Notes under the pieces: generated by a model
What the model was told of the DNA's origin: nothing
Database searches by the model: none
Seen by the model: the letters and a program-made list of their open reading frames with translations, nothing else
Position numbers and translations under genes: made by a program
Origin: Squalus acanthias
Lineage: Eukaryota
Direction of reading: 5' to 3'
Assembly: GCA_030390025.1 (NCBI GenBank)
Contig: JASTWF010000080.1
Location: 186,001 to 250,000, forward strand
DNA: 64,000 nucleotides
Shown here: positions 1 through 64,000 of the stretch, one piece after another
Position numbering within the stretch: position 1 is the stretch's first letter
How the letters are laid out: every line of letters starts with the position of its first letter

Positions 1-296
1 GGAGCATGGGGGGGTCGGAGCATGGTGGGGGCAGAGAGGATTGGGGTTGGAGCATGAGGGGGGTCGGAGCATGGGGGGGACGGAGAGGATCGGGGTTGGA
101 GCATGGGGGGTCAGAGAGGATCGGGGTCGGAGCATGGGGAGGGGGCGGGGGGGGGAGGGAAGCATCTTGCATCCTGGATCCAGCAGCCCTTGCCTTACTT
201 CAGCTGTCGGATTCTCCGAGTCCTGCAAAACCTGACTAGCCACAGCTAAATTTGAAATGCTGGTTAAATCGGAGGCAAGCCAGCCTCATTATAATA

Positions 297-1277
297 TGTC
301 ACTCGGAGGTCGAACTCCAAACCATCGTCAACACCTTCACCGAAGTGTACGAGAGCATGGGCCTTACACTAAACATCCGTAAGACAAAGGTCCTCTACCA
401 ACCTGCCCCCGCTACACAGTACTGCCCCCTGATTATCAAAATCCACGACAAGGCCTTGGGACAACGTGGACCACTTTCCATACCTCGGGAGCCTACTATC
501 AACAAGGGCAGACGTCGATGACGAAGTCCAACACCGCCTTCAGTGTGCGAGTGCAGCCTTCGGTCGCCTGAGGAAGAGGGTGTTTGAAGACCAGGACCTC
601 AAACCCGGCACCAAGCTCATGGTCGACAGACCAGTAGTAATACCCGCTCTCCTGTATGCCTCAGAGACATGGACCATGTACAGCAGGCACATCAAAGCAC
701 CGGAGAGGTACCACCAACGCTGCCTCCGCAAGGTGCTGCAAATCCATTGGCAGGATAGGCGCACCAACGTCAGTGTTCTCGCTCAGGCCAATATCCCCAG
801 CATCGAAGCTTTGACCACGCTCGATCAGCTCCGATGGACGGGTCACATCGTCCGCATGCCCGATACGAGACTCCCAAAACAAGCGCTCTACTCGGAGCTC
901 CGACACGGCAAGATAGCCCCAGGTGGGCAGAGGAAACGCTTCAAGGAGACCCTCAAAGCCTCCTTGAAAAAGTGCAACATCCCCACTGACACCAGGGAAT
1001 CCCTGGCCCAAGACCGCACAAAGTGGAGGAGAAGCATCCGGGAAGGCGCCGAACACCTCGAGTCTCTTCGCCGGGAGCAAGCGGAAGCCAAGCACAGGCA
1101 GCACAAGGAGCGCACGTCAACCCAAGCACCCCACCCACCCGCCCCTTCAACCACCGTCTGCCCCACCTGTGACAGAGACTGTAAGTCCCGCATTGGATTC
1201 ATCAGTCACCTGAGAACTCATTTTTAATGTGGAAGCAAGTCATCCTCGGTTCCGAGGGACTGCCTAAGAAGAAGAAC
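297..1277 (+). mobile_element. 5'-truncated RTE (BovB-like) LINE: RT C-terminus, terminal CCHH zinc finger and (AAG)n tail
   Basis: ORF 466-1227 has FPYLGS, RLQCASAAFGRLRKRVF, QLRWTGHIVRMPDTRLPKQ and CPTCDRDCKSRIGFISHLRTH. It is followed by gagggactgcctaagaagaagaa. Confidence 0.9.
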
Positions 1278-1862
1278 ATGTCAATGGGCGACCAGCCTCC
1301 TGGGAGCGGATTGGTTGCCCGCCGCCCCCAGTCCCGCCTCCGGAAGTGGGCGGGTTGGCGTCGGGATTCCGTTATTCTAACACTTTAACCTCCCACCCGA
1401 CCCCAACACAGCCGGTTTTTGGGGAGGTTAAAATGACCCCTAAATTCTCCGGTTACCTGCCCAAGTCACTCAGTCCCGAGCAACGTTTTGCCCCACTAAT
1501 AATGCTAATGCCTGCAAGAATCTATTTATGATTATAACTGGAGATTACATTTAATTTAATCAAGTTAATGGTTACTGAGTTAGGGGCTGGAAATTCCATA
1601 CTCTTTGGGTTTCTCGTACTTTTCGTACTCTAGATATCTTTGACTTTGTTTCTGATTGTAAGTGAGTTCTCACTCCCTCCATCCCAGAGAAGATTTTCAC
1701 TTGCCCTGATATCTGGGTAAAATTCATACTGTGCCCAGGTAATGAACAGAGAACCCTTGTCAGATTATTTCAATGTCTGGTCCTATCCTGTATCTTCACA
1801 GAACTTTGCTGGTCTTCGAAAGTTGGGAGCATAACACTACACTGCCCCTTGTCTTAGGCTTT

Positions 1863-2000
1863 AACTGACAAACGCAGTGATTAAACACTAACAGAACAAG
1901 TGAACAGTATCAGTAACAGCATAGCCAGCTCCTCCTATAGTAGAAATAATAAAGAGCTCCCCTCTCCTGTGCCAAAATGAAAAATCAGTCATTTCCTTAC
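1863..2000. repeat. Left copy of a 138-bp direct repeat flanking a CR1 (right copy 3703-3840)
   Basis: aactgacaa...atttccttac occurs twice with one visible mismatch (aaacgc/aaccgc). Confidence 0.9.
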
Positions 2001-3702
2001 ACGAGAACATAAGAAATAGGAGCAGGAGTCGGCCATTTGGCCCTTCGAGCCTGCTCCGCCATTCAACAAGATCATGGCTGATCTTCTACCTCATCTCCAC
2101 TTTCCTGCACTATCCCCATATCCCTTGATTCCCTTAATATCCAAAAATCTATCGATCTCTGTCTTGAATATACTCAACGATTGAGCCTCCACAACCCTCT
2201 GGGGTAGAGAATTCCAAAGATTCACCACCCTCTGAGTGAAGAAATTTCTCCTCATCTCAGTCCTAAATGGCCGACCCCTTATTCTGAGACTGTGACCCCT
2301 GGTTCTAGACTCCCCAGCCAGGGGAAACATCCTCCCTGCATCTACCCTGTCAAGCCCTGTAAGAATTTTGTATGTTTCAATGCACTCACCTCTCATTCTT
2401 CTAAACTCAAGAGAATATAGGCCTAGTCTACTCAATCTCTCCTCATAGGACAATTCCCCCCATCCCAGGAACCAGTCTGGTGAACCTTCGTTGCACTCCC
2501 TCTATGGCAAGTATATCCTTCCTTAGGTAAGGAGACCAAAACTGTACACAATACTCCAGGTGTGGTCTCACCAGGGCCCTATATAATTGCAGTAAGATGT
2601 CTTTACTCTTATACCCAAATCCTCTTGTAATAAAGGCCAACATACCATTTGCTTTCCTAATTGCTTGCTGTACCTGCATGTTAACTTTCAGTGATTCGTG
2701 TACAAGGCCACCCAGGTCCCTCTGAACACCAACATTTCCCAATCTCTCACCATTTAAAAAATACTCTGCTTTTCTATTTTTCCTACCAAAGTGGATAACT
2801 TCACATTTCTCCACATTATATTCCATTTGCCATGTTCTTGCCCACTCACTTAGCCTGTCTATATCCCCTTGAGGCCTCCTTGCATCCTCCTCACAACTTA
2901 CATTCCTACTCAGCTTTGTATCATCAGCAAACTTGGATATATTACATTTGGTCCTCTCATCCAAATCATTGATATAGATTGTGAATAGCTGAGGCCCAAG
3001 CACTGATCCTTGCAGTACCCCACTAGTTACAGCCTCCAACCCAAAAATGACCTGTTTATTCCTACTCTCTGTTTTCTGTCCATTAACTAATCCTCAATCC
3101 ATGCTAGTATATTACCCCCAATCCCATGAGCCCTAATTTTGTTTAATAACCTCTTGTGTGGCACCTTATCGAAATCCTTCTGAAAATCCAAATACATCAC
3201 ATCCACTGGTTCCCCCTTACCTTTTCTGCTAGTTACAACCTCAAAAAACTCCAACAGATTTGTCAAACATCATTTCCCTTCCATAAATCCGTGTTGACTC
3301 TGCCCAATCCTATTATTATTTTCTAAGTGCCCTGTTACCACGTCCTTAATAATAGATTCTAGCATTTTCCCTACTACTGATGTCAGGCTAACTGGTCTGT
3401 AGATCCCCGTTTCGTCTCTCCCTCCTTTCTTAAATACATGTGCTATCTTCCAATCCGCGGGAACTGTTCTAGAATCTATGGAATTTTGGAAGATGACAAC
3501 CAATGCATCCACTATCTCTATAGCCACCTCTTTCAAAACCCAAGGATGGAGGCCATCAGGTCCAGGGGATTTATCGGCTTTCAGTCCCATTAATTTCTCC
3601 AGTACTACTTTTTTTTACTAATACTAATATCTTACAGTTCCTCATTCTCGCTAGAGCCTTGGTTCTCCACTATTTCCGGGAGGTTTATTGCGTCTTCTTC
3701 CA
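2001..3702 (-). mobile_element. 5'-truncated CR1 LINE with frameshifted RT
   Basis: ORFs with KSPGPDG, YRPVSLTSV, GVLQGSVLGPQLF, KFADDTK and RPHLEYCVQFW. The 3' tail (ttcttatgttct-type) is at ~2005. Confidence 0.93.
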
Positions 3703-4327
3703 AACTGACAACCGCAGTGATTAAACACTAACAGAACAAGTGAACAGTATCAGTAACAGCATAGCCAGCTCCTCCTATAGTAGAAATAATAAAGAGCTCC
3801 CCTCTCCTGTGCCAAAATGAAAAATCAGTCATTTCCTTACGGAGTGGTCCTTCTTTGGAAGCTATCTGGCCTGACGGACGCTCTAAGGTCGCTGAAACTC
3901 TCTTCAAAGGCTACGGACACAGTCGCTGATTTGACAAAGACAGGTTGTTATCAGAGAACGGGAGCAGAATTTAAATAACTGGCGGCTCAACGGGAAAGGA
4001 CTGCCAAACTAACACGTGAACAAAACAGGCAGGATTTTAACTCGGGAGGCGGGCAGGGAGCTGGATTGTGGTCGGGGAGCCCGGGAGAACAGGTTTCCCT
4101 CAGACCCCGCCGAATTTAACGGCAGGGCCTTATTGACATTCCGTTTCTCTGTTCCCCACCTGCAGCCAGCCAGACTGAGAGGCTGGCCGGCTGGCTGTCC
4201 GGCGGGTAGGCCTGTGGCACCAGGCCGCAGAGCAGTGGGAGGGTGGGAGGGTGTCGGGGACCTGGAATCAGAGATTGGAAGGCCAGTGGGGGGGGGGGGG
4301 GAGGTTGGAGATCAAGGGGAAAGGTCA

Positions 4328-4805
4328 GAAAGAAAGAACTTGCATTTCTATAGCGCCTTTCATGATCTTACGCACGTCTCGAACCGCTTTACAGCCAATT
4401 AAGTACTTTTGAACTTTTGAAGTGGAGTCACTGTTGTAATGTGGGAAACGCGGCAGCCAATTTACGCACAGCAAGGTCCCACAAACAACAATGTGATAAT
4501 GACCAGATAAACTGTTTTTGTTATGTTGGTTGAAGGATAAATTGGCCAGGACACCGGGGATAACTCCCCTGCTCTTCTTCGAAGTAGTGCCATGGGATCG
4601 ATTACGTCCACTTGAGAGAGCAGACAGGGCCTCGGTTTAACGTCTCATCTGAAAGACAGCACCTTCGACAGTGCAGCACTCCCTCAGCACTGCACTGGAG
4701 TGTCAGCCTAGCTTTATGTGCTCAAGTCCCTGGAGTGGGACTTGAACTCAGAACATTCTGACTCAGAGGTGAGTGTGCTACCAACTGAGACACAGCTGAC
4801 ACTGT
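4328..4805 (-). mobile_element. tRNA-derived SINE (SacSINE1/Deu-domain-like) with L2-type 3' end
   Basis: Minus strand starts cagtgtcagctgtgtctcagttggtagcac with a B-box-like gttcaagtccc and central tttcagatgagacgttaaaccgaggcc. It ends gcgctatagaaatgcaagttctttctttct. Confidence 0.75.
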
Positions 4806-4847
4806 CAGGCCGAAGGGCCGATCAGAAACCAGGGTCCTGATGCCAGA

Positions 4848-5250
4848 ACGGTGATCGGAGACCGGGGTCCGGATGGTGATCGGAGACCGGGGTCCGGATG
4901 GTGATCGGAGACCGGGGTCCGGATGGTGATCGGAGACCGGGGTCCGGATGGCGATCGGAGACCGGGGTCCGGATGGCGATCGGAGACCGGGGTCCGGATG
5001 GCGACCGGAGACCGGGGTCAGGATGGCGATCGGAGACCGGGGTCCGGATGGCGATCGGAGACCGGGGTCCGGATGCCGATCGGAGACCGGGGTCCGGATG
5101 GTGATCGGAGACTGGGGTCCGGATGGTCAGAGCGGTGACCGGAGTCCGGATGGCGATTGGAGACCGGGGTCCGGACGGCGATCGGAGACCGGGGTCCGGA
5201 CGGCGATCGGAGACCGGGGTCCGGATGGTCAGAGCGGTGATCAGAGACCG
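4848..5250. repeat. 25-bp CpG-rich minisatellite (gtgatcggagaccggggtccggatg)n
   Basis: Direct tandem copies are visible, and overlapping ORFs start 25 nt apart. Confidence 0.9.
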
Positions 5251-6185
5251 GGGCACCGGGGATCGGAGGTTGGGGGTTGAAAGGCCGGAGGAGGGGGTGG
5301 GAATCGGAGGTTGGAGATCTCGCGGGCAATTTCCCCTCATTTTTTGGGGGGGGGGGGGGGCTGTGCGGTCCAGTCATAGTTTCGCGCGTGAGTAAAATTT
5401 CACATGGGAAAAACCGGTCCCGGGCAGATGAGAGAGAACGTTGCTCGTGGGGGAGGTCGGGGAGCGAGATCGGAAGGGCCAGGGGGGTGCGGGATTCCTG
5501 ACCACGGGGGAGGGGGCGTTGGCGAGGCAGGTACACTGGATCCAGCAGGGAAGTGGAAAGGTGTGGAACGTGGATCCAGCAGTCCTCGCTTTCCTTTAGC
5601 AGCTGGGTTCCCCAGTGCGCGGCCTGGGATACCCGGCCACCCAGAGTAGAATTTAAAATGGTGCTTCAGAATAAGGCACGTTAAAACCGGAGGTGGACGG
5701 GGTTGAGGGGGGTGGTAGGGGAGGGGGGGGCCGGGGGGCATTGGGTCAGTATTTACAGATGCCTAACACTTTAACCTCCCTCCTGGCCCGAAACCACCTG
5801 TTTTTTTGGGGGGGGAGGGGGTTAAAATTCCCACCCACCCCATTGAATTCAACAGCTCCAGCCCGGGAAAAATCGACAACACAAATTCATTTTTTTTAAA
5901 AGCCGAACTTTGCAAGCGCTGGAAATCTGAACCAGAAACTGCAACACCCCATCTGCCAGTGAAGTCCACAGGTGACGACAGGCCTGCTGCGTGTTTGCAG
6001 CTATTTCTGTCGCCTGTGATTTTGGCGTCACTGTCAAGACTGGTATTTATTGACCGTCCCCGATACAAGCGCGTGGCTCGCTCGGCCACTTCAGAGGCCA
6101 GCTAAGAGTCAACCAGGTTGGCGCGGGACTGGAGTCAAGACTAGGCCCAGGCTTGCCCTGGTACTTACACAGATTTATTTACCAG

Positions 6186-6533
6186 ACAGCATCAGACTTC
6201 TCCTGCACAGCAGGACTCCTCATCTCCCACTGAAAATGGATTCTCATCACAGGCAGGAAATCTGTAAGAATCCTCAGACACTCTGCACCTCCCAGATAAT
6301 CACACCTCACCTTCTCATTTTCAGCAATGACCCCCTCAACAAAAACTCAGACTGTAAATCAGGAGGGAAATGCTGTGTCCAAATCCCAGCTTCCAATAAA
6401 CACATTCAATATCCAACACTCAGCCCCAGCCAAACAGTTCAGCACAAAGCACGGAATAAACAGGCCTCTCAGCTGGATCCTCTCACACAGCACAAAGGGG
6501 CATTTCTGTTCCCTTCCTGTTTCCCCCACAGGA
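6186..6533 (+). CDS. Putative terminal cytoplasmic-tail exons of an upstream gene (6186-6263, 6325-6353, stop formed at 6532): QHQTSPAQQDSSSPTENGFSSQAGNLNDPLNKNSD*
   Basis: Acceptors ttatttaccag, ttctcattttcag and tttcccccacag, and donors gtaaga and gtaaat. Phases join consistently and end in T|GA. Identity as a class I-like tail is inference. Confidence 0.4.
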
Positions 6534-6879
6534 TATTCAGACTGCCTGAACATTAATGGGTGTTTTACTGTATAAAATCTGTACAAACCCCATTCCTGCT
6601 CTCACCGTCTCCACTCCTCTCACTTTGAGTGCAGAAGCAGGCAGGAACTGAACCTGCTGCAAAGAAAGGGGCGGAGAAACCCAGGGACACTGCTGTTCCT
6701 CCAAGGACTGACACCATCAGCAGCCAGTCAGGGGCTGCACTCCAAACAGAAGCCACCCACATGTGAAATGCCAATCAAAGATGCCAGCCATTCGGTCTCA
6801 GTGAGGAGCGGGACTTCCCCCTTCACACAGTAACAGAGGCAGAGGCACTGAGTAAACCTTTAAACCAGCTGCAAGCATT

Positions 6880-7375
6880 ACCCTGAGTCCATCACCAGCC
6901 CCCCACCCTCATCAATTTAAACACTGAGTCCAACACCAGCCCCTCACCCTCATCAATTTAAACCCCCCGTCCAACACCAGCCCCTCACCCTCATCAATTT
7001 AAACCCTGAGTCCAACACCAGCCCCTCACCCTCATCAATTTAAACCCCCCGTCCAACACCAGCCCCTCACCCTCATCAATTTAAACCCCCTGTCCAACAC
7101 CAGCCCCTCACCCACATCAATTTAAACCCCCCGTCCAACACCAGCCCCTCACCCTCATCAATTTAAACCCTGAGTCCATCACCAGCCCCCCACCCTCATC
7201 AAATTAAACGCCCCGTCCAACACCAGCCCCTCACCTTCATCAAATTAAACCCCCCGTCCAACACCAGCCCCCCACCCTCATCAATTTAAACCCTGAGTCC
7301 AACACCAGCCCCTCACCCTCATCAATTTAAACCCCCCGTCCAACACCAGCCCCCCACCCTCATCAATTTAAACCA
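6880..7375. repeat. 41-bp minisatellite (tccaacaccagcccctcaccctcatcaatttaaacccc..)n
   Basis: About 12 tandem copies. Confidence 0.9.
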
Positions 7376-7749
7376 CCAGGCAGGTTGGGGATCCTTGTCT
7401 CTGTCTCACAGACTAAGTCTAACGCAGTCCGGGTCCTCATCGTGCGTCAGATCCTTTCCTCTGACTCCAGCCGTCGCTCTCCTCCTGGGCCCCTCTCTGA
7501 TGTTGGGTTTCTCACTCTGTTTGGGTGGCGTCCTTGCGGTTTTATCCCATCAGCTCTCGCTGCCCCGCCCCGTCAAACCGTCTTTACCCCCGCCTCCAAT
7601 ATTTTCAGAAATAATAAACACAAGTGTTGAATGAAAATAATCCTGGAGGTTTTGCGACCCTACTCTGGCTCCCTGCCCTCTCTCCATCTTGTCAATGAGA
7701 ATTCCACGAAGTCTTTCTAATCTCCCTCCCCCTTAACTTGCAGCACTGC

Positions 7750-8990
7750 ATTCCCTCAAGTCTAAGCCCAACATCATGATCAAACCCGTTGAGAAGTCGG
7801 CGCGGCTGTCGGTCAGCGACAGGACCTCCGACCTTCTGAGACCAAATGCCAACTCTGACAGCTCCTCCTACCTCCGTCTGGACCATGACCCCAAGCCATT
7901 ATTTCCCAGACTCTGACTGCTCTCATCTTTTGTGGTGACCTTTCCCACCATTGTCTTGAACCTCGCAGTACCCCAACTCCGCCGAACCCGCTTCTACCTC
8001 CTCCCCAAGATACACAACGATTCCCTGTCCCAGTTGTTTATTGTCCCACTGGACCAATTTCCTCCTATACTTTACATATTCTCTCCTTGTCCAGGCTCTA
8101 CCAAGCTACAATCGGTGACTACTCTGACACCTTCGTGCCACTTTAATGATCTGAGATTTTGCAGCCCCTACCATCATCTTTTCACTATGGATGTACAACC
8201 TCTCTGAACCTGCATCCATCACGAGTCGAGTCTAAATGTCCCATGCTTCTTTGAACAGCAGCTGAACCATTCCCATCCTCTTCTGAAGGACGTTGCAGAG
8301 ATAGAGAGGGGCGAAGCCATGGAGAGGTCTGAAAACAAGGATGAGAATTTTAAAATCGAGGCGTTGCTTAACCGGGAGCCAGTGTAGGTCAGCGAGCACA
8401 GGTGCGATGGATGAATGGGACTTGGTGCGAATTAGGACACGGGCAGCCGAGTTTTGGATGACCTCAAGTTTACGGACATGGGTCCTATCCATGTTTGTGT
8501 TTTTGGAGGATATGTTGAACACTGTTCCAGTCCTACCCAAACCCCCTCCCTGGGCTTTCATTACACGGACAACTGTGTGGTGCTGCTTCTTACTCTTGCT
8601 CCGATCTTGAGAGTTTAATTAACTATAATTCCAATTTTCACTCATCCCTCACCTTCACATGATCCATCTCTTCCCTTCCTGGATTATTCTGTCTCCTGTG
8701 ATGGGTTTTCCATTGACATCGATTGCAAGCCCACCAACTCCCACAACTACCTGGAGTATGCTCCTCCCCATCCCACATATTGTAAAGTCTCCATCCCTTT
8801 CTGTCCGTTTCTCCATCCCATCGGCTCTGATCACTCGCACCTTCTGCACCAGAGCATCTGAAATGTTCTCTTTTTTACCTCCGCCAAAGATGCCCCTCTG
8901 TTCCGGTCAACAGGTTCCTAAACCTTGTCTATTGCATTGCCTGACACTTTCCCCTTCCTCTCACAACTGTGATAGCATCCCCCTGACCAG
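7750..8990 (+). mobile_element. Decayed Penelope-like element RT remnant, interrupted by an L2 fragment (~8280-8475, -)
   Basis: RFYLLPKIH and LFTMDVQ motifs in ORF 7932, and a KPTNSHNYL-like motif near 8727. Confidence 0.65.
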
Positions 8991-9392
8991 TACCAGGACC
9001 ACTGCTTTTCTTGATATATATTAAAGACTTGCGGGGGGAGAAATTCAGTATCGCCCTGTTTGGGGTGCTAATATCGGCCGGGCGCAAAGTTTAGCACCCG
9101 GAGGTAATTATCGCCTCCGACTGTAAAATTCGCCTCTATCGCTCCTGGAGGTGATTGGAGCGCTAAATCAGGCGCTACACACCTCTCTTAAGGCGCTAAC
9201 GTCGAGGAGCGAGGCGCTACCTCAGAGCGCTGACGAAGCTCAGGTGATGTCAGTCAGCAATGGAACCCAGACAGACTGGTGCCGGCCAGTTCTTAAAGGG
9301 GAGGGTCCATCTTGCTCTCCAGCCACACCCTGCTCATTGTAGTGTTGACTCTGGTGCTGGAAAGACCTACCACCATTGCACTGAGAAGACTG

Positions 9393-11430
9393 ATGGATAG
9401 GCCCAGGGAGAGAGCTCAGCGCTTTAGCGACCAGGCCTTGGTGGCACTGGTTGGCACTGTCAAGTGGCGCCGGGCAGTGCTGTACCCAGAGAGTGGCAGG
9501 AGGCCATTGCCCCGGGAGTACTGAAGAGTCTGGAGGGAGGTGGCTCAGCACATCTCCTCGAGGAGTCTGGTGCCGAGGACCCACACCCAATGTCGGAAGA
9601 AGTTCAACGACCTCACTCGGGTGGTCAGGGTGAGTGGCTGCTTTTCAATACCTCTACATCCCTCCATCTCAACTTCACTCTGTGCCCAGAGGGTGTAAAA
9701 ACGCCAAAGGCCCAACACTCATCCCAGACCTATGGCCATCTCATAAAACACACACACGCACATTCCACACCTTGCATACATTAAGGGCTATTCAACTATG
9801 CGAGGCACATCAGGCAAGCACATGGCTGTATACATTAAGGGCTATTCAACTGTGGGAGGCACATCAGGCAAGCACATGGCTGCATACATTAAGGGCTATT
9901 TAACTATGGGAGGCACATCAGGCAAGCACATGGCTGCATACATTAAGGGCTATTCAACTATGGGAGGCACATCAGGCAAGCACATGGCTGCATACATTAA
10001 GGGCTATTCAACTATGGGAGGCACATCAGGCAAGCACATGGCTGCATACATAAAGGGCTATTCAACTATGGGAGGCACATCAGGCAAGCACATGTCTGCA
10101 TACATTAAGGGCTATTCAACTATGGAAGGCACATCAGGCAAGCACATGGCTGCATACATAAAGGGCTATTCAACTATGGGAGGCACATCAGGCAAGCACA
10201 TGGCTGCATACATTAAGGGCTATTCAACTATGGGAGGCACATCAGGCAAGCACATGGCTGCATACATTAAGGGCTATTCAACTATGGGAGGCACATCAGG
10301 CAAGCACATGGCTGCATACATAAAGGGCTATTCAACTATGGGAGGCATATCAGGCAAGCACATGGCTGCATACATAAAGGGCTATTCAACTATGGGAGGC
10401 ACATCAGGCAAGCACATGGCTGCATACATAAAGGGCTATTCAACTATGGGAGGCACATCAGGCAAGCACATGGCTGCATACATTAAGGGCTATTCAACTA
10501 TCGGAGGCACATCAGGCAAGCACATGGCTGCGCAGTCACTCAGACGTTGTCCTTTTTCTTGCAGGCCAAGCTCTCTCATAACAGGCGGGAGCAGCAACGC
10601 ACGGGAGGAGGACCGGCTGAACGACACACCCTCAGCGATTTGGAGGCGAGAGTGCACAGGATCGTTGCCAGCCAGGTCATAGGTGCCGTGACCACTGGAG
10701 ATGTTGACCCCCTTGGGGATAGCAATGGTATGTTCATCATCTCTCTCTCCTCTCTCATACCACTTGCCCCTCACAACACCAGCCTTTTACACTTTCAATC
10801 CAACTTACTAACTGTCTCCAGTCCTTGCTCCCTTACTGCCCCCCAGTCCTCACGCTAAAGCCACACTTTTACCTCCCTGCTTTCAGATAGTGAACCACCA
10901 GCTGACCAGCCTGTCCCTCAACCTGCCAGTGGCAGCGACGCCCCAGGCGAGGAGGAAGAGGAAGCCGGAACCTCACTGCCTGCGTCTCCCGAGGGAGCCC
11001 CTTCCGACACTGGGACCACGCCTTCCCTGGAGGGGAGCAGGGGGTTAGGGTCTGATGAGGGCAAAGCTCCTGGACCCAGCGGGCTGCAGCAACGCCATGG
11101 GGATAGGGAAGCTCGGGGGCCAGCTCCCCAGAGGGCGAGTAGGCAAACGAGTCCTGCTGCACAGGACGTAGATGAGGACCGCGCCATCGCGGCCATGAAT
11201 AGCCAGGCCTTGAGCATGCACACTGAGCTCATGGATGCAATGGCAAGGGTGCCTGAAAGCATGGATGGACTGGCAAGGAGTGTGGAGCAGTCCGCTGCAG
11301 CACAGGCCGATGCAACGCAACGGCTTAGTGCAGCAATTCGGTCATTGGCTGGTGCCACCCAGTCTCAGACTGCACTCATGCAGTCTCAGATTGATGTCAC
11401 GCAAGCACTGACTGCTGCCATCCTCGCTGG
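9393..11430 (+). pseudogene. Harbinger Myb/SANT-like DNA-binding protein (MSANTD4/NAIF1-like), spliced, with a premature stop
   Basis: Exon 9393-9629 reads MDRPRERAQRFSDQAL..VLYP..*RVWREVA..RTHTQCRKKFNDLTRVVR|gtgagt. The exon from 10565 reads AKLSHNRREQQRTGGGP. Confidence 0.8.
9775..10531. repeat. 54-bp minisatellite (~14 copies) in the intron of the Harbinger Myb gene
   Basis: Tandem ggctattcaactatgggaggcacatcaggcaagcacatggctgcatacattaag. Confidence 0.92.
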
Positions 11431-12164
11431 GTCGCCCACACAAACCTTTCCCCATCCCCCCACGCTGCATTTACTGTTTCCGATAAGTTCATCAAAATCC
11501 ATCCACCCCTGCTTTTAAAAACGGAGGAGGCTTGGGTTCGTTGTATCCCCTCTAAAACTTGCTTTTAACATCTGCCTGTTTTTATCAATCATTTTCTTCG
11601 GGATTGAAACGTGCACTTTCCCCTCCTTCATTCATTCATTCAGCTCACTGCCGACCGTTTCCTTCCCTTTCAATCTCTGCGTTCAGCGATCTTTGATCAC
11701 AACTTTCTTCGCTGTATCGCCGCTGACTTTTCTTTTGTTTTAAGAATCTGAACTTTGTCTCAAGAATTTATCTCAGCGAGAAAAAAGACACAACAGAGGA
11801 ACCAAGCCGAATAAAGGCCCATCTTTTATCTGTCAATCGGTTTTAGTTCTTGTTTCCCCAAAGTCCGGCTCCTGTTATTTTTTTCAATCCAATCGCTTGT
11901 TCTTTTCCCGGATTAAACAATCTCCCCTTTCATTTTCTTTCTCCCATTGTGTTTGCTCCTTCACTGCCGCCTGAGTGATTAACACAAGCAGCCTTTGCTG
12001 AGTTTGTGTTTGCATTGAGACGCGTCCATTAAACACAGTCGACCACAAATAAAATATATGTAGGGGGATAAAGACAGGGCGTAACCACTGGGACAAACAA
12101 TGCCAGATGCGGTATAGGAGCAGGAAATGAAATAGATTTAAAGCAAGGATAAAGCTGGGAAAAG

Positions 12165-12640
12165 GGGGAGACAAAAGTGAGAAGTCGCACAACACCAGGT
12201 TATAGTCCAACAGTTTTATTTGAAATCACAAGCTTTCGGAGCTGCTGCTCCTTCGTCAGGTGAAGTGAAGAAATACAAATCGGCACATCATATATAGACA
12301 GAGAACAATGTCTGTGCAGAGTACAATGCCAGACGACTACAGTTAATCTTTCTGACTGCCTTTTATCACACCTCGGCAGAGAGACAATCAGGTCAGTCAG
12401 GAAGACATTATATCAAAGACATAGCAAGATACAACTAAGACAATGAGGTGGGGTCACAGGGGGTCTAATGTGTCAAACGCTGCAGTCTGTATGGAAAACC
12501 ATAAACTTTAAACTTTTTACTTTTTTTACTGGAAATCACATCTGTGAACAAGCCAACGACGACTCGAGTCTGGATGACTCTACGTCAGGTGGGGTTACAT
12601 GTAGCGTGACATGAACCCAAGATCCCGGTTGAGGCCATGT
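12165..12640 (-). mobile_element. Penelope-like element 3' end: GIY-YIG C-terminus and pseudo-LTR with a minimal hammerhead ribozyme
   Basis: Minus strand reads GLNRDLGFMSRYM* near 12600-12636. CTGACGA-aggagc/gctcc-GAAA lies at 12234-12259, followed by AATAAA. Confidence 0.8.
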
Positions 12641-13770
12641 TTCTGTTGCAATGTTGCTGAATTTCTTGCTCCCCACTATCTCCTTGTTTACTGAACAGAC
12701 CATTTTACAGAAATACATCAAGCTGGCATAATTTACCATCATGCTTTGCTTCTCAGACTTGTGTCTTTTTAACTAAGGTTATACATATTATAACAGAGAT
12801 TTTATGCTTCTAACATACATTATTATATATATCGTACTAATTGTAAGAAAAGCATTACATTTAAAACATTATCAAATCATACAGATACGCTCTATTCTAC
12901 AGCCAGAGATGCGAACCCCAATGCTCGCTCAGTCTGACCGTTGTCATCACCTGCGAAGCTGATGTATCCACTTGCCCTGGCAAATAATGTATCGATGCAG
13001 GTGACCGGTGTATCAGGTCCAGCAGGTAGAAGGCCTTCCCCGAGGAGGCTGCGCAGGTCAGTGACCGCCTGCCGTGGCAGGTGGAGCCTCCAAAAAGCAC
13101 TGCTCCTCCGACAGGTCAAGGAAGCTGAGCCTCGGCCTGTAAAGGTGGCTGGGGCCTTCTCCCGAGCTCGGCCCCGCTGTTTCTGCCATCTCTGCTGCCC
13201 ACCTCCTTAGCACGCCGGTGCCCCTTGCCGATGGTGCTCCTCTTCCTCCTCTTCAGCTATAGCAGCACCCGTCACCAACTCCACCTTCTGTAAGTGCAGA
13301 GTATCAAATGATTTGAAAAATACATACAGAACCGTTTGCTCGTTATATTGGGGGACAGCAGTCAGTTTCTTAGCAATTTTAAAAAAATGCACATCTGAAA
13401 GCTTGTAAATGTAATATTAGTGTCCTTACGCCCAAGAGAACCAGCTTAATTTTTAGAGCTTCCTCAAAGGCCCGTTAACGAGAGCAATTAGTGGAAACTG
13501 GCGGTGGAGATTAGTTCGATCTGGGGGCGGGCTGGCTTCTAGCACGATGTTTTTAAACTAGCGCAAAAGATGCTGGACGTAAGTTGCGCTTACAATTCTG
13601 CTATCCTTTGCGGCGATTACGCCGATTTCAGGCGAATTACACCGAAGAATCCAGAGCAACCGAGCAGAAACTCTACCCCAATGTGTTGACTGTGAGGGGG
13701 GAGCCCGGGATCTCAGTGTCTCCTCCCTTTACACTGGAGCTGGTGTCCCAGGCTGGTTCAGTCTCTCTCT

Positions 13771-13986
13771 AGTTTCTGTTTCACAGGCTGACTCTCAACC
13801 TGCCTGAGTTTGATCCTCCCAGTAACTGGTGACAGGCGACTGTTTATCCCTTTAATTGGGTATTTTTCTCAGAGTAACCAATCAGTCACCCTCTGGCTCT
13901 GCTCTTTTGATCAAAGCTCGAGATAAACAGTAAAGTGGAGCCTGGATTGACTTGCTGTTTATTTGGGGTATTTTTCAGTCTATAAA
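13771..13986 (+). promoter_or_regulatory. MHC class I-type promoter: ISRE, S-X-Y enhanceosome, CCAAT, TATA
   Basis: ISRE AGTTTCTGTTTC 13771-82; S box CAACCT 13796-801; X1/X2 CCCAGTAACTGGTGACAG from 13818; Y box ATTGG 13855-59; CCAAT 13878-82; TATAAA 13981-86. S-X (~16 bp) and X-Y (~20 bp) spacings are canonical. Confidence 0.8.
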
Positions 13987-14057
13987 CAGTAGATGTGTCC
14001 CACTGGGAGTATTTTATTCCCAGTCACCGACTGGAATAAGGGCAGTGGATTCCCAGA

Positions 14058-14109
14058 ATGCTGGTGATCCTTTTCTCCACATCCCTGTGTTTTTCCTGGG
14101 TCTCTCCCA
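14058..14109 (+). CDS. MHC class I-like gene, leader exon (MLVILFSTSLCFSWVSP)
   Basis: Hydrophobic signal peptide just downstream of the SXY promoter, with a phase-1 donor a|gtaagt. Confidence 0.85.
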
Positions 14110-14248
14110 GTAAGTACAGAACTCATCCCTCAATTCTCACTCTCACTCTTTCTCTCTCTTTACACTCTGTCTCTTTCTCTCTGCACTCTCTCTGTTTCTC
14201 TCTCTGTCTCTCTCTCACTCTCTCTACACTCTCTCTGCACTCTCTGTC

Positions 14249-14675
14249 NNNNNNNNNNNNNNNNNNNNNNNNNNNNNNNNNNNNNNNNNNNNNNNNNNNN
14301 NNNNNNNNNNNNNNNNNNNNNNNNNNNNNNNNNNNNNNNNNNNNNNNNNNNNNNNNNNNNNNNNNNNNNNNNNNNNNNNTCTCTACACTGTAATATATGT
14401 GGGTAGAACAAAATGAAGGACAGAGACAGATGAGTTGCTGGTCCAGGAGCTTGCTTTACTAGGCTAGAGCGAACTGAGCATGCTCATACTAAACCATGTG
14501 ACAAACCATGTGATAATATATNNNNNNNNNNNNNNNNNNNNNNNNNNNNNNNNNNNNNNNNNNNNNNNNNNNNNNNNNNNNNNNNNNNNNNNNNNNNNNN
14601 NNNNNNNNNNNNNNNNNNNNNNNNNNNNNNNNNNNNNNNNNNNNNNNNNNNNNNNNNNNNNNNNNNNNNNNNNNN
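14249..14675. other. Two N-runs (14249-14379, 131 nt; 14522-14675, 154 nt) within CT-rich microsatellite
   Basis: Seen directly. Confidence 0.99.
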
Positions 14676-14919
14676 CTCTGTCACTGTGTGTCTGTCTCTC
14701 TACACTCTGTCTCTCTTTCCCTGGTGCAATGATATTAACAGAGGACTTCCTTTGAGCTGAGCTGAGTAAAAGTGAACATGAGAATACCTACTGCTCACAA
14801 ACGGTGTGAGAATGTGGACTCCCTGTTCTAACCAAGTTCATTGGGGTGTGTAACAAGGAGATAGATGTTTACATGGGAATAATGGCATTAAGGAATACGG
14901 ATAAAGAGCAGGGAATCGA

Positions 14920-16315
14920 GATTCTATCTAATCGTAGCCGGAGAATCACCTGCAATGGCTCCTCTTCCCGCTCCCGCATCGTTACCTCTGGTGTCCCCCA
15001 AGGATCCATCCTTGGCCCCCTCCTATTTCTCATCTACCTGCTGCCCCTTGGTGACATCATCCGAAAACACAGCGTCAGTTTCCACATGTACGCTGACGAC
15101 ACCCAGCTCTACCTCACTACCTCTTCTCTCAACCCCTCCACAGTCTCTAAATTGTCAGATGCTTGTCCGACATACAGTTCTGGATGAGCAGAAATTTTCT
15201 CCAATTAAAATTGGGAAGACCGAAGCCATTGCTTTCGGTCCCTGCCACTAATTCCGTTCCCTAGCCATGACTCCACTCCTCTCCCTAACATCTGTCTGAG
15301 GCTGGACCACACTGTTCACAACCTTCGTGTCGTATTTGACCCTGAAATGAGCTTCCGACCACATATCCGCATCATAACTAAGACCGCCTATTTCCACCTC
15401 CGTAACATCGCCCGTCTCCGCCCTTTCCTCAGCTCATCCACTGCTGAAATCCTCATCCATGCCTTTGTTACCTCTAGACTTGACTATTCCAATGTACTCC
15501 TGGCCGGCCTCCCACATTCCACCCTACGTAAACTTGAGGTCATCCAAAACTCGGCTGCCCGTGTCCTAACTCGCACCAAGTCCCGTTCACCCATCTCCCC
15601 TGTGCTCGCTGACCTACTTTGGCTCCCAGTTAAGCAACGCCTCGATTTCAAAATTCTCATCCTTGTTTGCAAATCCCTCCCTGGCCTCGCCCTCCCTATC
15701 TCTGTAATCTCCTCCAGCCCCACAACCCCCTGAGATATCTGCGCTCCTCTAACTCTGCCCTCTTGAGCATCCCTGATTATGATGCGGAGATGCCGGTGTT
15801 GGACTGGGGTGGACAAAAATGAGAAGTCGCACAACACCAGGTTATAGTCCAACAGTTTTATTTGAAATCACAAGCTTTCGGAGCTGCTGCTCCTTCGTCG
15901 TTCTCTATCTATATATGCTTTGGCGATTCTGTATCTCTTTACTTCACCCGACAAAGGCGCAGCAGCTCCGAAAGCTTGTGATTTCAAATAAAACTGTTGG
16001 ACTCTAACCTGGTGTTGTGCGACTTCTCATTTTTATCCCTGATTATAATCGCTCAACCATTGGTGACCGGGCCTTCTGTTGCCTCGGCCCAAAGCTCTGG
16101 AATTCTTGCCTAAACCTCTCCACCTCTCTACCTCTCTTTCCTCCTTTAAGACGCTCCTTAAAACCTAACTCTTTGACCAAGATTTTGGTCACCTGCCCTA
16201 ATTTCTCCTTATGTGGCTCGGTGTCAAATTTTTTGTCTTATAATATTCCTGTGAAGCGCCTTGGGATGTTTTACTACGTTAATGGCGCTATACAAATACA
16301 AGTTGTTGTTGTTGT
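14920..16315 (+). mobile_element. L2 LINE 3' part with (GTT)n tail
   Basis: [23 protein letters not shown] and FVTSRLDYSN motifs. Ends gcgctatacaaatacaagttgttgttgttg. Confidence 0.9.
15781..16034. mobile_element. Penelope pseudo-LTR inverted-repeat insertion with a 12-bp TSD, inside the L2
   Basis: TSD atccctgattat at 15769-80 and 16035-46. The two arms are reverse complements. Confidence 0.85.
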
Positions 16316-16769
16316 TAGAGATACAGCGACCATGGCAACAGAAAATGGCAGTGCCGACTGGATAGGCCATTGGTCGACTTCTGTTCCTCTGTTCCTACTA
16401 TGTATCTACCTGCTAACTGTTAGCTCTTTAACTGACGGTCAGTTTTTCACCCCATTCATTCACTTGCCAGTGTTTTACAAAGAAATCTGCATTTTTACTG
16501 GGGATTGGAGACAAACAGGCGCCTCTTTCTTCCATCGTTTGTTGCCCGCAAGGTTTTAAATGAGCCGTTGCTTTCGGAGAGTCCCAGTTACAGTTGGTTG
16601 TTTAATGTTTGATCCTAAAAGAAATTAGATGGAACGAATAAGCAGCTTCCAGAAACATTGGCCCAGAAATCAGTCTCGATGGGTGGGGGCAAAACGGGCG
16701 GTATTGGATCGGCTGCGCTCGCGCCTGATGTTCAGTTCCATTGCAGTCAGTGTAACTGAATATCAGACA

Positions 16770-17775
16770 CTGCAGTAAAGGAGCCTCTGGGGAAGAGTGA
16801 CCATAATATGATAGAATTTTAAATTGAGTATGAGAGGATTTAGTTAAGTCTGAAACTAAGGTCTTAAATCTGAACTAAGCAAACATAGTAGATATGAGAG
16901 GCACGTTGGCTAAAGTAGATTGGGAAACTAGATTAAAAGATAGTTGCTAGATAAGCAATGCAAAACTTTTGAAGAAATAACTCATAATTCACTACAAAGA
17001 TACATTCCCTTAAGGAATAAAAATCCCACAGGAAAATGGTCCAACCATGGCTAACAAGAGAATTTCAAGATAGTATTGTGATAATGACCAGATAATCTGT
17101 TTTGTTATAAGAGTAAAGATGTCTTATTGCAATTATATAGAGCCCTGGTGAGACCACACCCGGAGTCTTGTGTACAGTTTTGGTTTTCTTACCTAAGGAA
17201 GGATATACTTGCCTTGGAGGGAGTGCAACGAAGGTTCACTAGACTGATTCCTGGGATGGGAGGATTGTCCTATGAGGAGAGAGAGAGTAGAAATTAGAAA
17301 TTTACGGCACAGAAGGAGGCCATTCAGCCCATTGTATATGGACTAGGCCTATATTCCCTAGAGTTTGGAAGAATGAGAGGTGATCTCCTTGAAGCATATA
17401 AAATTCTTAAGGGGCTTGACAGGGTAGATGCAGGGAGGATCTTTCCCTGGGCTGGGGAGTTTAGAATTAGGGGTCACAGTCTCAGAATAAGGGGTCGGTC
17501 ATTTAGGACCGAGATGAGGAGAAATTTCTTCACTCAGAGGGTGGTGAATCTTTGGAAGTCTCTACCCCAGAGGGCTGTGGATGTTCAGTCGTTGAGTATA
17601 TTTAAGACAGAACGATAGCTTTTTGGATATTAAGGGAACCAAGCGCTATGGGGATAATGTGGGAAAGTGGAGTTGAGGTATAAGATCTGCCATGATCTTA
17701 TTGAATGGCGGAGCAGGCTCAAAGAGCCGACAGGCCTACTCCTGCTCCTATTTCTTACGTTCTTATGTTTTTATG
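16770..17775 (+). mobile_element. CR1 LINE fragments including a 3' end
   Basis: MRGDLLEAYKILKG..RNFFTQRVVNLW and a ttcttatgt tail. Confidence 0.85.
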
Positions 17776-17866
17776 TTCTGATCTAACTTCACAGATCTAT
17801 GAAACCGTTCTCCCATTCCATTCGGTGTCTGTCTACTGTTTGTGTTTTCTCCCTTTCCCCTCTCAG

Positions 17867-18145
17867 TTCAGCCCGAAGTGTTCATCTCCAGAAGTGACCC
17901 CAATAGTCAGGACAAACCGCCCACTCTCTCCTGCCTGGTTACTGGATTTTACCCTGTAGACATCGAGGTGACCTGGCTAAGGAATGGAGAGCCAGTGTCT
18001 GAGAGCCACTCCTCGGGGGTTCGACCGAACCACAATGGGACCCATCAGATCAAGAAAGAGATTGAAGTGAATGCTGGGTATGAGGATCAATACTCCTGTC
18101 AAATTGAACACAGCAGCCTGGCAGAGGCAAAGGTCTATCGGTGGG
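17867..18145 (+). CDS. MHC class I-like alpha3 (IgC1-set) exon
   Basis: QPEVFIS..LSCLVTGFYPVDIEVTWLRNG..VRPNHNGTHQI..YSCQIEHSSL..W. Polypyrimidine acceptor ..tctcag, phase 1-1, 279 nt, donor g|gtaagg. Confidence 0.93.
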
Positions 18146-18194
18146 GTAAGGAACTGCACTGGATGTGTGCGTGTGTCTCTGTGAGCATGTATGG

Positions 18195-20460
18195 ATCATA
18201 GGAACAGGAGTAGGACATTCGGCCCCTTGAGTCTGTTCCACCATTCAATGAGATCATGACTGATCAGTACCTCAACTCCATTTACCCGTCATTGCTCTAC
18301 ATCCCTTGATACCCTTACCCAACAAAAATCACTCGATCTCAGTCATAAAAATTTCAATTGAACCCACAGACTTTTGGGGGAGAGAGTTCCAGATTTCCAC
18401 TGCCCTTTGTGTGAAGAAGTGCTTTCTGATTTCACTCCTAAATGTCCTGGCTCTAATTGTAAAATTGTGCTCTTTTGTTCCGGATTCACCGCCAGTGAAA
18501 ATAGTTTCTCTGTATCTACCCTATCGAATCCCTTTATCATTTTAAACACCTCAATGTGATCACCCTTCACCCTTCTACACTCAGTGCAATACAAGCCAAC
18601 TTTGTCCTCAAAATTTAACCCTCTGAGCTGGTATCATTCTGGTGAATCTGCTCTGTACCCACTCCAAGGCCAATATATCTTACGTGAGGTTTGGTGCCCA
18701 GAACTGAATGTAGTACGCCAGAGGTGGGTTAGAGGAACAAAGGGATCTCGGCGTAAAATACACAAATCACTAAAAGTTGCGCCACAGGTTAGCAAGCCCA
18801 TAAAAAAAGCAAATCAAGCACTGGGGTTTATTTCTAGAGGGATAGAATGGAAAAGTAGTGAAGTTATGCTAAACCTTCATCGGACCTTGGTTAGACCACA
18901 CTTAGAGTACTGCGTACAGTTCTGGTCGCCATATTATAAAAAGGATATAGAGGCACTGGAGAGGGTGCAGAGAAGATTTACAAGGATGATACCAGAAATG
19001 CGAGGCTATACATATCAGGAAAGGATGAATAGGCTGGGTCTCTTTTCTCTTGAAAAAAGAAGGCTGAGGGGTGACCGAATAGAGGTCTATAAAATTATGA
19101 CCGGATTTGATTGAGTGGATACAGAGAAAATGTTTCCACTTGTGGGGAAGAGCATAGAGGCCATCAATATAAGATAGTCACCAAGAAATCCAATCGGGAA
19201 TTCAGAAGAAACTTCTTTACCCAGAGAGTGGTGAGAATGTGAAACTCGCTACCACAGGGAGTGGTTGAAGCGAATCGTACAGATTCATTTAAGGGGAGGC
19301 TGGACAAACATATGAGGAGAACGGAATAGAGGGTTATGCTGACAGATTTAGATGAGGAAAGACGGGAGGAGGCTCGAGTGGAGCATAAACACCGGCATGG
19401 ACTGGTTGGGCCGAATGGCCTGTTTCTGTGCCGTATATCCTATGTAATCCTGTGTAATGTAATGTAGTCTGACCAAAGCTCTGTACACCTGAAGCATAAT
19501 TTCCTCACTTTCTATTCTCACCCCCTTGAGATTAAGGCCAACATTCCATTAGCCTTTCTGATTGCTTTATTTAACCCTGGCACGAGCTTTTAGTGATTTG
19601 TGGACATGGACACCCAAATCTCTTTGCTCCTTTACAGCTCCTGGTCTGTCACCATTGAGACAATATTCCAATCTGTCTTTCTCAGATCTCGCGTGGATGA
19701 TCTCACACTTCCCCAACTTGGGCAAAACTGTGGCAGATGCAGTTGAGTCATTTAATCTGTCAATGTCCCTTTACTGTGCGTCCTAACTTAGTGCCATCTG
19801 CAAACTTGGATATACAACTCCCTGTTCCTTCATCCAAGTCATTGATATATATGGTGAAAAGCTGAGGCCTCAGTACAGATCCCTGGGGAACACCACTCGG
19901 AACATCCTGCCAATCGGAGCACATTCCCTTTATCCCGATTCTCTGACTCCTTCCTCCCAACCAATTTTCAACCCGTGTCACAAGATCAGCTCCAATTCTG
20001 TAAGCTTTTATTTCTGCTAATAATCTGTTGTGAGGAACCATATCAAATGCCTTCTGGAAGTCCATATACACAACATCCACCGACACTGCCTTATCCACCA
20101 TGTTAGTGACCTCCTCATAAAATTTAAAATTCAATTAGATTAGTCAGACAGGACCTACCCATCACAAATCCATGCTGACTCTCTGTTCAGCCGATACTTG
20201 TCTAAGTGCTCTGTATCTCAATCTCTGGTCACTGTGTCAGCCTTTCCCTTTACCTGGATACTCTCACTTCTTTCATTTGTCGACCATGGTTGCCTAACTA
20301 CAGAAGTGGAGTCTTTGCGTTGTCGGGGAAAGTCCTGGTGTTGGATTGTACCCGGTACTTTTTTGAAGCGTCCCCACTGTTTATCTGTAGCTTTACTCAT
20401 TACCAGCTCAGCCCAGTTTGCTGCAGTCAATTTATTCCCCATCCCTTTGAAGTTTGATGT
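18195..20460. mobile_element. Nested CR1 fragments (a minus-strand element interrupted by a plus-strand CR1 3' end at ~18720-19460)
   Basis: RPHLEYCVQFWSPY on +; DFQKAFD, GVPQGSVL and KFADGTK on -. Confidence 0.85.
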
Positions 20461-20794
20461 GAAATCCATCAGTGATGCTGACTCCTGGGGCGTACAATGT
20501 GACCCTGGGGATGGACCCAGGACAGGACACAGAGACATGGGGGGTAAATTGAACCGAGCTCGCCGGGCAGGTAACCCGGGGATCGGGGCAACGCCGGTCC
20601 AACACCACCATCAATGAGACTCTTTATTGACTCCAATGGAGAGTGAGATCAGGCGAGAGTAAAACCAGCGTTGGACCCGATCCCTCAGATTCCCGACGGG
20701 CGGGTGAGGTTAAAATTGTCCCTCCGTCGACACCGAACTGGGAATGAATCCAGGAACAGAGAAACTATCCTGATATTATTCAAATGTGTTTCAG

Positions 20795-20908
20795 AAATAC
20801 CGGAAAACAGTGGTGCACGCTCCCATCATGGAATTATAATTGGAACAGTCGCTGCACTGGTTATAATCGGGATAATCGGAATATTCATCTGGATAAAACA
20901 ACGGAGAG
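20795..20908 (+). CDS. MHC class I-like connecting peptide/transmembrane exon (EIPENSGARSHHGIIIGTVAALVIIGIIGIFIWIKQRR)
   Basis: Acceptor tgtgtttcag, a hydrophobic helix plus basic stop-transfer, and phase-1 donor g|gtaaga, in frame with alpha3. Confidence 0.9.
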
Positions 20909-20917
20909 GTAAGAATC

Positions 20918-21805
20918 AGAGAGAAGGGAATGTAGAACTGAGGGACAGAGTGAGTGTGGGGAATCTCCAGTACTGGGAGCACAGGGCACTGAGAGGAGAG
21001 AGTGAGAGAGAGGAATGTAGAACTGAGGGACAGAGTGAGTGTGGGGAATCTCCAGTACTGGGAGCACAGGGCACTGAGAGGAGAGAGTGAGAGAGAGGAA
21101 TGTAGAACTGAGGGACAGAGTGAGTGTGGGGAACCTCCAGTACTGGGAGCACAGGGCACTGAGAGGAGAGAGTGAGAGAGAGGAATGTAGAACTGAGGGA
21201 CAGAGTGAGTGTGGGGAACCTCCAGTACTGGGAGCACAGGGCACTGAGAGGAGAGAGTGAGAGAGAGGAATGTAGAACTGAGGGACAGAGTGATTGTGGG
21301 GAATCTCCAGTACTGGGAGCACAGGGCACTGAGAGGAGAGAGTGAGAGAGAGGAATGTATAACTGAGGGACAGAGTGAGTGTGGGGAATCTCCAGTACTG
21401 GGAGCACAGGGCACTGAGAGGAGAGAGTGAGAGAGAGGAATGTAGAACTGAGGGACAGAGTGAGTGTGGGGAATCTCCAGTACTGGGAGCACAGGGCACT
21501 GAGAGGAGAGAGTGAGAGAGAGGAATATAGAACTGAGGGACAGAGTGAGTGTGAGGAATCTCCAGTACTGGGAGCACAGGGCACTGAGAGGAGAGAGTGA
21601 GAGAGAGGAATGTAGAACTGAGGGACAGAGTGAGTGCGGGGAATCTCCAGTACTGGGAGCACAGGGCACTGAGAGGAGAGAGTGAGAGAGAGGAATGTAG
21701 AACTGAGGGACAGAGTGAGTGTGGGGAATCTCCAGTATGGGAGCACAGGGCACTGAGAGGAGAGAGTGAGAGAGAGGAATGTAGAACTGAGGGACAGAGT
21801 GAGTA
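20918..21805. repeat. 85-bp minisatellite (~10 copies) immediately after the TM donor
   Basis: agggacagagtgagtgtggggaatctccagtactggg... recurs at 20941, 21026, 21111 and onward. Confidence 0.93.
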
Positions 21806-21899
21806 CACACTCTCCGATCCTCACACTGGGTGTGTGCTCACACTCTGATAATGGGTTATCCCCATTCTAACTGACATTTATCACACTCTGCGTTACTCA

Positions 21900-24800
21900 C
21901 ACCAATCCCGCGCCCTCCAGTCCCTCAAACTCCAGTCCCTCAAACTCCCGTCCCTCAAACTCCCGTCCCTCAAACTCCCGTCCCTCAAACTCCAATCCCT
22001 CAAACTCCAATCCCTCGCCCTCCAGTCCCTCACCCTCCAGTCCCTCGCCCTCCAGTCCCTCAAACTCCAGTCCCTCAAACTCCAGTCCCTCAAACTCCAA
22101 TCCCTCGCCCTCCAATCGCTCGCCCGCCAGTCACTCGCCCTCCAGTCCCTCAAACTCCAGTCCCTCAAACTCCAATCCCTCGCCCTCCAATCCCTCGCCC
22201 TCCAGTCCCTCGCCCTCCAGTCCCTCAAACTCCAGTCCCTCAAACTCCAGTCCCTCAAACTCCAATCCATCGCCCTCCAATCCCTCGTCCGCCAGTCCCT
22301 CGCCCTCCAGTCCCTCACCCTCCAGTCCCTCGCCCTCCAGTCCCTCGCCCTCGAGTCCCTCGCCCTCCAGTCCCTCCCCTTCCAGTCCCTCCCCTTCCAG
22401 TCCCTCACCCTGCACTCCCCCTCCGCTCCCTCACCCTCCAGTCCATTGTCCTCCAGTCCCGCACCCTCCATTCCCTCACCCTACAGTCCCTTTTCCTCCA
22501 ATTCCTCACCCTCCAGTCCCTTGTCCTCCAGTCCCTCGCGTTCCAGTCCCTCGCCCTCCAGTCCCTCCCCCTCCAGTCCTTCGCCCTCCAGTCCCTCGCC
22601 CTGCAGTCCCTCGCCATCCAGTCCCTTGCTCTCCAGTCCCTCCCCCTCCAGTCCCTCGCCCTCCACTCCTCGTCCTCCAGTCCCTCGCCCTCCAGTCCCT
22701 CGCCCTCCAGTCCCTCACCCTCCTGTCCCTCACCCTCCAGTCCCTGGCCCTCCAGTCCCTCTCCCTCCAGCCCCTCCCCCGTCCAGTCCTTCGCCTTCCA
22801 GTCCATCGTCTCCAGCCCCTCGCCTCCAGTCCCTCGTCCTCCAGTCCTCGCCTTCCAGTCCCTCGCCCTCCAGTCCCTCCCCCTCCAGTCCCTCCCCCTC
22901 CAGTCCCTCCCCCTCCAGTCCCTCCCCCTCCAGTCCCTCGCCCTCCAGTCCCTCACCCTCAAGTCCCTTGTCCTCCAGTCCCTCGCCCTCCAGTCCCTCA
23001 CCCTCCAGACCCTCATCCTCCAGTCCCTCAGCCTCCAGTCCTTCGCCTTCCAGACCCTCACCCTCCAGTCCCTCGTCCTCCAGTCCCTCTCCCTCCAGTC
23101 CCTCCCCTCCGGTCCCTTGTCCTCCAGTCCCTCCCCCTCCAGCACCTCTCCATCCAGCCCCTCCCCCTCCAGTCCCTCACCCTGCACTCCCCCTCCGCTC
23201 CCTCACCCTCCAGTCCATTGTCCTCCAGTCCCTCACCCTCCATTCCCTCACCCTACAGTCCCTTTTCCTCCAATTCCTCACCCTCCAGTCCCTTGTCCTC
23301 CAGTCCCTCGCGTTCCAGTCCCTCGCCCTCCAGTCCCTCCCCCTCCAGTCCTTCGCCCTCCAGTCCCTCGCCCTGCAGTCCCTCGCCATCCAGTCCTTCG
23401 CCCTCCAGTCCCTCGCTCTCCAGTCCCTCGCCCTCCAGTCCCTTGCTCTCCAGTCCCTCCCCCTCCAGTCCCTCGCCCTCCACTCCCTCGTCCTCCAGTC
23501 CCTCACCCTCCAGTCCCTCGCCCTCCAGTCCCTCACCCTCCTGTCCCTCACCCTCCAGTCCCTGGCCCTCCAGTCCCTCTCCCTCCAGCCCCTCCCCGTC
23601 CAGTCCTTCGCCTTCCAGTCCATCGTCCTCCAGCCCCTCGCCCTCCAGTCCCTCGTCCTCCAGTCCCTCGCCTTCCAGTCCCTCGCCCTCCAGTCCCTCC
23701 CCCTCCAGTCCCTCCCCCTCCAGTCCCTCCCCCTCCAGTCCCTCCCCCTCCAGTCCCTCGCCCTCCAGTCCCTCACCCTCCAGTCCCTCGTCCTCCAGTC
23801 CCTCGCCCTCCAGTCCCTCACCCTCCAGACCCTCATCCTCCAGTCCCTCAGCCTCCAGTCCTTCGCCTTCCAGACCCTCACCCTCCAGTCCCTCGTCCTC
23901 CAGTCCCTCTCCCTCCAGTCCCTCCCCCTCCGGTCCCTTGTCCTCCAGTCCCTCCCCCTCCAGCACCTCTCCATCCAGCCCCTCCCCCTCCAGTCCCTCG
24001 CCCTCCAGTCCCTCGCCCTCCAGACCCTCACCCTCCAGACCCTCACCCTCCAGTCCCTGGCCCTCCAGTCCCTGGCCCTCCAGCCCCTCCCCCTCCAGTC
24101 CCTCCCCCTCCAGTCCCTCGCCCTCCACTCCCTCACCCTCCAGTCCCTCACCCTCGAGCCCCTCCACCTCCAGTCACTCCCCCTCCAGACCCTCCCCCTC
24201 CAGTCCCTCCCCCTCCAGTCCCTCGTCCTCCAGTCTCTCGCCCTCCAGTCGCTCGCCCTCCAGTCCCTCGCCTTCCAGTGCCTCGCCTTCCAGTCCCTCG
24301 CCCTCCATTCTCTCGCCCTCCAGTCCCTCGCCCTCCAGTCCCTCGTCCTCCAATCCCTCGCCCTCCAGTCCCTCGCCCTCGACTCCCTCGCCCTCCACTC
24401 CCTCGCCCTCCACTCCCTCGCCCTCCAGTCCCTCGTCCTCCAGTCCCTCGCCCTCCAGTCCCTCGCCCTCCAGTCCCTCCCCCTCCAGTCCCTCGTCCTC
24501 CAGTCCCTCGCCCTCCAGTACCTCGCCCTCCAGTCCCTCGCCCTCCATCCCCTCACCCTCCACTCCCTCGCCCTCCAGTCCCTCCCCCTCCAGTCCCTCC
24601 CGCTCCAATCCCTCCCCTTCCAGTCCCTCGCCCTCCAGTCCCTCGTCCTCCAGCCCCTCGCCCTCCAGTCCCTCGCCCTCCAGCCCCTCGCCCTCCAGCC
24701 ACTCGCCCTCCAGTCCCTCGCCCTCCAGTCCCTCGCCCTCCAGTCCCTCGCCCTCCAGCCCCTCGCCCTCCACTCGCTCACCCTCCAGTCCCTCGTCCTC

Positions 24801-27800
24801 CAGTCCCTCGCCCGCCAGCCCCTCGCCCTCCACTCACTCGCCCTCCAGTCCCTCGTCCTCCAGTCCCTCACCTTCCAGTCCCTCCCCCTCCAGTCCCTCG
24901 CCCTCCAGTCCCTCGCCCTCCAGTCCCTCACCCTCCTGCCCCTCCCCCTCCAGTCCCTCACCCTCCAGCCCCTTGCCCTCCTGCCCCTCCCCCTCCAGTC
25001 CCTCACCCTCCAGTCCCTCGTCATCCAGTCCCTCGCCCTCCAGTCCCTCACCCTCCAGTCCCTCGCCCTCCTGCCCATCCCCCTCCAGTCCCTCCCCCTC
25101 CAGTCCCTCGCGCTCCAGTCCCTCGTCCTCCAGTCGCTCGACCTCCAGACCCTCGCCCTCCAGCCCCTCGCCCTCCAATCCCTCGCCCTCCAGTCCCTCG
25201 CCCTCCTGCCCCTCCCCCTCCAGTCCCTCGTCCTCCAGTCTCTCGCCCTCCAGTCTCTCGCCCTCCAGTCCCTCCCCCTCCTGCCCCTCGCCCTCCAGGC
25301 TCTCGCCCTCCAGTCCCTCGCCCTCCAGCCACTTGCCCTCCCGCCACTCGCCCTCCAGTCCCTCCCCCTCCAGTCCGTCCCCCTCCAGTCCCTCGCCCTC
25401 CAGTCCCTCGCCCTCCAGTCTCTCGCCCTCCAGTCCCTCCCCCTCCAGTCCATCCCCCTCCAGTCCCTCGCCCTCCACTCCCTCACCCTCCAGTCCCTCC
25501 CCCTCCAGCTCCTCCCCCTCCTGTCCCTCCCCCTCCAGTCCCTCGCTCTCCAGTCCCTCGCCCTCCTGCCCCTCCCCCACCAGTCCCTCACCCTCCAGTC
25601 CCTCGCCCTCCTTCCCTCGCCCTCCAGCCCCTTGCTCTCCACTCCCTCCCCCTCCAGTCCCTCGCCCTCCAGTCCATCGCCCTCCACTCCCTCGCCCTCC
25701 AGTCCATCGCCCTCCAGTCCCTCGCCCTCCAGTCCCTCCCCCTCCAATCCCTCCCCCTCCAGTCCCTCGCCCTGCAGACCCTTGCCCTCCAGTCCCTCGC
25801 CCTCCAGACCCTCGCCCTCCAGTCCCTTGCCCTCCAGTCCCTCCCCCTCCAGTCCCTTGCCCTTCAATCCCTCACCCTCCAGTCTCAAGTCCTCCAGTCC
25901 CTCGCCCTCCAGTCCTTCGCCCTCCAGTCCCTCGTCCTCCAGTCCCTCCTTCTCTAGTCCCTCACCTTCCAGTCCCTCGCCCTCCAGTCCCTCGCTCTCC
26001 AGTCCCTCGCCTTCCAGTCGCTCGCCCTCCAGTCACTCGCCCTCCAGTCCCTCGCTCTCCAGTCCATCGCCCTCCAGTCCCTCCCCCTCCAGTCCATCGC
26101 CTTCCAGTCCCTCGCCTTCCAGTCCCTCGCCTTCCAGTCCCTCGCCCTCCAGTCCCTCGTCCTCAAGTCCCTCGCCCTCCAGTCCCTCGCCCTCCAGTCC
26201 CTCGCCCTCCAGTGCCTCCCCCTCCAGTCCCTCCCCCTCCAGTCCCTCCCGCTCCAATCCCTCCCCCTCCAGTCCCTCGCCCTCCACTCCCTCGCCCTCC
26301 AGTCCCTCCCGCTCCAGTCCCTCCCCCTCCAGTCCCTCGCCCTCCAGTCCCTCGTCCTCCAGCCCCTCGCCCTCCAGTCCCTCGCCCTCCAGTCCCTCGT
26401 CCTCCAGTCCCTCGCCCTCCAGTCCCTCGCCCTCCAGTCCCTCGCCCTCCAGCCCCTCGCCCTCCACTCCCTCACCCTCCAGTCCCTCATCCTCCAGTCC
26501 CTCGCCTGCCAGCCCTCGCCCTCCACTCCCTCGCCCTCCAGTCCCTCCCCCTCCAGTCCCTCGCCCTCCAGTCCCTCGCCCACCAGTCCCTCGCCCTCCT
26601 GCCCCTCCCCTCCAGTCCCTCGCTTTCCAGCCCCTCGCCCTCCTGCCCCCTCCCCCTCCAGTCCCTCACCCTCCAGTCCCTCGTCCTCCAGTCCCTCGCC
26701 CTCCAGTCCCTCGCTCTCCAGTCCCTCGCCCACCAGTCCCTCCCCCTCCAGTCCCTCGCCCTCCACTCCCCTCGCCCCTCCACTCCCTCACCCTCCAGTC
26801 CCTCCCCCTCCAGCCCCTCCCCCTCCAGTCCCTCCCCCTCCAGTCCCTCGCCCTCCAGTCCCAGGCCTCCAGCCCCTCGCCTTTCCTGCCCCTCCCCCAC
26901 AGTCCCTCGCCCTCCAGTCCCTCGCCCTCCAGTCCCTCACCCTCCAGCCCCTCGCTCTCCACTCCCTCGCCCTCCACTCCATCGCCCACCAGTCCCTCGC
27001 CCTCCAGTCCCTCGCCCTCCAGTCCCTCGTCCTCCAGTCCCTCGTCCTCCAGTCCCTCACCCTCCAGTCCCTCCCCCTCCAATCCCTCCCCCTCCAGTCC
27101 CTCGCCCTGCAGACCCTCGCCCTCCAGTCCCTCGCCCTCCAGACCCTTGCCCTCCAGCCACTCGCCCTCCAGTCCCTCGCCCTCCAGTCCCTCCCCCTCC
27201 AGTCTCTCGCCCTCCAATCCCTCACCCTCCAGTCTCAAGTCCTCCAGTCCCTCGCCCTCCAGTCCTTCGCCCTCCAGTCCCTCGTCCTCCAGTCCCTCCT
27301 TCTCCAGTCCCTCACCTTCCAGTCCCTCGCCCTCCAGTCCCTCGCCCTCCAGTCCCTCGCCTTCCAGTCCCTCGCCCTCCAGTCCCTCGCCCTCCAGTCC
27401 CTTGCTCTCCAGTCCATCGCCCTCCAGTCCCTCCCGTCCCTCCCCCTCCAGTCCATCGCCTTCCAGTCCCTCGCCTTCCAGTCCCTCGCCCTCCAGTCCC
27501 TCCCCCTCCAGTCTCTCGCCTTCCAGTCCCTCGCCCTCCAGTCCCTCCCACTCCAGTCTCTCGCCTTCCAGTCCCTCGCCTTCCAGTCTCTCGCCCTCCA
27601 GTCCCTCACCCACCAGTCCCTCCCCCTCCAGTCCCTCCCCCTCCAGTCCCTCGCTTTCCAGTCCCTCGCCCTCCAGTCCCTCCCCATCCAGTCCCTCGTC
27701 CTCCAGTCCCTCGCCCTCCAGTCCCTCGCCCTCCAGTCCCTCGCCCTCCAGTCCCTCGCCTTCCAGTCCCTCGCCTTCCAGACCCTCGCCCTGCAGTCTC

Positions 27801-28580
27801 TCGCCCTCCAGTCCCTCACCCTCCAGTCTCTCGCCTTCCAGTCCATCGCCCTCCAGTCCCTCCCCCTCCAGTCCCTCCACCTCCAGGCCCTCCCTCTCCA
27901 GTCCCTCCCCCTCCAGTCCCTCGCCCTCCAGTCCCTCGCCCTCCTGTCCCTCGCCCTCCAGTCCCTCGCCCTCCAGTCTCTCGCCTTCCAGTCCCTCGCC
28001 TTCCAGTCCCTCGCCTTCCAGTCCCTCGCCCTCCAGTCTCTCGCCCTCCAGTCCCTCGCCCTCCAGTCTCTCGCCTTCCAGTCCATCACCCTCCAGTCCC
28101 TCCCCCTCCAGTCTCTTGCCCTCCAGTCCCTCCCCCTCCAGTCCCTCGCCCTCCAGCCCCTCCCCCTCCAGTCCCTCGCCCTCCAGTCCCTCGTCCTCCA
28201 GTCCCTCGCCCTCCAGTCCCTCGCCCTCCAGTCCCTCGCCCTCCAGTCCCTCGCCTTCCAGTCCCTCGCCCTCCAGTCCCTCGCCCTCCAGTCTCTCCCC
28301 CTCCAGTTTCTCACCCACCAGTCCCTCACCCTCCAGTTCCTCGCCCTCCAGTCCCTCGCCCTCCAGTCCCCCCTCCAGTCCCTCGCCCTCCAGTCCCCCC
28401 TCCAGTCCCTCGCCCTCCAGTCCCCCCTCCAGTCCCTCGCCCTCCAGTTCCTCGCCCTCCAGTCCCTCGCCCTCCAGTCCCCCCTCCAGTCCCTCGCCCT
28501 CCAGTCCCCCCTCCAGTCCCTCGCCCTCCAGTCCCCCCTCCAGTCCCTCGCCCTCCAGTCCCCCCTCCAGTCCCTCGCCA
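21900..28580. repeat. 6.7-kb 15-bp minisatellite (ccctccagtccctcg)n
   Basis: More than 400 diverged units. All long ORFs here are low-complexity translations. Confidence 0.97.
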
Positions 28581-30507
28581 CTGAAGGATCCAGCTAGTTC
28601 CCAAAGAATTCTGGGATACTTGGCTAGGTTTAACCCTCCCAAAGAAGGTAACTGTAAGAAATAGCTCACTGAAAGGTTCAGCTTGTTCCCAAAGAATTCT
28701 GGGATACTTGACTATGCTTAACCCTTTCATAAAAAAGGCACCTGTAAGGAATAGCTGTAGATTCAAAGATGGGGCTTAATTAAAACGGAGACTGACAACA
28801 TGCAGCTGGGAACAGATAGCAGGGATGTAAGCGAGGTCGAATATCGAACATCAGAGACCAGTAAAAGTGATAAGGGGATCATAAAATGCAAGGAACAGGC
28901 ACTTTTGCAGGCTGCAAGGCATCTCTTCACTAATTAAACTTCGGGATATGTATTCACAGCGCCTTAGTGGAGTCACTGTCCAAGCACGGCCTGTCCTCCC
29001 AGGAGATAAGGGGACCAATTATCAAACATGGTACGAGTTCGCTGGAAGATTCTTTATTTAGAATGTTTTTTAAACCTGCAGCGAGTTTTTAGTCTCACAT
29101 TGTCAGTGATGGAATTTTATCGACACTTTCAGAATGAGCCCTGGGCTTGATCTCATTGCAGTGAGTTATAAAATGCTATTGTTGTTTATTGTTGCAATTG
29201 GGTGAAAAGTGTTGTGTGAATTCCGCGGGGCACCGCCAGTTTCCCGGCGTAACTCTGGCGCAGACCCAGTGAAGTCAGCTCCCTGCCGTTTCTGGGAGGT
29301 TCCTCAGTAAAGAGCGGGGGAGCTTCTAGTCCAGTGGAAGGAAAATACGGCCACGGGCTGTACCCGGCCCGCCAGCTCATTCTATCCAGCCCGCTGGACC
29401 AGATACAAATAGAACGCCAGCTGGAGCTCGAGCTGCAGGTTAGTCTGAGTCGAGGCGTGGCTGCACATCTCGATGATTCTTTTACAGAAGAAAGTAGCAT
29501 GGATCAAGGATTGGTTAAGGGACAGAAAACAGAGAGCAGAGGTGTGTCGGTGACAGAACAAGATCGTGGGGTGTGTCGGTGACTGGACAGGGTCGGCGTG
29601 GAGTGTCGGTGACTGGACAGGGTCGGCGTGGAGTGTCGGTGACTGGACAGGGTCGGCGTGGAGTGTCGGTGACTGAACAGGGTCGGCGTGGAGTGTCGGT
29701 GACTGGACAGGGTCGGCGTGGAGTGTCGGTGACTGGACAGGGTCGGCGTGGAGTGTCGGTGACTGGACAGGGTCGGCGTGGAGTGTCGGTGACTGGACAG
29801 GGTCAGTGGGGTGTGTTGGTGACGGGACAGGGTCACGGGGTGTGTCGGAGAAAGGACAGGGTCACGGGGTGTGTCGGTGACCGGACAGGGTCAGCCTGGA
29901 GTGTCAGTGACTGGACAGGGTTGGTGGGGTGTGTTGGTGACTGGACAGGGTCGGTGGGGTGTTACATTGATGTAACTGTAGAGAGAGACCAGGCCTCAAA
30001 CTGACAGTCCTGTATCTAGAGAGAGAGAGAGAGAAACCAGAACTAAAGCTGACAGTACTGTATCTGTAGAGAGAGAGAGAGAGAGACCAGGCATAAAACT
30101 GACATTGATGTAACTGTAGAGAGAGAACAGGCCTCAAACTGACAGTGCTGTATCTGTAGAGTGAGACAGAGAGAGGGGCCAGGACTAAAACTGACTGCTG
30201 TATGTGTGGAGAGAGACCTGGCCTGTTGGATTCTATCCGTTCCATCAAGGCTTCGAGCTTTGAACTCCTGCCCCACGTGATGCCATGAGGTGGGTCATTG
30301 TCTCTGAGGTAGCAGGGTTATCAGAACCAAAAACAGAGGCGGGTAAATCCAATCTACCATTCACTGTCTCAATGTGTCGGTGCTATAACCTCCCCTTTCA
30401 AGTTTGGGAAAATAAATCAGCAAGTTTAACAGTGCGGTTTAAGACCCCCTCTGCTGTTTACAGCGGTTTCAGCAACACCAGCCTCGGAAATGGGTGGAGT
30501 GAGATTA

Positions 30508-30638
30508 GAAATTGAAACTGAACCAGATAGAAGCCATTTCGGGGAAACAGAAACTTCCTGTAGCATTTGCAGCTTGTAAATCAACCAAGATATTCACCCC
30601 GAAAGCTCAGTTTCTGCTCCGTCACTGCAACGTGAAAG
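30508..30638 (+). promoter_or_regulatory. Interferon-responsive promoter and putative first exon, copy 1
   Basis: ISRE GAAATTGAAACT 30508-19; GAS TTTCGGGGAAA 30537-47 overlapping ISRE GAAACAGAAACT 30544-55; donor AAG|GTGAGT at 30638/9. Confidence 0.75.
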
Positions 30639-31223
30639 GTGAGTTACTCACGGTTTGTGGGTTCAGTTTACATCAATCTGTGCAAACTTCGCAGAGAGAC
30701 GCTCGATGACTTAAATACTTCAAATATTTAAATAAGGCCATTGGCAGCAAGACTCGGAATTCACACAATGGAATCGACTGGAAGATTCTTTACGTAGAAT
30801 GTTTTTTAAACCTGCAGCGAGTTTTTAGTCTCACATTGTCAGTGATGGAATTTTATCGACACTTTCAGAATGAGCCCTGGGCTTGATCTCATTGCAGTGA
30901 GTTATAAAATGCTATTGTTGTTTATTGGTGCAATTGGGTGAAAAGTGTTGTGTGAATTCCGCGGGGCACCGCCAGTCTCCCGGCGTAACTCTGGCGCAGA
31001 CCCAGTGAAGTCAGCTCCCTGCCGTTTCTGGGAGGTTCCTCAGTAAAGAGCGGGGGAGCTTCTAGTCCAGTGGTGGGAAAATACGGCCACGGGCTGTACC
31101 CGGCCCGCCAGCTCATTCTATCCAGCCCGCTGGACCAGACACAAATAGAACGCCAGCCGGAGCTCGAGCTGCAGGTTAGTCTGAGTCGAGGCGTGGCTGC
31201 TCATCTCGATGATTCTTTTACAG

Positions 31224-31336
31224 AAGAAAGAGACCGGCGCTGCGTCTATCCTCTCCCGGTACCCAGAGTAGGACAGCAGGGGATTCTCATCGCCGTCTTC
31301 GACACGGGAGTGGATCCCGGAGCACAAGGACTCCAG
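31224..31336 (+). pseudogene. TPP2: TPP2 (tripeptidyl peptidase II) exon-1 fragment, copy 1
   Basis: [37 protein letters not shown]|gtaatg, compared with remembered human [38 protein letters not shown]. Carries a 1-nt frameshift. Confidence 0.85.
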
Positions 31337-32613
31337 GTAATGGCACGCCATCGTAGTTCAGACCTTGCGAAGCCTCGGGTCCCGTACTCAGCGCACTAAA
31401 AAGAGCAAACCTCTGGCATCGGAGGCTCCGCAGACTCGAGCCTCTCTGTCAGACAGTCACATAGACTTTCAGTACAACATATAATCGATCGAGCAATCAT
31501 GTCATTCCTTTAGGAACAGAAGATTTGACTATTTCACACCACATTTTGTGTATTTAAGATAGTGTCTGACTACTATCTGAATTCTGTTTATAAATTATTG
31601 GGAGGGTAAAGTGGGAGTGAAGATCAACACTAGGTGCCACATAAAAGGCTGCTAACAAAATAAGGGCTCATGTGGTTGGGGGTAAAATAGTAGCATGGAT
31701 CAAGGATTGGTTAAGGGACAGAAAACATAGATTAGGAGTGGGTCGGTGATAGAACAGAATCGTGGGGTGTGTCGGAGAAAGGACAGGGTCGGCGTGGAGT
31801 GTCGGTGACTGGACAGGGTCGGCGTGGAGTGTCGGTGACTGGACAGAGTCGGCGTGGAGTGTCGGTGACTGGACAGGGTCACCGGGTGTGTCGGTGACTG
31901 GACAGAGTCGGCGTGGAGTGTCGGTGACTCGACAGGGTCGGCGTGGAGTGTCGGTGACTGGACAGGATCACCGGGTGTGTCGGTGACTGGACAGGGTCAC
32001 GGGGTGTGTAGGTGACTGGACAGGGCGGCGTGGAGTGTCGGTGACTGGACAGGGTCGGCGTGGAGTGTTGGTGCCTGAACAGGGTCGGTGGGTTGTGTTG
32101 GTGACTGGACAGGGTCGGTGTGGTGTGTCGGTGACAGGACAGGGTTGGTGGGGTGTGTCGGTGACTGGACAGGGTCGGTGGGGTGTGTCGGTGACTGGAC
32201 AGGGTCAGCGTGGAGTGTCGGTGACTGGACAGGGTCAGCGTGGAGTGTCGGTGACTGGACAGGGTCGGTGGGGTGTGTTGGTGACGGGACAGGGTCACGG
32301 GGTGTGTCGGAGAAAGGACAGGGTCACGGGGTGTGTCGGTGATAGGACAGGGTCAGCGTGGAGTGTCTGTGACTGGACAGAGTCGGTGTGGAGTGTCGGT
32401 GACAGGACAGGGTCAGCGTGGTGTGTCGGTGACAGGACAGGGTCAGCGTGGAGTGTTGGTGACTGGACACGGTCGCTGGGGTGTGTTGGTGACGGGACAG
32501 GGTCGGTGGGGTGTTACATTGATGTAACTGTAGAGAGAGACCAGGCCTCAAACTGACAGTCCTTTATCTAGAGAGAGAGAGAGAGAGAGAGAAACCAGAA
32601 CTAAAGCTGACTG

Positions 32614-32876
32614 TGTGGCGGATCGCCACCTAAAACGGGCATAATCCACTCTTCCGTCTGTGGACAAATTCCCAGCACCTTCCCCTTTAAGGCACATTAC
32701 CTTTAAGGCAGACGGGGGCGGGGCCTCAGGTTTTACCCAGAGAATTCTGGGAGTTTTTCCGGGGAGTTCTGGGAGCAGCTCTCGCAGCCATTTTGTGTGC
32801 CATGCAGTGAATTAAAGTTTTCTGGTTTTCTACATATGGATTCAGCCTCCATTCGTGTTTCGCGGCAGCCTCAACA
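32614..32876 (+). mobile_element. 263-bp solo LTR (TG..CA, ATTAAA, 4-bp TSD AC[T/A]G); second copy at 35665-35927
   Basis: tgtggcgg...ctcaaca is inserted in gctg-acag-tgctg. The empty site is seen in the first unit at ~30050. Confidence 0.7.
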
Positions 32877-32938
32877 ACAGTGCTGTATCTGTAGAGAGAG
32901 AGAGAGAGACCAGAACTAAAATCGTTAATGCTGTATCT

Positions 32939-32971
<33 letters not shown>

Positions 32972-33394
32972 AGGCATAAAACTGACATTGATGTAACTGT
33001 AGAGAGAGAACAGGCCTCAAACTGGCAGTGCTGTATCTGTAGAGTGAGACAGAGAGAGGGGCCAGGACTAAAACTGACTGCTGTATCTGTAGAGAGAGAG
33101 ACCTGGCCTGTTGGATTCTATCTGTTCCATCAAGGCTTCGAGCTTTGAACTCCTGCCCCACGTGATGCCATGAGGTGGGTCATTGTCTCTGAGGTAGCAG
33201 GGTTATCAGAACCAAAAACAGAGGCGGGTAAATCCAATCTACCATTCACTGTCTCAATGTGTCGGTGCTATAACCTCCCCTTTCAAGTTTGGGAAAATAA
33301 ATCAGCAAGTTTAACACAGTGCGGTTTAGGACCCTCTCTGCTGTTTACAGCAGTTTCAGCAACACCAGCCTCGGAAATGGGTGGAGTGAGATTA

Positions 33395-33525
33395 GAAATC
33401 GAAACTGAACCAGATAGAAGCCATTTCGGGGAAACAGAAACTTCCTGTAGCATTTGCAGCTTGTAAATCAACCAAGATATTCACCCCGAAAGCTCAGTTT
33501 CTGCTCCGTCACTGCAACGTGAAAG
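33395..33525 (+). promoter_or_regulatory. Interferon-responsive promoter and putative first exon, copy 2
   Basis: GAAATCGAAACT 33395-406; TTTCGGGGAAACAGAAACT 33424-42; donor at 33525/6. Confidence 0.75.
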
Positions 33526-34112
33526 GTGAGTTACTCACGGTTTGTGGGTTCAGTTTACATCAATCTGTGCAAACTTCGCAGAGAGACGCTCGATGACTTA
33601 AATACTTCAAATATTTAAATAAGGCCATTGGCAGCAAGACTCGGAATTCACACAATGGCATCGACTGGAAGATTCTTTACTTAGAATGTTTTTTAAACAT
33701 GCAGCGAGTTTTTAGTCTCACATTGTCAGTGATGGAATTTTATCGACACTTTCAGAATGAGCCCTGGGCTTGATCTCATTGCAGTGAGAGTTATAAAATG
33801 CTATTGTTGTTTATTGGTGCAATTGGGTGAAAAGTGTTGTGTGAATTCCGCGGGGCACCGCCAGTCTCCCGGCGTAACTCTGGCGCAGACCCAGTGAAGT
33901 CAGCTCCCTGCCGTTTCTGGGAGGTTCCTCAGTAAAGAGCGGGGGAGCTTCTAGTCCAGTGGAGGGAAAATACGGCCACGGGCTGTACCCGGCCTGCCAG
34001 CTCATTCTATCCAGCCCGCTGGACCAGACACAAATAGAACGCCAGCCGGAGCTCGAGCTGCAGGTTAGTCTGAGTCGAGGCGTGGCTGCTCATCTCGATG
34101 ATTCTTTTACAG

Positions 34113-34225
34113 AAGAAAGAGACCGGCGCTGCGTCTATCCTCTCCCGGTACCCAGAGTAGGACAGCAGGGGATTCTCATCGCCGTCTTCGACACGGGAGT
34201 GGATCCCGGAGCACAAGGACTCCAG
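34113..34225 (+). pseudogene. TPP2: TPP2 exon-1 fragment, copy 2
   Basis: As copy 1. Confidence 0.85.
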
Positions 34226-35609
34226 GTAATGGCACGCCATCGTAGTTCAGACCTTGCGAAGCCTCGGGTCCCGTACTCAGCGCACTAAAAAGAGCAAAAA
34301 CCTCTGGCATCGGAGGCTCCGCAGACTCGAGCCTCTCTGTCAGACAGTCACGTAGACTTTCAGTACAACATATAATCGATCGAGCAATCATGTCATTCCT
34401 TTAGTAACAGAAGATTTGACTATTTCACACCACATTTTGTGTATTTAAGATAGTGTCTGACGACTATCTGAATTGTGTTTATAAATTATTGGGAGGGTAA
34501 AGTGGGAGTGAAGATCAACACTAGGTGCCACATAAAAGGCTGCTAACAAAATAAGGGCTCATGTGGTTGGGGGTAAAATAGTAGCATGGATCAAGGATTG
34601 GTTAATGGATAGAAAACAGAGAGTAGAGATGTGTCGGTGACAGAACAAGATCGTGGGGTGTGTCGGTGACTGGACAGGGTCGGCGTGGAGTGTCGGTGAC
34701 TGGACAGAGTCGGCGTGGAGTGTCGGTGACTGGACAGGGTCACCGGGTGTGTCGGTGACTGGACAGAGTCGGCGTGGAGTGTCGGTGACTCGACAGGGTC
34801 GGCGTGGAGTGTCGGTGACTGGACAGGATCACCGGGTGTGTCGGTGACTGGACAGGGTCACGGGGTGTGTAGGTGACTGGACAGGGCGGCGTGGAGTGTC
34901 GGTGACTGGACAGGGTCGGCGTGGAGTGATGGTGACTGGACAAGGTCGGTGGGGTGTGTTGGTGACTGGACAGGGTCGGCGGGGTGTGTTGGTGACTGGA
35001 CAGGGTCGGTGGGGTGTGTTGGTGACTGGACAGGGTCGGCGTGGAGTGTCGGTGACTGGACAGGGTCGGTGTGGTGTGTCGGTGACAGGACAGGGTTGGT
35101 GGGGTGTGTCGGTGACTGGACAGGGTCAGTGGGGTGTGTCGGTGACTGGACAGGGTCGGTGGGGTGTGTCGGTGACTGGACAGGGTCGGTGGGGTGTGTC
35201 GGTGACTGGACAGGGTCGGTGGGGTGTGTCGGTGACTGGACAGGGTCGGCGGGGTGTGTTGGTGACTGGACAGGGTCGGCCTGGAGTGTCGGTGACTGGA
35301 CAGGGTCAGCGTGGAGTGTCGGTGACTGGACAGGGTCGGTGGGGTGTGTTGGTGACGGGACAGGGTCACGGGGTGTGTCGGAGAAAGGACAGGGTCACGG
35401 GGTGTGTCGGTGATAGGACAGGGTCAGCGTGGAGTGTCTGTGACTGGACAGAGTCGGTGTGGAGTGTCGGTGACAGGACAGGGTCAGCGTGGAGTGTTGG
35501 TGACTGGACACGGTCGCTGGGGTGTGTTGGTGACGGGACAGGGTCGGTGGAGTGTTACATTAATGTAACTGTAGAGAGAGACCAGGCCTCAAACTGACAG
35601 TCCTGTATC

Positions 35610-35648
<39 letters not shown>

Positions 35649-36433
35649 GAACTAAAGCTGACTGTGTGGCGGATCGCCACCTAAAACGGGCATAATCCAC
35701 TCTTCCGTCTGTGGACAAATTCCCAGCACCTTCCCCTTTAAGGCACATTACCTTTAAGGCAGATGGGGGCGGAGCCTCAGGTTTTACCCAGAGAATTCTG
35801 GGAGTTTTTCCGGGGAGTTCTGGGAGCAGCTCTCGCAGCCATTTTGTGTGCCATGCAGTGAATTAAAGTTTTCTGGTTTTCTACATATGGATTCAGCCTC
35901 CATTCGTGTTTCGCGGCAGCCTCAACAACAGTGCTGTATCTGTAGAGAGAGAGAGAGAGACCAGAACTAAAACCGCTAATGCTGTATCTGTAGAGAGAGA
36001 GAGAGAGACCAGGCATAAAACTGACATTGATGTAACTGTAGAGAGAGAACAGGCCTCAAACTGGCAGTGCTGTATCTGTAGAGTGAGACAGAGAGAGGGA
36101 CCAGGACTAAAACTGACTGCTGTATCTGTAGAGAGAGAGACCTGGCCTGTTGGATTCTATCTGTTCCATCAAGGCTTCGAGCTTTGAACTCCTGCCCCAC
36201 GTGATGCCATGAGGTGGGTCATTGTCTCTGAGGTAGCAGGGTTATCAGAACCAAAAACCGAGGCGGGTAAATCCAATCTACCATTCACTGTCTCAATGTG
36301 TCGGTGCTATAACCTCCCCTTTCAAGTTTGGGAAAATAAATCAGCAAGTTTAACACAGTGCGGTTTAGGACCCTCTCTGCTGTTTACAGCGGTTTCAGCA
36401 ACACCAGCCTCGGAAATGGGTGGAGTGAGATTA

Positions 36434-36564
36434 GAAATCGAAACTGAACCAGATAGAAGCCATTTCGGGGAAACAGAAACTTCCTGTAGCATTTGCAGCT
36501 TGTAAATCAACCAAGATATTCACCCCGAAAGCTCAGTTTCTGCTCCGTCACTGCAACGTGAAAG
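36434..36564 (+). promoter_or_regulatory. Interferon-responsive promoter and putative first exon, copy 3
   Basis: GAAATCGAAACT 36434-45; TTTCGGGGAAACAGAAACT 36463-81; donor at 36564/5. Confidence 0.75.
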
Positions 36565-37151
36565 GTGAGTTACTCACGGTTTGTGGGTTCAGTTTACATC
36601 AATCTGTGCAAACTTCCCAGAGAGACGCTCGATGACTTAAATACTTCAAATATTTAAATAAGGCCATTGGCAGCAAGACTCGGAATTCACACAATGGAAT
36701 CGACTGGAAGATTCTTTACTTAGAATGTTTTTTAAACATGCAGCGAGTGTTTAGTCTCACATTGTCAATGATGGAATTTTATCGACACTTTCAGAATGAG
36801 CCCTGGGCTTGATCTCATTGCAGTGAGAGTTATAAAATGCTATTGTTGTTTATTGGTGCAATTGGGTGAAAAGTGTTGTGTGAATTCCGCGGGGCACCGC
36901 CAGTCTCCCGGCGTAACTCTGGCGCAGACCCAGTGAAGTCAGCTCCCTGCCGTTTCTGGGAGGTTCCTCAGTAAAGAGCGGGGGAGCTTCTAGTCCAGTG
37001 GAGGGAAAATACGGCCACGGGCTGTACCCGGCCCGCCAGCTCATTCTATCCAGCCCGCTGGACCAGACACAAATAGAACGCCAGCCGGAGCTCGAGCTGC
37101 AGGTTAGTCTGAGTCGAGGCGTGGCTGCTCATCTCGATGATTCTTTTACAG

Positions 37152-37264
37152 AAGAAAGAGACCGGCGCTGCGTCTATCCTCTCCCGGTACCCAGAGTACG
37201 ACAGCAGGGGATTCTCATCGCCGTCTTCGACACGGGAGTGGATCCCGGAGCACAAGGACTCCAG
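37152..37264 (+). pseudogene. TPP2: TPP2 exon-1 fragment, copy 3 (retains TAC in YPEYD)
   Basis: As copy 1, but gagtacgac instead of gagtaggac. Confidence 0.85.
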
Positions 37265-37877
37265 GTAATGGCACGCCATCGTAGTTCAGACCTTGCGAAG
37301 CCTCGGGTCCCGTACTCAGCGCACTAAAAAGAGCAAAACCTCTGGCATCGGAGGCTCCGCAGACTCGAGCCTCTCTGTCAGACAGTCACGTAGACTTTCA
37401 GTACAACATATAATCGATCGAGCAATCATGTCATTCCTTTAGTAACAGAAGATTTGACTATTTCACACCACATTTTGTGTATTTAAGATAGTGTCTGACT
37501 ACTATCTGAATTGTGTTTATAAATTATTGGGAGGGTAAAGTGGGAGTGAAGATCAACACTAGGTGTCACATAAAAAGGCTGATAACAAAATAAGGGCTCA
37601 TGTGGTTGGGGGTAAAACAGTAGCATGGATCAAGGATTGGTTAAGGGACAGAAAACAGAGAGTAGAGGTGTGTCGGTGACGGGACAGGGTCGGTGGTGTG
37701 CCACGGTGAAAGGACAGGGTCGCCGGTGACGTGAGTGGGTTGGTGGTGATGGGACAGGGTCAGCGGTGACTGGACAAGGTCGGCAGGGTGTGTCAGTGAT
37801 GGGACAGAGTCAGCGGTGACTGAAAAGGGTCGGAGGGGTGTGTCGGTGTTGGGACAGGGTCAGTGGTGACTGGTACA

Positions 37878-38505
37878 TGTCTCCCGCAGTGTCTGTCGAT
37901 GATGGGGAAGGTGAGGGACCTGGTCTCCCGCAGTGTCTGTCGATGGGGAAGGTGAGGGACCTGGTCTCCCGCAGTGTCTGTCGATGGGGAAGGTGAGGGA
38001 CCTGGTCTCCCGCAGTGTCTGTCGATGGGGAAGGTGAGGGACCTGGTCTCCCGCAGTGTCTGTCGATGGGGAAGGTGAGGGACCTGGTCTCCCGCAGTGT
38101 CTGTCGATGGGGAAGGTGAGGGACCTGGTCTCCCGCAGTGTCTGTCGATGGGGAAGGTGAGGGACCTGGTCTCCCGCAGTGTCTGTCGATGATGGGGAAG
38201 GTGAGGGAACTGGTCTCCTGCAGTGTCTGTCGAGGGGGAAGTTGAGGGACCTGGTCTCCCGCAGTGTCTGTCGACGGGGAAGGTGAGGGACCTGGTCTCC
38301 CGCAGTGTCTGTCGATGGGGAAGGTGAGGGACCTGGTCTCCCGCAGTGTCTGTCGACGGGGAAGGTGAGGGACCTGGTCTCCCGCAGTGTCTGTCGATGG
38401 GGAAGGTGAGGTATCTGGTCTCCCACAGTGTCTGTCGATGGGGAAGGACCGCTCCGATCTCCCGTACAGTCTCTCGATGGGGAAGGTGAGGGACCTGGTC
38501 TTCAG
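37878..38505. repeat. 41-bp minisatellite (ctggtctcccgcagtgtctgtcgatggggaaggtgagggac)n
   Basis: About 15 tandem copies. Confidence 0.93.
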
Positions 38506-38887
38506 CAAATCCTGTCGATGATGCAGAAAAGCAGAAAGATTCGCATTTATAGAGCACCTTTCACAACCTCAGGATGTGCCAAACAGCATTACAGCCAATG
38601 AAGTAATTCTGAATTGTCGTCCCTTTTGTAATGCAGCAAACATGGCAGCCAATTTGCGCACAGCAAGCCCCCACAAACAGCAATGTGTTAATGACCAGAT
38701 AATCAGAGAGAGAGAGAGACCAGGTTTAAAAGTGACAGTGCTGTATCTGTAGAGAGAGAGACCAGGTCTAAAACTGACAGTGCTTTAACTGGAGAGAGAG
38801 AGAGAGAGAGAGACCAGGTCTAAAACTGACAGTGCTGTATCTGTAGAGAGAGAGAGAGACCAGGGCTAAAACTGACAGTGCTGTATC

Positions 38888-39470
38888 TCATAGAATCATA
38901 GAAAGTTACAGCACGGAGGGAGGCCATTTTGCCCCATCGTGTCCGCGCCAGCCAACAAACAGCTATCCAGCCTAATCCCACTTCCCAGCTCTTGGTCCGT
39001 AGCCCTGCAGGTTAGAGCATCCCAAGTGCACATCGAAATACTTTTTAAATGTGGTTAGGGTTTCTGCCTCTACCACCCTTTTAGGCAGTGAGTTCCAGAC
39101 CCCCACAACCCTCTGGGTGAACAAATTTACCCTCAAATCCTTTCTAAACCTTCCACCAATTACTTTAAATCTGTGCCCCCTGGTTTTTGACACCTCTGCT
39201 AAGGGAAATAGATCATTTCTATCCACTTTATCTAGGCCACTCATAATTTTATGCACCTCAATAAGGTCTCCCCTCAGCCTCCTCTGTTCCAAGGAAAACA
39301 GACCCAACCTATCCCGTCTTTCCTCATAGCTAAGATTCTCTACTCCCGGCAACATCCTTGTCAATCTCTTCGATACCCTCTCTAGTGCAATCACATCTTT
39401 CCTGCAATGTGGTGACCAGAACTGTACGCAGTACTCTAGCTGAGGCCTAACTAGTGTTTTATACAGTTGA
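38888..39470 (-). mobile_element. CR1 LINE 3' end
   Basis: LFSLEQRRLRGDLIEV..FTQRVVGVWNSLP and a (catagaat)n tail. Confidence 0.88.
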
Positions 39471-40115
39471 AGCAGAATATGTGGAGAGAGAGACCAGAAC
39501 TAATACTGACAGGGCTGTATCTGTAGAGAGAGAAACCAGAACTAAAACTGATAGTGCTGTATCTGTAGAGAGAGAGAGAGACCAGGCCTAAAACTGACAG
39601 TACTGTATCTGTAGAGAGAGAGAGACCAGAACTAAAACTGACAGTGCTGTATCTGTAGAGATCATTACATACAATCTGCAGCTCAGAAACAGGCCATTTG
39701 GCCCATCAGGTCTATGCCAGTTTTAAATGCTCCACAAGAGCCTCCTCCCACTCTATTTACTTCATCCAAACATCAGCATATCTTTCTATTCCTTTCTTCC
39801 TCTTGTGTTTATCTAGCTTGCCCTTAAATGCATCTGTGCTATTTAAGTGCTCCCTGTGGTAGCGAATTTCATATTCTCACCACTCTCTTGAGTAAAGAAG
39901 TTTCTGCTGAATTCCTTATTGGATTTATTAGTGACTATCTTATATTTATGGTCCCTGGTTTTGGATTCCCTCAAGTGGAAACATCTTCTCTACATCTATC
40001 CTATCAAACGCCCTCAGACCCTCAGCCTTCACTTTTCTATAGAAAAGATCCCATCCTGTTTAGTCTGGTGCAGCTGGGAGCTGAGAATTGTTTGTTGTGA
40101 TCCCGATCTGTACAG

Positions 40116-40161
40116 TTCTGGAAATGGTGGTGTTCAGAGTGATGTCCAATTTCATTCTGGG
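40116..40161 (+). CDS. Candidate small exon (SGNGGVQSDVQFHSG when read phase 2 to 0), possibly a class I cytoplasmic exon
   Basis: Acceptor tctgtacag and donor g|gtaaat in a small unique island among repeats. Confidence 0.3.
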
Positions 40162-41302
40162 GTAAATGTTCCGTTCTGATCCTCACTCTGTTACCCGGGT
40201 TCCTCGCTCTACAATTGAAAGGAAGTCCGAGCTAGAGCTGAGCTCAATCACCCGAGTAGGAACTGTCAGCATTGGAAATCTTTCTCCAGGAAATCCCTCG
40301 GAGCTGCTCCAGCTCCTTGTCAGCAGTTTAGTGGGAATGGGGTCGAGGGAGCAGGAGGTGGGCCTCATGGACAAGATGAGCTCAGAGAGGATGTGAGGGA
40401 AATAGGAGAGAAACTGGAGAAAGATGCGAGTTCAGGGAGAGAGTGGGGGGAACCTTCGGGGAAGTTTGGCTGGCTGAGCATGGGGAAGGGAGGGAAGGGG
40501 CAGAGGCAGCTGAACGGATGCTCTCAATCTGAGTGCTAGAGATGTCCATGAGCTCCTCGCACTCATTGTTGGAGGGGAGGGTGGAGGGGGCAGTGGAGAG
40601 GGGTTAAGAAGACAGTCTGTATTGGAGAAATACTAAACATGCACTGTGGGAGTACCATCGCTACATGGACTGCAGCGGATCAAAAAGAAGGCCCACCATC
40701 ACCTTCACAAGGGTAACGAGGGTTGGGCAATACAAGCTGGGCTGGCGAGGATGACGTTTTAGAAAAACTATTCAGGATTTTTTAAATAGACAGAATATAA
40801 CCACAGTCCTTCATTGTGATGAATTTTGCTTTGTGGCTCTGGTTAAAGGCACTGGTTGGTGGGGCATTGTTACACATTTAGGGGTTTTGTACCAGATATT
40901 CCCTCAGGTTCAACACCTCAGGTCACTCCTGTAAGCAGCCCTCACATCTCTCTATGATCTTGAGTGCTCCTTTTACTGCCCAATATCTAGACAATGCTGG
41001 TATGACTCGGGGATTATAAGAGTGACCTTGCTTTGTATATGGGCGACTGTAATATTGAGTGTTCTGCCATTGTCCTGTCTTTATGGCAGTTGGACCTAAG
41101 GCACTCTAGTGAGCTGGGTTACAGCTTCAAACCAACTAGTTTTGCACAGAATATATGAATGAACAGAATGCAGTTTTCACAGTGCGATCCATCAAATCCT
41201 GCAGCCTCTTTTTCCATAGGAACACAATCTACAGATCCTCTGGACAAAACTCATTTTCAAGGTTGCTACTTCCAAGCTAATTAGCCCTGTCTGTTTTGCT
41301 AC

Positions 41303-41521
41303 GTCAATAGAGGTCATGATGTGGAGATGCCGGCGTTGGACTGGGGTGGACAAAAATGAGAAGTCGCACAACAACAGGTTATAGTCCAACAGATTTATTT
41401 AATTTTACAAGCTTTCGGAGCGGTTCGCTCCTTCCTCAGGTAAGTTAGCAGTGAGAGAATCTCCCAGAATTCACAATTTATCTGTTGGACTATAACCTGG
41501 TGTTGTGCGACTTCTCATTTT
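41303..41521. mobile_element. Penelope pseudo-LTR inverted-repeat insertion with an 11-bp TSD and a hammerhead core on -
   Basis: TSD tgttttgctac at 41292-302 and 41522-32. CTGAGGA..GAAA on - at ~41413-41439. Confidence 0.8.
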
Positions 41522-41759
41522 TGTTTTGCTACAGGCTGCTCAAGTTCACACACCCATTCTATCCAGAGACTGTGTTTCCTCACACCTTCCTAAATGGTGT
41601 AGGGTTGTGGTCTGGCTCGCCCGAGTCACTTTACACTCTTACTCATCACTGGTATCAGATTTAAAGGAAAGATTGAAGCAAGTTGCAGTTTCTCAGCCTT
41701 GGACCAGAGTTATCTAAAATTGTGCACTTTGTATCTGAAATGTTATAATATCTAATTAA

Positions 41760-43260
41760 CCAGGCACCTCCTGCTCTCTCGACTCTATTCCTACTAAACT
41801 ACTGACAACCCATCTTCCCTTCCTGCCCCCATTCTAGCTGATATTGTTCATGGTTCCCTCTCCTCAGGTACTGCCCCCTCCCCTTCAAATCTGCTATCAT
41901 CACCTCTTCCTCAAAAAACGTACCCTTGACCCCTCTGTCCTTGCAAACTACCGCCCCATCTCCAACCTCCCTTTCCTCTCCAAAGTTCTTGAACGTGCTG
42001 TCGCCTCCCAAATCCGTGCCCATCTTTCCCGTAACTGCATATTTGAACCTCTGGTTTCCGCCCCTGCCACAGCACTGAAACAGCTACTAACAAAGTGACA
42101 AATGCTACCCTATGTGACTGTGACCATGGTAAACTATCTCTCCTCATCATTCTCAATCTGTCTACAGCCTTCAACACAGTTGACCACACCATCCTCCGCC
42201 AACTCCTCTCCTCTGTCATCCAGCTGCACTCGGCTGGTTCAATTCCTATCTATCCAGTCATAGCCAGAGAATCTTCTGCAATGGCTTCTCTTACCTCTGG
42301 AGTCCCCCAAGGACCTATCCTCGCCCCCTCCTATTTCTCATCTACATGGAGACCCTCGGTCACATCATTTGAAAACATGGGATCAGGTTCCACACGTACA
42401 CTGATGAAACCGAGCTGTACCTCCCCACCACCTCTCTCGACCCCTCCACTGCCTTTGATTTGTCACGCTGCTTGTCCCACATCCTGTCCTGGAGGAGCCA
42501 AAATTTCATCCAATGAAACATTAAGAAGACATTGTATTCAGGCCCCAAGGATGTTGTGGTCAATCATTCTCCGTTCCCTAGCCCAGATTTCCACCCCCAC
42601 CCAAGTCAATGTCTGAGGCTGAACAGACTGTTTGCAATCTCGGTGCCCTATTTGACCCTGAGCTGAGCTTCCGACTCCATATCCTCTCATTCACCAAGAC
42701 CGGCTACTTCCACCTCCTTAATATTGCCTGTCTCCGCCCCTGCCTCAGCTCATCTGTTGCTGAAACCCTGATCCATGTCTTTGTTACCTCTGGACTCGAC
42801 TATTCCAATGCTCTCCTGGTCAACCTCCCATCTTCCACCCTCCATAAAGTTCAGTTCATCCAAAACTCTGCTGCCTATGTCCTAACTCACACCAAGTCCT
42901 GTTCACCCATCACCCCTGTGCTCGCTGACCTACATTAACTCCTGGTAAAGCAACAACTCAATTGTAAATTTCTCATTCTTGTTTTCAAATCCCTCCATGG
43001 CCTTGCCCCACCCTATCTCTGTAGCCTCTTCCAGCCATACATCCCCCTGAGATTTCTATGCTCCTCCAACTCTGGCCTCTTGTGTATCCCCATTTCCTTT
43101 GTCCCACCATTGGCGGACTGTCTAGGTCCCAAGGTCTGGAATTCCCTCCCTAAACCTCTCTGCCTCTCTACCTCCCTCTCCTCCTTAAGAGGCTCCTTAA
43201 AACTCACCTCTTTGACCAAGCTATTGGTCACCTGTCCTAATGTCTCCTTATGTGACTCGG
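41760..43260 (+). mobile_element. Decayed L2 LINE
   Basis: NYRPISNLPFLSKVLE, AFNTVDH, GVPQG and LDYSNALL motifs. Confidence 0.88.
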
Positions 43261-43269
43261 TGCACCCAT

Positions 43270-43920
43270 GAGTTCTGGGTCCCACACACTGAAGCCACGG
43301 GCAGCCTTCTCCTTGACCTCTGAGGCCAGTGATGTAGCTTCATCCAGTTCCCACTCGTCCAGCTCCCTCATGCTCTGTGAATCACCCAGTGCCACATCCT
43401 CACTAGCACTATCTGTTTCCCCCCAGGTGAAAGTATCTGAGCTGTCATCTGATGGGGACAAAACAAAATGCATGGGGTGAGATCGAGAGGGTTGTTGCAG
43501 GAACTCATGAGTGGCTTCATTCTGATTTCCTCACCCTCTTCATCATCATCCTCCTCGCCTTTGTCAACCTCATAATTTTGAAAGAATCACGAGGAAGGAG
43601 TTCTGCCTTCCTTCCTCCCCCTCCTCATCAAACATCTTCCCTCTCCTGTGCCCCCTGTTAGTGTGGTAGATCTGCAGTGAGCAGGGAGTGGAAGCTTGTG
43701 TCTGTGTGGTTCTTCACAGGGATAGCACGGCAATTATGTTGGTGTTCCGTCACTGACCTGGCATCAGCAATATGCCCCGGTCCTCACTGTCTCCCATGGC
43801 AAGAGGAGCGTTCCTCCCCATCAGCTCCATGGCCTCTTCCTTGTAGGCGGTGAGGTGCTTCAGGTTGGGGATTCCCCTGCCTCTGGTGGGCATTGTGTGT
43901 CAGTTTCTCCTGCAATAAGA
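43270..43920 (-). mobile_element. Second Harbinger Myb/SANT gene remnant
   Basis: Minus strand ttattgcag|EKLTHNA..GIPNLKHLTAYKEEAMELMG followed by acidic exons. Confidence 0.55.
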
Positions 43921-44725
43921 TTGAGTAAGTGAGGGAAAGGCTGGCAGTTGAGGAATGGCACAGGAGAGCTGAGGTAAGAGCTGTGGTGGCATCAGTTTGT
44001 TAAAGTGAAGGAAGGGTTTTTGGGATGTATGAGCAAAAATACACACCGAGCACGGACAAAAATACACACAGCAACAGACAGCTCACACCAACATACAGAC
44101 AAACACATATGGGTGGGATTGGAGGTCGTGGTATTGGGTAGTTTACCCCTCCCTTTACCCCTCACTGGTCCTAGTGTAGCACTGAGGGGAGTGTTGTGGG
44201 TGTGGAGAATCTCCCATTCTTAGACCCTGGAGGTCATGATCTTGGGCCCAGAAAGGGTGGGAAATCAGAGTCTGGGAGCTTTGAGGTCGGGGGTCAGGGT
44301 TCGTAGAGGTCTGGGATCAAGGCCGAGGGGGAATTCGGAGATAGATTGTTGGGGATCTTGAGGCCAGGAGAATAACCGGAGCATCCCAAGCCTGGAAGAC
44401 GGGAATGGCCCACAGTAAAGACCAGAGTTGTCACAGGCTCGGTGTGTAACATGCACTTTAAAAGTATTCACAAATAAAGCTCCTTACTCTTGTCCTTAGA
44501 AACATATAAAGCAGGAAACCCACAGCAAGCATTTCATATGAATGCTGGGAAAGGACATCAAACCGGTGATTCCAAGTTTTACAAAATACAGTTTAAATTA
44601 TTGGCCTATTAATGGCCAGAGTTACATTTTTCTCAAATATTGTGTGGTTTACCAGTTTAATGTGTTCATTAGTTTCCCCACAGCCATTTCCGGAGACCGA
44701 ACTCACTCTCCATCACCCGGAAGCC

Positions 44726-47700
44726 ATGGATAATAATGTGGAACTGGAGCCGACTGACTCCGACCGACAGCTCGAAACGGAGCCTTTAGGGAGAGGGTCA
44801 CAGCCCGGACCAAGTCCACCTGACCCAGTGGAAGGTAACAAAACCACAACTGCACAAGCACAGAGTTCAGGACAGAGACACAGTTCAATTTTTGCAAACA
44901 ACGATTCTGATGCAAAGACAGTAAAACGCACTCCAGGCAACGGTATTAGAAAACTCTTAACCGAATTGGGGTTAGAAAGTAAGAAGTTGACCCTGAGCGA
45001 TGTGCTCACCATAAGCACAGAAACACTTCAAAATAAGTCACCTGATTCACCTCAAGATATTCCAGGATATTTTCTTCGGAATTTAATGATGGTCAATTCA
45101 GAGGCAAGAATCTTGAAATACAATCCAACTGCGGCACAAAATCAGTCAGAATCGGATAACTTGGATTTTCTCTGTCTGGATAAAACCGGTGAAGGTTTGT
45201 ACCATCCCTTGGATATCATCGTGGCGATTTTCCTGCGTGCTGAGCCGTTCCTCCAGCAGGAGTTGATGTTGAAGATGTCCCTGTGCCAGTTCGCATTGCC
45301 ACTATTGCTGCCTGCTGATAACCAGGGCTGCACCTTCCTACTCTGGGCCCTGCGCTCCATTGTGAAGACCTGGCGGCCGCGCTCACTCCAAGAAAGTGCC
45401 AGTTTTAAGGAAACAAACATGGTGACCGTCAGCATGCCGACCTGTTCCTTCATTCGACTCGGTTCCTGTTCCATCTCCAAATCTAAGGTTCTAAACGAGG
45501 TCCTCAGCACCTCAGAGCAACACCACAACTTCTTCATCCATTGCGATATGGAGTATGGCGATTTACCACCAAAGATTTCTGACGGCCTGGTCGAGTTGTG
45601 CTGGTACCTGCCCAGCGGGAGTGAGAGGTCGGACCTCTTCCCGGAGCCAATGGCGATATTAAACCTCCGAGGTGACGCTAAAGAGTTCCACACACAGCTT
45701 CAATTTCTGGCAGACGTCTCTTCAGCTCTTTTTATTTTTATTGATAAAGTTGACAGCGGTTTAAGCAAGACCCTGGAGTCCCTCGCCCAGTCTCCAGTGA
45801 GTACATTCATAGTGCTTACTGGGAGCAGTGTGAGCAGTGAGACACAAGGACACTTGAAGCACTTCATTACTTCCTCAGTGTTTAAGAAAAATCAAATCTT
45901 ATTCCGAGGAACGAGAAACAGCGCACAGTTTACTGAGACACTGCGATCCACATTGAACACTGCACTGAAAACAACCCTGGAACCGACAACTGTATCTAAG
46001 CGCAGGAAGACTAGCCGGGGCCCCCAGAGTTTGGAGCAACTGGCGGCAATTGCAAGGGGCTTGGGAATGGAAGTAGATGAGGATGACCAGATGTGTTCAG
46101 AAGGCAAAGCAAGGGCAGCAAACATTAATAATCGTATTAATGGAGAGGAAATCAGCCAATACAAATTGGAAAATATGTCTTTTCAGGGTTCGACTTGGCA
46201 ACAGGTTTCCAAAATAGAAAAAGAAAAATGTCGTCCAAAACAGCGAGAGGACAAGTCTACACACAAATACTGTAATGACCTGGAAGAAGAGAAGAAAAAA
46301 CTTCGAAACGAGCAAGGAAAGAAAGGTGTATCGGCTGATATGAAAAGCTTCATTACAGCTCTGACAGACAGGGAGGAGAGGAAACACTTCCTGCAGTGGC
46401 TGAAATGCGGGTTGGATTCCAGATCCAGAGACACTCTCTCTGGTTTACGTGGAGATTACAAAGCTCTGTATGAGAAATCTCAGCCACAGTCAACAAAGCA
46501 GAAAGACTCCACAATCGACAACAAACAGCTACAGGAATTAGACCAAAGGATAACTGCCAGCTCCCTTGGACTCGAACATTTCATGCGAGAAATCGGGCTG
46601 ATCTACGAAACATTGATAAACCAGAATAATGGGAACAAGGAAGAGGAATGCATGGTGGAAAAGTTACCCCGCACTGCCGCTGATCTGATGTTGGACGGGT
46701 TCCCTCTGGAGCTCATCGATGGCGATGTTTCCAACATCCCTTTACGGTGGATCACTGATGTACTGAAGGCAGTTGAAGACAAGATTGGCAGAGAGACCCG
46801 TGTGTTTGTGCTGACGGTGCTGGGTGTGCAGAGCACGGGCAAGTCCACGCTTCTCAACACCATGTTCGGTTTGCAGTTCGCTGTGAGTTGTGGTCGGTGC
46901 ACCCGCGGGGCCTTCATGCAGCTCATTAAGATTACAGAAGATCTGCAGATCGAGCTGGGCTGTGGGTACATCATGGTGATTGACACCGAGGGGCTGAAAG
47001 CACCGGAACTCTCGACCATCGACAACAGCTATGAACATGACAACGAGCTCGCCACCCTGGTGATCGGGTTAAGCGATGTAACATTGGTCAACATGGCCAT
47101 GGAAAACTCCACAGAGATGAAGGACGTGCTGCAGATAGCGGTCCATGCATTGATACGAATGAAAGAAGTGGGGAAAAGGCCAGCTTGTTACTTTGTCCAC
47201 CAGAATGTGAGCGACGTTTCTGCTCATGATCAGAATATCAGAGGCCGCAATCATCTGCTGGAACAGTTGGATGTGATGACACAAGCAGCGGCTAAAATGG
47301 AAAAACAAGATCAGCGGTTCACCAAGTTCTCTGATGTGTTGGAGTACGATGCGATGGTGAGTAACTGGAACATCCCAGGCCTGTGGCACGGGAATCCGCC
47401 CATGGCAGCAGTCAATACCGGCTACAGTCACAAGGTGTTTGAGCTGAAAAAAAGGCTTTTCAGGGATCTGAAAGAGAAGAGACATCAAGGGAGAATGTCA
47501 ACCATCCCTGAGTTTAGCAAGTGGACTAAATCTCTGTGGACCGCGGTGAAATATGAAAATTTCATCTTCAGTTTCCGGAACAGTCTGGTAGCTGAAGCTT
47601 ACAAGGAACTTTCTGTCAAATACACCGACCTGGAGTGGGAACTGCGGAAAGAAATCCATTCCTTCCTGGAAAAGGCACAGAACATAATTTTTAATGACAA

Positions 47701-49729
47701 ACGGGATCCAGAAAGTGTAGCCCAAAGGTTGAAAAGTGAACAGGATACATTGCTCAATAAATTGAAAGAAAAAGCTCTCCAACAACTGAAGGACTATTAT
47801 TCCACCGGGAATAACGCAAACCTTGTTGAAAAATACAGGGAGGATTTTGTCTGCAGCATCGACTCTCTGATCAGTGAACAGGGGATGTATGTGGACAGGA
47901 AGTGTGATGAGGCAGTGCAGAGGTGGCGAGATATGCAGCAGCTGAATGATATTAAGAACAAGTATCAGAGTCTGATTGAAGAACAGGTTAATGAACTTCT
48001 GCAACAGTGTAGGCAAAAAAATAGGAAAATGGATGAAACACAACTGCAGGAAGCGTTTGAGTTTATGTGGCGGAAGACAATTTCAACAGTTGAACACAAA
48101 CCCCCACCAAGAGCCAATATTGGGAAGGACATGGAAAGGAGTCTAGTCCAGAATATGTCTGCGGACACCAAGTTGTTTAACCAGAAACTTCACAACAAAT
48201 CCCTGTGTCAACTGGGTGATGAACATCTTCAAGTCAATTATGATCATATTGTGCTGTACACAACTGATCGTAACTTTTTTATGAAGCGTTTTGTTCCAAA
48301 ACTAAATGACTCCGACATTGCAAGAGCCCAGCTGCTGGCAGATCAGTGGGCGAGAGAGTGTGAACAGTTTGTGCAGCAGACAGTGGACCGGGAGCAGGAT
48401 TATGATTCTAACCATTGCAGAGAACTCCTGAAAGTAATAGATGGGAAAATCCAGAAACAACAGGACCAGAGATTCACTTTTAATGAATGTTTCAGGGCGG
48501 ATTTTAAGCTTCACATTTGTGGATTTGCTGTTCAAAAATATGAAGAAATGCAGGAAAAGTTCCGGAAGAAAAATGATCCCCTGGAACAGTTACAAAAGAA
48601 GAAAGCAGACTACAGCCAAAGCTTTCAGGCTATCTACCAGGAGAAAGATCAGACCAAACAAAAAGCAGAACTGTTCTGTGAAAATTGCCTGATCCCGCCC
48701 ATAATCCAAGCCGTTGAGACAAAACTGGGATTGGAAATTGTGCAGCACATGAAGGACTACTGCAAAGGTGGGAAATTCTTGTACCGGAAAAATTTCCAGG
48801 TGGCTCTGCTGCTGCATTTGAAGGAGAGAGACTGTTTTGATGAGTATTACCGATATATAAACCATACCGTGTCATTCGAAAAAGATTGGCTTAAAGAACA
48901 AGTTGTCCAACACTGTGAGTCCACAGGTGATGAACAAGTTCCTCGGCTGTGCTCTCTTGCCCTGGATATTCTGCACGGGGTTATCAGTCGGGTGAGCAAA
49001 GCTATCAAGGATACAACACCTCCAACTAACGAGAATTCAGTGGCCGGAATCATTCAGGCATTTAAAGAGAAATTGAGCGATGAGATTCAGATTCCACAGG
49101 AGAAGTTGGGAACTGTTACTTTTCACTCTGAAAAGATTAACCTGCAGAACTTTAAACAAGAAATTGAAAGTTTCATCAGGACAACAGATCTGAGGGGAAG
49201 GGTGAAAGATTGGGGAAAGGATATTGCTGGGAAAGTCACTGCTCTCCCCACAGATCCGTCCAGTGTATTGTACACGATGTTATGTGGCTGTGGGGAGCAG
49301 TGTCCCTTCTGTGGTGTCCTGTGTGACTGTACGAACAGGGAGCACTCACAGCACAATGCTGAATATCACCGGAGTTCAGGGCTGAACGGATACAAATGGA
49401 GAGCAACTCAGAAACTGGCACCAGAGAATTGTACAACGGATGTCGCGAGCGATGCTACTTTCAGGAATGACGACACCGACGGGAAACCCTACCCTTTCAA
49501 GAATTACAGGAACCTCAATGACCGGTACAGGTGCTGGAATATTCCTGCTGATACCAGCATCAAAACATCGGCCTTTTGGAAATGGGTTTTCTACAAATAC
49601 AACGACCAGTTCGCTGAGAAATACTCGGCAAAACCAGCAGACGACATTTCCAGTTGGGATTTACCCTGGGATCAGATTGAAAAAGACATTGAAGAAAAAT
49701 ACCATGTGAAGATTGACGAGTTCAATTAA
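44726..49729 (+). CDS. GVIN1: Interferon-induced very large GTPase (GVIN/VLIG, URGCP-like), 1667 aa from gccATGG; exon acceptor at 44683/4 is in frame
   Basis: Intact ORF with HPLDII..FLQQELMLKMSLCQFALPLLLP, NLRGDA, GLEHFMRE, G1 GVQSTGKS (46823-46), GRCTRGAFMQL, G3 DTEG, HDNELAT, FVHQNV and C-terminal CPFCGVLC..H..H..HR. The symbol denotes the family, not proven orthology. Confidence 0.95.
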   Translation: MDNNVELEPTDSDRQLETEPLGRGSQPGPSPPDPVEGNKTTTAQAQSSGQRHSSIFANNDSDAKTVKRTPGNGIRKLLTELGLESKKLTLSDVLTISTETLQNKSPDSPQDIPGYFLRNLMMVNSEARILKYNPTAAQNQSESDNLDFLCLDKTGEGLYHPLDIIVAIFLRAEPFLQQELMLKMSLCQFALPLLLPADNQGCTFLLWALRSIVKTWRPRSLQESASFKETNMVTVSMPTCSFIRLGSCSISKSKVLNEVLSTSEQHHNFFIHCDMEYGDLPPKISDGLVELCWYLPSGSERSDLFPEPMAILNLRGDAKEFHTQLQFLADVSSALFIFIDKVDSGLSKTLESLAQSPVSTFIVLTGSSVSSETQGHLKHFITSSVFKKNQILFRGTRNSAQFTETLRSTLNTALKTTLEPTTVSKRRKTSRGPQSLEQLAAIARGLGMEVDEDDQMCSEGKARAANINNRINGEEISQYKLENMSFQGSTWQQVSKIEKEKCRPKQREDKSTHKYCNDLEEEKKKLRNEQGKKGVSADMKSFITALTDREERKHFLQWLKCGLDSRSRDTLSGLRGDYKALYEKSQPQSTKQKDSTIDNKQLQELDQRITASSLGLEHFMREIGLIYETLINQNNGNKEEECMVEKLPRTAADLMLDGFPLELIDGDVSNIPLRWITDVLKAVEDKIGRETRVFVLTVLGVQSTGKSTLLNTMFGLQFAVSCGRCTRGAFMQLIKITEDLQIELGCGYIMVIDTEGLKAPELSTIDNSYEHDNELATLVIGLSDVTLVNMAMENSTEMKDVLQIAVHALIRMKEVGKRPACYFVHQNVSDVSAHDQNIRGRNHLLEQLDVMTQAAAKMEKQDQRFTKFSDVLEYDAMVSNWNIPGLWHGNPPMAAVNTGYSHKVFELKKRLFRDLKEKRHQGRMSTIPEFSKWTKSLWTAVKYENFIFSFRNSLVAEAYKELSVKYTDLEWELRKEIHSFLEKAQNIIFNDKRDPESVAQRLKSEQDTLLNKLKEKALQQLKDYYSTGNNANLVEKYREDFVCSIDSLISEQGMYVDRKCDEAVQRWRDMQQLNDIKNKYQSLIEEQVNELLQQCRQKNRKMDETQLQEAFEFMWRKTISTVEHKPPPRANIGKDMERSLVQNMSADTKLFNQKLHNKSLCQLGDEHLQVNYDHIVLYTTDRNFFMKRFVPKLNDSDIARAQLLADQWARECEQFVQQTVDREQDYDSNHCRELLKVIDGKIQKQQDQRFTFNECFRADFKLHICGFAVQKYEEMQEKFRKKNDPLEQLQKKKADYSQSFQAIYQEKDQTKQKAELFCENCLIPPIIQAVETKLGLEIVQHMKDYCKGGKFLYRKNFQVALLLHLKERDCFDEYYRYINHTVSFEKDWLKEQVVQHCESTGDEQVPRLCSLALDILHGVISRVSKAIKDTTPPTNENSVAGIIQAFKEKLSDEIQIPQEKLGTVTFHSEKINLQNFKQEIESFIRTTDLRGRVKDWGKDIAGKVTALPTDPSSVLYTMLCGCGEQCPFCGVLCDCTNREHSQHNAEYHRSSGLNGYKWRATQKLAPENCTTDVASDATFRNDDTDGKPYPFKNYRNLNDRYRCWNIPADTSIKTSAFWKWVFYKYNDQFAEKYSAKPADDISSWDLPWDQIEKDIEEKYHVKIDEFN

Positions 49730-49759
49730 CTTGCTGGTTTCAAAGACCATAAAAAGAGA

Positions 49760-50540
49760 AGCTCCCTCCCTCCCGCCCTCTCCCCTCCCTCCCACTCCGA
49801 GCTCCTACCCGCGGGGCTCTGCCAACCCTCCCTCCCTCTCACTCCGAGCTCCTACCCGCAGGGCTCTGCCAGCCCTACCTCCCTCTCCCCTCCCTCCCAC
49901 TCCGAGCACCTACCCGCGGGACTCTGCCAGCCCTCCCTCCCTCTCCCCTCCCTCCCACTCCGAGCTCCTACCCGCAGGGCTCTACCAGCCCTCTCTCCCT
50001 CTCCCCTCCCTCCCACTCCAAGCACCTACCCGCGGGGCTCTGCCAACCCTCCCTCCCTCTCCCCTCCCTCCCTCCCACTCCGAGCTCCTACCCGTGGTGC
50101 TCTGCCAGCCCTCCCTCCCTCTCCCCTCCCTCCCACTCCGAGCTCCTACCCGCGGGTCTCTGCCAGCCCTCCCTCCCTCTCCCCTCCCTCCCACTCCGAG
50201 CTCCTACCCGCGGGTCTCTGCCAGCCCTCCCTCCCTCTCCCCTCCCTCCCACTCCGAGCACCTACCCGCGGGACTCTGCCAGCCCTCTCTCCCTCTCCCC
50301 TCCCTCCCACTCCAAGCACCTACCCGCGGGGCTCTGCCAACCCTCCCTCCCTCTCCCCTCCCTCCCTCCCACTCCGAGCTCCTACCCGTGGTGCTCTGCC
50401 AGCCCTCCCTCCCTCTCCCCTCCCTCCCACTCCGAGCTCCTTCCCGCGGGTCTCTGCCAGCCCTCCCTCTCTCTCCCCTCCCTCCCACTCCGAGCTCCTA
50501 CCCGCTGGGCTCTACCAGCCCAGCCCCCTCTCTCCCTCTC
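49760..50540. repeat. ~55-60-bp pyrimidine-rich minisatellite at the start of the GVIN 3' UTR
   Basis: Tandem cccactccgagctcctacccgcgggg(c)tctgccagccctccctccctctcccctccct. Confidence 0.9.
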
Positions 50541-51823
50541 CAACAGTGTCCTTTATGCTGAAATGTGCTGCCACTGTTTAGCAGGTGGTGAAAGTCAATT
50601 TGCTCCACTGGTTCCCACATCTAAAGAGTTAACCGGAAAGAAACAAATGGGGGTAATTTTCACCCTGACCATTTGGTGAAGTGCTTTCTAGAACAGGCGT
50701 CTGGTCAGCGACACCAGTTTCACACCTGGACAGTAAGGTGAAAATCTCCCCAATTAATATATTAAAGTAAAGACACCGACACAGTTGGTATTTTTGTTTC
50801 TCAGTCCTTGATTTCCTATCAGTTTTTCTAGTTAATAATTTAACTTTTTGCCTGAATTATTTTCTTCTCGCCAGTAATCTTTCTGTACAGGATTGAGCCT
50901 ATAGCAGCAAATGGCTGTAGACTGATCGTGGGCTGTTTGGAGTTAAAACAAACAGGCCACACCCAGAGAGAACCAACATCACAATCATCTGAGAGACAAT
51001 TGGGGAAAACAAGATGTTCCTCAATTTCCGATCATCATAGAATCATAGAATGATACAGCACAGAAGGAGGCCATTCAGCCCATCGTGCCTGTGCCGGCTC
51101 TTTGAAGGAGCTGTCTATTTAGTCCCACTCCCCTGCTCTTTCCCCAGGGCCCTGCACATTTTTCCCCTTCAAGTGTTTATTCAATTCCCTTTTGAAAGTT
51201 GTGTCTGGTGACGAGGGGGAATAACTGCTCAGTACCTCTTAGATACAAAGAAATAATGCTGGAAATCCAAAATAATAAAATGTAAATACACAACAGGCCC
51301 ATCAGGATCTAAACAGGGAAACAATAGGGTGAACTTTCTGTTTTTGACTCAGGGGATCTCAATCTGAAACGTTAAACTGTATTTTCTCTTTCCAAATGCT
51401 GACTGGCCCATCGTGTATTTATATTATTTTCTATTTTTATCTGTTTTATTTTAGAGTTAGAACAGAGTTTCATTGTTTAATCATTATATATCGACATCAA
51501 AAGGGAATCGGGAACTAACTTCAGAAGCCAGTAGTAAATGGAACAGGCTTCTAATGCTGTAATAGAGAGGCTAAACATTACATTAACATTTGTAGTCGCT
51601 TGTCCTAGAGTTATGTGTTGTCATTTTATTGTTTCAGATGCTTTCTTCAAATAATTCAATAGCAGATTACAAATGATGTTGCTTTTGTTCAATTATTGGA
51701 CAGTGTGATTCCTGGCAATGTTACCCTGTTTGTTGAATTTTAGAATCATAACTTGAACCATTACTGTTAAATTTTTATTCTGAAATACTGATTGCAATAG
51801 TTTGGAATTTTAATTCCACACTG

Positions 51824-52023
51824 AATAAACGCTTGAATTCTGTTCCACAGCGTTTGAATTTCATTGAATTTTATATAAGGTTGCAACAAGTGTTTCTATA
51901 TTCCATTAGTCAACTGTACTTTATCCAGTGATTTGCTTTGAAACCGTATAAACTTTGATCAGCTATCACCTGCATGACAATAAAACAAATGATTTAATCC
52001 AGCTCGGTGCCACCTTTAATAAA
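51824..52023 (+). terminator. Cluster of AATAAA polyadenylation signals for GVIN
   Basis: AATAAA at ~51824, ~51979 and ~52018, ending an AT-rich UTR-like stretch. Confidence 0.5.
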
Positions 52024-52404
52024 CATTAAATACCTGGACAAAGCTGTGTAGAGAGTAAGAGGCTGGAGGATGGGTGTCTAACCTCACCGAGTGATATGTA
52101 ATATTATTATTTTAGTATTAAGTGCTTGATATGTTTTTACTCTGATACTTTCCTCATGCTCAGTACCAAAGACCACTCCATTAGTGACTCCCCCCAATCC
52201 CTACAAGCCAGAGTGTGACTTTAAATCCATATTATCTGGTAATGTAGCGCGGCCCAGATACTGAATAGAGCCCCTTATTATGGTCTTCAGCTTGCTGCAG
52301 CAACCCCTGGACTTTGAAAAGTGGTAGAATATATCTCCTATCGGACGGTGGTTTGGACTATAAACTATGAAGCAAATTCATCAAGAACAACAACAACTTA
52401 CATT

Positions 52405-54005
52405 AAGAACATAAGAACATAAGAAATAGGAGCAGGAGTAGGCCAATTGGCCCCTGGAGCCTGCTCCGCCATTCAATAAGATCATGGCTGATCTGATCCT
52501 AACTGCCAATCTACTATCACAGAACCATCTCCTGAACCTAACAGAATTGGACACACGAAATAGGAGCAGGATCAGGCTACACGGCCCCTGGGCCCGCTCC
52601 GCTACCCACAGGGCCATGACCGATCCGAACCTAGACTCATGTCCAAATTCCTGCCCGCTCCCCGTAACCCTTAATTCCCTTTACTTCTAGGAAACTGTCT
52701 ATTTCTGTTTTAAATTTATGTAATGATGTAGCTTCTACAGCTTTTTGGGGCAGCATATTCCATGGACCTACCACCCTCTGAGTGAAGTAGTTCCTCCTCA
52801 TCTCAGTTTTGAAAGAGCAGCCCCTTATTCTAAGACTATGCCCCCTAGTTCTAGTTTCACCCATCATCGGGAATATCCTCACCGCATCCACCCGATCCAA
52901 CCCCTTCACAATCTTATATGTTTCAATAAGATCGCCTCTCATTCTTCTGAACTCCAATGAGTAGAGTCCCAATCTACCCAACCTCTCCTCATATGTCCAT
53001 CCCCTCATCCCCGGGATTAACCGAGTGAACCGTCTTTGTACTGACTCGAGAGCAAGTATGTCTTTTCTTAAGTATGGACACCAAAACTGTATGCAGTATT
53101 CCAGGTGCGGTCTCACCAATACCTTGTACAACTGAAGCAATACCTCCCTATTTTTATATTCTATCCCCCTAGCAATGAAAGGCAACATTCCATTGGCCTT
53201 CTTAATCACTTGCTGCACCTGCATACTAACCTTTTGAGTTTCGTGCACCAGGACCTCCAGATCCCTTTGTACTTCAGTACTTTCCAGTTTCTTGCCATTT
53301 AGATAACAACTTGCTCTACTATTTTTCCTGCCAAAGTGCATAACCTCACACTTTCCAGTATTGTATTCCATCTGCCAAATCTCTGCCCACTTACTTAGCC
53401 TGTCTAAGTCCCCTTGCAGATTTTTTATGTCCTCCTCACTCACTACTTTCCCTCCCATCTTAGTATCATCTGCAAACTTTGATATGTTACACTCGGTCCC
53501 CTCCTCCAAATCGTTAATATAGATTGGAAAGAGTTGGGGACCCAGCACCGACCACTGCGGAACACCACTAGTTACTGATTGCCAGTCTGAGAATGAACCA
53601 TTCATCCCAACTCTCTGCCTTCTGTTAGATAGCCAATCCTCTATCCATGCCAGAATATTACCCCCAATCCCGTGATTTTTTTTATCTTAAGCAATAACCT
53701 TTTGTGTGGCACCTTGTCAAATGCCTTTTGGAAGTCTAAATACACCACATCCACTGGTTCCCCTTTATCCACCCTGTATGTTACTTCCTCAAAGAACTCC
53801 AGCAAATTTGTCAAACATGACTTCCCCTTCATAAAACCATGCTGACTTTGTCCTATTAAATTATGATTATCCAAATGTCCCGTTACTGTCTCCTTAATAA
53901 TGGACTCCAAAATTTTACCTACCACAGATTTTAGGCTATAGTTTCTGTCTACTGCCCTTTTTAAATAAGGGTGTTACATTAGCAGTTTTCCAGTCTGCCG
54001 GGATC
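52405..54005 (-). mobile_element. CR1 LINE 3' portion, well preserved
   Basis: 322-aa RT ORF (GVPQWSVLGP, KFADDTK, RPHLEYC) and an (aagaacat)n tail. Confidence 0.93.
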
Positions 54006-54209
54006 TTTGCTGATTGAAGATTTTCACCCAGAAAACACAGCTCACGTGATTTTAAAAAGGAATTTGATTATTACTGGAAATTGCTGGATAAGTTAATATA
54101 TAGAAAGGGAAGATGGAGGATGCTGGTCGTACAGGACAGTCAAACACTGCCATCTGGGGGCAGAGAGGGGCTGTGTCACTTTCCAGTACTTTGTGACATC
54201 ATAAAACTG

Positions 54210-54745
54210 GAACATCGGGAATCCAAAACTAGGGGCCGTGAATATGAGAGAGTCACTAATAAATCCAATAGGGAATTCAGGAGAAACTTCTTCACCCAGA
54301 GAGTGGTGAGAATGAGGAACTCGCTACCACAGGGAGTGGTTGAGGCGAATAGCATTTCAGGGGAAGCTGGATAAACACATGCAGGAGAAATGAATAGAAG
54401 GTTTTGCTGCTAGGGTTTGATGAAGAGGGGTGGGAGGAGGCTCGTGTGGAGCATAAACACCAGCAGAGACCTGTTGGGCCGAATGGCCTGTTTCTGTGCT
54501 GTAAATTCTATGTAATTCTATATGGAGCCTTTAACCGAGAAAAACTCCCAAGGTGCTTCACAGGGGAGTAATGAAAGAGAAAGGACACGGAACCAAAGAC
54601 GGAGATATTAGGAGTGGTGATCAAAAGCTTGGTCATAGAGGCGGGCTTTAAAGATGGTCTTAAAGGAGGAGAGAGAGGTGGAGAGATGGAGAGGTTTAGG
54701 GAGGGAATTCCACTGTATGGGGCCCAAGAAGCTGAAGGCACGGCC
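54210..54745. mobile_element. CR1 3' end (+) abutting an L2 3' end (-)
   Basis: RRNFFTQRVVRM and a ttctatgtaa tail, then an L2-type ..WNSLP..-coding sequence on -. Confidence 0.75.
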
Positions 54746-54884
54746 CCTTGATCTGTATCTCAACTCCATCTACCCGCCTTGTTCCATATCCCCGAACACC
54801 CTTACCCAGCAAAACTCCATCCATCTCAGTCTTGAAAATTTCAACTGACCCCCATCATCCACAGCCTATTGGACAAGAATACAA

Positions 54885-57800
54885 GGGAGAGCTGGGAATG
54901 GGGGTGAGCTGGGAACCCGTTTGAGCGCAGAATGGGGTGAGCTGAGAACGGGGGTGAGTGGGGAACGGAAAAAGGGGCTGAGCTAGGAAAGGGGTGAGCG
55001 GGGAACGGGGCTGAGATGGGAATGGGGATTGGGGGTGAGCTGCGAACGGGAAACAGGGGTGAGCCAGGAACGGGTTGAACGGGGAACGGGGCTGAGCTGA
55101 GAATGGGGAACAGGGCTGAGCTTGGAACGGGGATGAATGGGGAACGGGGAACAGACGTGTGCGCCGAACGGGGGTGAGCTGGGAAGGGGTGAGCGGGGAA
55201 CGGGGGTGAGTGGGGAACGGGGAACGGGGTGAGCGGGGAAAGGTCAACCAGAGTGAGCTGGGAAAGGAGGTGAGTGGGATACGGGGTGAGAAGGGAACAG
55301 GGTACGTGGGTGAACTGGGAATGGGGGTGAGTGGGGAAGGGGGAACGGATGTGAGCTGGGAATGGCGGTGAGTTGGGAACGGGGGTGAGCTGGGATCGGG
55401 GTGAGCGGGGAATGGGGGTGAGCAGGGAACCCTGTTCCCAGCTCTGCCCCGTTCCCCGTTCCCCGCTCACCACTTTTCCCAGCTCAACCACGTGCCCTGT
55501 TCTCCGCTCACCTCCGTTCCCTGCTCACCCCGTTCCCAGCTGACACCTGTTACCCGTTCCCAGCTCAGTCCCGTCCCCCGCTCATCCCATTCCCAGCACA
55601 CTCCCATTCCCAGCTCACCCCTGTTTCCCGCTCACCCTCGTTCCTGGCTCACCCCTGTTCCCTGTCCCCCGCTCACCCCCGTTCCTCACTCATCCCCCCC
55701 TTCAACTTTCCCCATTCCCCGCACAGCCCCGTTTCTGGCTCACCCGCGTTCCCTGCTCACCCCCTTTCCCAGCTCACCCCCGTTCGCTATTCCACGCTCA
55801 CCCCTGTTGCCAGCTCACCCCCTTTCCCAGCTCACCTCCGTTCCCTGTTCCCCGCTCACCTGCGTTCCCCATTCCTGGCTCAGCCCCGTTCCCTGTTCCC
55901 AGCTCACCCCCGTTCCCCGTTCTCAGCTCAATCCCGTTCCCCGCTCACACCCGTTTTCCGTTCCCAGCTCACCCCGTTCCCGTTCCCCGCTCACCCCGTT
56001 CCCAGCTCACCCCCATTACCTGTTCCCAGCTCACTCCCGTTCCCCGTTCCCCATTCCCCATTCCCCGCTCACCCCCGTTCCCAGCTCACCCCTTCTCCCA
56101 GCTCATCCCCGTTCCCCGTTTACCACGTTCCCAACTCATCCCCATTCCCCGCTCAATACGCTCCAAACTCACCCCGTTCCCAGCTCACTCCTGTTCCCCG
56201 TTCCCCATTCCCCATTCCCCGCTCACCCCCGTTCCCAGCTCACCCATTTTCCCAGCTCACCCCCGTTCCCCGTTCCCAACTCATCCCCATTCCCCGCTCA
56301 ACTTGCTCCCAACTCACTCCCGTTCCCAGCTCACCCCTTTTCCCAGCTCACCCCCGTTCCCCGTTCACCCCGTTCCCAACTCATCCCCATTCCCCGCTCA
56401 ACACGCTCCCAACTCACTCCGTTCCCAGCTCACTCCCTTTCCCCGCTCACCCCCGTTCCCAGCTCAGCCATGATCCCCACTCATCCTGTTCCCAGCTCAC
56501 CCCATTCCCCATTCCCCACTCACTCCCTTTCCCAGCTCACACCCATTCGCAGTTCCCCGCTCACCCCATTCCCAACTCATCCCTGTTCCCCGTTCCCCGC
56601 TCATCCCATTCCCCACTCACATCATTCCCTGTTCCCCACTCACCCCTTTCCCAGCTCACACCCGTTCCCAGCTCACCCCTATTCCCCGTTTCCAAGTCAC
56701 CCCCGTTACCCGTTCCACGTTCCCTGCTCACCCCCAGTCCCAGTTCACCATCGTTCCCCGTTCCACGCTCACCCGGTTCCCCGCTCACCCCAATTACCAG
56801 CTCCCCCCATTTCGCCATTCCACGCGCATCCCCGTTCCTGGCTCAACCCCGTTCTGAGTACCTCACTCATCCCATTCCCAACTCATCCCCATTCCCCGTT
56901 CCCCGCTCACCCCGCTTCCAACTCACCCCCGTTCTCAGCTCACTGCCATTCCCCGCTCAAACCCTTTCCCAGCTCACCCCCATTCCCCTTTCCCAGCTCA
57001 CCCCCGTTCCCATTCCCTGTTCCCCGCTCAACCCTGTTCCCAGCTCACCCCCGTTCCATGCTCACCCCCATTCCCAGCTCAACCCCATTCCCAGCTCACC
57101 CCATTTCCCCATTCCCAGCTCATCCCCGTTCCCAGGTCACCCTCAGTCCCAGTTAATCCTCGTTCCCCGTTCCCCGCTCAACCTGTTCCCCGCTCACACA
57201 TGTTCCCAGCTCACACCCGTTCACCGTTCCACGTTTACCCCCATTCCCAGCTCACACCCATTCCCTGCTCCCCGCTCACCCCATTCCCAGCTCACCCAGT
57301 TTCCCGCTTACACCGTTCCCAGCTCAACACCATTCCCCGTTCCCCGCTCACTCCCTTTCCCAGCTCACCCCTGTTCCCAGTTCCCCGCTCACCCCGCTCC
57401 CAACTCACCCCCGTTCCCTGCTCACCCCTGTTCCCTGCTCAACCCCATTCCCAGCTCGCCCCATTCCCCATTCCCAACTCACCCCCATTCCCAGTGCACC
57501 TGGGTTCCCCATTCCCAGCTCATCTCCATTCCCAGATCTCCCCCAGTCCCAGTTCACCCTCGTTTCCCCTTCCCCGCAGACCCCGTTGCCCACTCGCGCA
57601 GATTCCCAGCTCACCCCCGCTCGCTATTCCACGCTCACCCCTGTTGCCAGCTCACCCCCGTTCCGAGCTCAACCCTGCCCCCTGTTCCCTGCTCACCCTC
57701 TTTCCCAGCTCACTCCCGTTCACTGTTCCCCGCTCACCCGCATTCCCCATTCCTGGCTCAGCCCCGTTCCGTGTTCTCTGCTCACGCCGTTCCCAGCTCA

Positions 57801-60800
57801 CCCCATTTCCCGCTCACCCCGTTCCCCGCTCACCCCGTTCCCAGCTCACCCCCATTCTCCATTCCCAGCTCACTCCCGTTCCCCGTTCCCCATTCCCATT
57901 CCCCGCTCACCCCCATTCCCAGCTCACCCATGTTCCCAGCTTGCCCCCATTCCCCGTTTCCCGCTCACCCCTTTTCCCTGCTCACCTCCGTTCCCCGCTC
58001 ACCCCGTTCCCAGCTCACCCCCATTCCCCGCTCAACACGCTCCCAACTCACCCCCGTTACATGCACATCCCCGTTCCCAGCTCACCCCCATTCCCAGCTC
58101 ACCCCAGTTCCCCATTCCCAGCTCATCCCCGTTCCCAGGTCAACCCCAGTCCCAGTTAACCCTCGTTCCCTGTTCCCCGCTCACCCCCGTTCCCCGCTCA
58201 CCCCCGTTGGCCGTTCCACGCTCACCCCTGTTCCCAGCTCACACCCATTCCCTGTTCCCCGCTCTCCCCATTCCCAGCTCACTCCCTTCACCGCTCACAC
58301 CATTCCCAGCTCAACCCCATTCTCCGTTCACCGCTCAACCCTTTCCCATTTCACCCCCATTCCCCGTTACCCGCTCACTCTGTTCCCAGCTCAACCCCAT
58401 TCCCAGCTCAACCCCATTCCCCGTTCCCCACTCACCCTGATCCCTGCTCACTCCAGTTTGCCATTCCCAGCTCATCCCCAGTCCCAGCCCAGACACGTTC
58501 CCTGATCCCCGCTCAGCCTGTTCCCCTCTCACCCTGTTCCCTGTTCACAAAGCACCCACGATCCCCATTCCCCATTCCCCGCAAAGCCCCATTCCCGGCT
58601 TACTACCGTTCCCCGTTCCCCCCATTCCCAGCTCACCCACAGTCCCCACTCACTCCGCTCCCAACTCACCCCCGTTCCCTGCTCACCGCCGTTCCCCACT
58701 CAACCCCGTTCCCAGCTCACCCCCATTCCCCTTTCCCAGCTTACCCTTGTTCCCATTCCCCGTTCCCTGTTCACCCCTGTTCCCCGCTCACCCCCGTTCC
58801 CCGCTCACCCCCATTCCCCGTTCCCTGTTCACCCCTGTTCCCAGCTCACTCCCGTTCCACACTCATCCCCATTCCCAGCTCACCCCCGTTCCACACTCAC
58901 CCCCATTCCCAGCTCACCCCCATTCCCAGCTCATCCCCGTTCCCAGCTCAACCCCAGTCCCAGTTAACCCTCATTCCCTGTTCCCCACTCACCCCATTTC
59001 CCACTCACCCCCGTTCCCAGCTCACCCCCGTTCGCCATTCCACACTCACCCCCGTCCCCAGCTCACACCCATTCCCTGTGCCCCGCTCACCCCGTTCCCC
59101 ACTCACACTGTTCCCAACTCAACCCCATTACCCATTCCCCACTCACCCAGTTCCCATTGCATCCCCATTCCCCGTTCCCCGCTCACACCGTTCCCAGCTC
59201 AACACCATTACCGATTCCCCACTCACCTCGTTCCCATTGCACCCCCATTCCCCATTCCCCGCTCAGCCCCGTTCCCAGCTCACCCCCATTCCCAGCTCCC
59301 CCCAGTTCGCCGTTCCACACGCATCCCCGTTCCTGGCTAAACCCCGTTGCCAGTTTTCCGCTCACCCCGTTCACAGCTCACCCCGTTCTCAGCTCAACCC
59401 CATTACCCGTTCCCCGCTCACCCCATTCCCAGATCATCCCCATTCCACATTCCCTGCTCACCTCCATTCCCCGCTCACCCCCATTGCCAGGTGCCCCCAG
59501 TTTGCCGTTCCATGCAAAACCCATCCCTGGCTCAACCCCATTGTCTGTTATCCGCTCACCCCTTTCCCAGCTCACATCTTTCCCCGCTCACCCCGTTCCC
59601 CCTTCCCCGCTCACCCTATTCCCAGCTCAACACCATTCCCCGTTCCCCGCTCACTCCCTTTCCCAGCTCACCCCTGTTCCCAGTTCCCCGCTCACCCCGC
59701 TCCCAATTCACTCCCATTCGCCGTTCCACACTCACCCCCGTTCCCAGTTCACACCCATTCCCTGTTCCCCGCTCACCCCGTTCCCAGCTCACTCCCTTCC
59801 CCGCTCACCCCGTTCCCAGCTCAACCCCATTCCCAGCTCAACCCCATTCCCCGTTCCCCGCTCACCCCGATCCCAGCTCACTCCAGTTTGCCATTCCCAA
59901 CTCATCCCCATTCCCAGCTCATCCCCAGTCCCAATCCAGCCATGTTCCCTGTTCCCCGCTCAGCCTGTTCCCCTCTCGCCCTGTTCCCTGTTCCCAAAGC
60001 ACCCACGATGCCCGTTACCCATTCCCCGCAAAGTCCCATTCCCGGCTCACCACCGTTCCCCCCATTCCCAGCTCACCCACGTTCCCCGCTCAACCTGTTC
60101 CCAGCTCACCCCTGTTCCCCATTCCCAGCTCACCCACGTCCCAGCTCACCCCCATTCCATGTTCCCCTCTCACCCCGCTGCCAACTCACCCCTGTTCCCA
60201 GCTCACCCCCGTTCCACACTCATCCCCATTCCCAGCTCACCCCCGTTCCACACTCACCCCCATTCCCAGCTCACCCCCATTCCCAGCTCATCCCCGTTCC
60301 CAGCTCAACCCCAGTCCCAGTTAACCCTCATTCCCTGTTCCCCACTCACCCTATTTCCCGCTCACCCCCATTCCCAGCTCACCCCCGTTCGCCATTCCAC
60401 ACTCACCCCCGTCCCCAGCTCACACCCATTCCCTGTGCCCCGCTCACCCCGTTCCCCACTCACACTGTTCCCAACTCAACCCCATTACCCATTCCCCACT
60501 CACCCAGTTCCCATTGCATCCCCATTCCCCGTTCCCCGCTCACACCGTTCCCAGCTCAACACCATTACCGATTCCCCACTCACCTCGTTCCCATTGCACC
60601 CCCATTCCCCATTCCCCGCTCAGCCCCGTTCCCAGCTCACCCCCATTCCCAGCTCCCCCCAGTTCGCCGTTCCACACGCATCCCCGTTCCTGGCTAAACC
60701 CCGTTGCCAGTTTTCCGCTCACCCCGTTCACAGCTCACCCCGTTCTCAGCTCAACCCCATTACCCGTTCCCCGCTCACCCCATTCCCAGATCATCCCCAT

Positions 60801-63800
60801 TCCACATTCCCTGCTCACCTCCATTCCCCGCTCACCCCCATTCCCAGGTCCCCCCAGTTTGCTGTTCCATGCAAAACCCATCCCTGGCTCAACCCCATTG
60901 TCTGTTATCCGCTCACCCCTTTCCCAGCTCACATCTTTCCCCGCTCACCCCGTTCCCCCTTCCCCGCTCACCCTATTCCCAGCTCAACACCATTCCCCGT
61001 TCCCCGCTCACTCCCTTTCCCAGCTCACCCCTGTTCCCAGTTCCCCGCTCACCCCGCTCCCAACTCACTCCCGTTCGCCGTTCCACACTCACCCCCGTTC
61101 CCAGTTCACACCCATTCCCTGTTCCCCGCTCACCCCGTTCCCAGCTCACTCCCTTCCCCGCTCACCCCGTTCCCAGCTCAACCCCATTCCCAGCTCAACC
61201 CCATTCCCCGTTCCCCGCTCACCCCGATCCCAGCTCACTCCAGTTTGCCATTCCCAACTCATCCCCATTCCCAGCTCATCCCCAGTCCCAGTCCAGCCAT
61301 GTTCCCTGTTCCCCGCTCAGCCTGTTCCCCTCTCGCCCTGTTCCCTGTTCCCAAAGCACCCACGATGCCCGTTACCCATTCCCCGCAAAGCCCCATTCCC
61401 GGCTCACCACCGTTCCCCCCATTCCCAGCTCACCCACGTTCCCCGCTCAACCTGTTCCCAGCTCACCCCTGTTCCCCATTCCCAGCTCACCCACGTCCCA
61501 GCTCACCCCCATTCCATGTTCCCCTCTCACCCCGCTGCCAACTCACCCCTGTTCCCAGCTCACCCCCGTTCCACACTCATCCCCATTCCCAGCTCACCCC
61601 CGTTCCACACTCACCCCCATTCCCAGCTCACCCCCATTCCCAGCTCATCCCCGTTCCCAGCTCAACCCCAGTCCCAGTTAACCCTCATTCCCTGTTCCCC
61701 ACTCACCCTATTTCCCGCTCACCCCCATTCCCAGCTCACCCCCGTTCGCCATTCCACACTCACCCCCATCCCCAGCTCACACCCATTCCCTGTGCCCCGC
61801 TCACCCCGTTCCCCACTCACACTGTTCCCAACTCAATCCCATTACCCATTCTCCGCTCACCCCATTCCCATTGCATCCCCATTCCCCGTTCCCCGCTCAC
61901 ACCGTTCCCAGCTCAACTCCATTACTCATTCCCCGCTCACCTCGTTCCCATTGCACCCCCATTCCCCATTCCCCGCTCAGCCCCGTTCCCAGCTCAACCC
62001 CATTCCTAGCTCCCCCCAGTTCGCCATTCCACACGCATCCCCGTTCCTGGCTAAACCCCGTTGCCAGTTTTCCGCTCACCCCGTTCACAGCTCACCCCGT
62101 TCTCAGCTCAACCCCATTACCCGTTCCCCGCTCACCCCGTTCCCAACTCATCCCCATTCCACATTCCCTGCTCACCTCCGTTCCCCGCTCACCCCCATTC
62201 CCAGGTCCCCCCAGTTTGCCGTTCCACGCAAAACCCATCCCTGGCTCAACCCCATTCTCTGTTATCTGCTCACCCCTTTCCCAGCTCACATCTTTCCCCG
62301 CTCACCCCGTTCCCCCTTCCCCGCTCACCCTATTCCCAGCTCACCACCATTCCCCGTTCCCCGCTCACTCCCTTTCCCAGCTCACCACTGTTCCCAGTTC
62401 CCCGCTCACCCCGCTCCCAACTCACTCCCGTTCGCCGTTCCACACTCACCCCCATTCCCAGTTCACACCCATTCCCTGTTCCCCGCTCACCCTGTTCCCA
62501 GCTCACTCCCTTCCTCGCTCACCCCGTTCCCAGCTCAACCCCATTCCCAGCTCAACCCCATTCCCCGTTCCCCGCTCACCCCGATCCCAGCTCACTCCAG
62601 TTTGCCATTCCCAACTCATCCCCGTTCCCAGCTCATCCCCAGTCCCAGTCCAGCCATGTTCCCTGTTCCCCGCTCAGCCTGTTCCCCTCTCGCCCTGTTC
62701 CCTGTTCCCAAAGCACCCACGATGCCCGTTACCCATTCCCTGCAAAGCCCCATTCCCGGCTCACCACCGTTCCCCCCATTCCCAGCTCACCCACGTTCCC
62801 CGTTCAACCTGTTCCCAGCTCACCCCTGTTCCCCATTCCCAGCTCACCCACGTCCCAGCTCACACCCATTCCCAGCTCACCCCCATTCCATGTTCCCCTC
62901 TCACCCCGCTGCCAACTCACCCCCGTTCCCAGCTCATCCCTGTTCCCAGCCCACCCCCAGTCCCAGTTCATCATCGTTCCCCGTTACCCGTTCACCGGTT
63001 TCCGGCTCACCCATTCCCAGGTCCCCCCAGTTCGCCGTTCCACGCAAATCCCCATTCCTGGCTCAACCCCGTTGCCTGTTCTCTGCTCACCTCCGTTCCC
63101 TGCTCACCCCATTCCCAGCTGACACCTGTTATCCATTCCCAGCTCAGTCCCATGCCCCGCTCATCCTGTTCCCAGCGCACCCCCATTCCCAGCTCACGCC
63201 CGTTTCCCGCTCACACCCGTTTTCCATTCCCAGCTCACCCCGTTCCCGTTTCCCGCTCACTCCCATTCCTGGCTCACCCCCGTTCCCTGTTCCCCACTCA
63301 CCCCATACCCCGCTCACACCGTCCCCTGTTCCCCAATCACCCCCGTTCCCCGCTCACCACCCCTTCACCATTCCCCATTCCCCGCACAGCCCCATTTCCG
63401 GCTCACCCCATTCCCTGTTCCCTCCGTTCCCAGCTCATCCCGTTCCCGTTCCCCGCTCACCCCCGTTCCCAGCTCACCCCCATTCCCAGCGCACCCAGGT
63501 TCCGCATTCCAGCTCATCACCATTCCAAGATCTCCCTCAGTCCTATTTTCACCCTCATTTCCCCTTCCCCGCTCACCCACATTCCCAGCTCACCCCCGTT
63601 CGCTATTCCATGCTCACCCCTGTTGCCAGTTCACCCCCGTTCCCAGCTCACCACTATTCCCCGTTCCCAGATCAACCACGTCACCCATTCCATGTTCCCC
63701 GCTAAACCTTGTTCCCAGCTCACCCCCATTCCCAGCTCATCCCCATTCTCAGCTCACCCCCAATCCCAGTTCACCCTCATTCCCTGTTCCTCGCTTATCC

Positions 63801-64000
63801 CCGTTCCCAGCTCACGCCCGTTCCCAGCTCAACCCCATCCCGTTCCCTGTTCACCCCCTTTCCCAGATCACCCCCATTTCCCGCTCATCCCCGTACCCCA
63901 TTCCTGACTTACCCCCATTCCCTGTTACCCGCTGACCCTGTTCCCAGCTCATCCAGTTTGCAGCTCACCCCCATTCCCCGTTCCCAGCTCACGCCATTCC
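54885..64000. repeat. >9-kb degenerate satellite (cccagctcaccccgttc)n with a 1357-bp higher-order repeat and an inverted first ~540 bp
   Basis: G-rich at 54885-55430, then C-rich. Homologous ORFs start at 59157/60514/61871 (spacing 1357). Confidence 0.95.

Follow-up and report, generated by a model that had tools for sequence, protein, structure and literature searches.

GVIN proteins are among the least understood of the interferon-induced GTPases, and in mouse and human their genes have a single-exon structure. Sharks are the oldest jawed vertebrates with an MHC, and no class I molecule is known to have an enzymatic cytoplasmic domain. The known members of the GVIN1/VLIG-1 family are cytosolic. 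The single published function encountered in the literature search is the coating of bacteria in the cytosol: according to Guo et al. (10.1101/2025.03.24.645074), human GVIN1 coats cytosolic Burkholderia. On the class I side, the closest described system is the multicopy class I-like lineage of PMC10751288 (2023); in the available text of that paper the terms 'GVIN' and 'GTPase' occur 0 times.

The DNA analysed here is a window of 64,000 nt from Squalus acanthias (GCA_030390025.1, contig JASTWF010000080.1, positions 186,001-250,000 of the forward strand) in which a class I-like gene lies upstream of a GVIN gene on the same strand. A first-pass annotation had proposed that the two are spliced together to encode a type I membrane protein with a class I Ig domain outside and a very large GTPase in the cytosol. 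The window shares with the GVIN1/VLIG-1 family the URGCP and URGCP-type GTPase domains, a giant single coding exon and interferon-type promoter motifs. However, it also has a phase-compatible upstream TM exon which could anchor GVIN in the membrane. A search of the literature (main texts) found no description of a class I-GVIN fusion. On balance, the window is best explained as one unit of a shark gene pair, in which a reduced class I-like (MHC-Ib-type) gene is followed by an intact, self-promoted and expressed GVIN/VLIG gene and in-frame read-through splicing between the two is possible.

The class I-like gene

The first-pass annotation had listed a leader exon, a C1-set/alpha3 exon, a TM exon, three 113-nt TPP2-like exons and one giant GVIN/VLIG exon, and our own reading of the sequence confirmed all of these. 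The class I-like part of the window is laid out as follows.

13771-13782, minus strand, ISRE-consensus match, ~290 bp upstream of the class I-like leader ATG
14058-14109, plus strand, leader exon of the class I-like gene, 52 nt, donor A/gtaagt, exits in phase 1
14249-14379 and 14522-14675, two N stretches in the intron between the leader and C1-set exons, interrupting no listed exon
17867-18145, plus strand, C1-set/alpha3-type Ig exon, 279 nt, phase 1 to 1
20795-20908, plus strand, connecting-peptide/TM exon, 114 nt, donor GAG/gtaaga, exits in phase 1
20919-21804, 85-bp minisatellite, beginning 11 nt past the TM donor
21902-28579, 15-mer array, ~448 copies

The leader is 72-78% identical (tblastn) to the leaders of the related proteins P0132, P0130, P0138 and P0127. 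The exon at 17867-18145 scores as Pfam C1-set (2.2e-19) and shares 74-84% identity with the alpha3 domains of class I-like proteins from sharks; its homology to class I alpha3 is seen in the 76-81% identity to P0132 and P0273, both of which have Pfam MHC_I. The EIPENS... stretch of the TM exon matches the TM exons of P0273, P0138 and P0135, and the closest relatives of the class I part as a whole are named class I 'F10 alpha chain-like' and also have Pfam MHC_I. A PDB search with the alpha3 exon was set aside since class I could not be separated from other C1-set proteins, the top rows being class I/beta2m chimeras scored on two stretches.

When nine relatives having alpha1 and/or alpha2 were compared with the whole window by tblastn (E<1), no match to alpha1 or alpha2 was obtained and only the leader, alpha3 and TM exons were recovered. 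The alpha1/alpha2 exons could sit inside the two N stretches, the lengths of which do not affect the phase arithmetic given below. A class I tail exon was sought in 20909-44672 by tblastn with nine relatives and by a scan for the tail motif of the relatives (..SPSxTYTTA..) and nothing credible was obtained, in agreement with the earlier claim that the class I gene has no clear terminal exon before GVIN. Compared with the lineage of PMC10751288, as described in the available text, the window copy has neither alpha1/alpha2 nor a tail of the usual kind. On balance, this class I-like gene is probably a remnant in which the leader, alpha3 and TM are left while the groove and the usual cytoplasmic exons are missing from the assembled letters. 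Without an ordinary tail exon, the sole in-frame acceptor known downstream is that of the GVIN exon, a situation which suits a remnant and a genuine fusion equally.

The GVIN gene and its promoter units

A giant ORF occupies 44612-49729 with an ATG at 44726, and three promoter units lie upstream of it.

30508-30638, plus strand, promoter unit 1, two ISRE matches and a noncoding exon ending ...GTGAAAG/gtgagt
33395-33525, plus strand, promoter unit 2, two ISRE matches and a noncoding exon, donor as in unit 1
36434-36564, plus strand, promoter unit 3, two ISRE matches and a noncoding exon, donor as in unit 1
44673-44725, plus strand, start of the GVIN exon, 2 nt and 17 stop-free codons before the ATG, phase-1 entry
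44726-49729, plus strand, GVIN/VLIG coding sequence, 1667 aa and a stop, single exon

The predicted protein scores well over the curated cut-offs for both of its Pfam domains, URGCP (PF25496, 3.1e-99, residues 160-467) and URGCP_GTPase (PF25683, 3.6e-181, residues 498-901). A similarity search with it returned 273 proteins at E<=1e-20, and the best shark matches, named 'interferon-induced very large GTPase 1-like', are 65-76% identical across 95-100% of GVIN. The GVIN gene is intact. The ATG at 44726 has a strong context (gccATGg) and the start codon is conserved in relatives; read by eye, it is the first ATG past 44673 and the noncoding promoter exon contains none.

The ISRE consensus GAAANNGAAACT has seven matches in the window compared with 0.18 expected. 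Six of the seven fall in the three tandem promoter units and the seventh is the one upstream of the class I-like leader. AAG/gtgagt is found after each of the three units, and TTCnnnGAA was seen by eye in the promoter-unit region. GVIN would appear to have an ISRE/GAS promoter of its own in three copies and a short noncoding first exon, and an interferon response is predicted from these motifs.

Several GVIN relatives resemble the arrangement proposed for the window in that upstream coding exons give the giant exon an N-terminal domain. Among the 120 relatives listed of the 273, a count by eye gave ~33 with CARD (PF00619), 6 with fn3 (PF00041), 2 with PYD (PF02758) and a few with RING/B-box, and C1-set or MHC_I was found in 0 of the 120. 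However, the CARD, fn3, PYD and RING/B-box modules are cytosolic and none is a class I or TM module. Whether the fn3-GVIN proteins of ray-finned fishes might be membrane receptors was considered too, but none of the four scanned (Kyte-Doolittle) has a hydrophobic segment and the idea was rejected.

Splicing into the GVIN exon

Contigs from three RNA-like runs (X1, X2 and X3, presumed to be RNA) were aligned to the window. In all three runs, contigs enter the GVIN exon at 44673, immediately after the acceptor AG at 44671-44672. Record 5 of X1, record 12 of X2 and record 21 of X3 each fit the window from 44671 on, two of them with 0 differences, and each has 28 more letters before 44671 which do not resemble the window. 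The depth is 0 over 43400-44599 in X1 and X2. These contigs indicate that GVIN is expressed and spliced into the giant exon at 44673. The TM, ISRE and TPP2 exons all end in AG, thus the 2-nt overlap at 44671-44672 does not discriminate among them. A protein search for an upstream exon with the first 266 aa of the GVIN exon gave a single turtle match of unrelated length and no lead.

The acceptor had previously been placed at 44684, in phase 0. The AG at 44682-44683 and the 14 open codons between it and the ATG are present as claimed, but the contigs of all three runs carry 44673-44683 contiguous with the exon, which contradicts entry at 44684.

From 44673 the entry is in phase 1 and the GVIN frame is open from 44675 up to the ATG. 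The three class I-like exons total 445 nt (52 + 279 + 114) and the TM exon exits in phase 1, matching this entry. Since the class I exons and the GVIN acceptor are all in phase 1, on the same strand, and the frame is open to the ATG, class I read-through can join the GVIN exon in frame, and the direct join of the TM exon to 44673 gives 1833 aa by arithmetic alone. A phase match together with 17 open codons has a chance of ~0.15 (1/3 x 0.44). The gap between the TM and GVIN exons is 23.8 kb and holds the three ISRE/GAS promoter exons and three TPP2 exons which break the frame.

31224-31336, plus strand, TPP2-like exon copy 1, 113 nt
34113-34225, plus strand, TPP2-like exon copy 2, 113 nt
37152-37264, plus strand, TPP2-like exon copy 3, 113 nt

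The sole PDB match of the TPP2-like exons at E<=10 is TPP2 (3lxu, residues 31-55, E 0.24). Because the entry at 44673 is in phase 1, any TPP2-bridged chain leaves the frame, and such a chain reaches a stop after 38 codons.

Fused gene models in other sharks

A layout of MHC_I/C1-set, TM and GVIN was found in XP_060706692.1 (P0273) of Hemiscyllium ocellatum, a RefSeq automatic model of 1932 aa named 'interferon-induced very large GTPase 1-like'. P0273 has Pfam MHC_I, C1-set, URGCP and URGCP_GTPase and one hydrophobic segment. The order of its parts is like that of the window: class I alpha3, connecting peptide EIPENS..., one TM segment, VS... and full GVIN. It is 71.9% identical to the translation of window 44672-49723 and 76% identical to that of the alpha3 exon. 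Residue 261 aligns from window 44672, and the TM-to-GVIN joint, ...KRPWR then VSAQPE..., corresponds to window 44673. However, P0273 has part of alpha1 and all of alpha2, neither of which is present in the assembled letters of the window, and it begins inside alpha1 without a leader whereas the window has one. The type I class I/VLIG architecture proposed earlier thus has an independent precedent in a gene model, although the specific exon chain proposed with it is contradicted by the acceptor at 44673.

Truncated isoforms running from class I into the GVIN exon are modelled in Chiloscyllium and Heterodontus, and the tails of two truncated class I proteins, P0127 and P0132, match the start of the window GVIN exon (E 9e-8 and 3e-24, respectively). 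The terminal peptide of P0132 matches window 45906-45953 in another frame of the GVIN exon, pointing to a cryptic intron inside that exon and to truncation of the product. The fused RefSeq XP models (XP_060706692.1, XP_072406454.1 and XP_067865876.1) are all automatic predictions. In Chiloscyllium, Heterodontus and Scyliorhinus the class I-like and GVIN models share a chromosome, as judged by contigs of equal length and close accession numbers.

The class I part was present in 1 of the 25 GVIN cluster members examined, namely P0273. Among 494 long candidate proteins, 0 matched region 1-300 of P0273, which holds its class I part; the candidates were cluster representatives only, of which P0273 itself is not one, thus similar models may hide behind them. 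The Heterodontus GVIN model P0002 was considered as evidence for a spliced TM exon and rejected. Its hydrophobic N-terminus is colinear with window 44525-44672, on the intron side of the acceptor, and the apparent TM is therefore a read-through of intron-side sequence.

Relationship between the two genes

If the window is a gene pair with possible read-through, as we favour on balance, GVIN would most likely be an ordinary cytosolic protein whose translation starts at the ATG at 44726, and 44673 would usually be joined to the noncoding ISRE exon. Transcripts that start at the class I promoter and read through may splice in frame onto the GVIN exon, and fused transcripts at this locus would be at most a minor product. 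The lack of assembled alpha1/alpha2, the intervening promoter and TPP2 exons and the strong, conserved GVIN start codon all count against a working receptor at the locus. If the fusions are read-through chimeras of a decaying class I gene, then a recurrent source of chimeric models in shark annotations has been flagged.

A tentative extension is that the shark class I-like and GVIN lineages form a conserved two-promoter unit, the upstream promoter of which yields a type I protein with class I/Ig outside and the complete giant GTPase inside. Such a protein could be a receptor-effector or could place GVIN at the membranes through which class I molecules traffic, and the copy in the window would be its reduced form, with leader, alpha3, TM and GVIN. 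If this is true, a conserved splice-compatible pairing links antigen-presentation-type ectodomains to a cell-autonomous effector and provides a testable case of giant-exon GTPases gaining N-terminal modules.

It is rather unlikely that this locus itself produces a genuine fused isoform, in which the leader, alpha3 and TM exons run directly to 44673 and the predicted type I protein of 1833 aa, with Ig-C1 outside and the GVIN GTPase in the cytosol, would act as a membrane-tethered cell-autonomous effector. The phase-1 donor at 20908 matches the phase-1 acceptor at 44673 with an open frame, and this acceptor is the one used in the RNA-like contigs, but the 23.8-kb interval contains three promoter exons, and the three TPP2-like exons, with their good acceptors, would intercept splicing from the TM donor and put the chain out of frame. 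The leader is preceded by an ISRE match and no alternative tail exon was found, yet the assembled letters contain no alpha1/alpha2. The Hemiscyllium model has the same joint, from window 44672 onward; however, it has no leader and starts within alpha1, the other two fused models are truncated and no long cluster representative matched its class I part. GVIN relatives do bear other N-terminal modules, although C1-set/MHC_I is in none of the 120 listed.

We also consider it doubtful that the two genes are mere neighbours with no biological link, the fused shark proteins then being gene-prediction artefacts in which adjacent same-strand, phase-compatible exons have been merged. All three fused proteins are indeed RefSeq XP models, but models from three genera, in two orders, have the same joint, and it coincides with the acceptor in the RNA-like contigs of the present species. 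The single class I part in 25 GVIN cluster members, the other-frame end of P0132 with its cryptic intron, the intron-side read-through in P0002 and the ~0.15 chance of a fortuitous open phase match would all suit artefacts, whereas the recurrence of the class I-like/GVIN pairing on the same chromosomes would not.

The exact chain put forward by the first-pass annotation, that is leader, alpha3, TM, one TPP2-like exon and GVIN from 44684, is very improbable: its arithmetic (1867 aa) is correct, its frames are open and tttccccacag/CCA is a plausible acceptor, but 44673-44683 is unbroken in contigs of three runs where a second acceptor form would give a break, a TPP2 exon spliced into 44673 is out of frame and soon stops, and in no protein of a relative is the TM segment separated from GVIN by a TPP2-like peptide. 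The additional candidate exon at 40116-40161, with a bin depth of 2.93 in X2, was rejected on its depth of 0 in X1 and X3.

Class I-like and GVIN exons

The window contains separate exons of a class I-like gene, followed on the same strand by the giant exon of an interferon-type GVIN (VLIG) GTPase.

Features of the class I-like and GVIN genes
14058-14109, + strand, leader exon, 52 nt (sequence reading)
14249-14379 and 14522-14675, two N stretches in the intron between the leader and Ig exons, amid CT-rich repeats and retroelement debris
17867-18145, + strand, C1-set Ig (alpha3) exon, 279 nt (Pfam C1-set 2.2e-19)
20795-20908, + strand, TM exon, 114 nt, connecting peptide and hydrophobic segment (sequence reading)
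44612-49729, + strand, giant ORF with a conserved Met at 44726

The leader, alpha3 and TM exons each show conventional splice signals and leave in phase 1; the TM exon ends '...IWIKQRR'. The leader and the Ig exon would be contiguous across the two N stretches, which cut none of the listed exons and on which the phase arithmetic does not depend. Using relatives' proteins in tblastn, no alpha1 or alpha2 was found in the assembled letters of the locus, and neither tblastn nor a motif scan of the window found the ordinary class I tail SPSxTYTTA.

The giant ORF carries URGCP (3.1e-99) and URGCP_GTPase (3.6e-181) Pfam domains, and shark 'interferon-induced very large GTPase 1-like' proteins match it at 65-76% identity over nearly the whole length. 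The ATG lies in the context gccATGg and the same start is used in most relatives' models. The N-terminal Pfam modules of GVIN relatives, among the matches listed, include CARD (∼33 of 120), fn3 (6 of 120), PYD (2 of 120) and, in a few, RING or B-box. This variety across vertebrate relatives suggests that coding exons from upstream are often joined to the giant exon.

The interval between the TM and GVIN exons

Within the 23.8 kb from 20908 to 44673 are three promoter exons, along with three TPP2-like exons whose acceptors are good.

Features of the interval
20919-21804, 85-bp minisatellite, beginning 11 bases past the TM donor
21902-28579, array of the 15-mer CCAGTCCCTCGCCCT, ∼448 copies, after the 85-bp minisatellite
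31224-31336, 34113-34225 and 37152-37264, TPP2-like exons, 113 nt

A tandem duplication at ∼29.0-37.8 kb contains three promoter-like cassettes and the three TPP2-like exons. The ISRE consensus GAAANNGAAACT matches the window seven times (0.18 expected), with six of the seven matches inside the cassettes, and after each cassette is an exon with the end AAG/gtgagt (30638, 33525 and 36564). The resemblance of the 113-nt exons to TPP2 is specific but weak, their sole PDB match at E≤10 being tripeptidyl-peptidase 2 (3lxu residues 31-55, E 0.24). The unit that precedes the TPP2-like exon occurs a fourth time at 29039-29494, as a partial copy that is 97% identical to the other three and breaks off exactly at the would-be start of that exon. 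The seventh ISRE-consensus match, a perfect one, is at 13771-13782 (- strand), ∼290 bp before the ATG of the class I-like leader. Judged by these matches, the class I-like remnant and GVIN may both be interferon-responsive.

The acceptor of the GVIN exon

Eight sequencing runs showed similarity to the window, four from organism A (0.49-0.66 of sampled words) and four from organism B (0.23-0.27); runs were called RNA-like from coverage, none of the eight being on record as RNA. Contigs of runs X1, X2, X3 (all organism A) and X5 were compared with positions 40000-45999. Depth was 0 over 43400-44599 in X1 and X2 while the GVIN exon was covered, which is the pattern of RNA and not of whole-genome DNA; X3 was thin over the same stretch. 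One contig from each of X1, X2 and X3 fits the window from 44671 and has 28 upstream letters unlike it.

Contigs fitting the window from 44671
X1 record 5, 246 nt, 0 differences to the window
X2 record 12, 265 nt, 0 differences
X3 record 21, 830 nt, 10 differences

A contig of organism B differs at 44701 and 44703, 31 and 33 letters from its end, placing that end near 44671. Most simply, AG 44671-44672 is a splice acceptor and 44673 the first base of the exon, and the overlap of two letters comes from an upstream exon that likewise ends in AG. The TM, ISRE (short noncoding promoter) and TPP2-like exons each end in AG, so the overlap fits all three as partner of 44673. The exons listed by the first-pass annotation and their strand read as it described, but its acceptor at 44684 is not the one seen, since the contigs run unbroken across 44673-44683. 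The bin with its candidate exon 40116-40161 had no coverage in X1 or X3 (depth 0) and a depth of 2.93 in X2.

X2 record 12 departs from the window past 44839 (68 unlike letters) and X1 record 5 past 44876 (12 unlike letters). X1 record 6 spans 44874-45739 with 34 differences, which suggests expression of a ∼96% identical paralogue, or allele, as well. Within the GVIN exon, a GT at 44835-44836 could serve as an internal donor.

Class I-GVIN models in other sharks

The alpha3 exon was searched against 1.84 billion representatives, giving 2248 matches at E≤0.001 of which the best 150 were listed. Among these, ten single-stretch matches were 77-84% identical and all were short (176-399 aa). When these ten and one more were read, two of the 11 continued past their class I part into a tail with homology to the beginning of the window GVIN exon. 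P0127 (XP_072406454.1, Chiloscyllium punctatum) has leader, alpha1, alpha3 and TM, then 'AQPFLETRPTL...', and matches 44597-44857 (tblastn, E 9e-8). P0132 (XP_067865876.1, Heterodontus francisci) has alpha1, alpha2 and alpha3, then 'AQLFLKIDPTLHHPETMDNE...', and matches the GVIN exon start (tblastn, E 3e-24). The ordinary SPSxTYTTA tail was present in P0130, P0135, P0138 and P0126.

Ten GVIN clusters have 28 members, of which 25 were read (all but P0009, P0277 and P0278). P0273 (XP_060706692.1, Hemiscyllium ocellatum; 1932 aa) stands out among the 28 by length.

Pfam domains of P0273
MHC_I, 7-126
C1-set, 137-216
URGCP, 436-734
URGCP_GTPase, 766-1168

Its one hydrophobic segment is at residues 236-254. 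At the joint it reads '...IIIWKRPWR' then 'VSAQPEPDHALHHQEAMDTEVEQ...', and the window from 44672 reads 'VSPQPFPETELTLHHPEAMDNNVELE'; residues 261-1931 are 71.9% identical to 44672-49723. Thus, as an annotated model, the class I-TM-GVIN architecture predicted from the window exists in Hemiscyllium, with its joint at the acceptor of the S. acanthias RNA-like contigs. P0273 is the only one of the 25 members read to have a class I part. C1-set or MHC_I was present in none of 120 GVIN relatives in precomputed Pfam lists (among the matches listed), and no long protein with P0273 residues 1-300 was found among 494 candidates, in a search to which non-representative members such as P0273 are invisible. 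The N-terminal TM of P0002, a Heterodontus GVIN model, was considered as a spliced exon and rejected, as it is colinear with the window DNA immediately before the acceptor.

In three species, class I-like models and GVIN models map to contigs of identical length and have accession numbers close to each other.

Contigs with both models
Chiloscyllium, contig of 81,297,441
Heterodontus, contig of 74,466,956
Scyliorhinus canicula, contig of 163,470,629 (XP_038671287 and XP_038671290)

Shark MHC includes multicopy MHC-Ib clusters UBA, UDA, UEA and UFA (PMC10751288); neither 'GVIN' nor 'GTPase' appears in that paper. No class I-GVIN fusion or membrane-anchored GVIN was described in the titles and abstract openings of the literature searched. 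GVIN1 is reported to coat cytosolic Burkholderia (10.1101/2025.03.24.645074; PMC12133148).

Can a fused product be made?

We lean towards an expressed GVIN gene of the ordinary interferon type, with three copies of its own promoter, lying downstream of a decayed member of a class I-like lineage that habitually accompanies it in sharks; any fused product of this locus would be minor. The two genes are compatible in splicing, and the gene models of relatives include read-through chimeras.

It is doubtful that a genuine fused isoform is made at this locus. Position 44673 is the second codon base in the GVIN frame (44612 + 60 = 44672), giving phase 1 entry, and 17 codons are open from 44675 to the GVIN ATG. 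Leader, alpha3 and TM total 445 nt, one base over, so a direct join of TM to 44673 is in frame and by arithmetic alone would give 148 + 1 + 17 + 1667 = 1833 aa. The chance of a phase match (1/3) with 17 open codons (∼0.44) is ∼0.15, and taken alone this proves little. The TPP2-like exons between 20908 and 44673 would capture the TM donor, after which the frame would be lost.

That the fusion is purely an annotation artefact, with chimeric RNA nowhere, seems equally unlikely. Each of the three fused proteins is an automatic model: P0273 lacks a leader and begins inside alpha1, P0127 ends ∼75 residues into the GVIN-like part, and P0132 lacks a TM segment. The C-terminal peptide of P0132 shares 14 of 16 residues with 45906-45953 when that part of the GVIN exon is read out of the GVIN frame, which implies that a cryptic intron lies inside the exon and that the product is truncated; this isoform seems to splice out ∼0.9 kb inside the exon, ending out of frame. 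Backed by independent gene models and the matching acceptor, the class I-TM-GVIN architecture is a live hypothesis.

The chain by which the first-pass annotation reached such a protein, leader, alpha3, TM, TPP2-derived exon and GVIN at 44684, is very improbable: the acceptor in the contigs is 44673, where the bridged chain arrives in phase 0 and meets a stop after 38 codons.

Repeats and retroelement-like sequence

Over the retroelement-like sequence at 41200-41599 and 42800-43399, contig depth summed to tens of thousands in all four RNA-like runs and internal joints were numerous, as if these elements were either strongly expressed or present in very many copies. The stretch 3411-3614 (- strand) is similar to the N-terminal part, itself retroelement-like, of the Heterodontus model P0282 (E 2.6e-7), a sign that a relative has a further chimeric gene model. 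The 15-mer array occupies most of the interval past the TM exon. It and 55454-64000, a 17/40/57-mer family CCCCGTTCCCAGCTCAC, are very long C-rich arrays with a GC skew of ∼-0.69.

Follow-up and report, generated by a model that had tools for sequence, protein, structure and literature searches.

A shark class I-like gene copy with both groove exons deleted lies upstream of a GVIN GTPase gene

In human, HLA fragments represent the class I fragments and pseudogenes of birth-and-death clusters. The UEA lineage is multicopy, present in sharks, and not known from rays or chimaeras. This nonclassical shark class I lineage was reportedly described by Almeida et al. in 2021 in J Immunol. In two papers (PMC10751288, PMC12562908), UEA is an expanded shark lineage, and a review (PMC13106471) presents an HLA-G isoform without alpha1 and alpha2 that an intact gene produces by splicing. 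The only groove-less precedent that literature searches turned up was this HLA-G splice form, the other result being an unrelated wallaby paper; the original UEA supplements may include truncated copies.

The window, by which we mean the whole 64-kb stretch of DNA analyzed (G000:C3663:186001-250000), belongs to a 1.44-Mb scaffold carrying a class I-like cluster; features given by window position lie on the + strand. A leader exon (14058..14109; 52 nt, 17 codons plus 1 nt, phase 1) of a leader family also seen in shark class I proteins of the database was separated by an intron with GT and AG borders at exactly 14110..17866 from an alpha3 exon encoding a C1-set Ig domain (17867..18145; 279 nt, phase 1; Pfam C1-set E 2e-19). 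The connecting peptide and TM segment occupied a further phase 1 exon (20795..20908; hydropathy 3.0 over 19 aa). Translation confirmed the initial annotation's in-frame leader-alpha3-TM splice: with canonical splice sites and phase 1 throughout, the three exons gave an open 148-codon frame with no stop. The copy has the leader, C1-set alpha3 and TM of a class I gene on separate phase 1 exons and lacks the alpha1 and alpha2 groove domains. No stop or frameshift was found in its remaining exons, a pseudogene test that is uninformative at this age. Both cysteines and the core tryptophan of alpha3 were kept, and a private D-to-Y change was present. The two N runs of the leader-to-alpha3 intron measured 131 and 154 nt, as reported earlier; the labels L2 and CR1 given to parts of this intron are presumptive, being drawn from translated fragments and known family features without a repeat library. 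Upstream of the leader, motifs that we take to be an ISRE (13771-13782), X box (13818-13833), Y box (13855-13859), CCAAT (13878-13882) and TATA (13980-13986) were all located by motif position, in keeping with the complete promoter already proposed. They aligned with those in 10 other copies, so that the putative X/Y module and ISRE of a class I gene match those of the intact copies.

In an alpha3 tree of the kind suggested in the initial annotation, the window alpha3 fell in one clade (support 96/92) holding the 10 family copies and 9 database shark proteins, apart from 11 other class I alpha3 sequences of the same genome. Its identity to the database shark proteins was 69-83/92. Compared by eye, 77/92 were identical to nurse shark Gcirratum_UCA_NODE_26056, and in the part of supplementary file 10 of PMC10751288 that was available the nearest entry was UCA_NODE_26056 and not the dogfish UCA. 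The multicopy and shark-restricted character of UEA was reproduced in the 10 alpha3 copies and in the 12 proteins obtained with alpha1 of an intact copy as query, 12/12 of them from sharks in a search of limited sensitivity. Nine of these 12 are the database proteins of the clade above. Judged from these sequences, the family is probably the shark UEA lineage, the label UCA_NODE_26056 being presumptively equated with UEA. A W-category beta chain was considered and dropped, since the family from which the leader and alpha3 come has complete alpha1 and alpha2. Elsewhere in the genome, approximately 14 class I-like copies (G000:C26:32.7-38.4 Mb; L014 and others) had an alpha3 that by eye resembles the UGA entry in the available part of the supplement; UGA is called single or low copy in a review, unlike the ~14 copies on C26.

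A genome search recovered 10 alpha3 copies with 93-100% identity, all on the scaffold of the window, together with 10 TM copies and 11 promoter-leader copies of the family. Exon mapping revealed leader, alpha1, alpha2, alpha3 and TM in 7/10 copies, and no alpha1 or alpha2 in the other three, namely the window copy, one copy at 337 kb (the twin) and one at 696 kb of the scaffold. The introns of the 337-kb and 696-kb copies contained zero N and had the same two deletion junctions. When alpha1 and alpha2 of the intact copies were run by tblastn against the 64-kb window, nothing was found (best E 0.52); the same search, which had been proposed for paralogous loci, was equally blank for all three groove-less units (best E 0.52), and an intact-copy control gave E 1e-52. 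Four queries were used, one of which was read in the wrong frame and was hence weaker. None of the 50 matches listed in a PF00129 genome search fell inside the window. The groove exons are absent from the DNA, as first claimed: the shared junctions in 3/10 mapped copies, the blank tblastn and the positive control demonstrate a real germline deletion of both groove exons in these copies.

The limits of the deletion were placed by comparison with a sister copy at 525 kb that bears a groove. The remnant of intron 1 (14110..14716), consisting of a CT microsatellite and a 142-nt unique block and holding both N runs, was common to the window copy and the sister up to 14716. In the sister, alpha1 starts ~145 bp past the point matching 14716, downstream of both N runs. 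A CR1-type insertion is shared from 16771 onward; in the sister its start lies 70 bp past the alpha2 donor and a short near-duplication flanks it, and it is absent from six plain intact copies. Relative to the sister, the deletion starts after 14716 and ends at 16771, within this repeat inserted in intron 3. Alpha1, intron 2 and alpha2 are replaced by a 2-kb filler (14717..16770) of retroelement fragments, a 251-nt private insertion and ~350 nt of unique sequence; it had no match in the sister copy, tblastn found no degenerate groove exons in it, and the unique stretch at 16300-16775 was matched at full length only in the three groove-less copies. The 3' remnant of the CR1-type element in intron 3 (16771..17772) was ~98% shared with the sister, and the native last part of intron 3, which includes the alpha3 acceptor (17773..17866), was 98-99% identical in all copies. 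The 251-nt insertion (15784-16034) has inverted ends and occurs only in the window copy among the three groove-less ones. The sister itself (G000:C3663:524854-579703) is of a distinct alpha1/alpha2 type; its intron 2 spans 46 kb, and arginine takes the place of its core alpha3 tryptophan.

Homology among the three groove-less copies starts at window 6887, the upstream part of the segmental duplicate spanning 6887..13770. The flanks beyond 6887 are unrelated, showing that the copies are paralogs; for the same reason, a haplotype duplication was ruled out as the origin of the twin. The two N runs inside the intron and further gaps elsewhere on the scaffold might suggest that groove exons are hidden in under-sized gaps, an alternative raised in the initial annotation, or that the locus is misassembled. 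This is exceedingly unlikely, however, given two N-free paralogs with the same two junctions, in which the stretches matching the N runs are 81-88% pyrimidine simple repeat, flanks that mark the copies as paralogs and not haplotypes, and a sister alpha1 that maps past both N runs. Since both N runs sit upstream of 14716, they cannot hold the groove exons.

In four intact copies, a stop-bearing short cytoplasmic exon follows a minisatellite. This exon is missing from the window copy, the twin and the sister, which run into repeats and GVIN-cluster DNA; in the window, the copy's own cytoplasmic exon is missing after the 85-bp and 15-bp minisatellite arrays (20917..28580). Two groove-bearing copies (G000:C3663:19285 and 70317) also had no stop-bearing cytoplasmic exon in the DNA stretch examined. 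Farther downstream, at 29039-37800, there were four tandem copies of a dispersed repeat with at least 41 matches, at 78-86%, elsewhere. A peptide in this repeat presumably resembles the start of tripeptidyl peptidase II (TPP2) and gave no Pfam or PDB match; a TPP2-like promoter as the driver of GVIN was dropped, the peptide being part of a dispersed repeat.

The next compatible exons after TM were those of a full GVIN gene, 24 kb further. They comprised a 66-nt phase 1-1 exon of the GVIN unit (44500..44565), which serves as the class I cytoplasmic exon in database models of other sharks, and the GVIN coding exon (44673..49729), with two acceptors 11 nt apart (44673 and 44684), its own ATG at 44726 and a 1667-aa frame that is a full family member (Pfam URGCP, URGCP_GTPase). 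Use of acceptor 44684 would add a 16-aa tail and then a stop, giving a single-Ig protein of 164 or 186 aa; use of 44673 would give an in-frame Ig-TM-GVIN chimera of 1833 or 1855 aa. The earlier suggestion of a membrane-anchor fusion with GVIN is accordingly borne out in part, an in-frame link being possible via 44673 and not via 44684; a direct TM-to-44684 splice was rejected as a fusion, being out of frame. The short class I frame ends in a stop that lies over the start codon of GVIN (44726-44733); the overlap follows from the M-D-N codons of GVIN and may be incidental.

GVIN sequence on the same strand follows downstream of each of the three groove-less copies. Only in the window unit is the route through the nearest acceptor into a full-length GVIN open: the nearest nine GVIN starts are truncated at the twin, and the GVIN frame of the 696-kb unit ends early, at 1035 aa. 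Downstream of the twin, at G000:C3663:287000-312400, nine tandem truncated GVIN 5' ends are followed by one full GVIN. The remnant may have been co-opted as a GVIN front end, its class I promoter, with ISRE and X/Y module, driving the downstream GVIN, a reading we regard as rather unlikely. A message spliced via 44673 would encode a type I membrane chimera with a signal peptide, one Ig domain, a TM and a cytosolic GTPase; one spliced via 44684 would carry a short Ig-TM frame stopping on the GVIN start codon. The open in-frame path and the position of 3/3 groove-less copies upstream of GVIN on the same strand are in its favor. However, the path is broken in 2/3 units, and GVIN has its own ATG in strong context and does not need an anchor.

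Contigs of six runs were compared, with RNA status assumed, as no run was recorded as RNA. Rare forms are lost in contigs and the deletion may be absent from the animals concerned, so that a blank does not argue for silence. The letters of intact copies were seen in the leader contigs from X1 and X2 and in the alpha3 contigs from X1, X2, X3 and X19, and the four listed alpha3 contigs had 45-476 unlike letters upstream. A 14109-17867 joint was not among the 15 joints listed for X1, X2, X3 and X19 (190 further; repeats dominant). Spliced contigs joined alpha3 to TM in X3 and a distant exon to GVIN in X4. Among contigs, which cannot prove absence, no TM-GVIN junction was recovered, no joint from 44565 was listed for GVIN, and the window copy's letters at 44701/44703 did not occur. 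GVIN contigs began at 44671-44672, and one in X4 joined there from a phase 1 exon of another gene. Its loose end had exactly one match in G000, the end of a phase 1 exon at C3663:623606, in a gene with stonustoxin-like, fn3 and septin/AIG1-type GTPase domains; no copy of this partner exon lies within the window. In spliced RNA, the GVIN family does use acceptor 44673, with a different partner. This use speaks for the GVIN front end, but the X4 partner exon belongs to another gene with no copy in the window. The 1136-codon frame of that gene (G000:C3663:620400-623800; L078, L095), coding for stonustoxin-like, fn3 and septin/AIG1-type GTPase regions, is joined by splicing to the GVIN acceptor in X4, which points to a double-GTPase chimera; copies of related exons occur at 360, 438, 907 and 1020 kb.

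GVIN pieces with 0 mismatches to the window copy (398, 142, 114, 102 and 76 nt) occurred in 4/4 runs from 2 studies, and all other GVIN copies compared from G000 differed from the identical piece at 8-14 of 398. Because the pieces are exact and the other copies differ, the window GVIN copy or its allele is likely transcribed. These exact pieces are also consistent with a GVIN driven from the class I remnant.

Among database proteins, 6/48 class I-like entries (Pristiophorus, Mustelus and Cetorhinus) ended in these GVIN exons, as did two further protein representatives; a seventh protein first counted among them was discarded as a spurious TM match. The Pristiophorus models used the downstream acceptor and those of Mustelus and Cetorhinus the upstream one. 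All are predicted, all keep alpha1, and none has the GTPase body, the chimeras ending within ~100 residues of the GVIN start. Eight models (P0004, P0143, P0144, P0011, P0147, P0012, P0174, P0178) show full or alpha2-skipped class I with ends from the GVIN locus (44500-44733), some of them in frame with the GVIN N-terminus. A class I-to-GVIN splice link thus recurs in gene models from several shark orders, and these models point to a possibly old link in sharks; titles-level literature searches found no published report of one. The models that end in GVIN exons (6/48 plus two representatives) support co-option as a GVIN front end, although they are computer models ending within ~100 residues of the start of GVIN, and no C1-set or MHC_I domain was listed on the best 120 of 398 GVIN homologs. 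By blastp, a GVIN match was present in 1/150 alpha3 representatives. Four turtle models (P0066, P0077, P0089, P0115) have Ig V and C domains fused to GVIN, three of them with leader and TM. It is improbable, if conceivable, that an old class I-GVIN splice link here produced an interferon-responsive type I membrane GTPase in which a class I signal peptide, a single alpha3 Ig domain and a TM anchor precede the full 1667-aa cytosolic GVIN, the groove being discarded.

The introns of four related copies differed by only 0.7-2.3%, and the deletion is a recent one, at 1-2% divergence. A neutral 445-nt frame of that age would stay free of disabling changes with a probability of 0.42-0.65, and, every class I exon being phase 1, whole-exon deletion keeps the frame. 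The earlier reading of the intact frame as a sign of a functional product is not supported, such a frame being automatic and expected by chance in 40-65% of cases. Changes found only in the window copy and the twin, or only in the groove-less copies, mostly altered an amino acid, with one silent; they included L-to-V and I-to-T in the leader, G-to-A at donor -1 and the D-to-Y in alpha3, at a site that is D or N in 50/50 homologs. The core Ig tryptophan, W in 50/50 matched database alpha3 domains, was lost in the 696-kb copy and in the sister, and in the 696-kb copy the stretch separating the X box from the Y box had shrunk by 17 bp. Between the window copy and its twin there were 0/445 differences in exons and 124/10384 (1.19%) outside exons, a contrast with an empirical P of ~0.02 that was chosen post hoc in a region of patchy divergence. 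Exon changes toward the window copy were mostly amino-acid changing before the last duplication, and there were none after it.

A selected stand-alone membrane protein with a single Ig domain (164 or 186 aa), serving as decoy or as ligand toward beta2m, CD8 or a receptor that binds alpha3, would fit the signal peptide, intact C1-set core and TM, the identical exons of window copy and twin, and the human precedent by splicing in the alpha1/alpha2-deleted HLA-G, described in the review PMC13106471. Such a protein is unlikely here, however, being limited to three young copies of one genome, one of them without the core tryptophan, and occurring in none of the database family members. The class I groove floor supplies part of the beta2m contact, and with the floor absent, beta2m binding should be weak. 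Alpha3 directly after a leader was seen in 0/37 leader-bearing family members and 0/10 short homologs.

With moderate confidence, we favor a young truncated duplicate without a selected protein function. We infer the following order of events. The gene at the end of the cluster would first have received the CR1-type insertion in its intron 3, and a junction with GVIN-cluster DNA would have cost it its last exon, a state kept by the sister. A deletion from the intron 1 microsatellite into the CR1-type insertion would then have removed both groove exons, leaving the block now present in three copies, each upstream of GVIN sequence. The frame would have survived automatically, all class I exons being phase 1. 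The retained promoter would be expected to give a leader-alpha3-TM transcript which, for want of a last exon, would be joined by splicing to the GVIN exons 24 kb away, its Ig-TM product being a probable passenger of GVIN-cluster duplication.

The truncated duplicate is preferred because the mapped breakpoints are common to 3/10 copies and an intermediate sister exists, because introns 0.7-2.3% apart go with a neutral frame survival of 0.42-0.65, because the 696-kb copy is decaying and the twin's nearest nine GVIN starts are truncated, because private changes are mostly amino-acid changing, and because a leader-on-alpha3 protein is absent (0/37 and 0/10 homologs). Against it stand the 0/445 exon differences between window copy and twin at 1.19% outside, the intact promoter motifs, splice sites, cysteines and tryptophan of the window copy, and the window unit's open path into a full GVIN with exact GVIN pieces in 4/4 runs. 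As a truncated duplicate, the locus would be an unusually clean stepwise record of class I gene death and reshuffling, with every intermediate of insertion, junction, deletion and duplication on one scaffold. If the chimera is expressed, a class I remnant would supply the promoter and membrane anchor of an innate immune GTPase.

Compared with the UEA lineage, the locus is alike in alpha3 identity, multicopy cluster and shark-only alpha1 homologs (12/12) and unlike in that the window copy is without alpha1, alpha2 and its own last exon. It shares with the very large GTPases of the GVIN/VLIG type a 1667-aa full member whose acceptor takes phase 1 upstream exons, whereas among the best 120 of 398 homologs none was listed as a full-length member fused to class I; the turtle Ig-GVIN models form an unrelated, independent parallel to a shark Ig-anchored GVIN. 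With the HLA-G isoform it shares a predicted architecture of leader, alpha3, TM and short tail, but in the window the groove exons are lost at the DNA level and a GVIN locus would supply the tail. Like the HLA fragments, it is a partial duplicate in an expanding cluster with repeat-associated breakpoints and decaying siblings; unlike them, the window copy keeps promoter motifs, splice sites, an open frame and an in-frame route into another gene.
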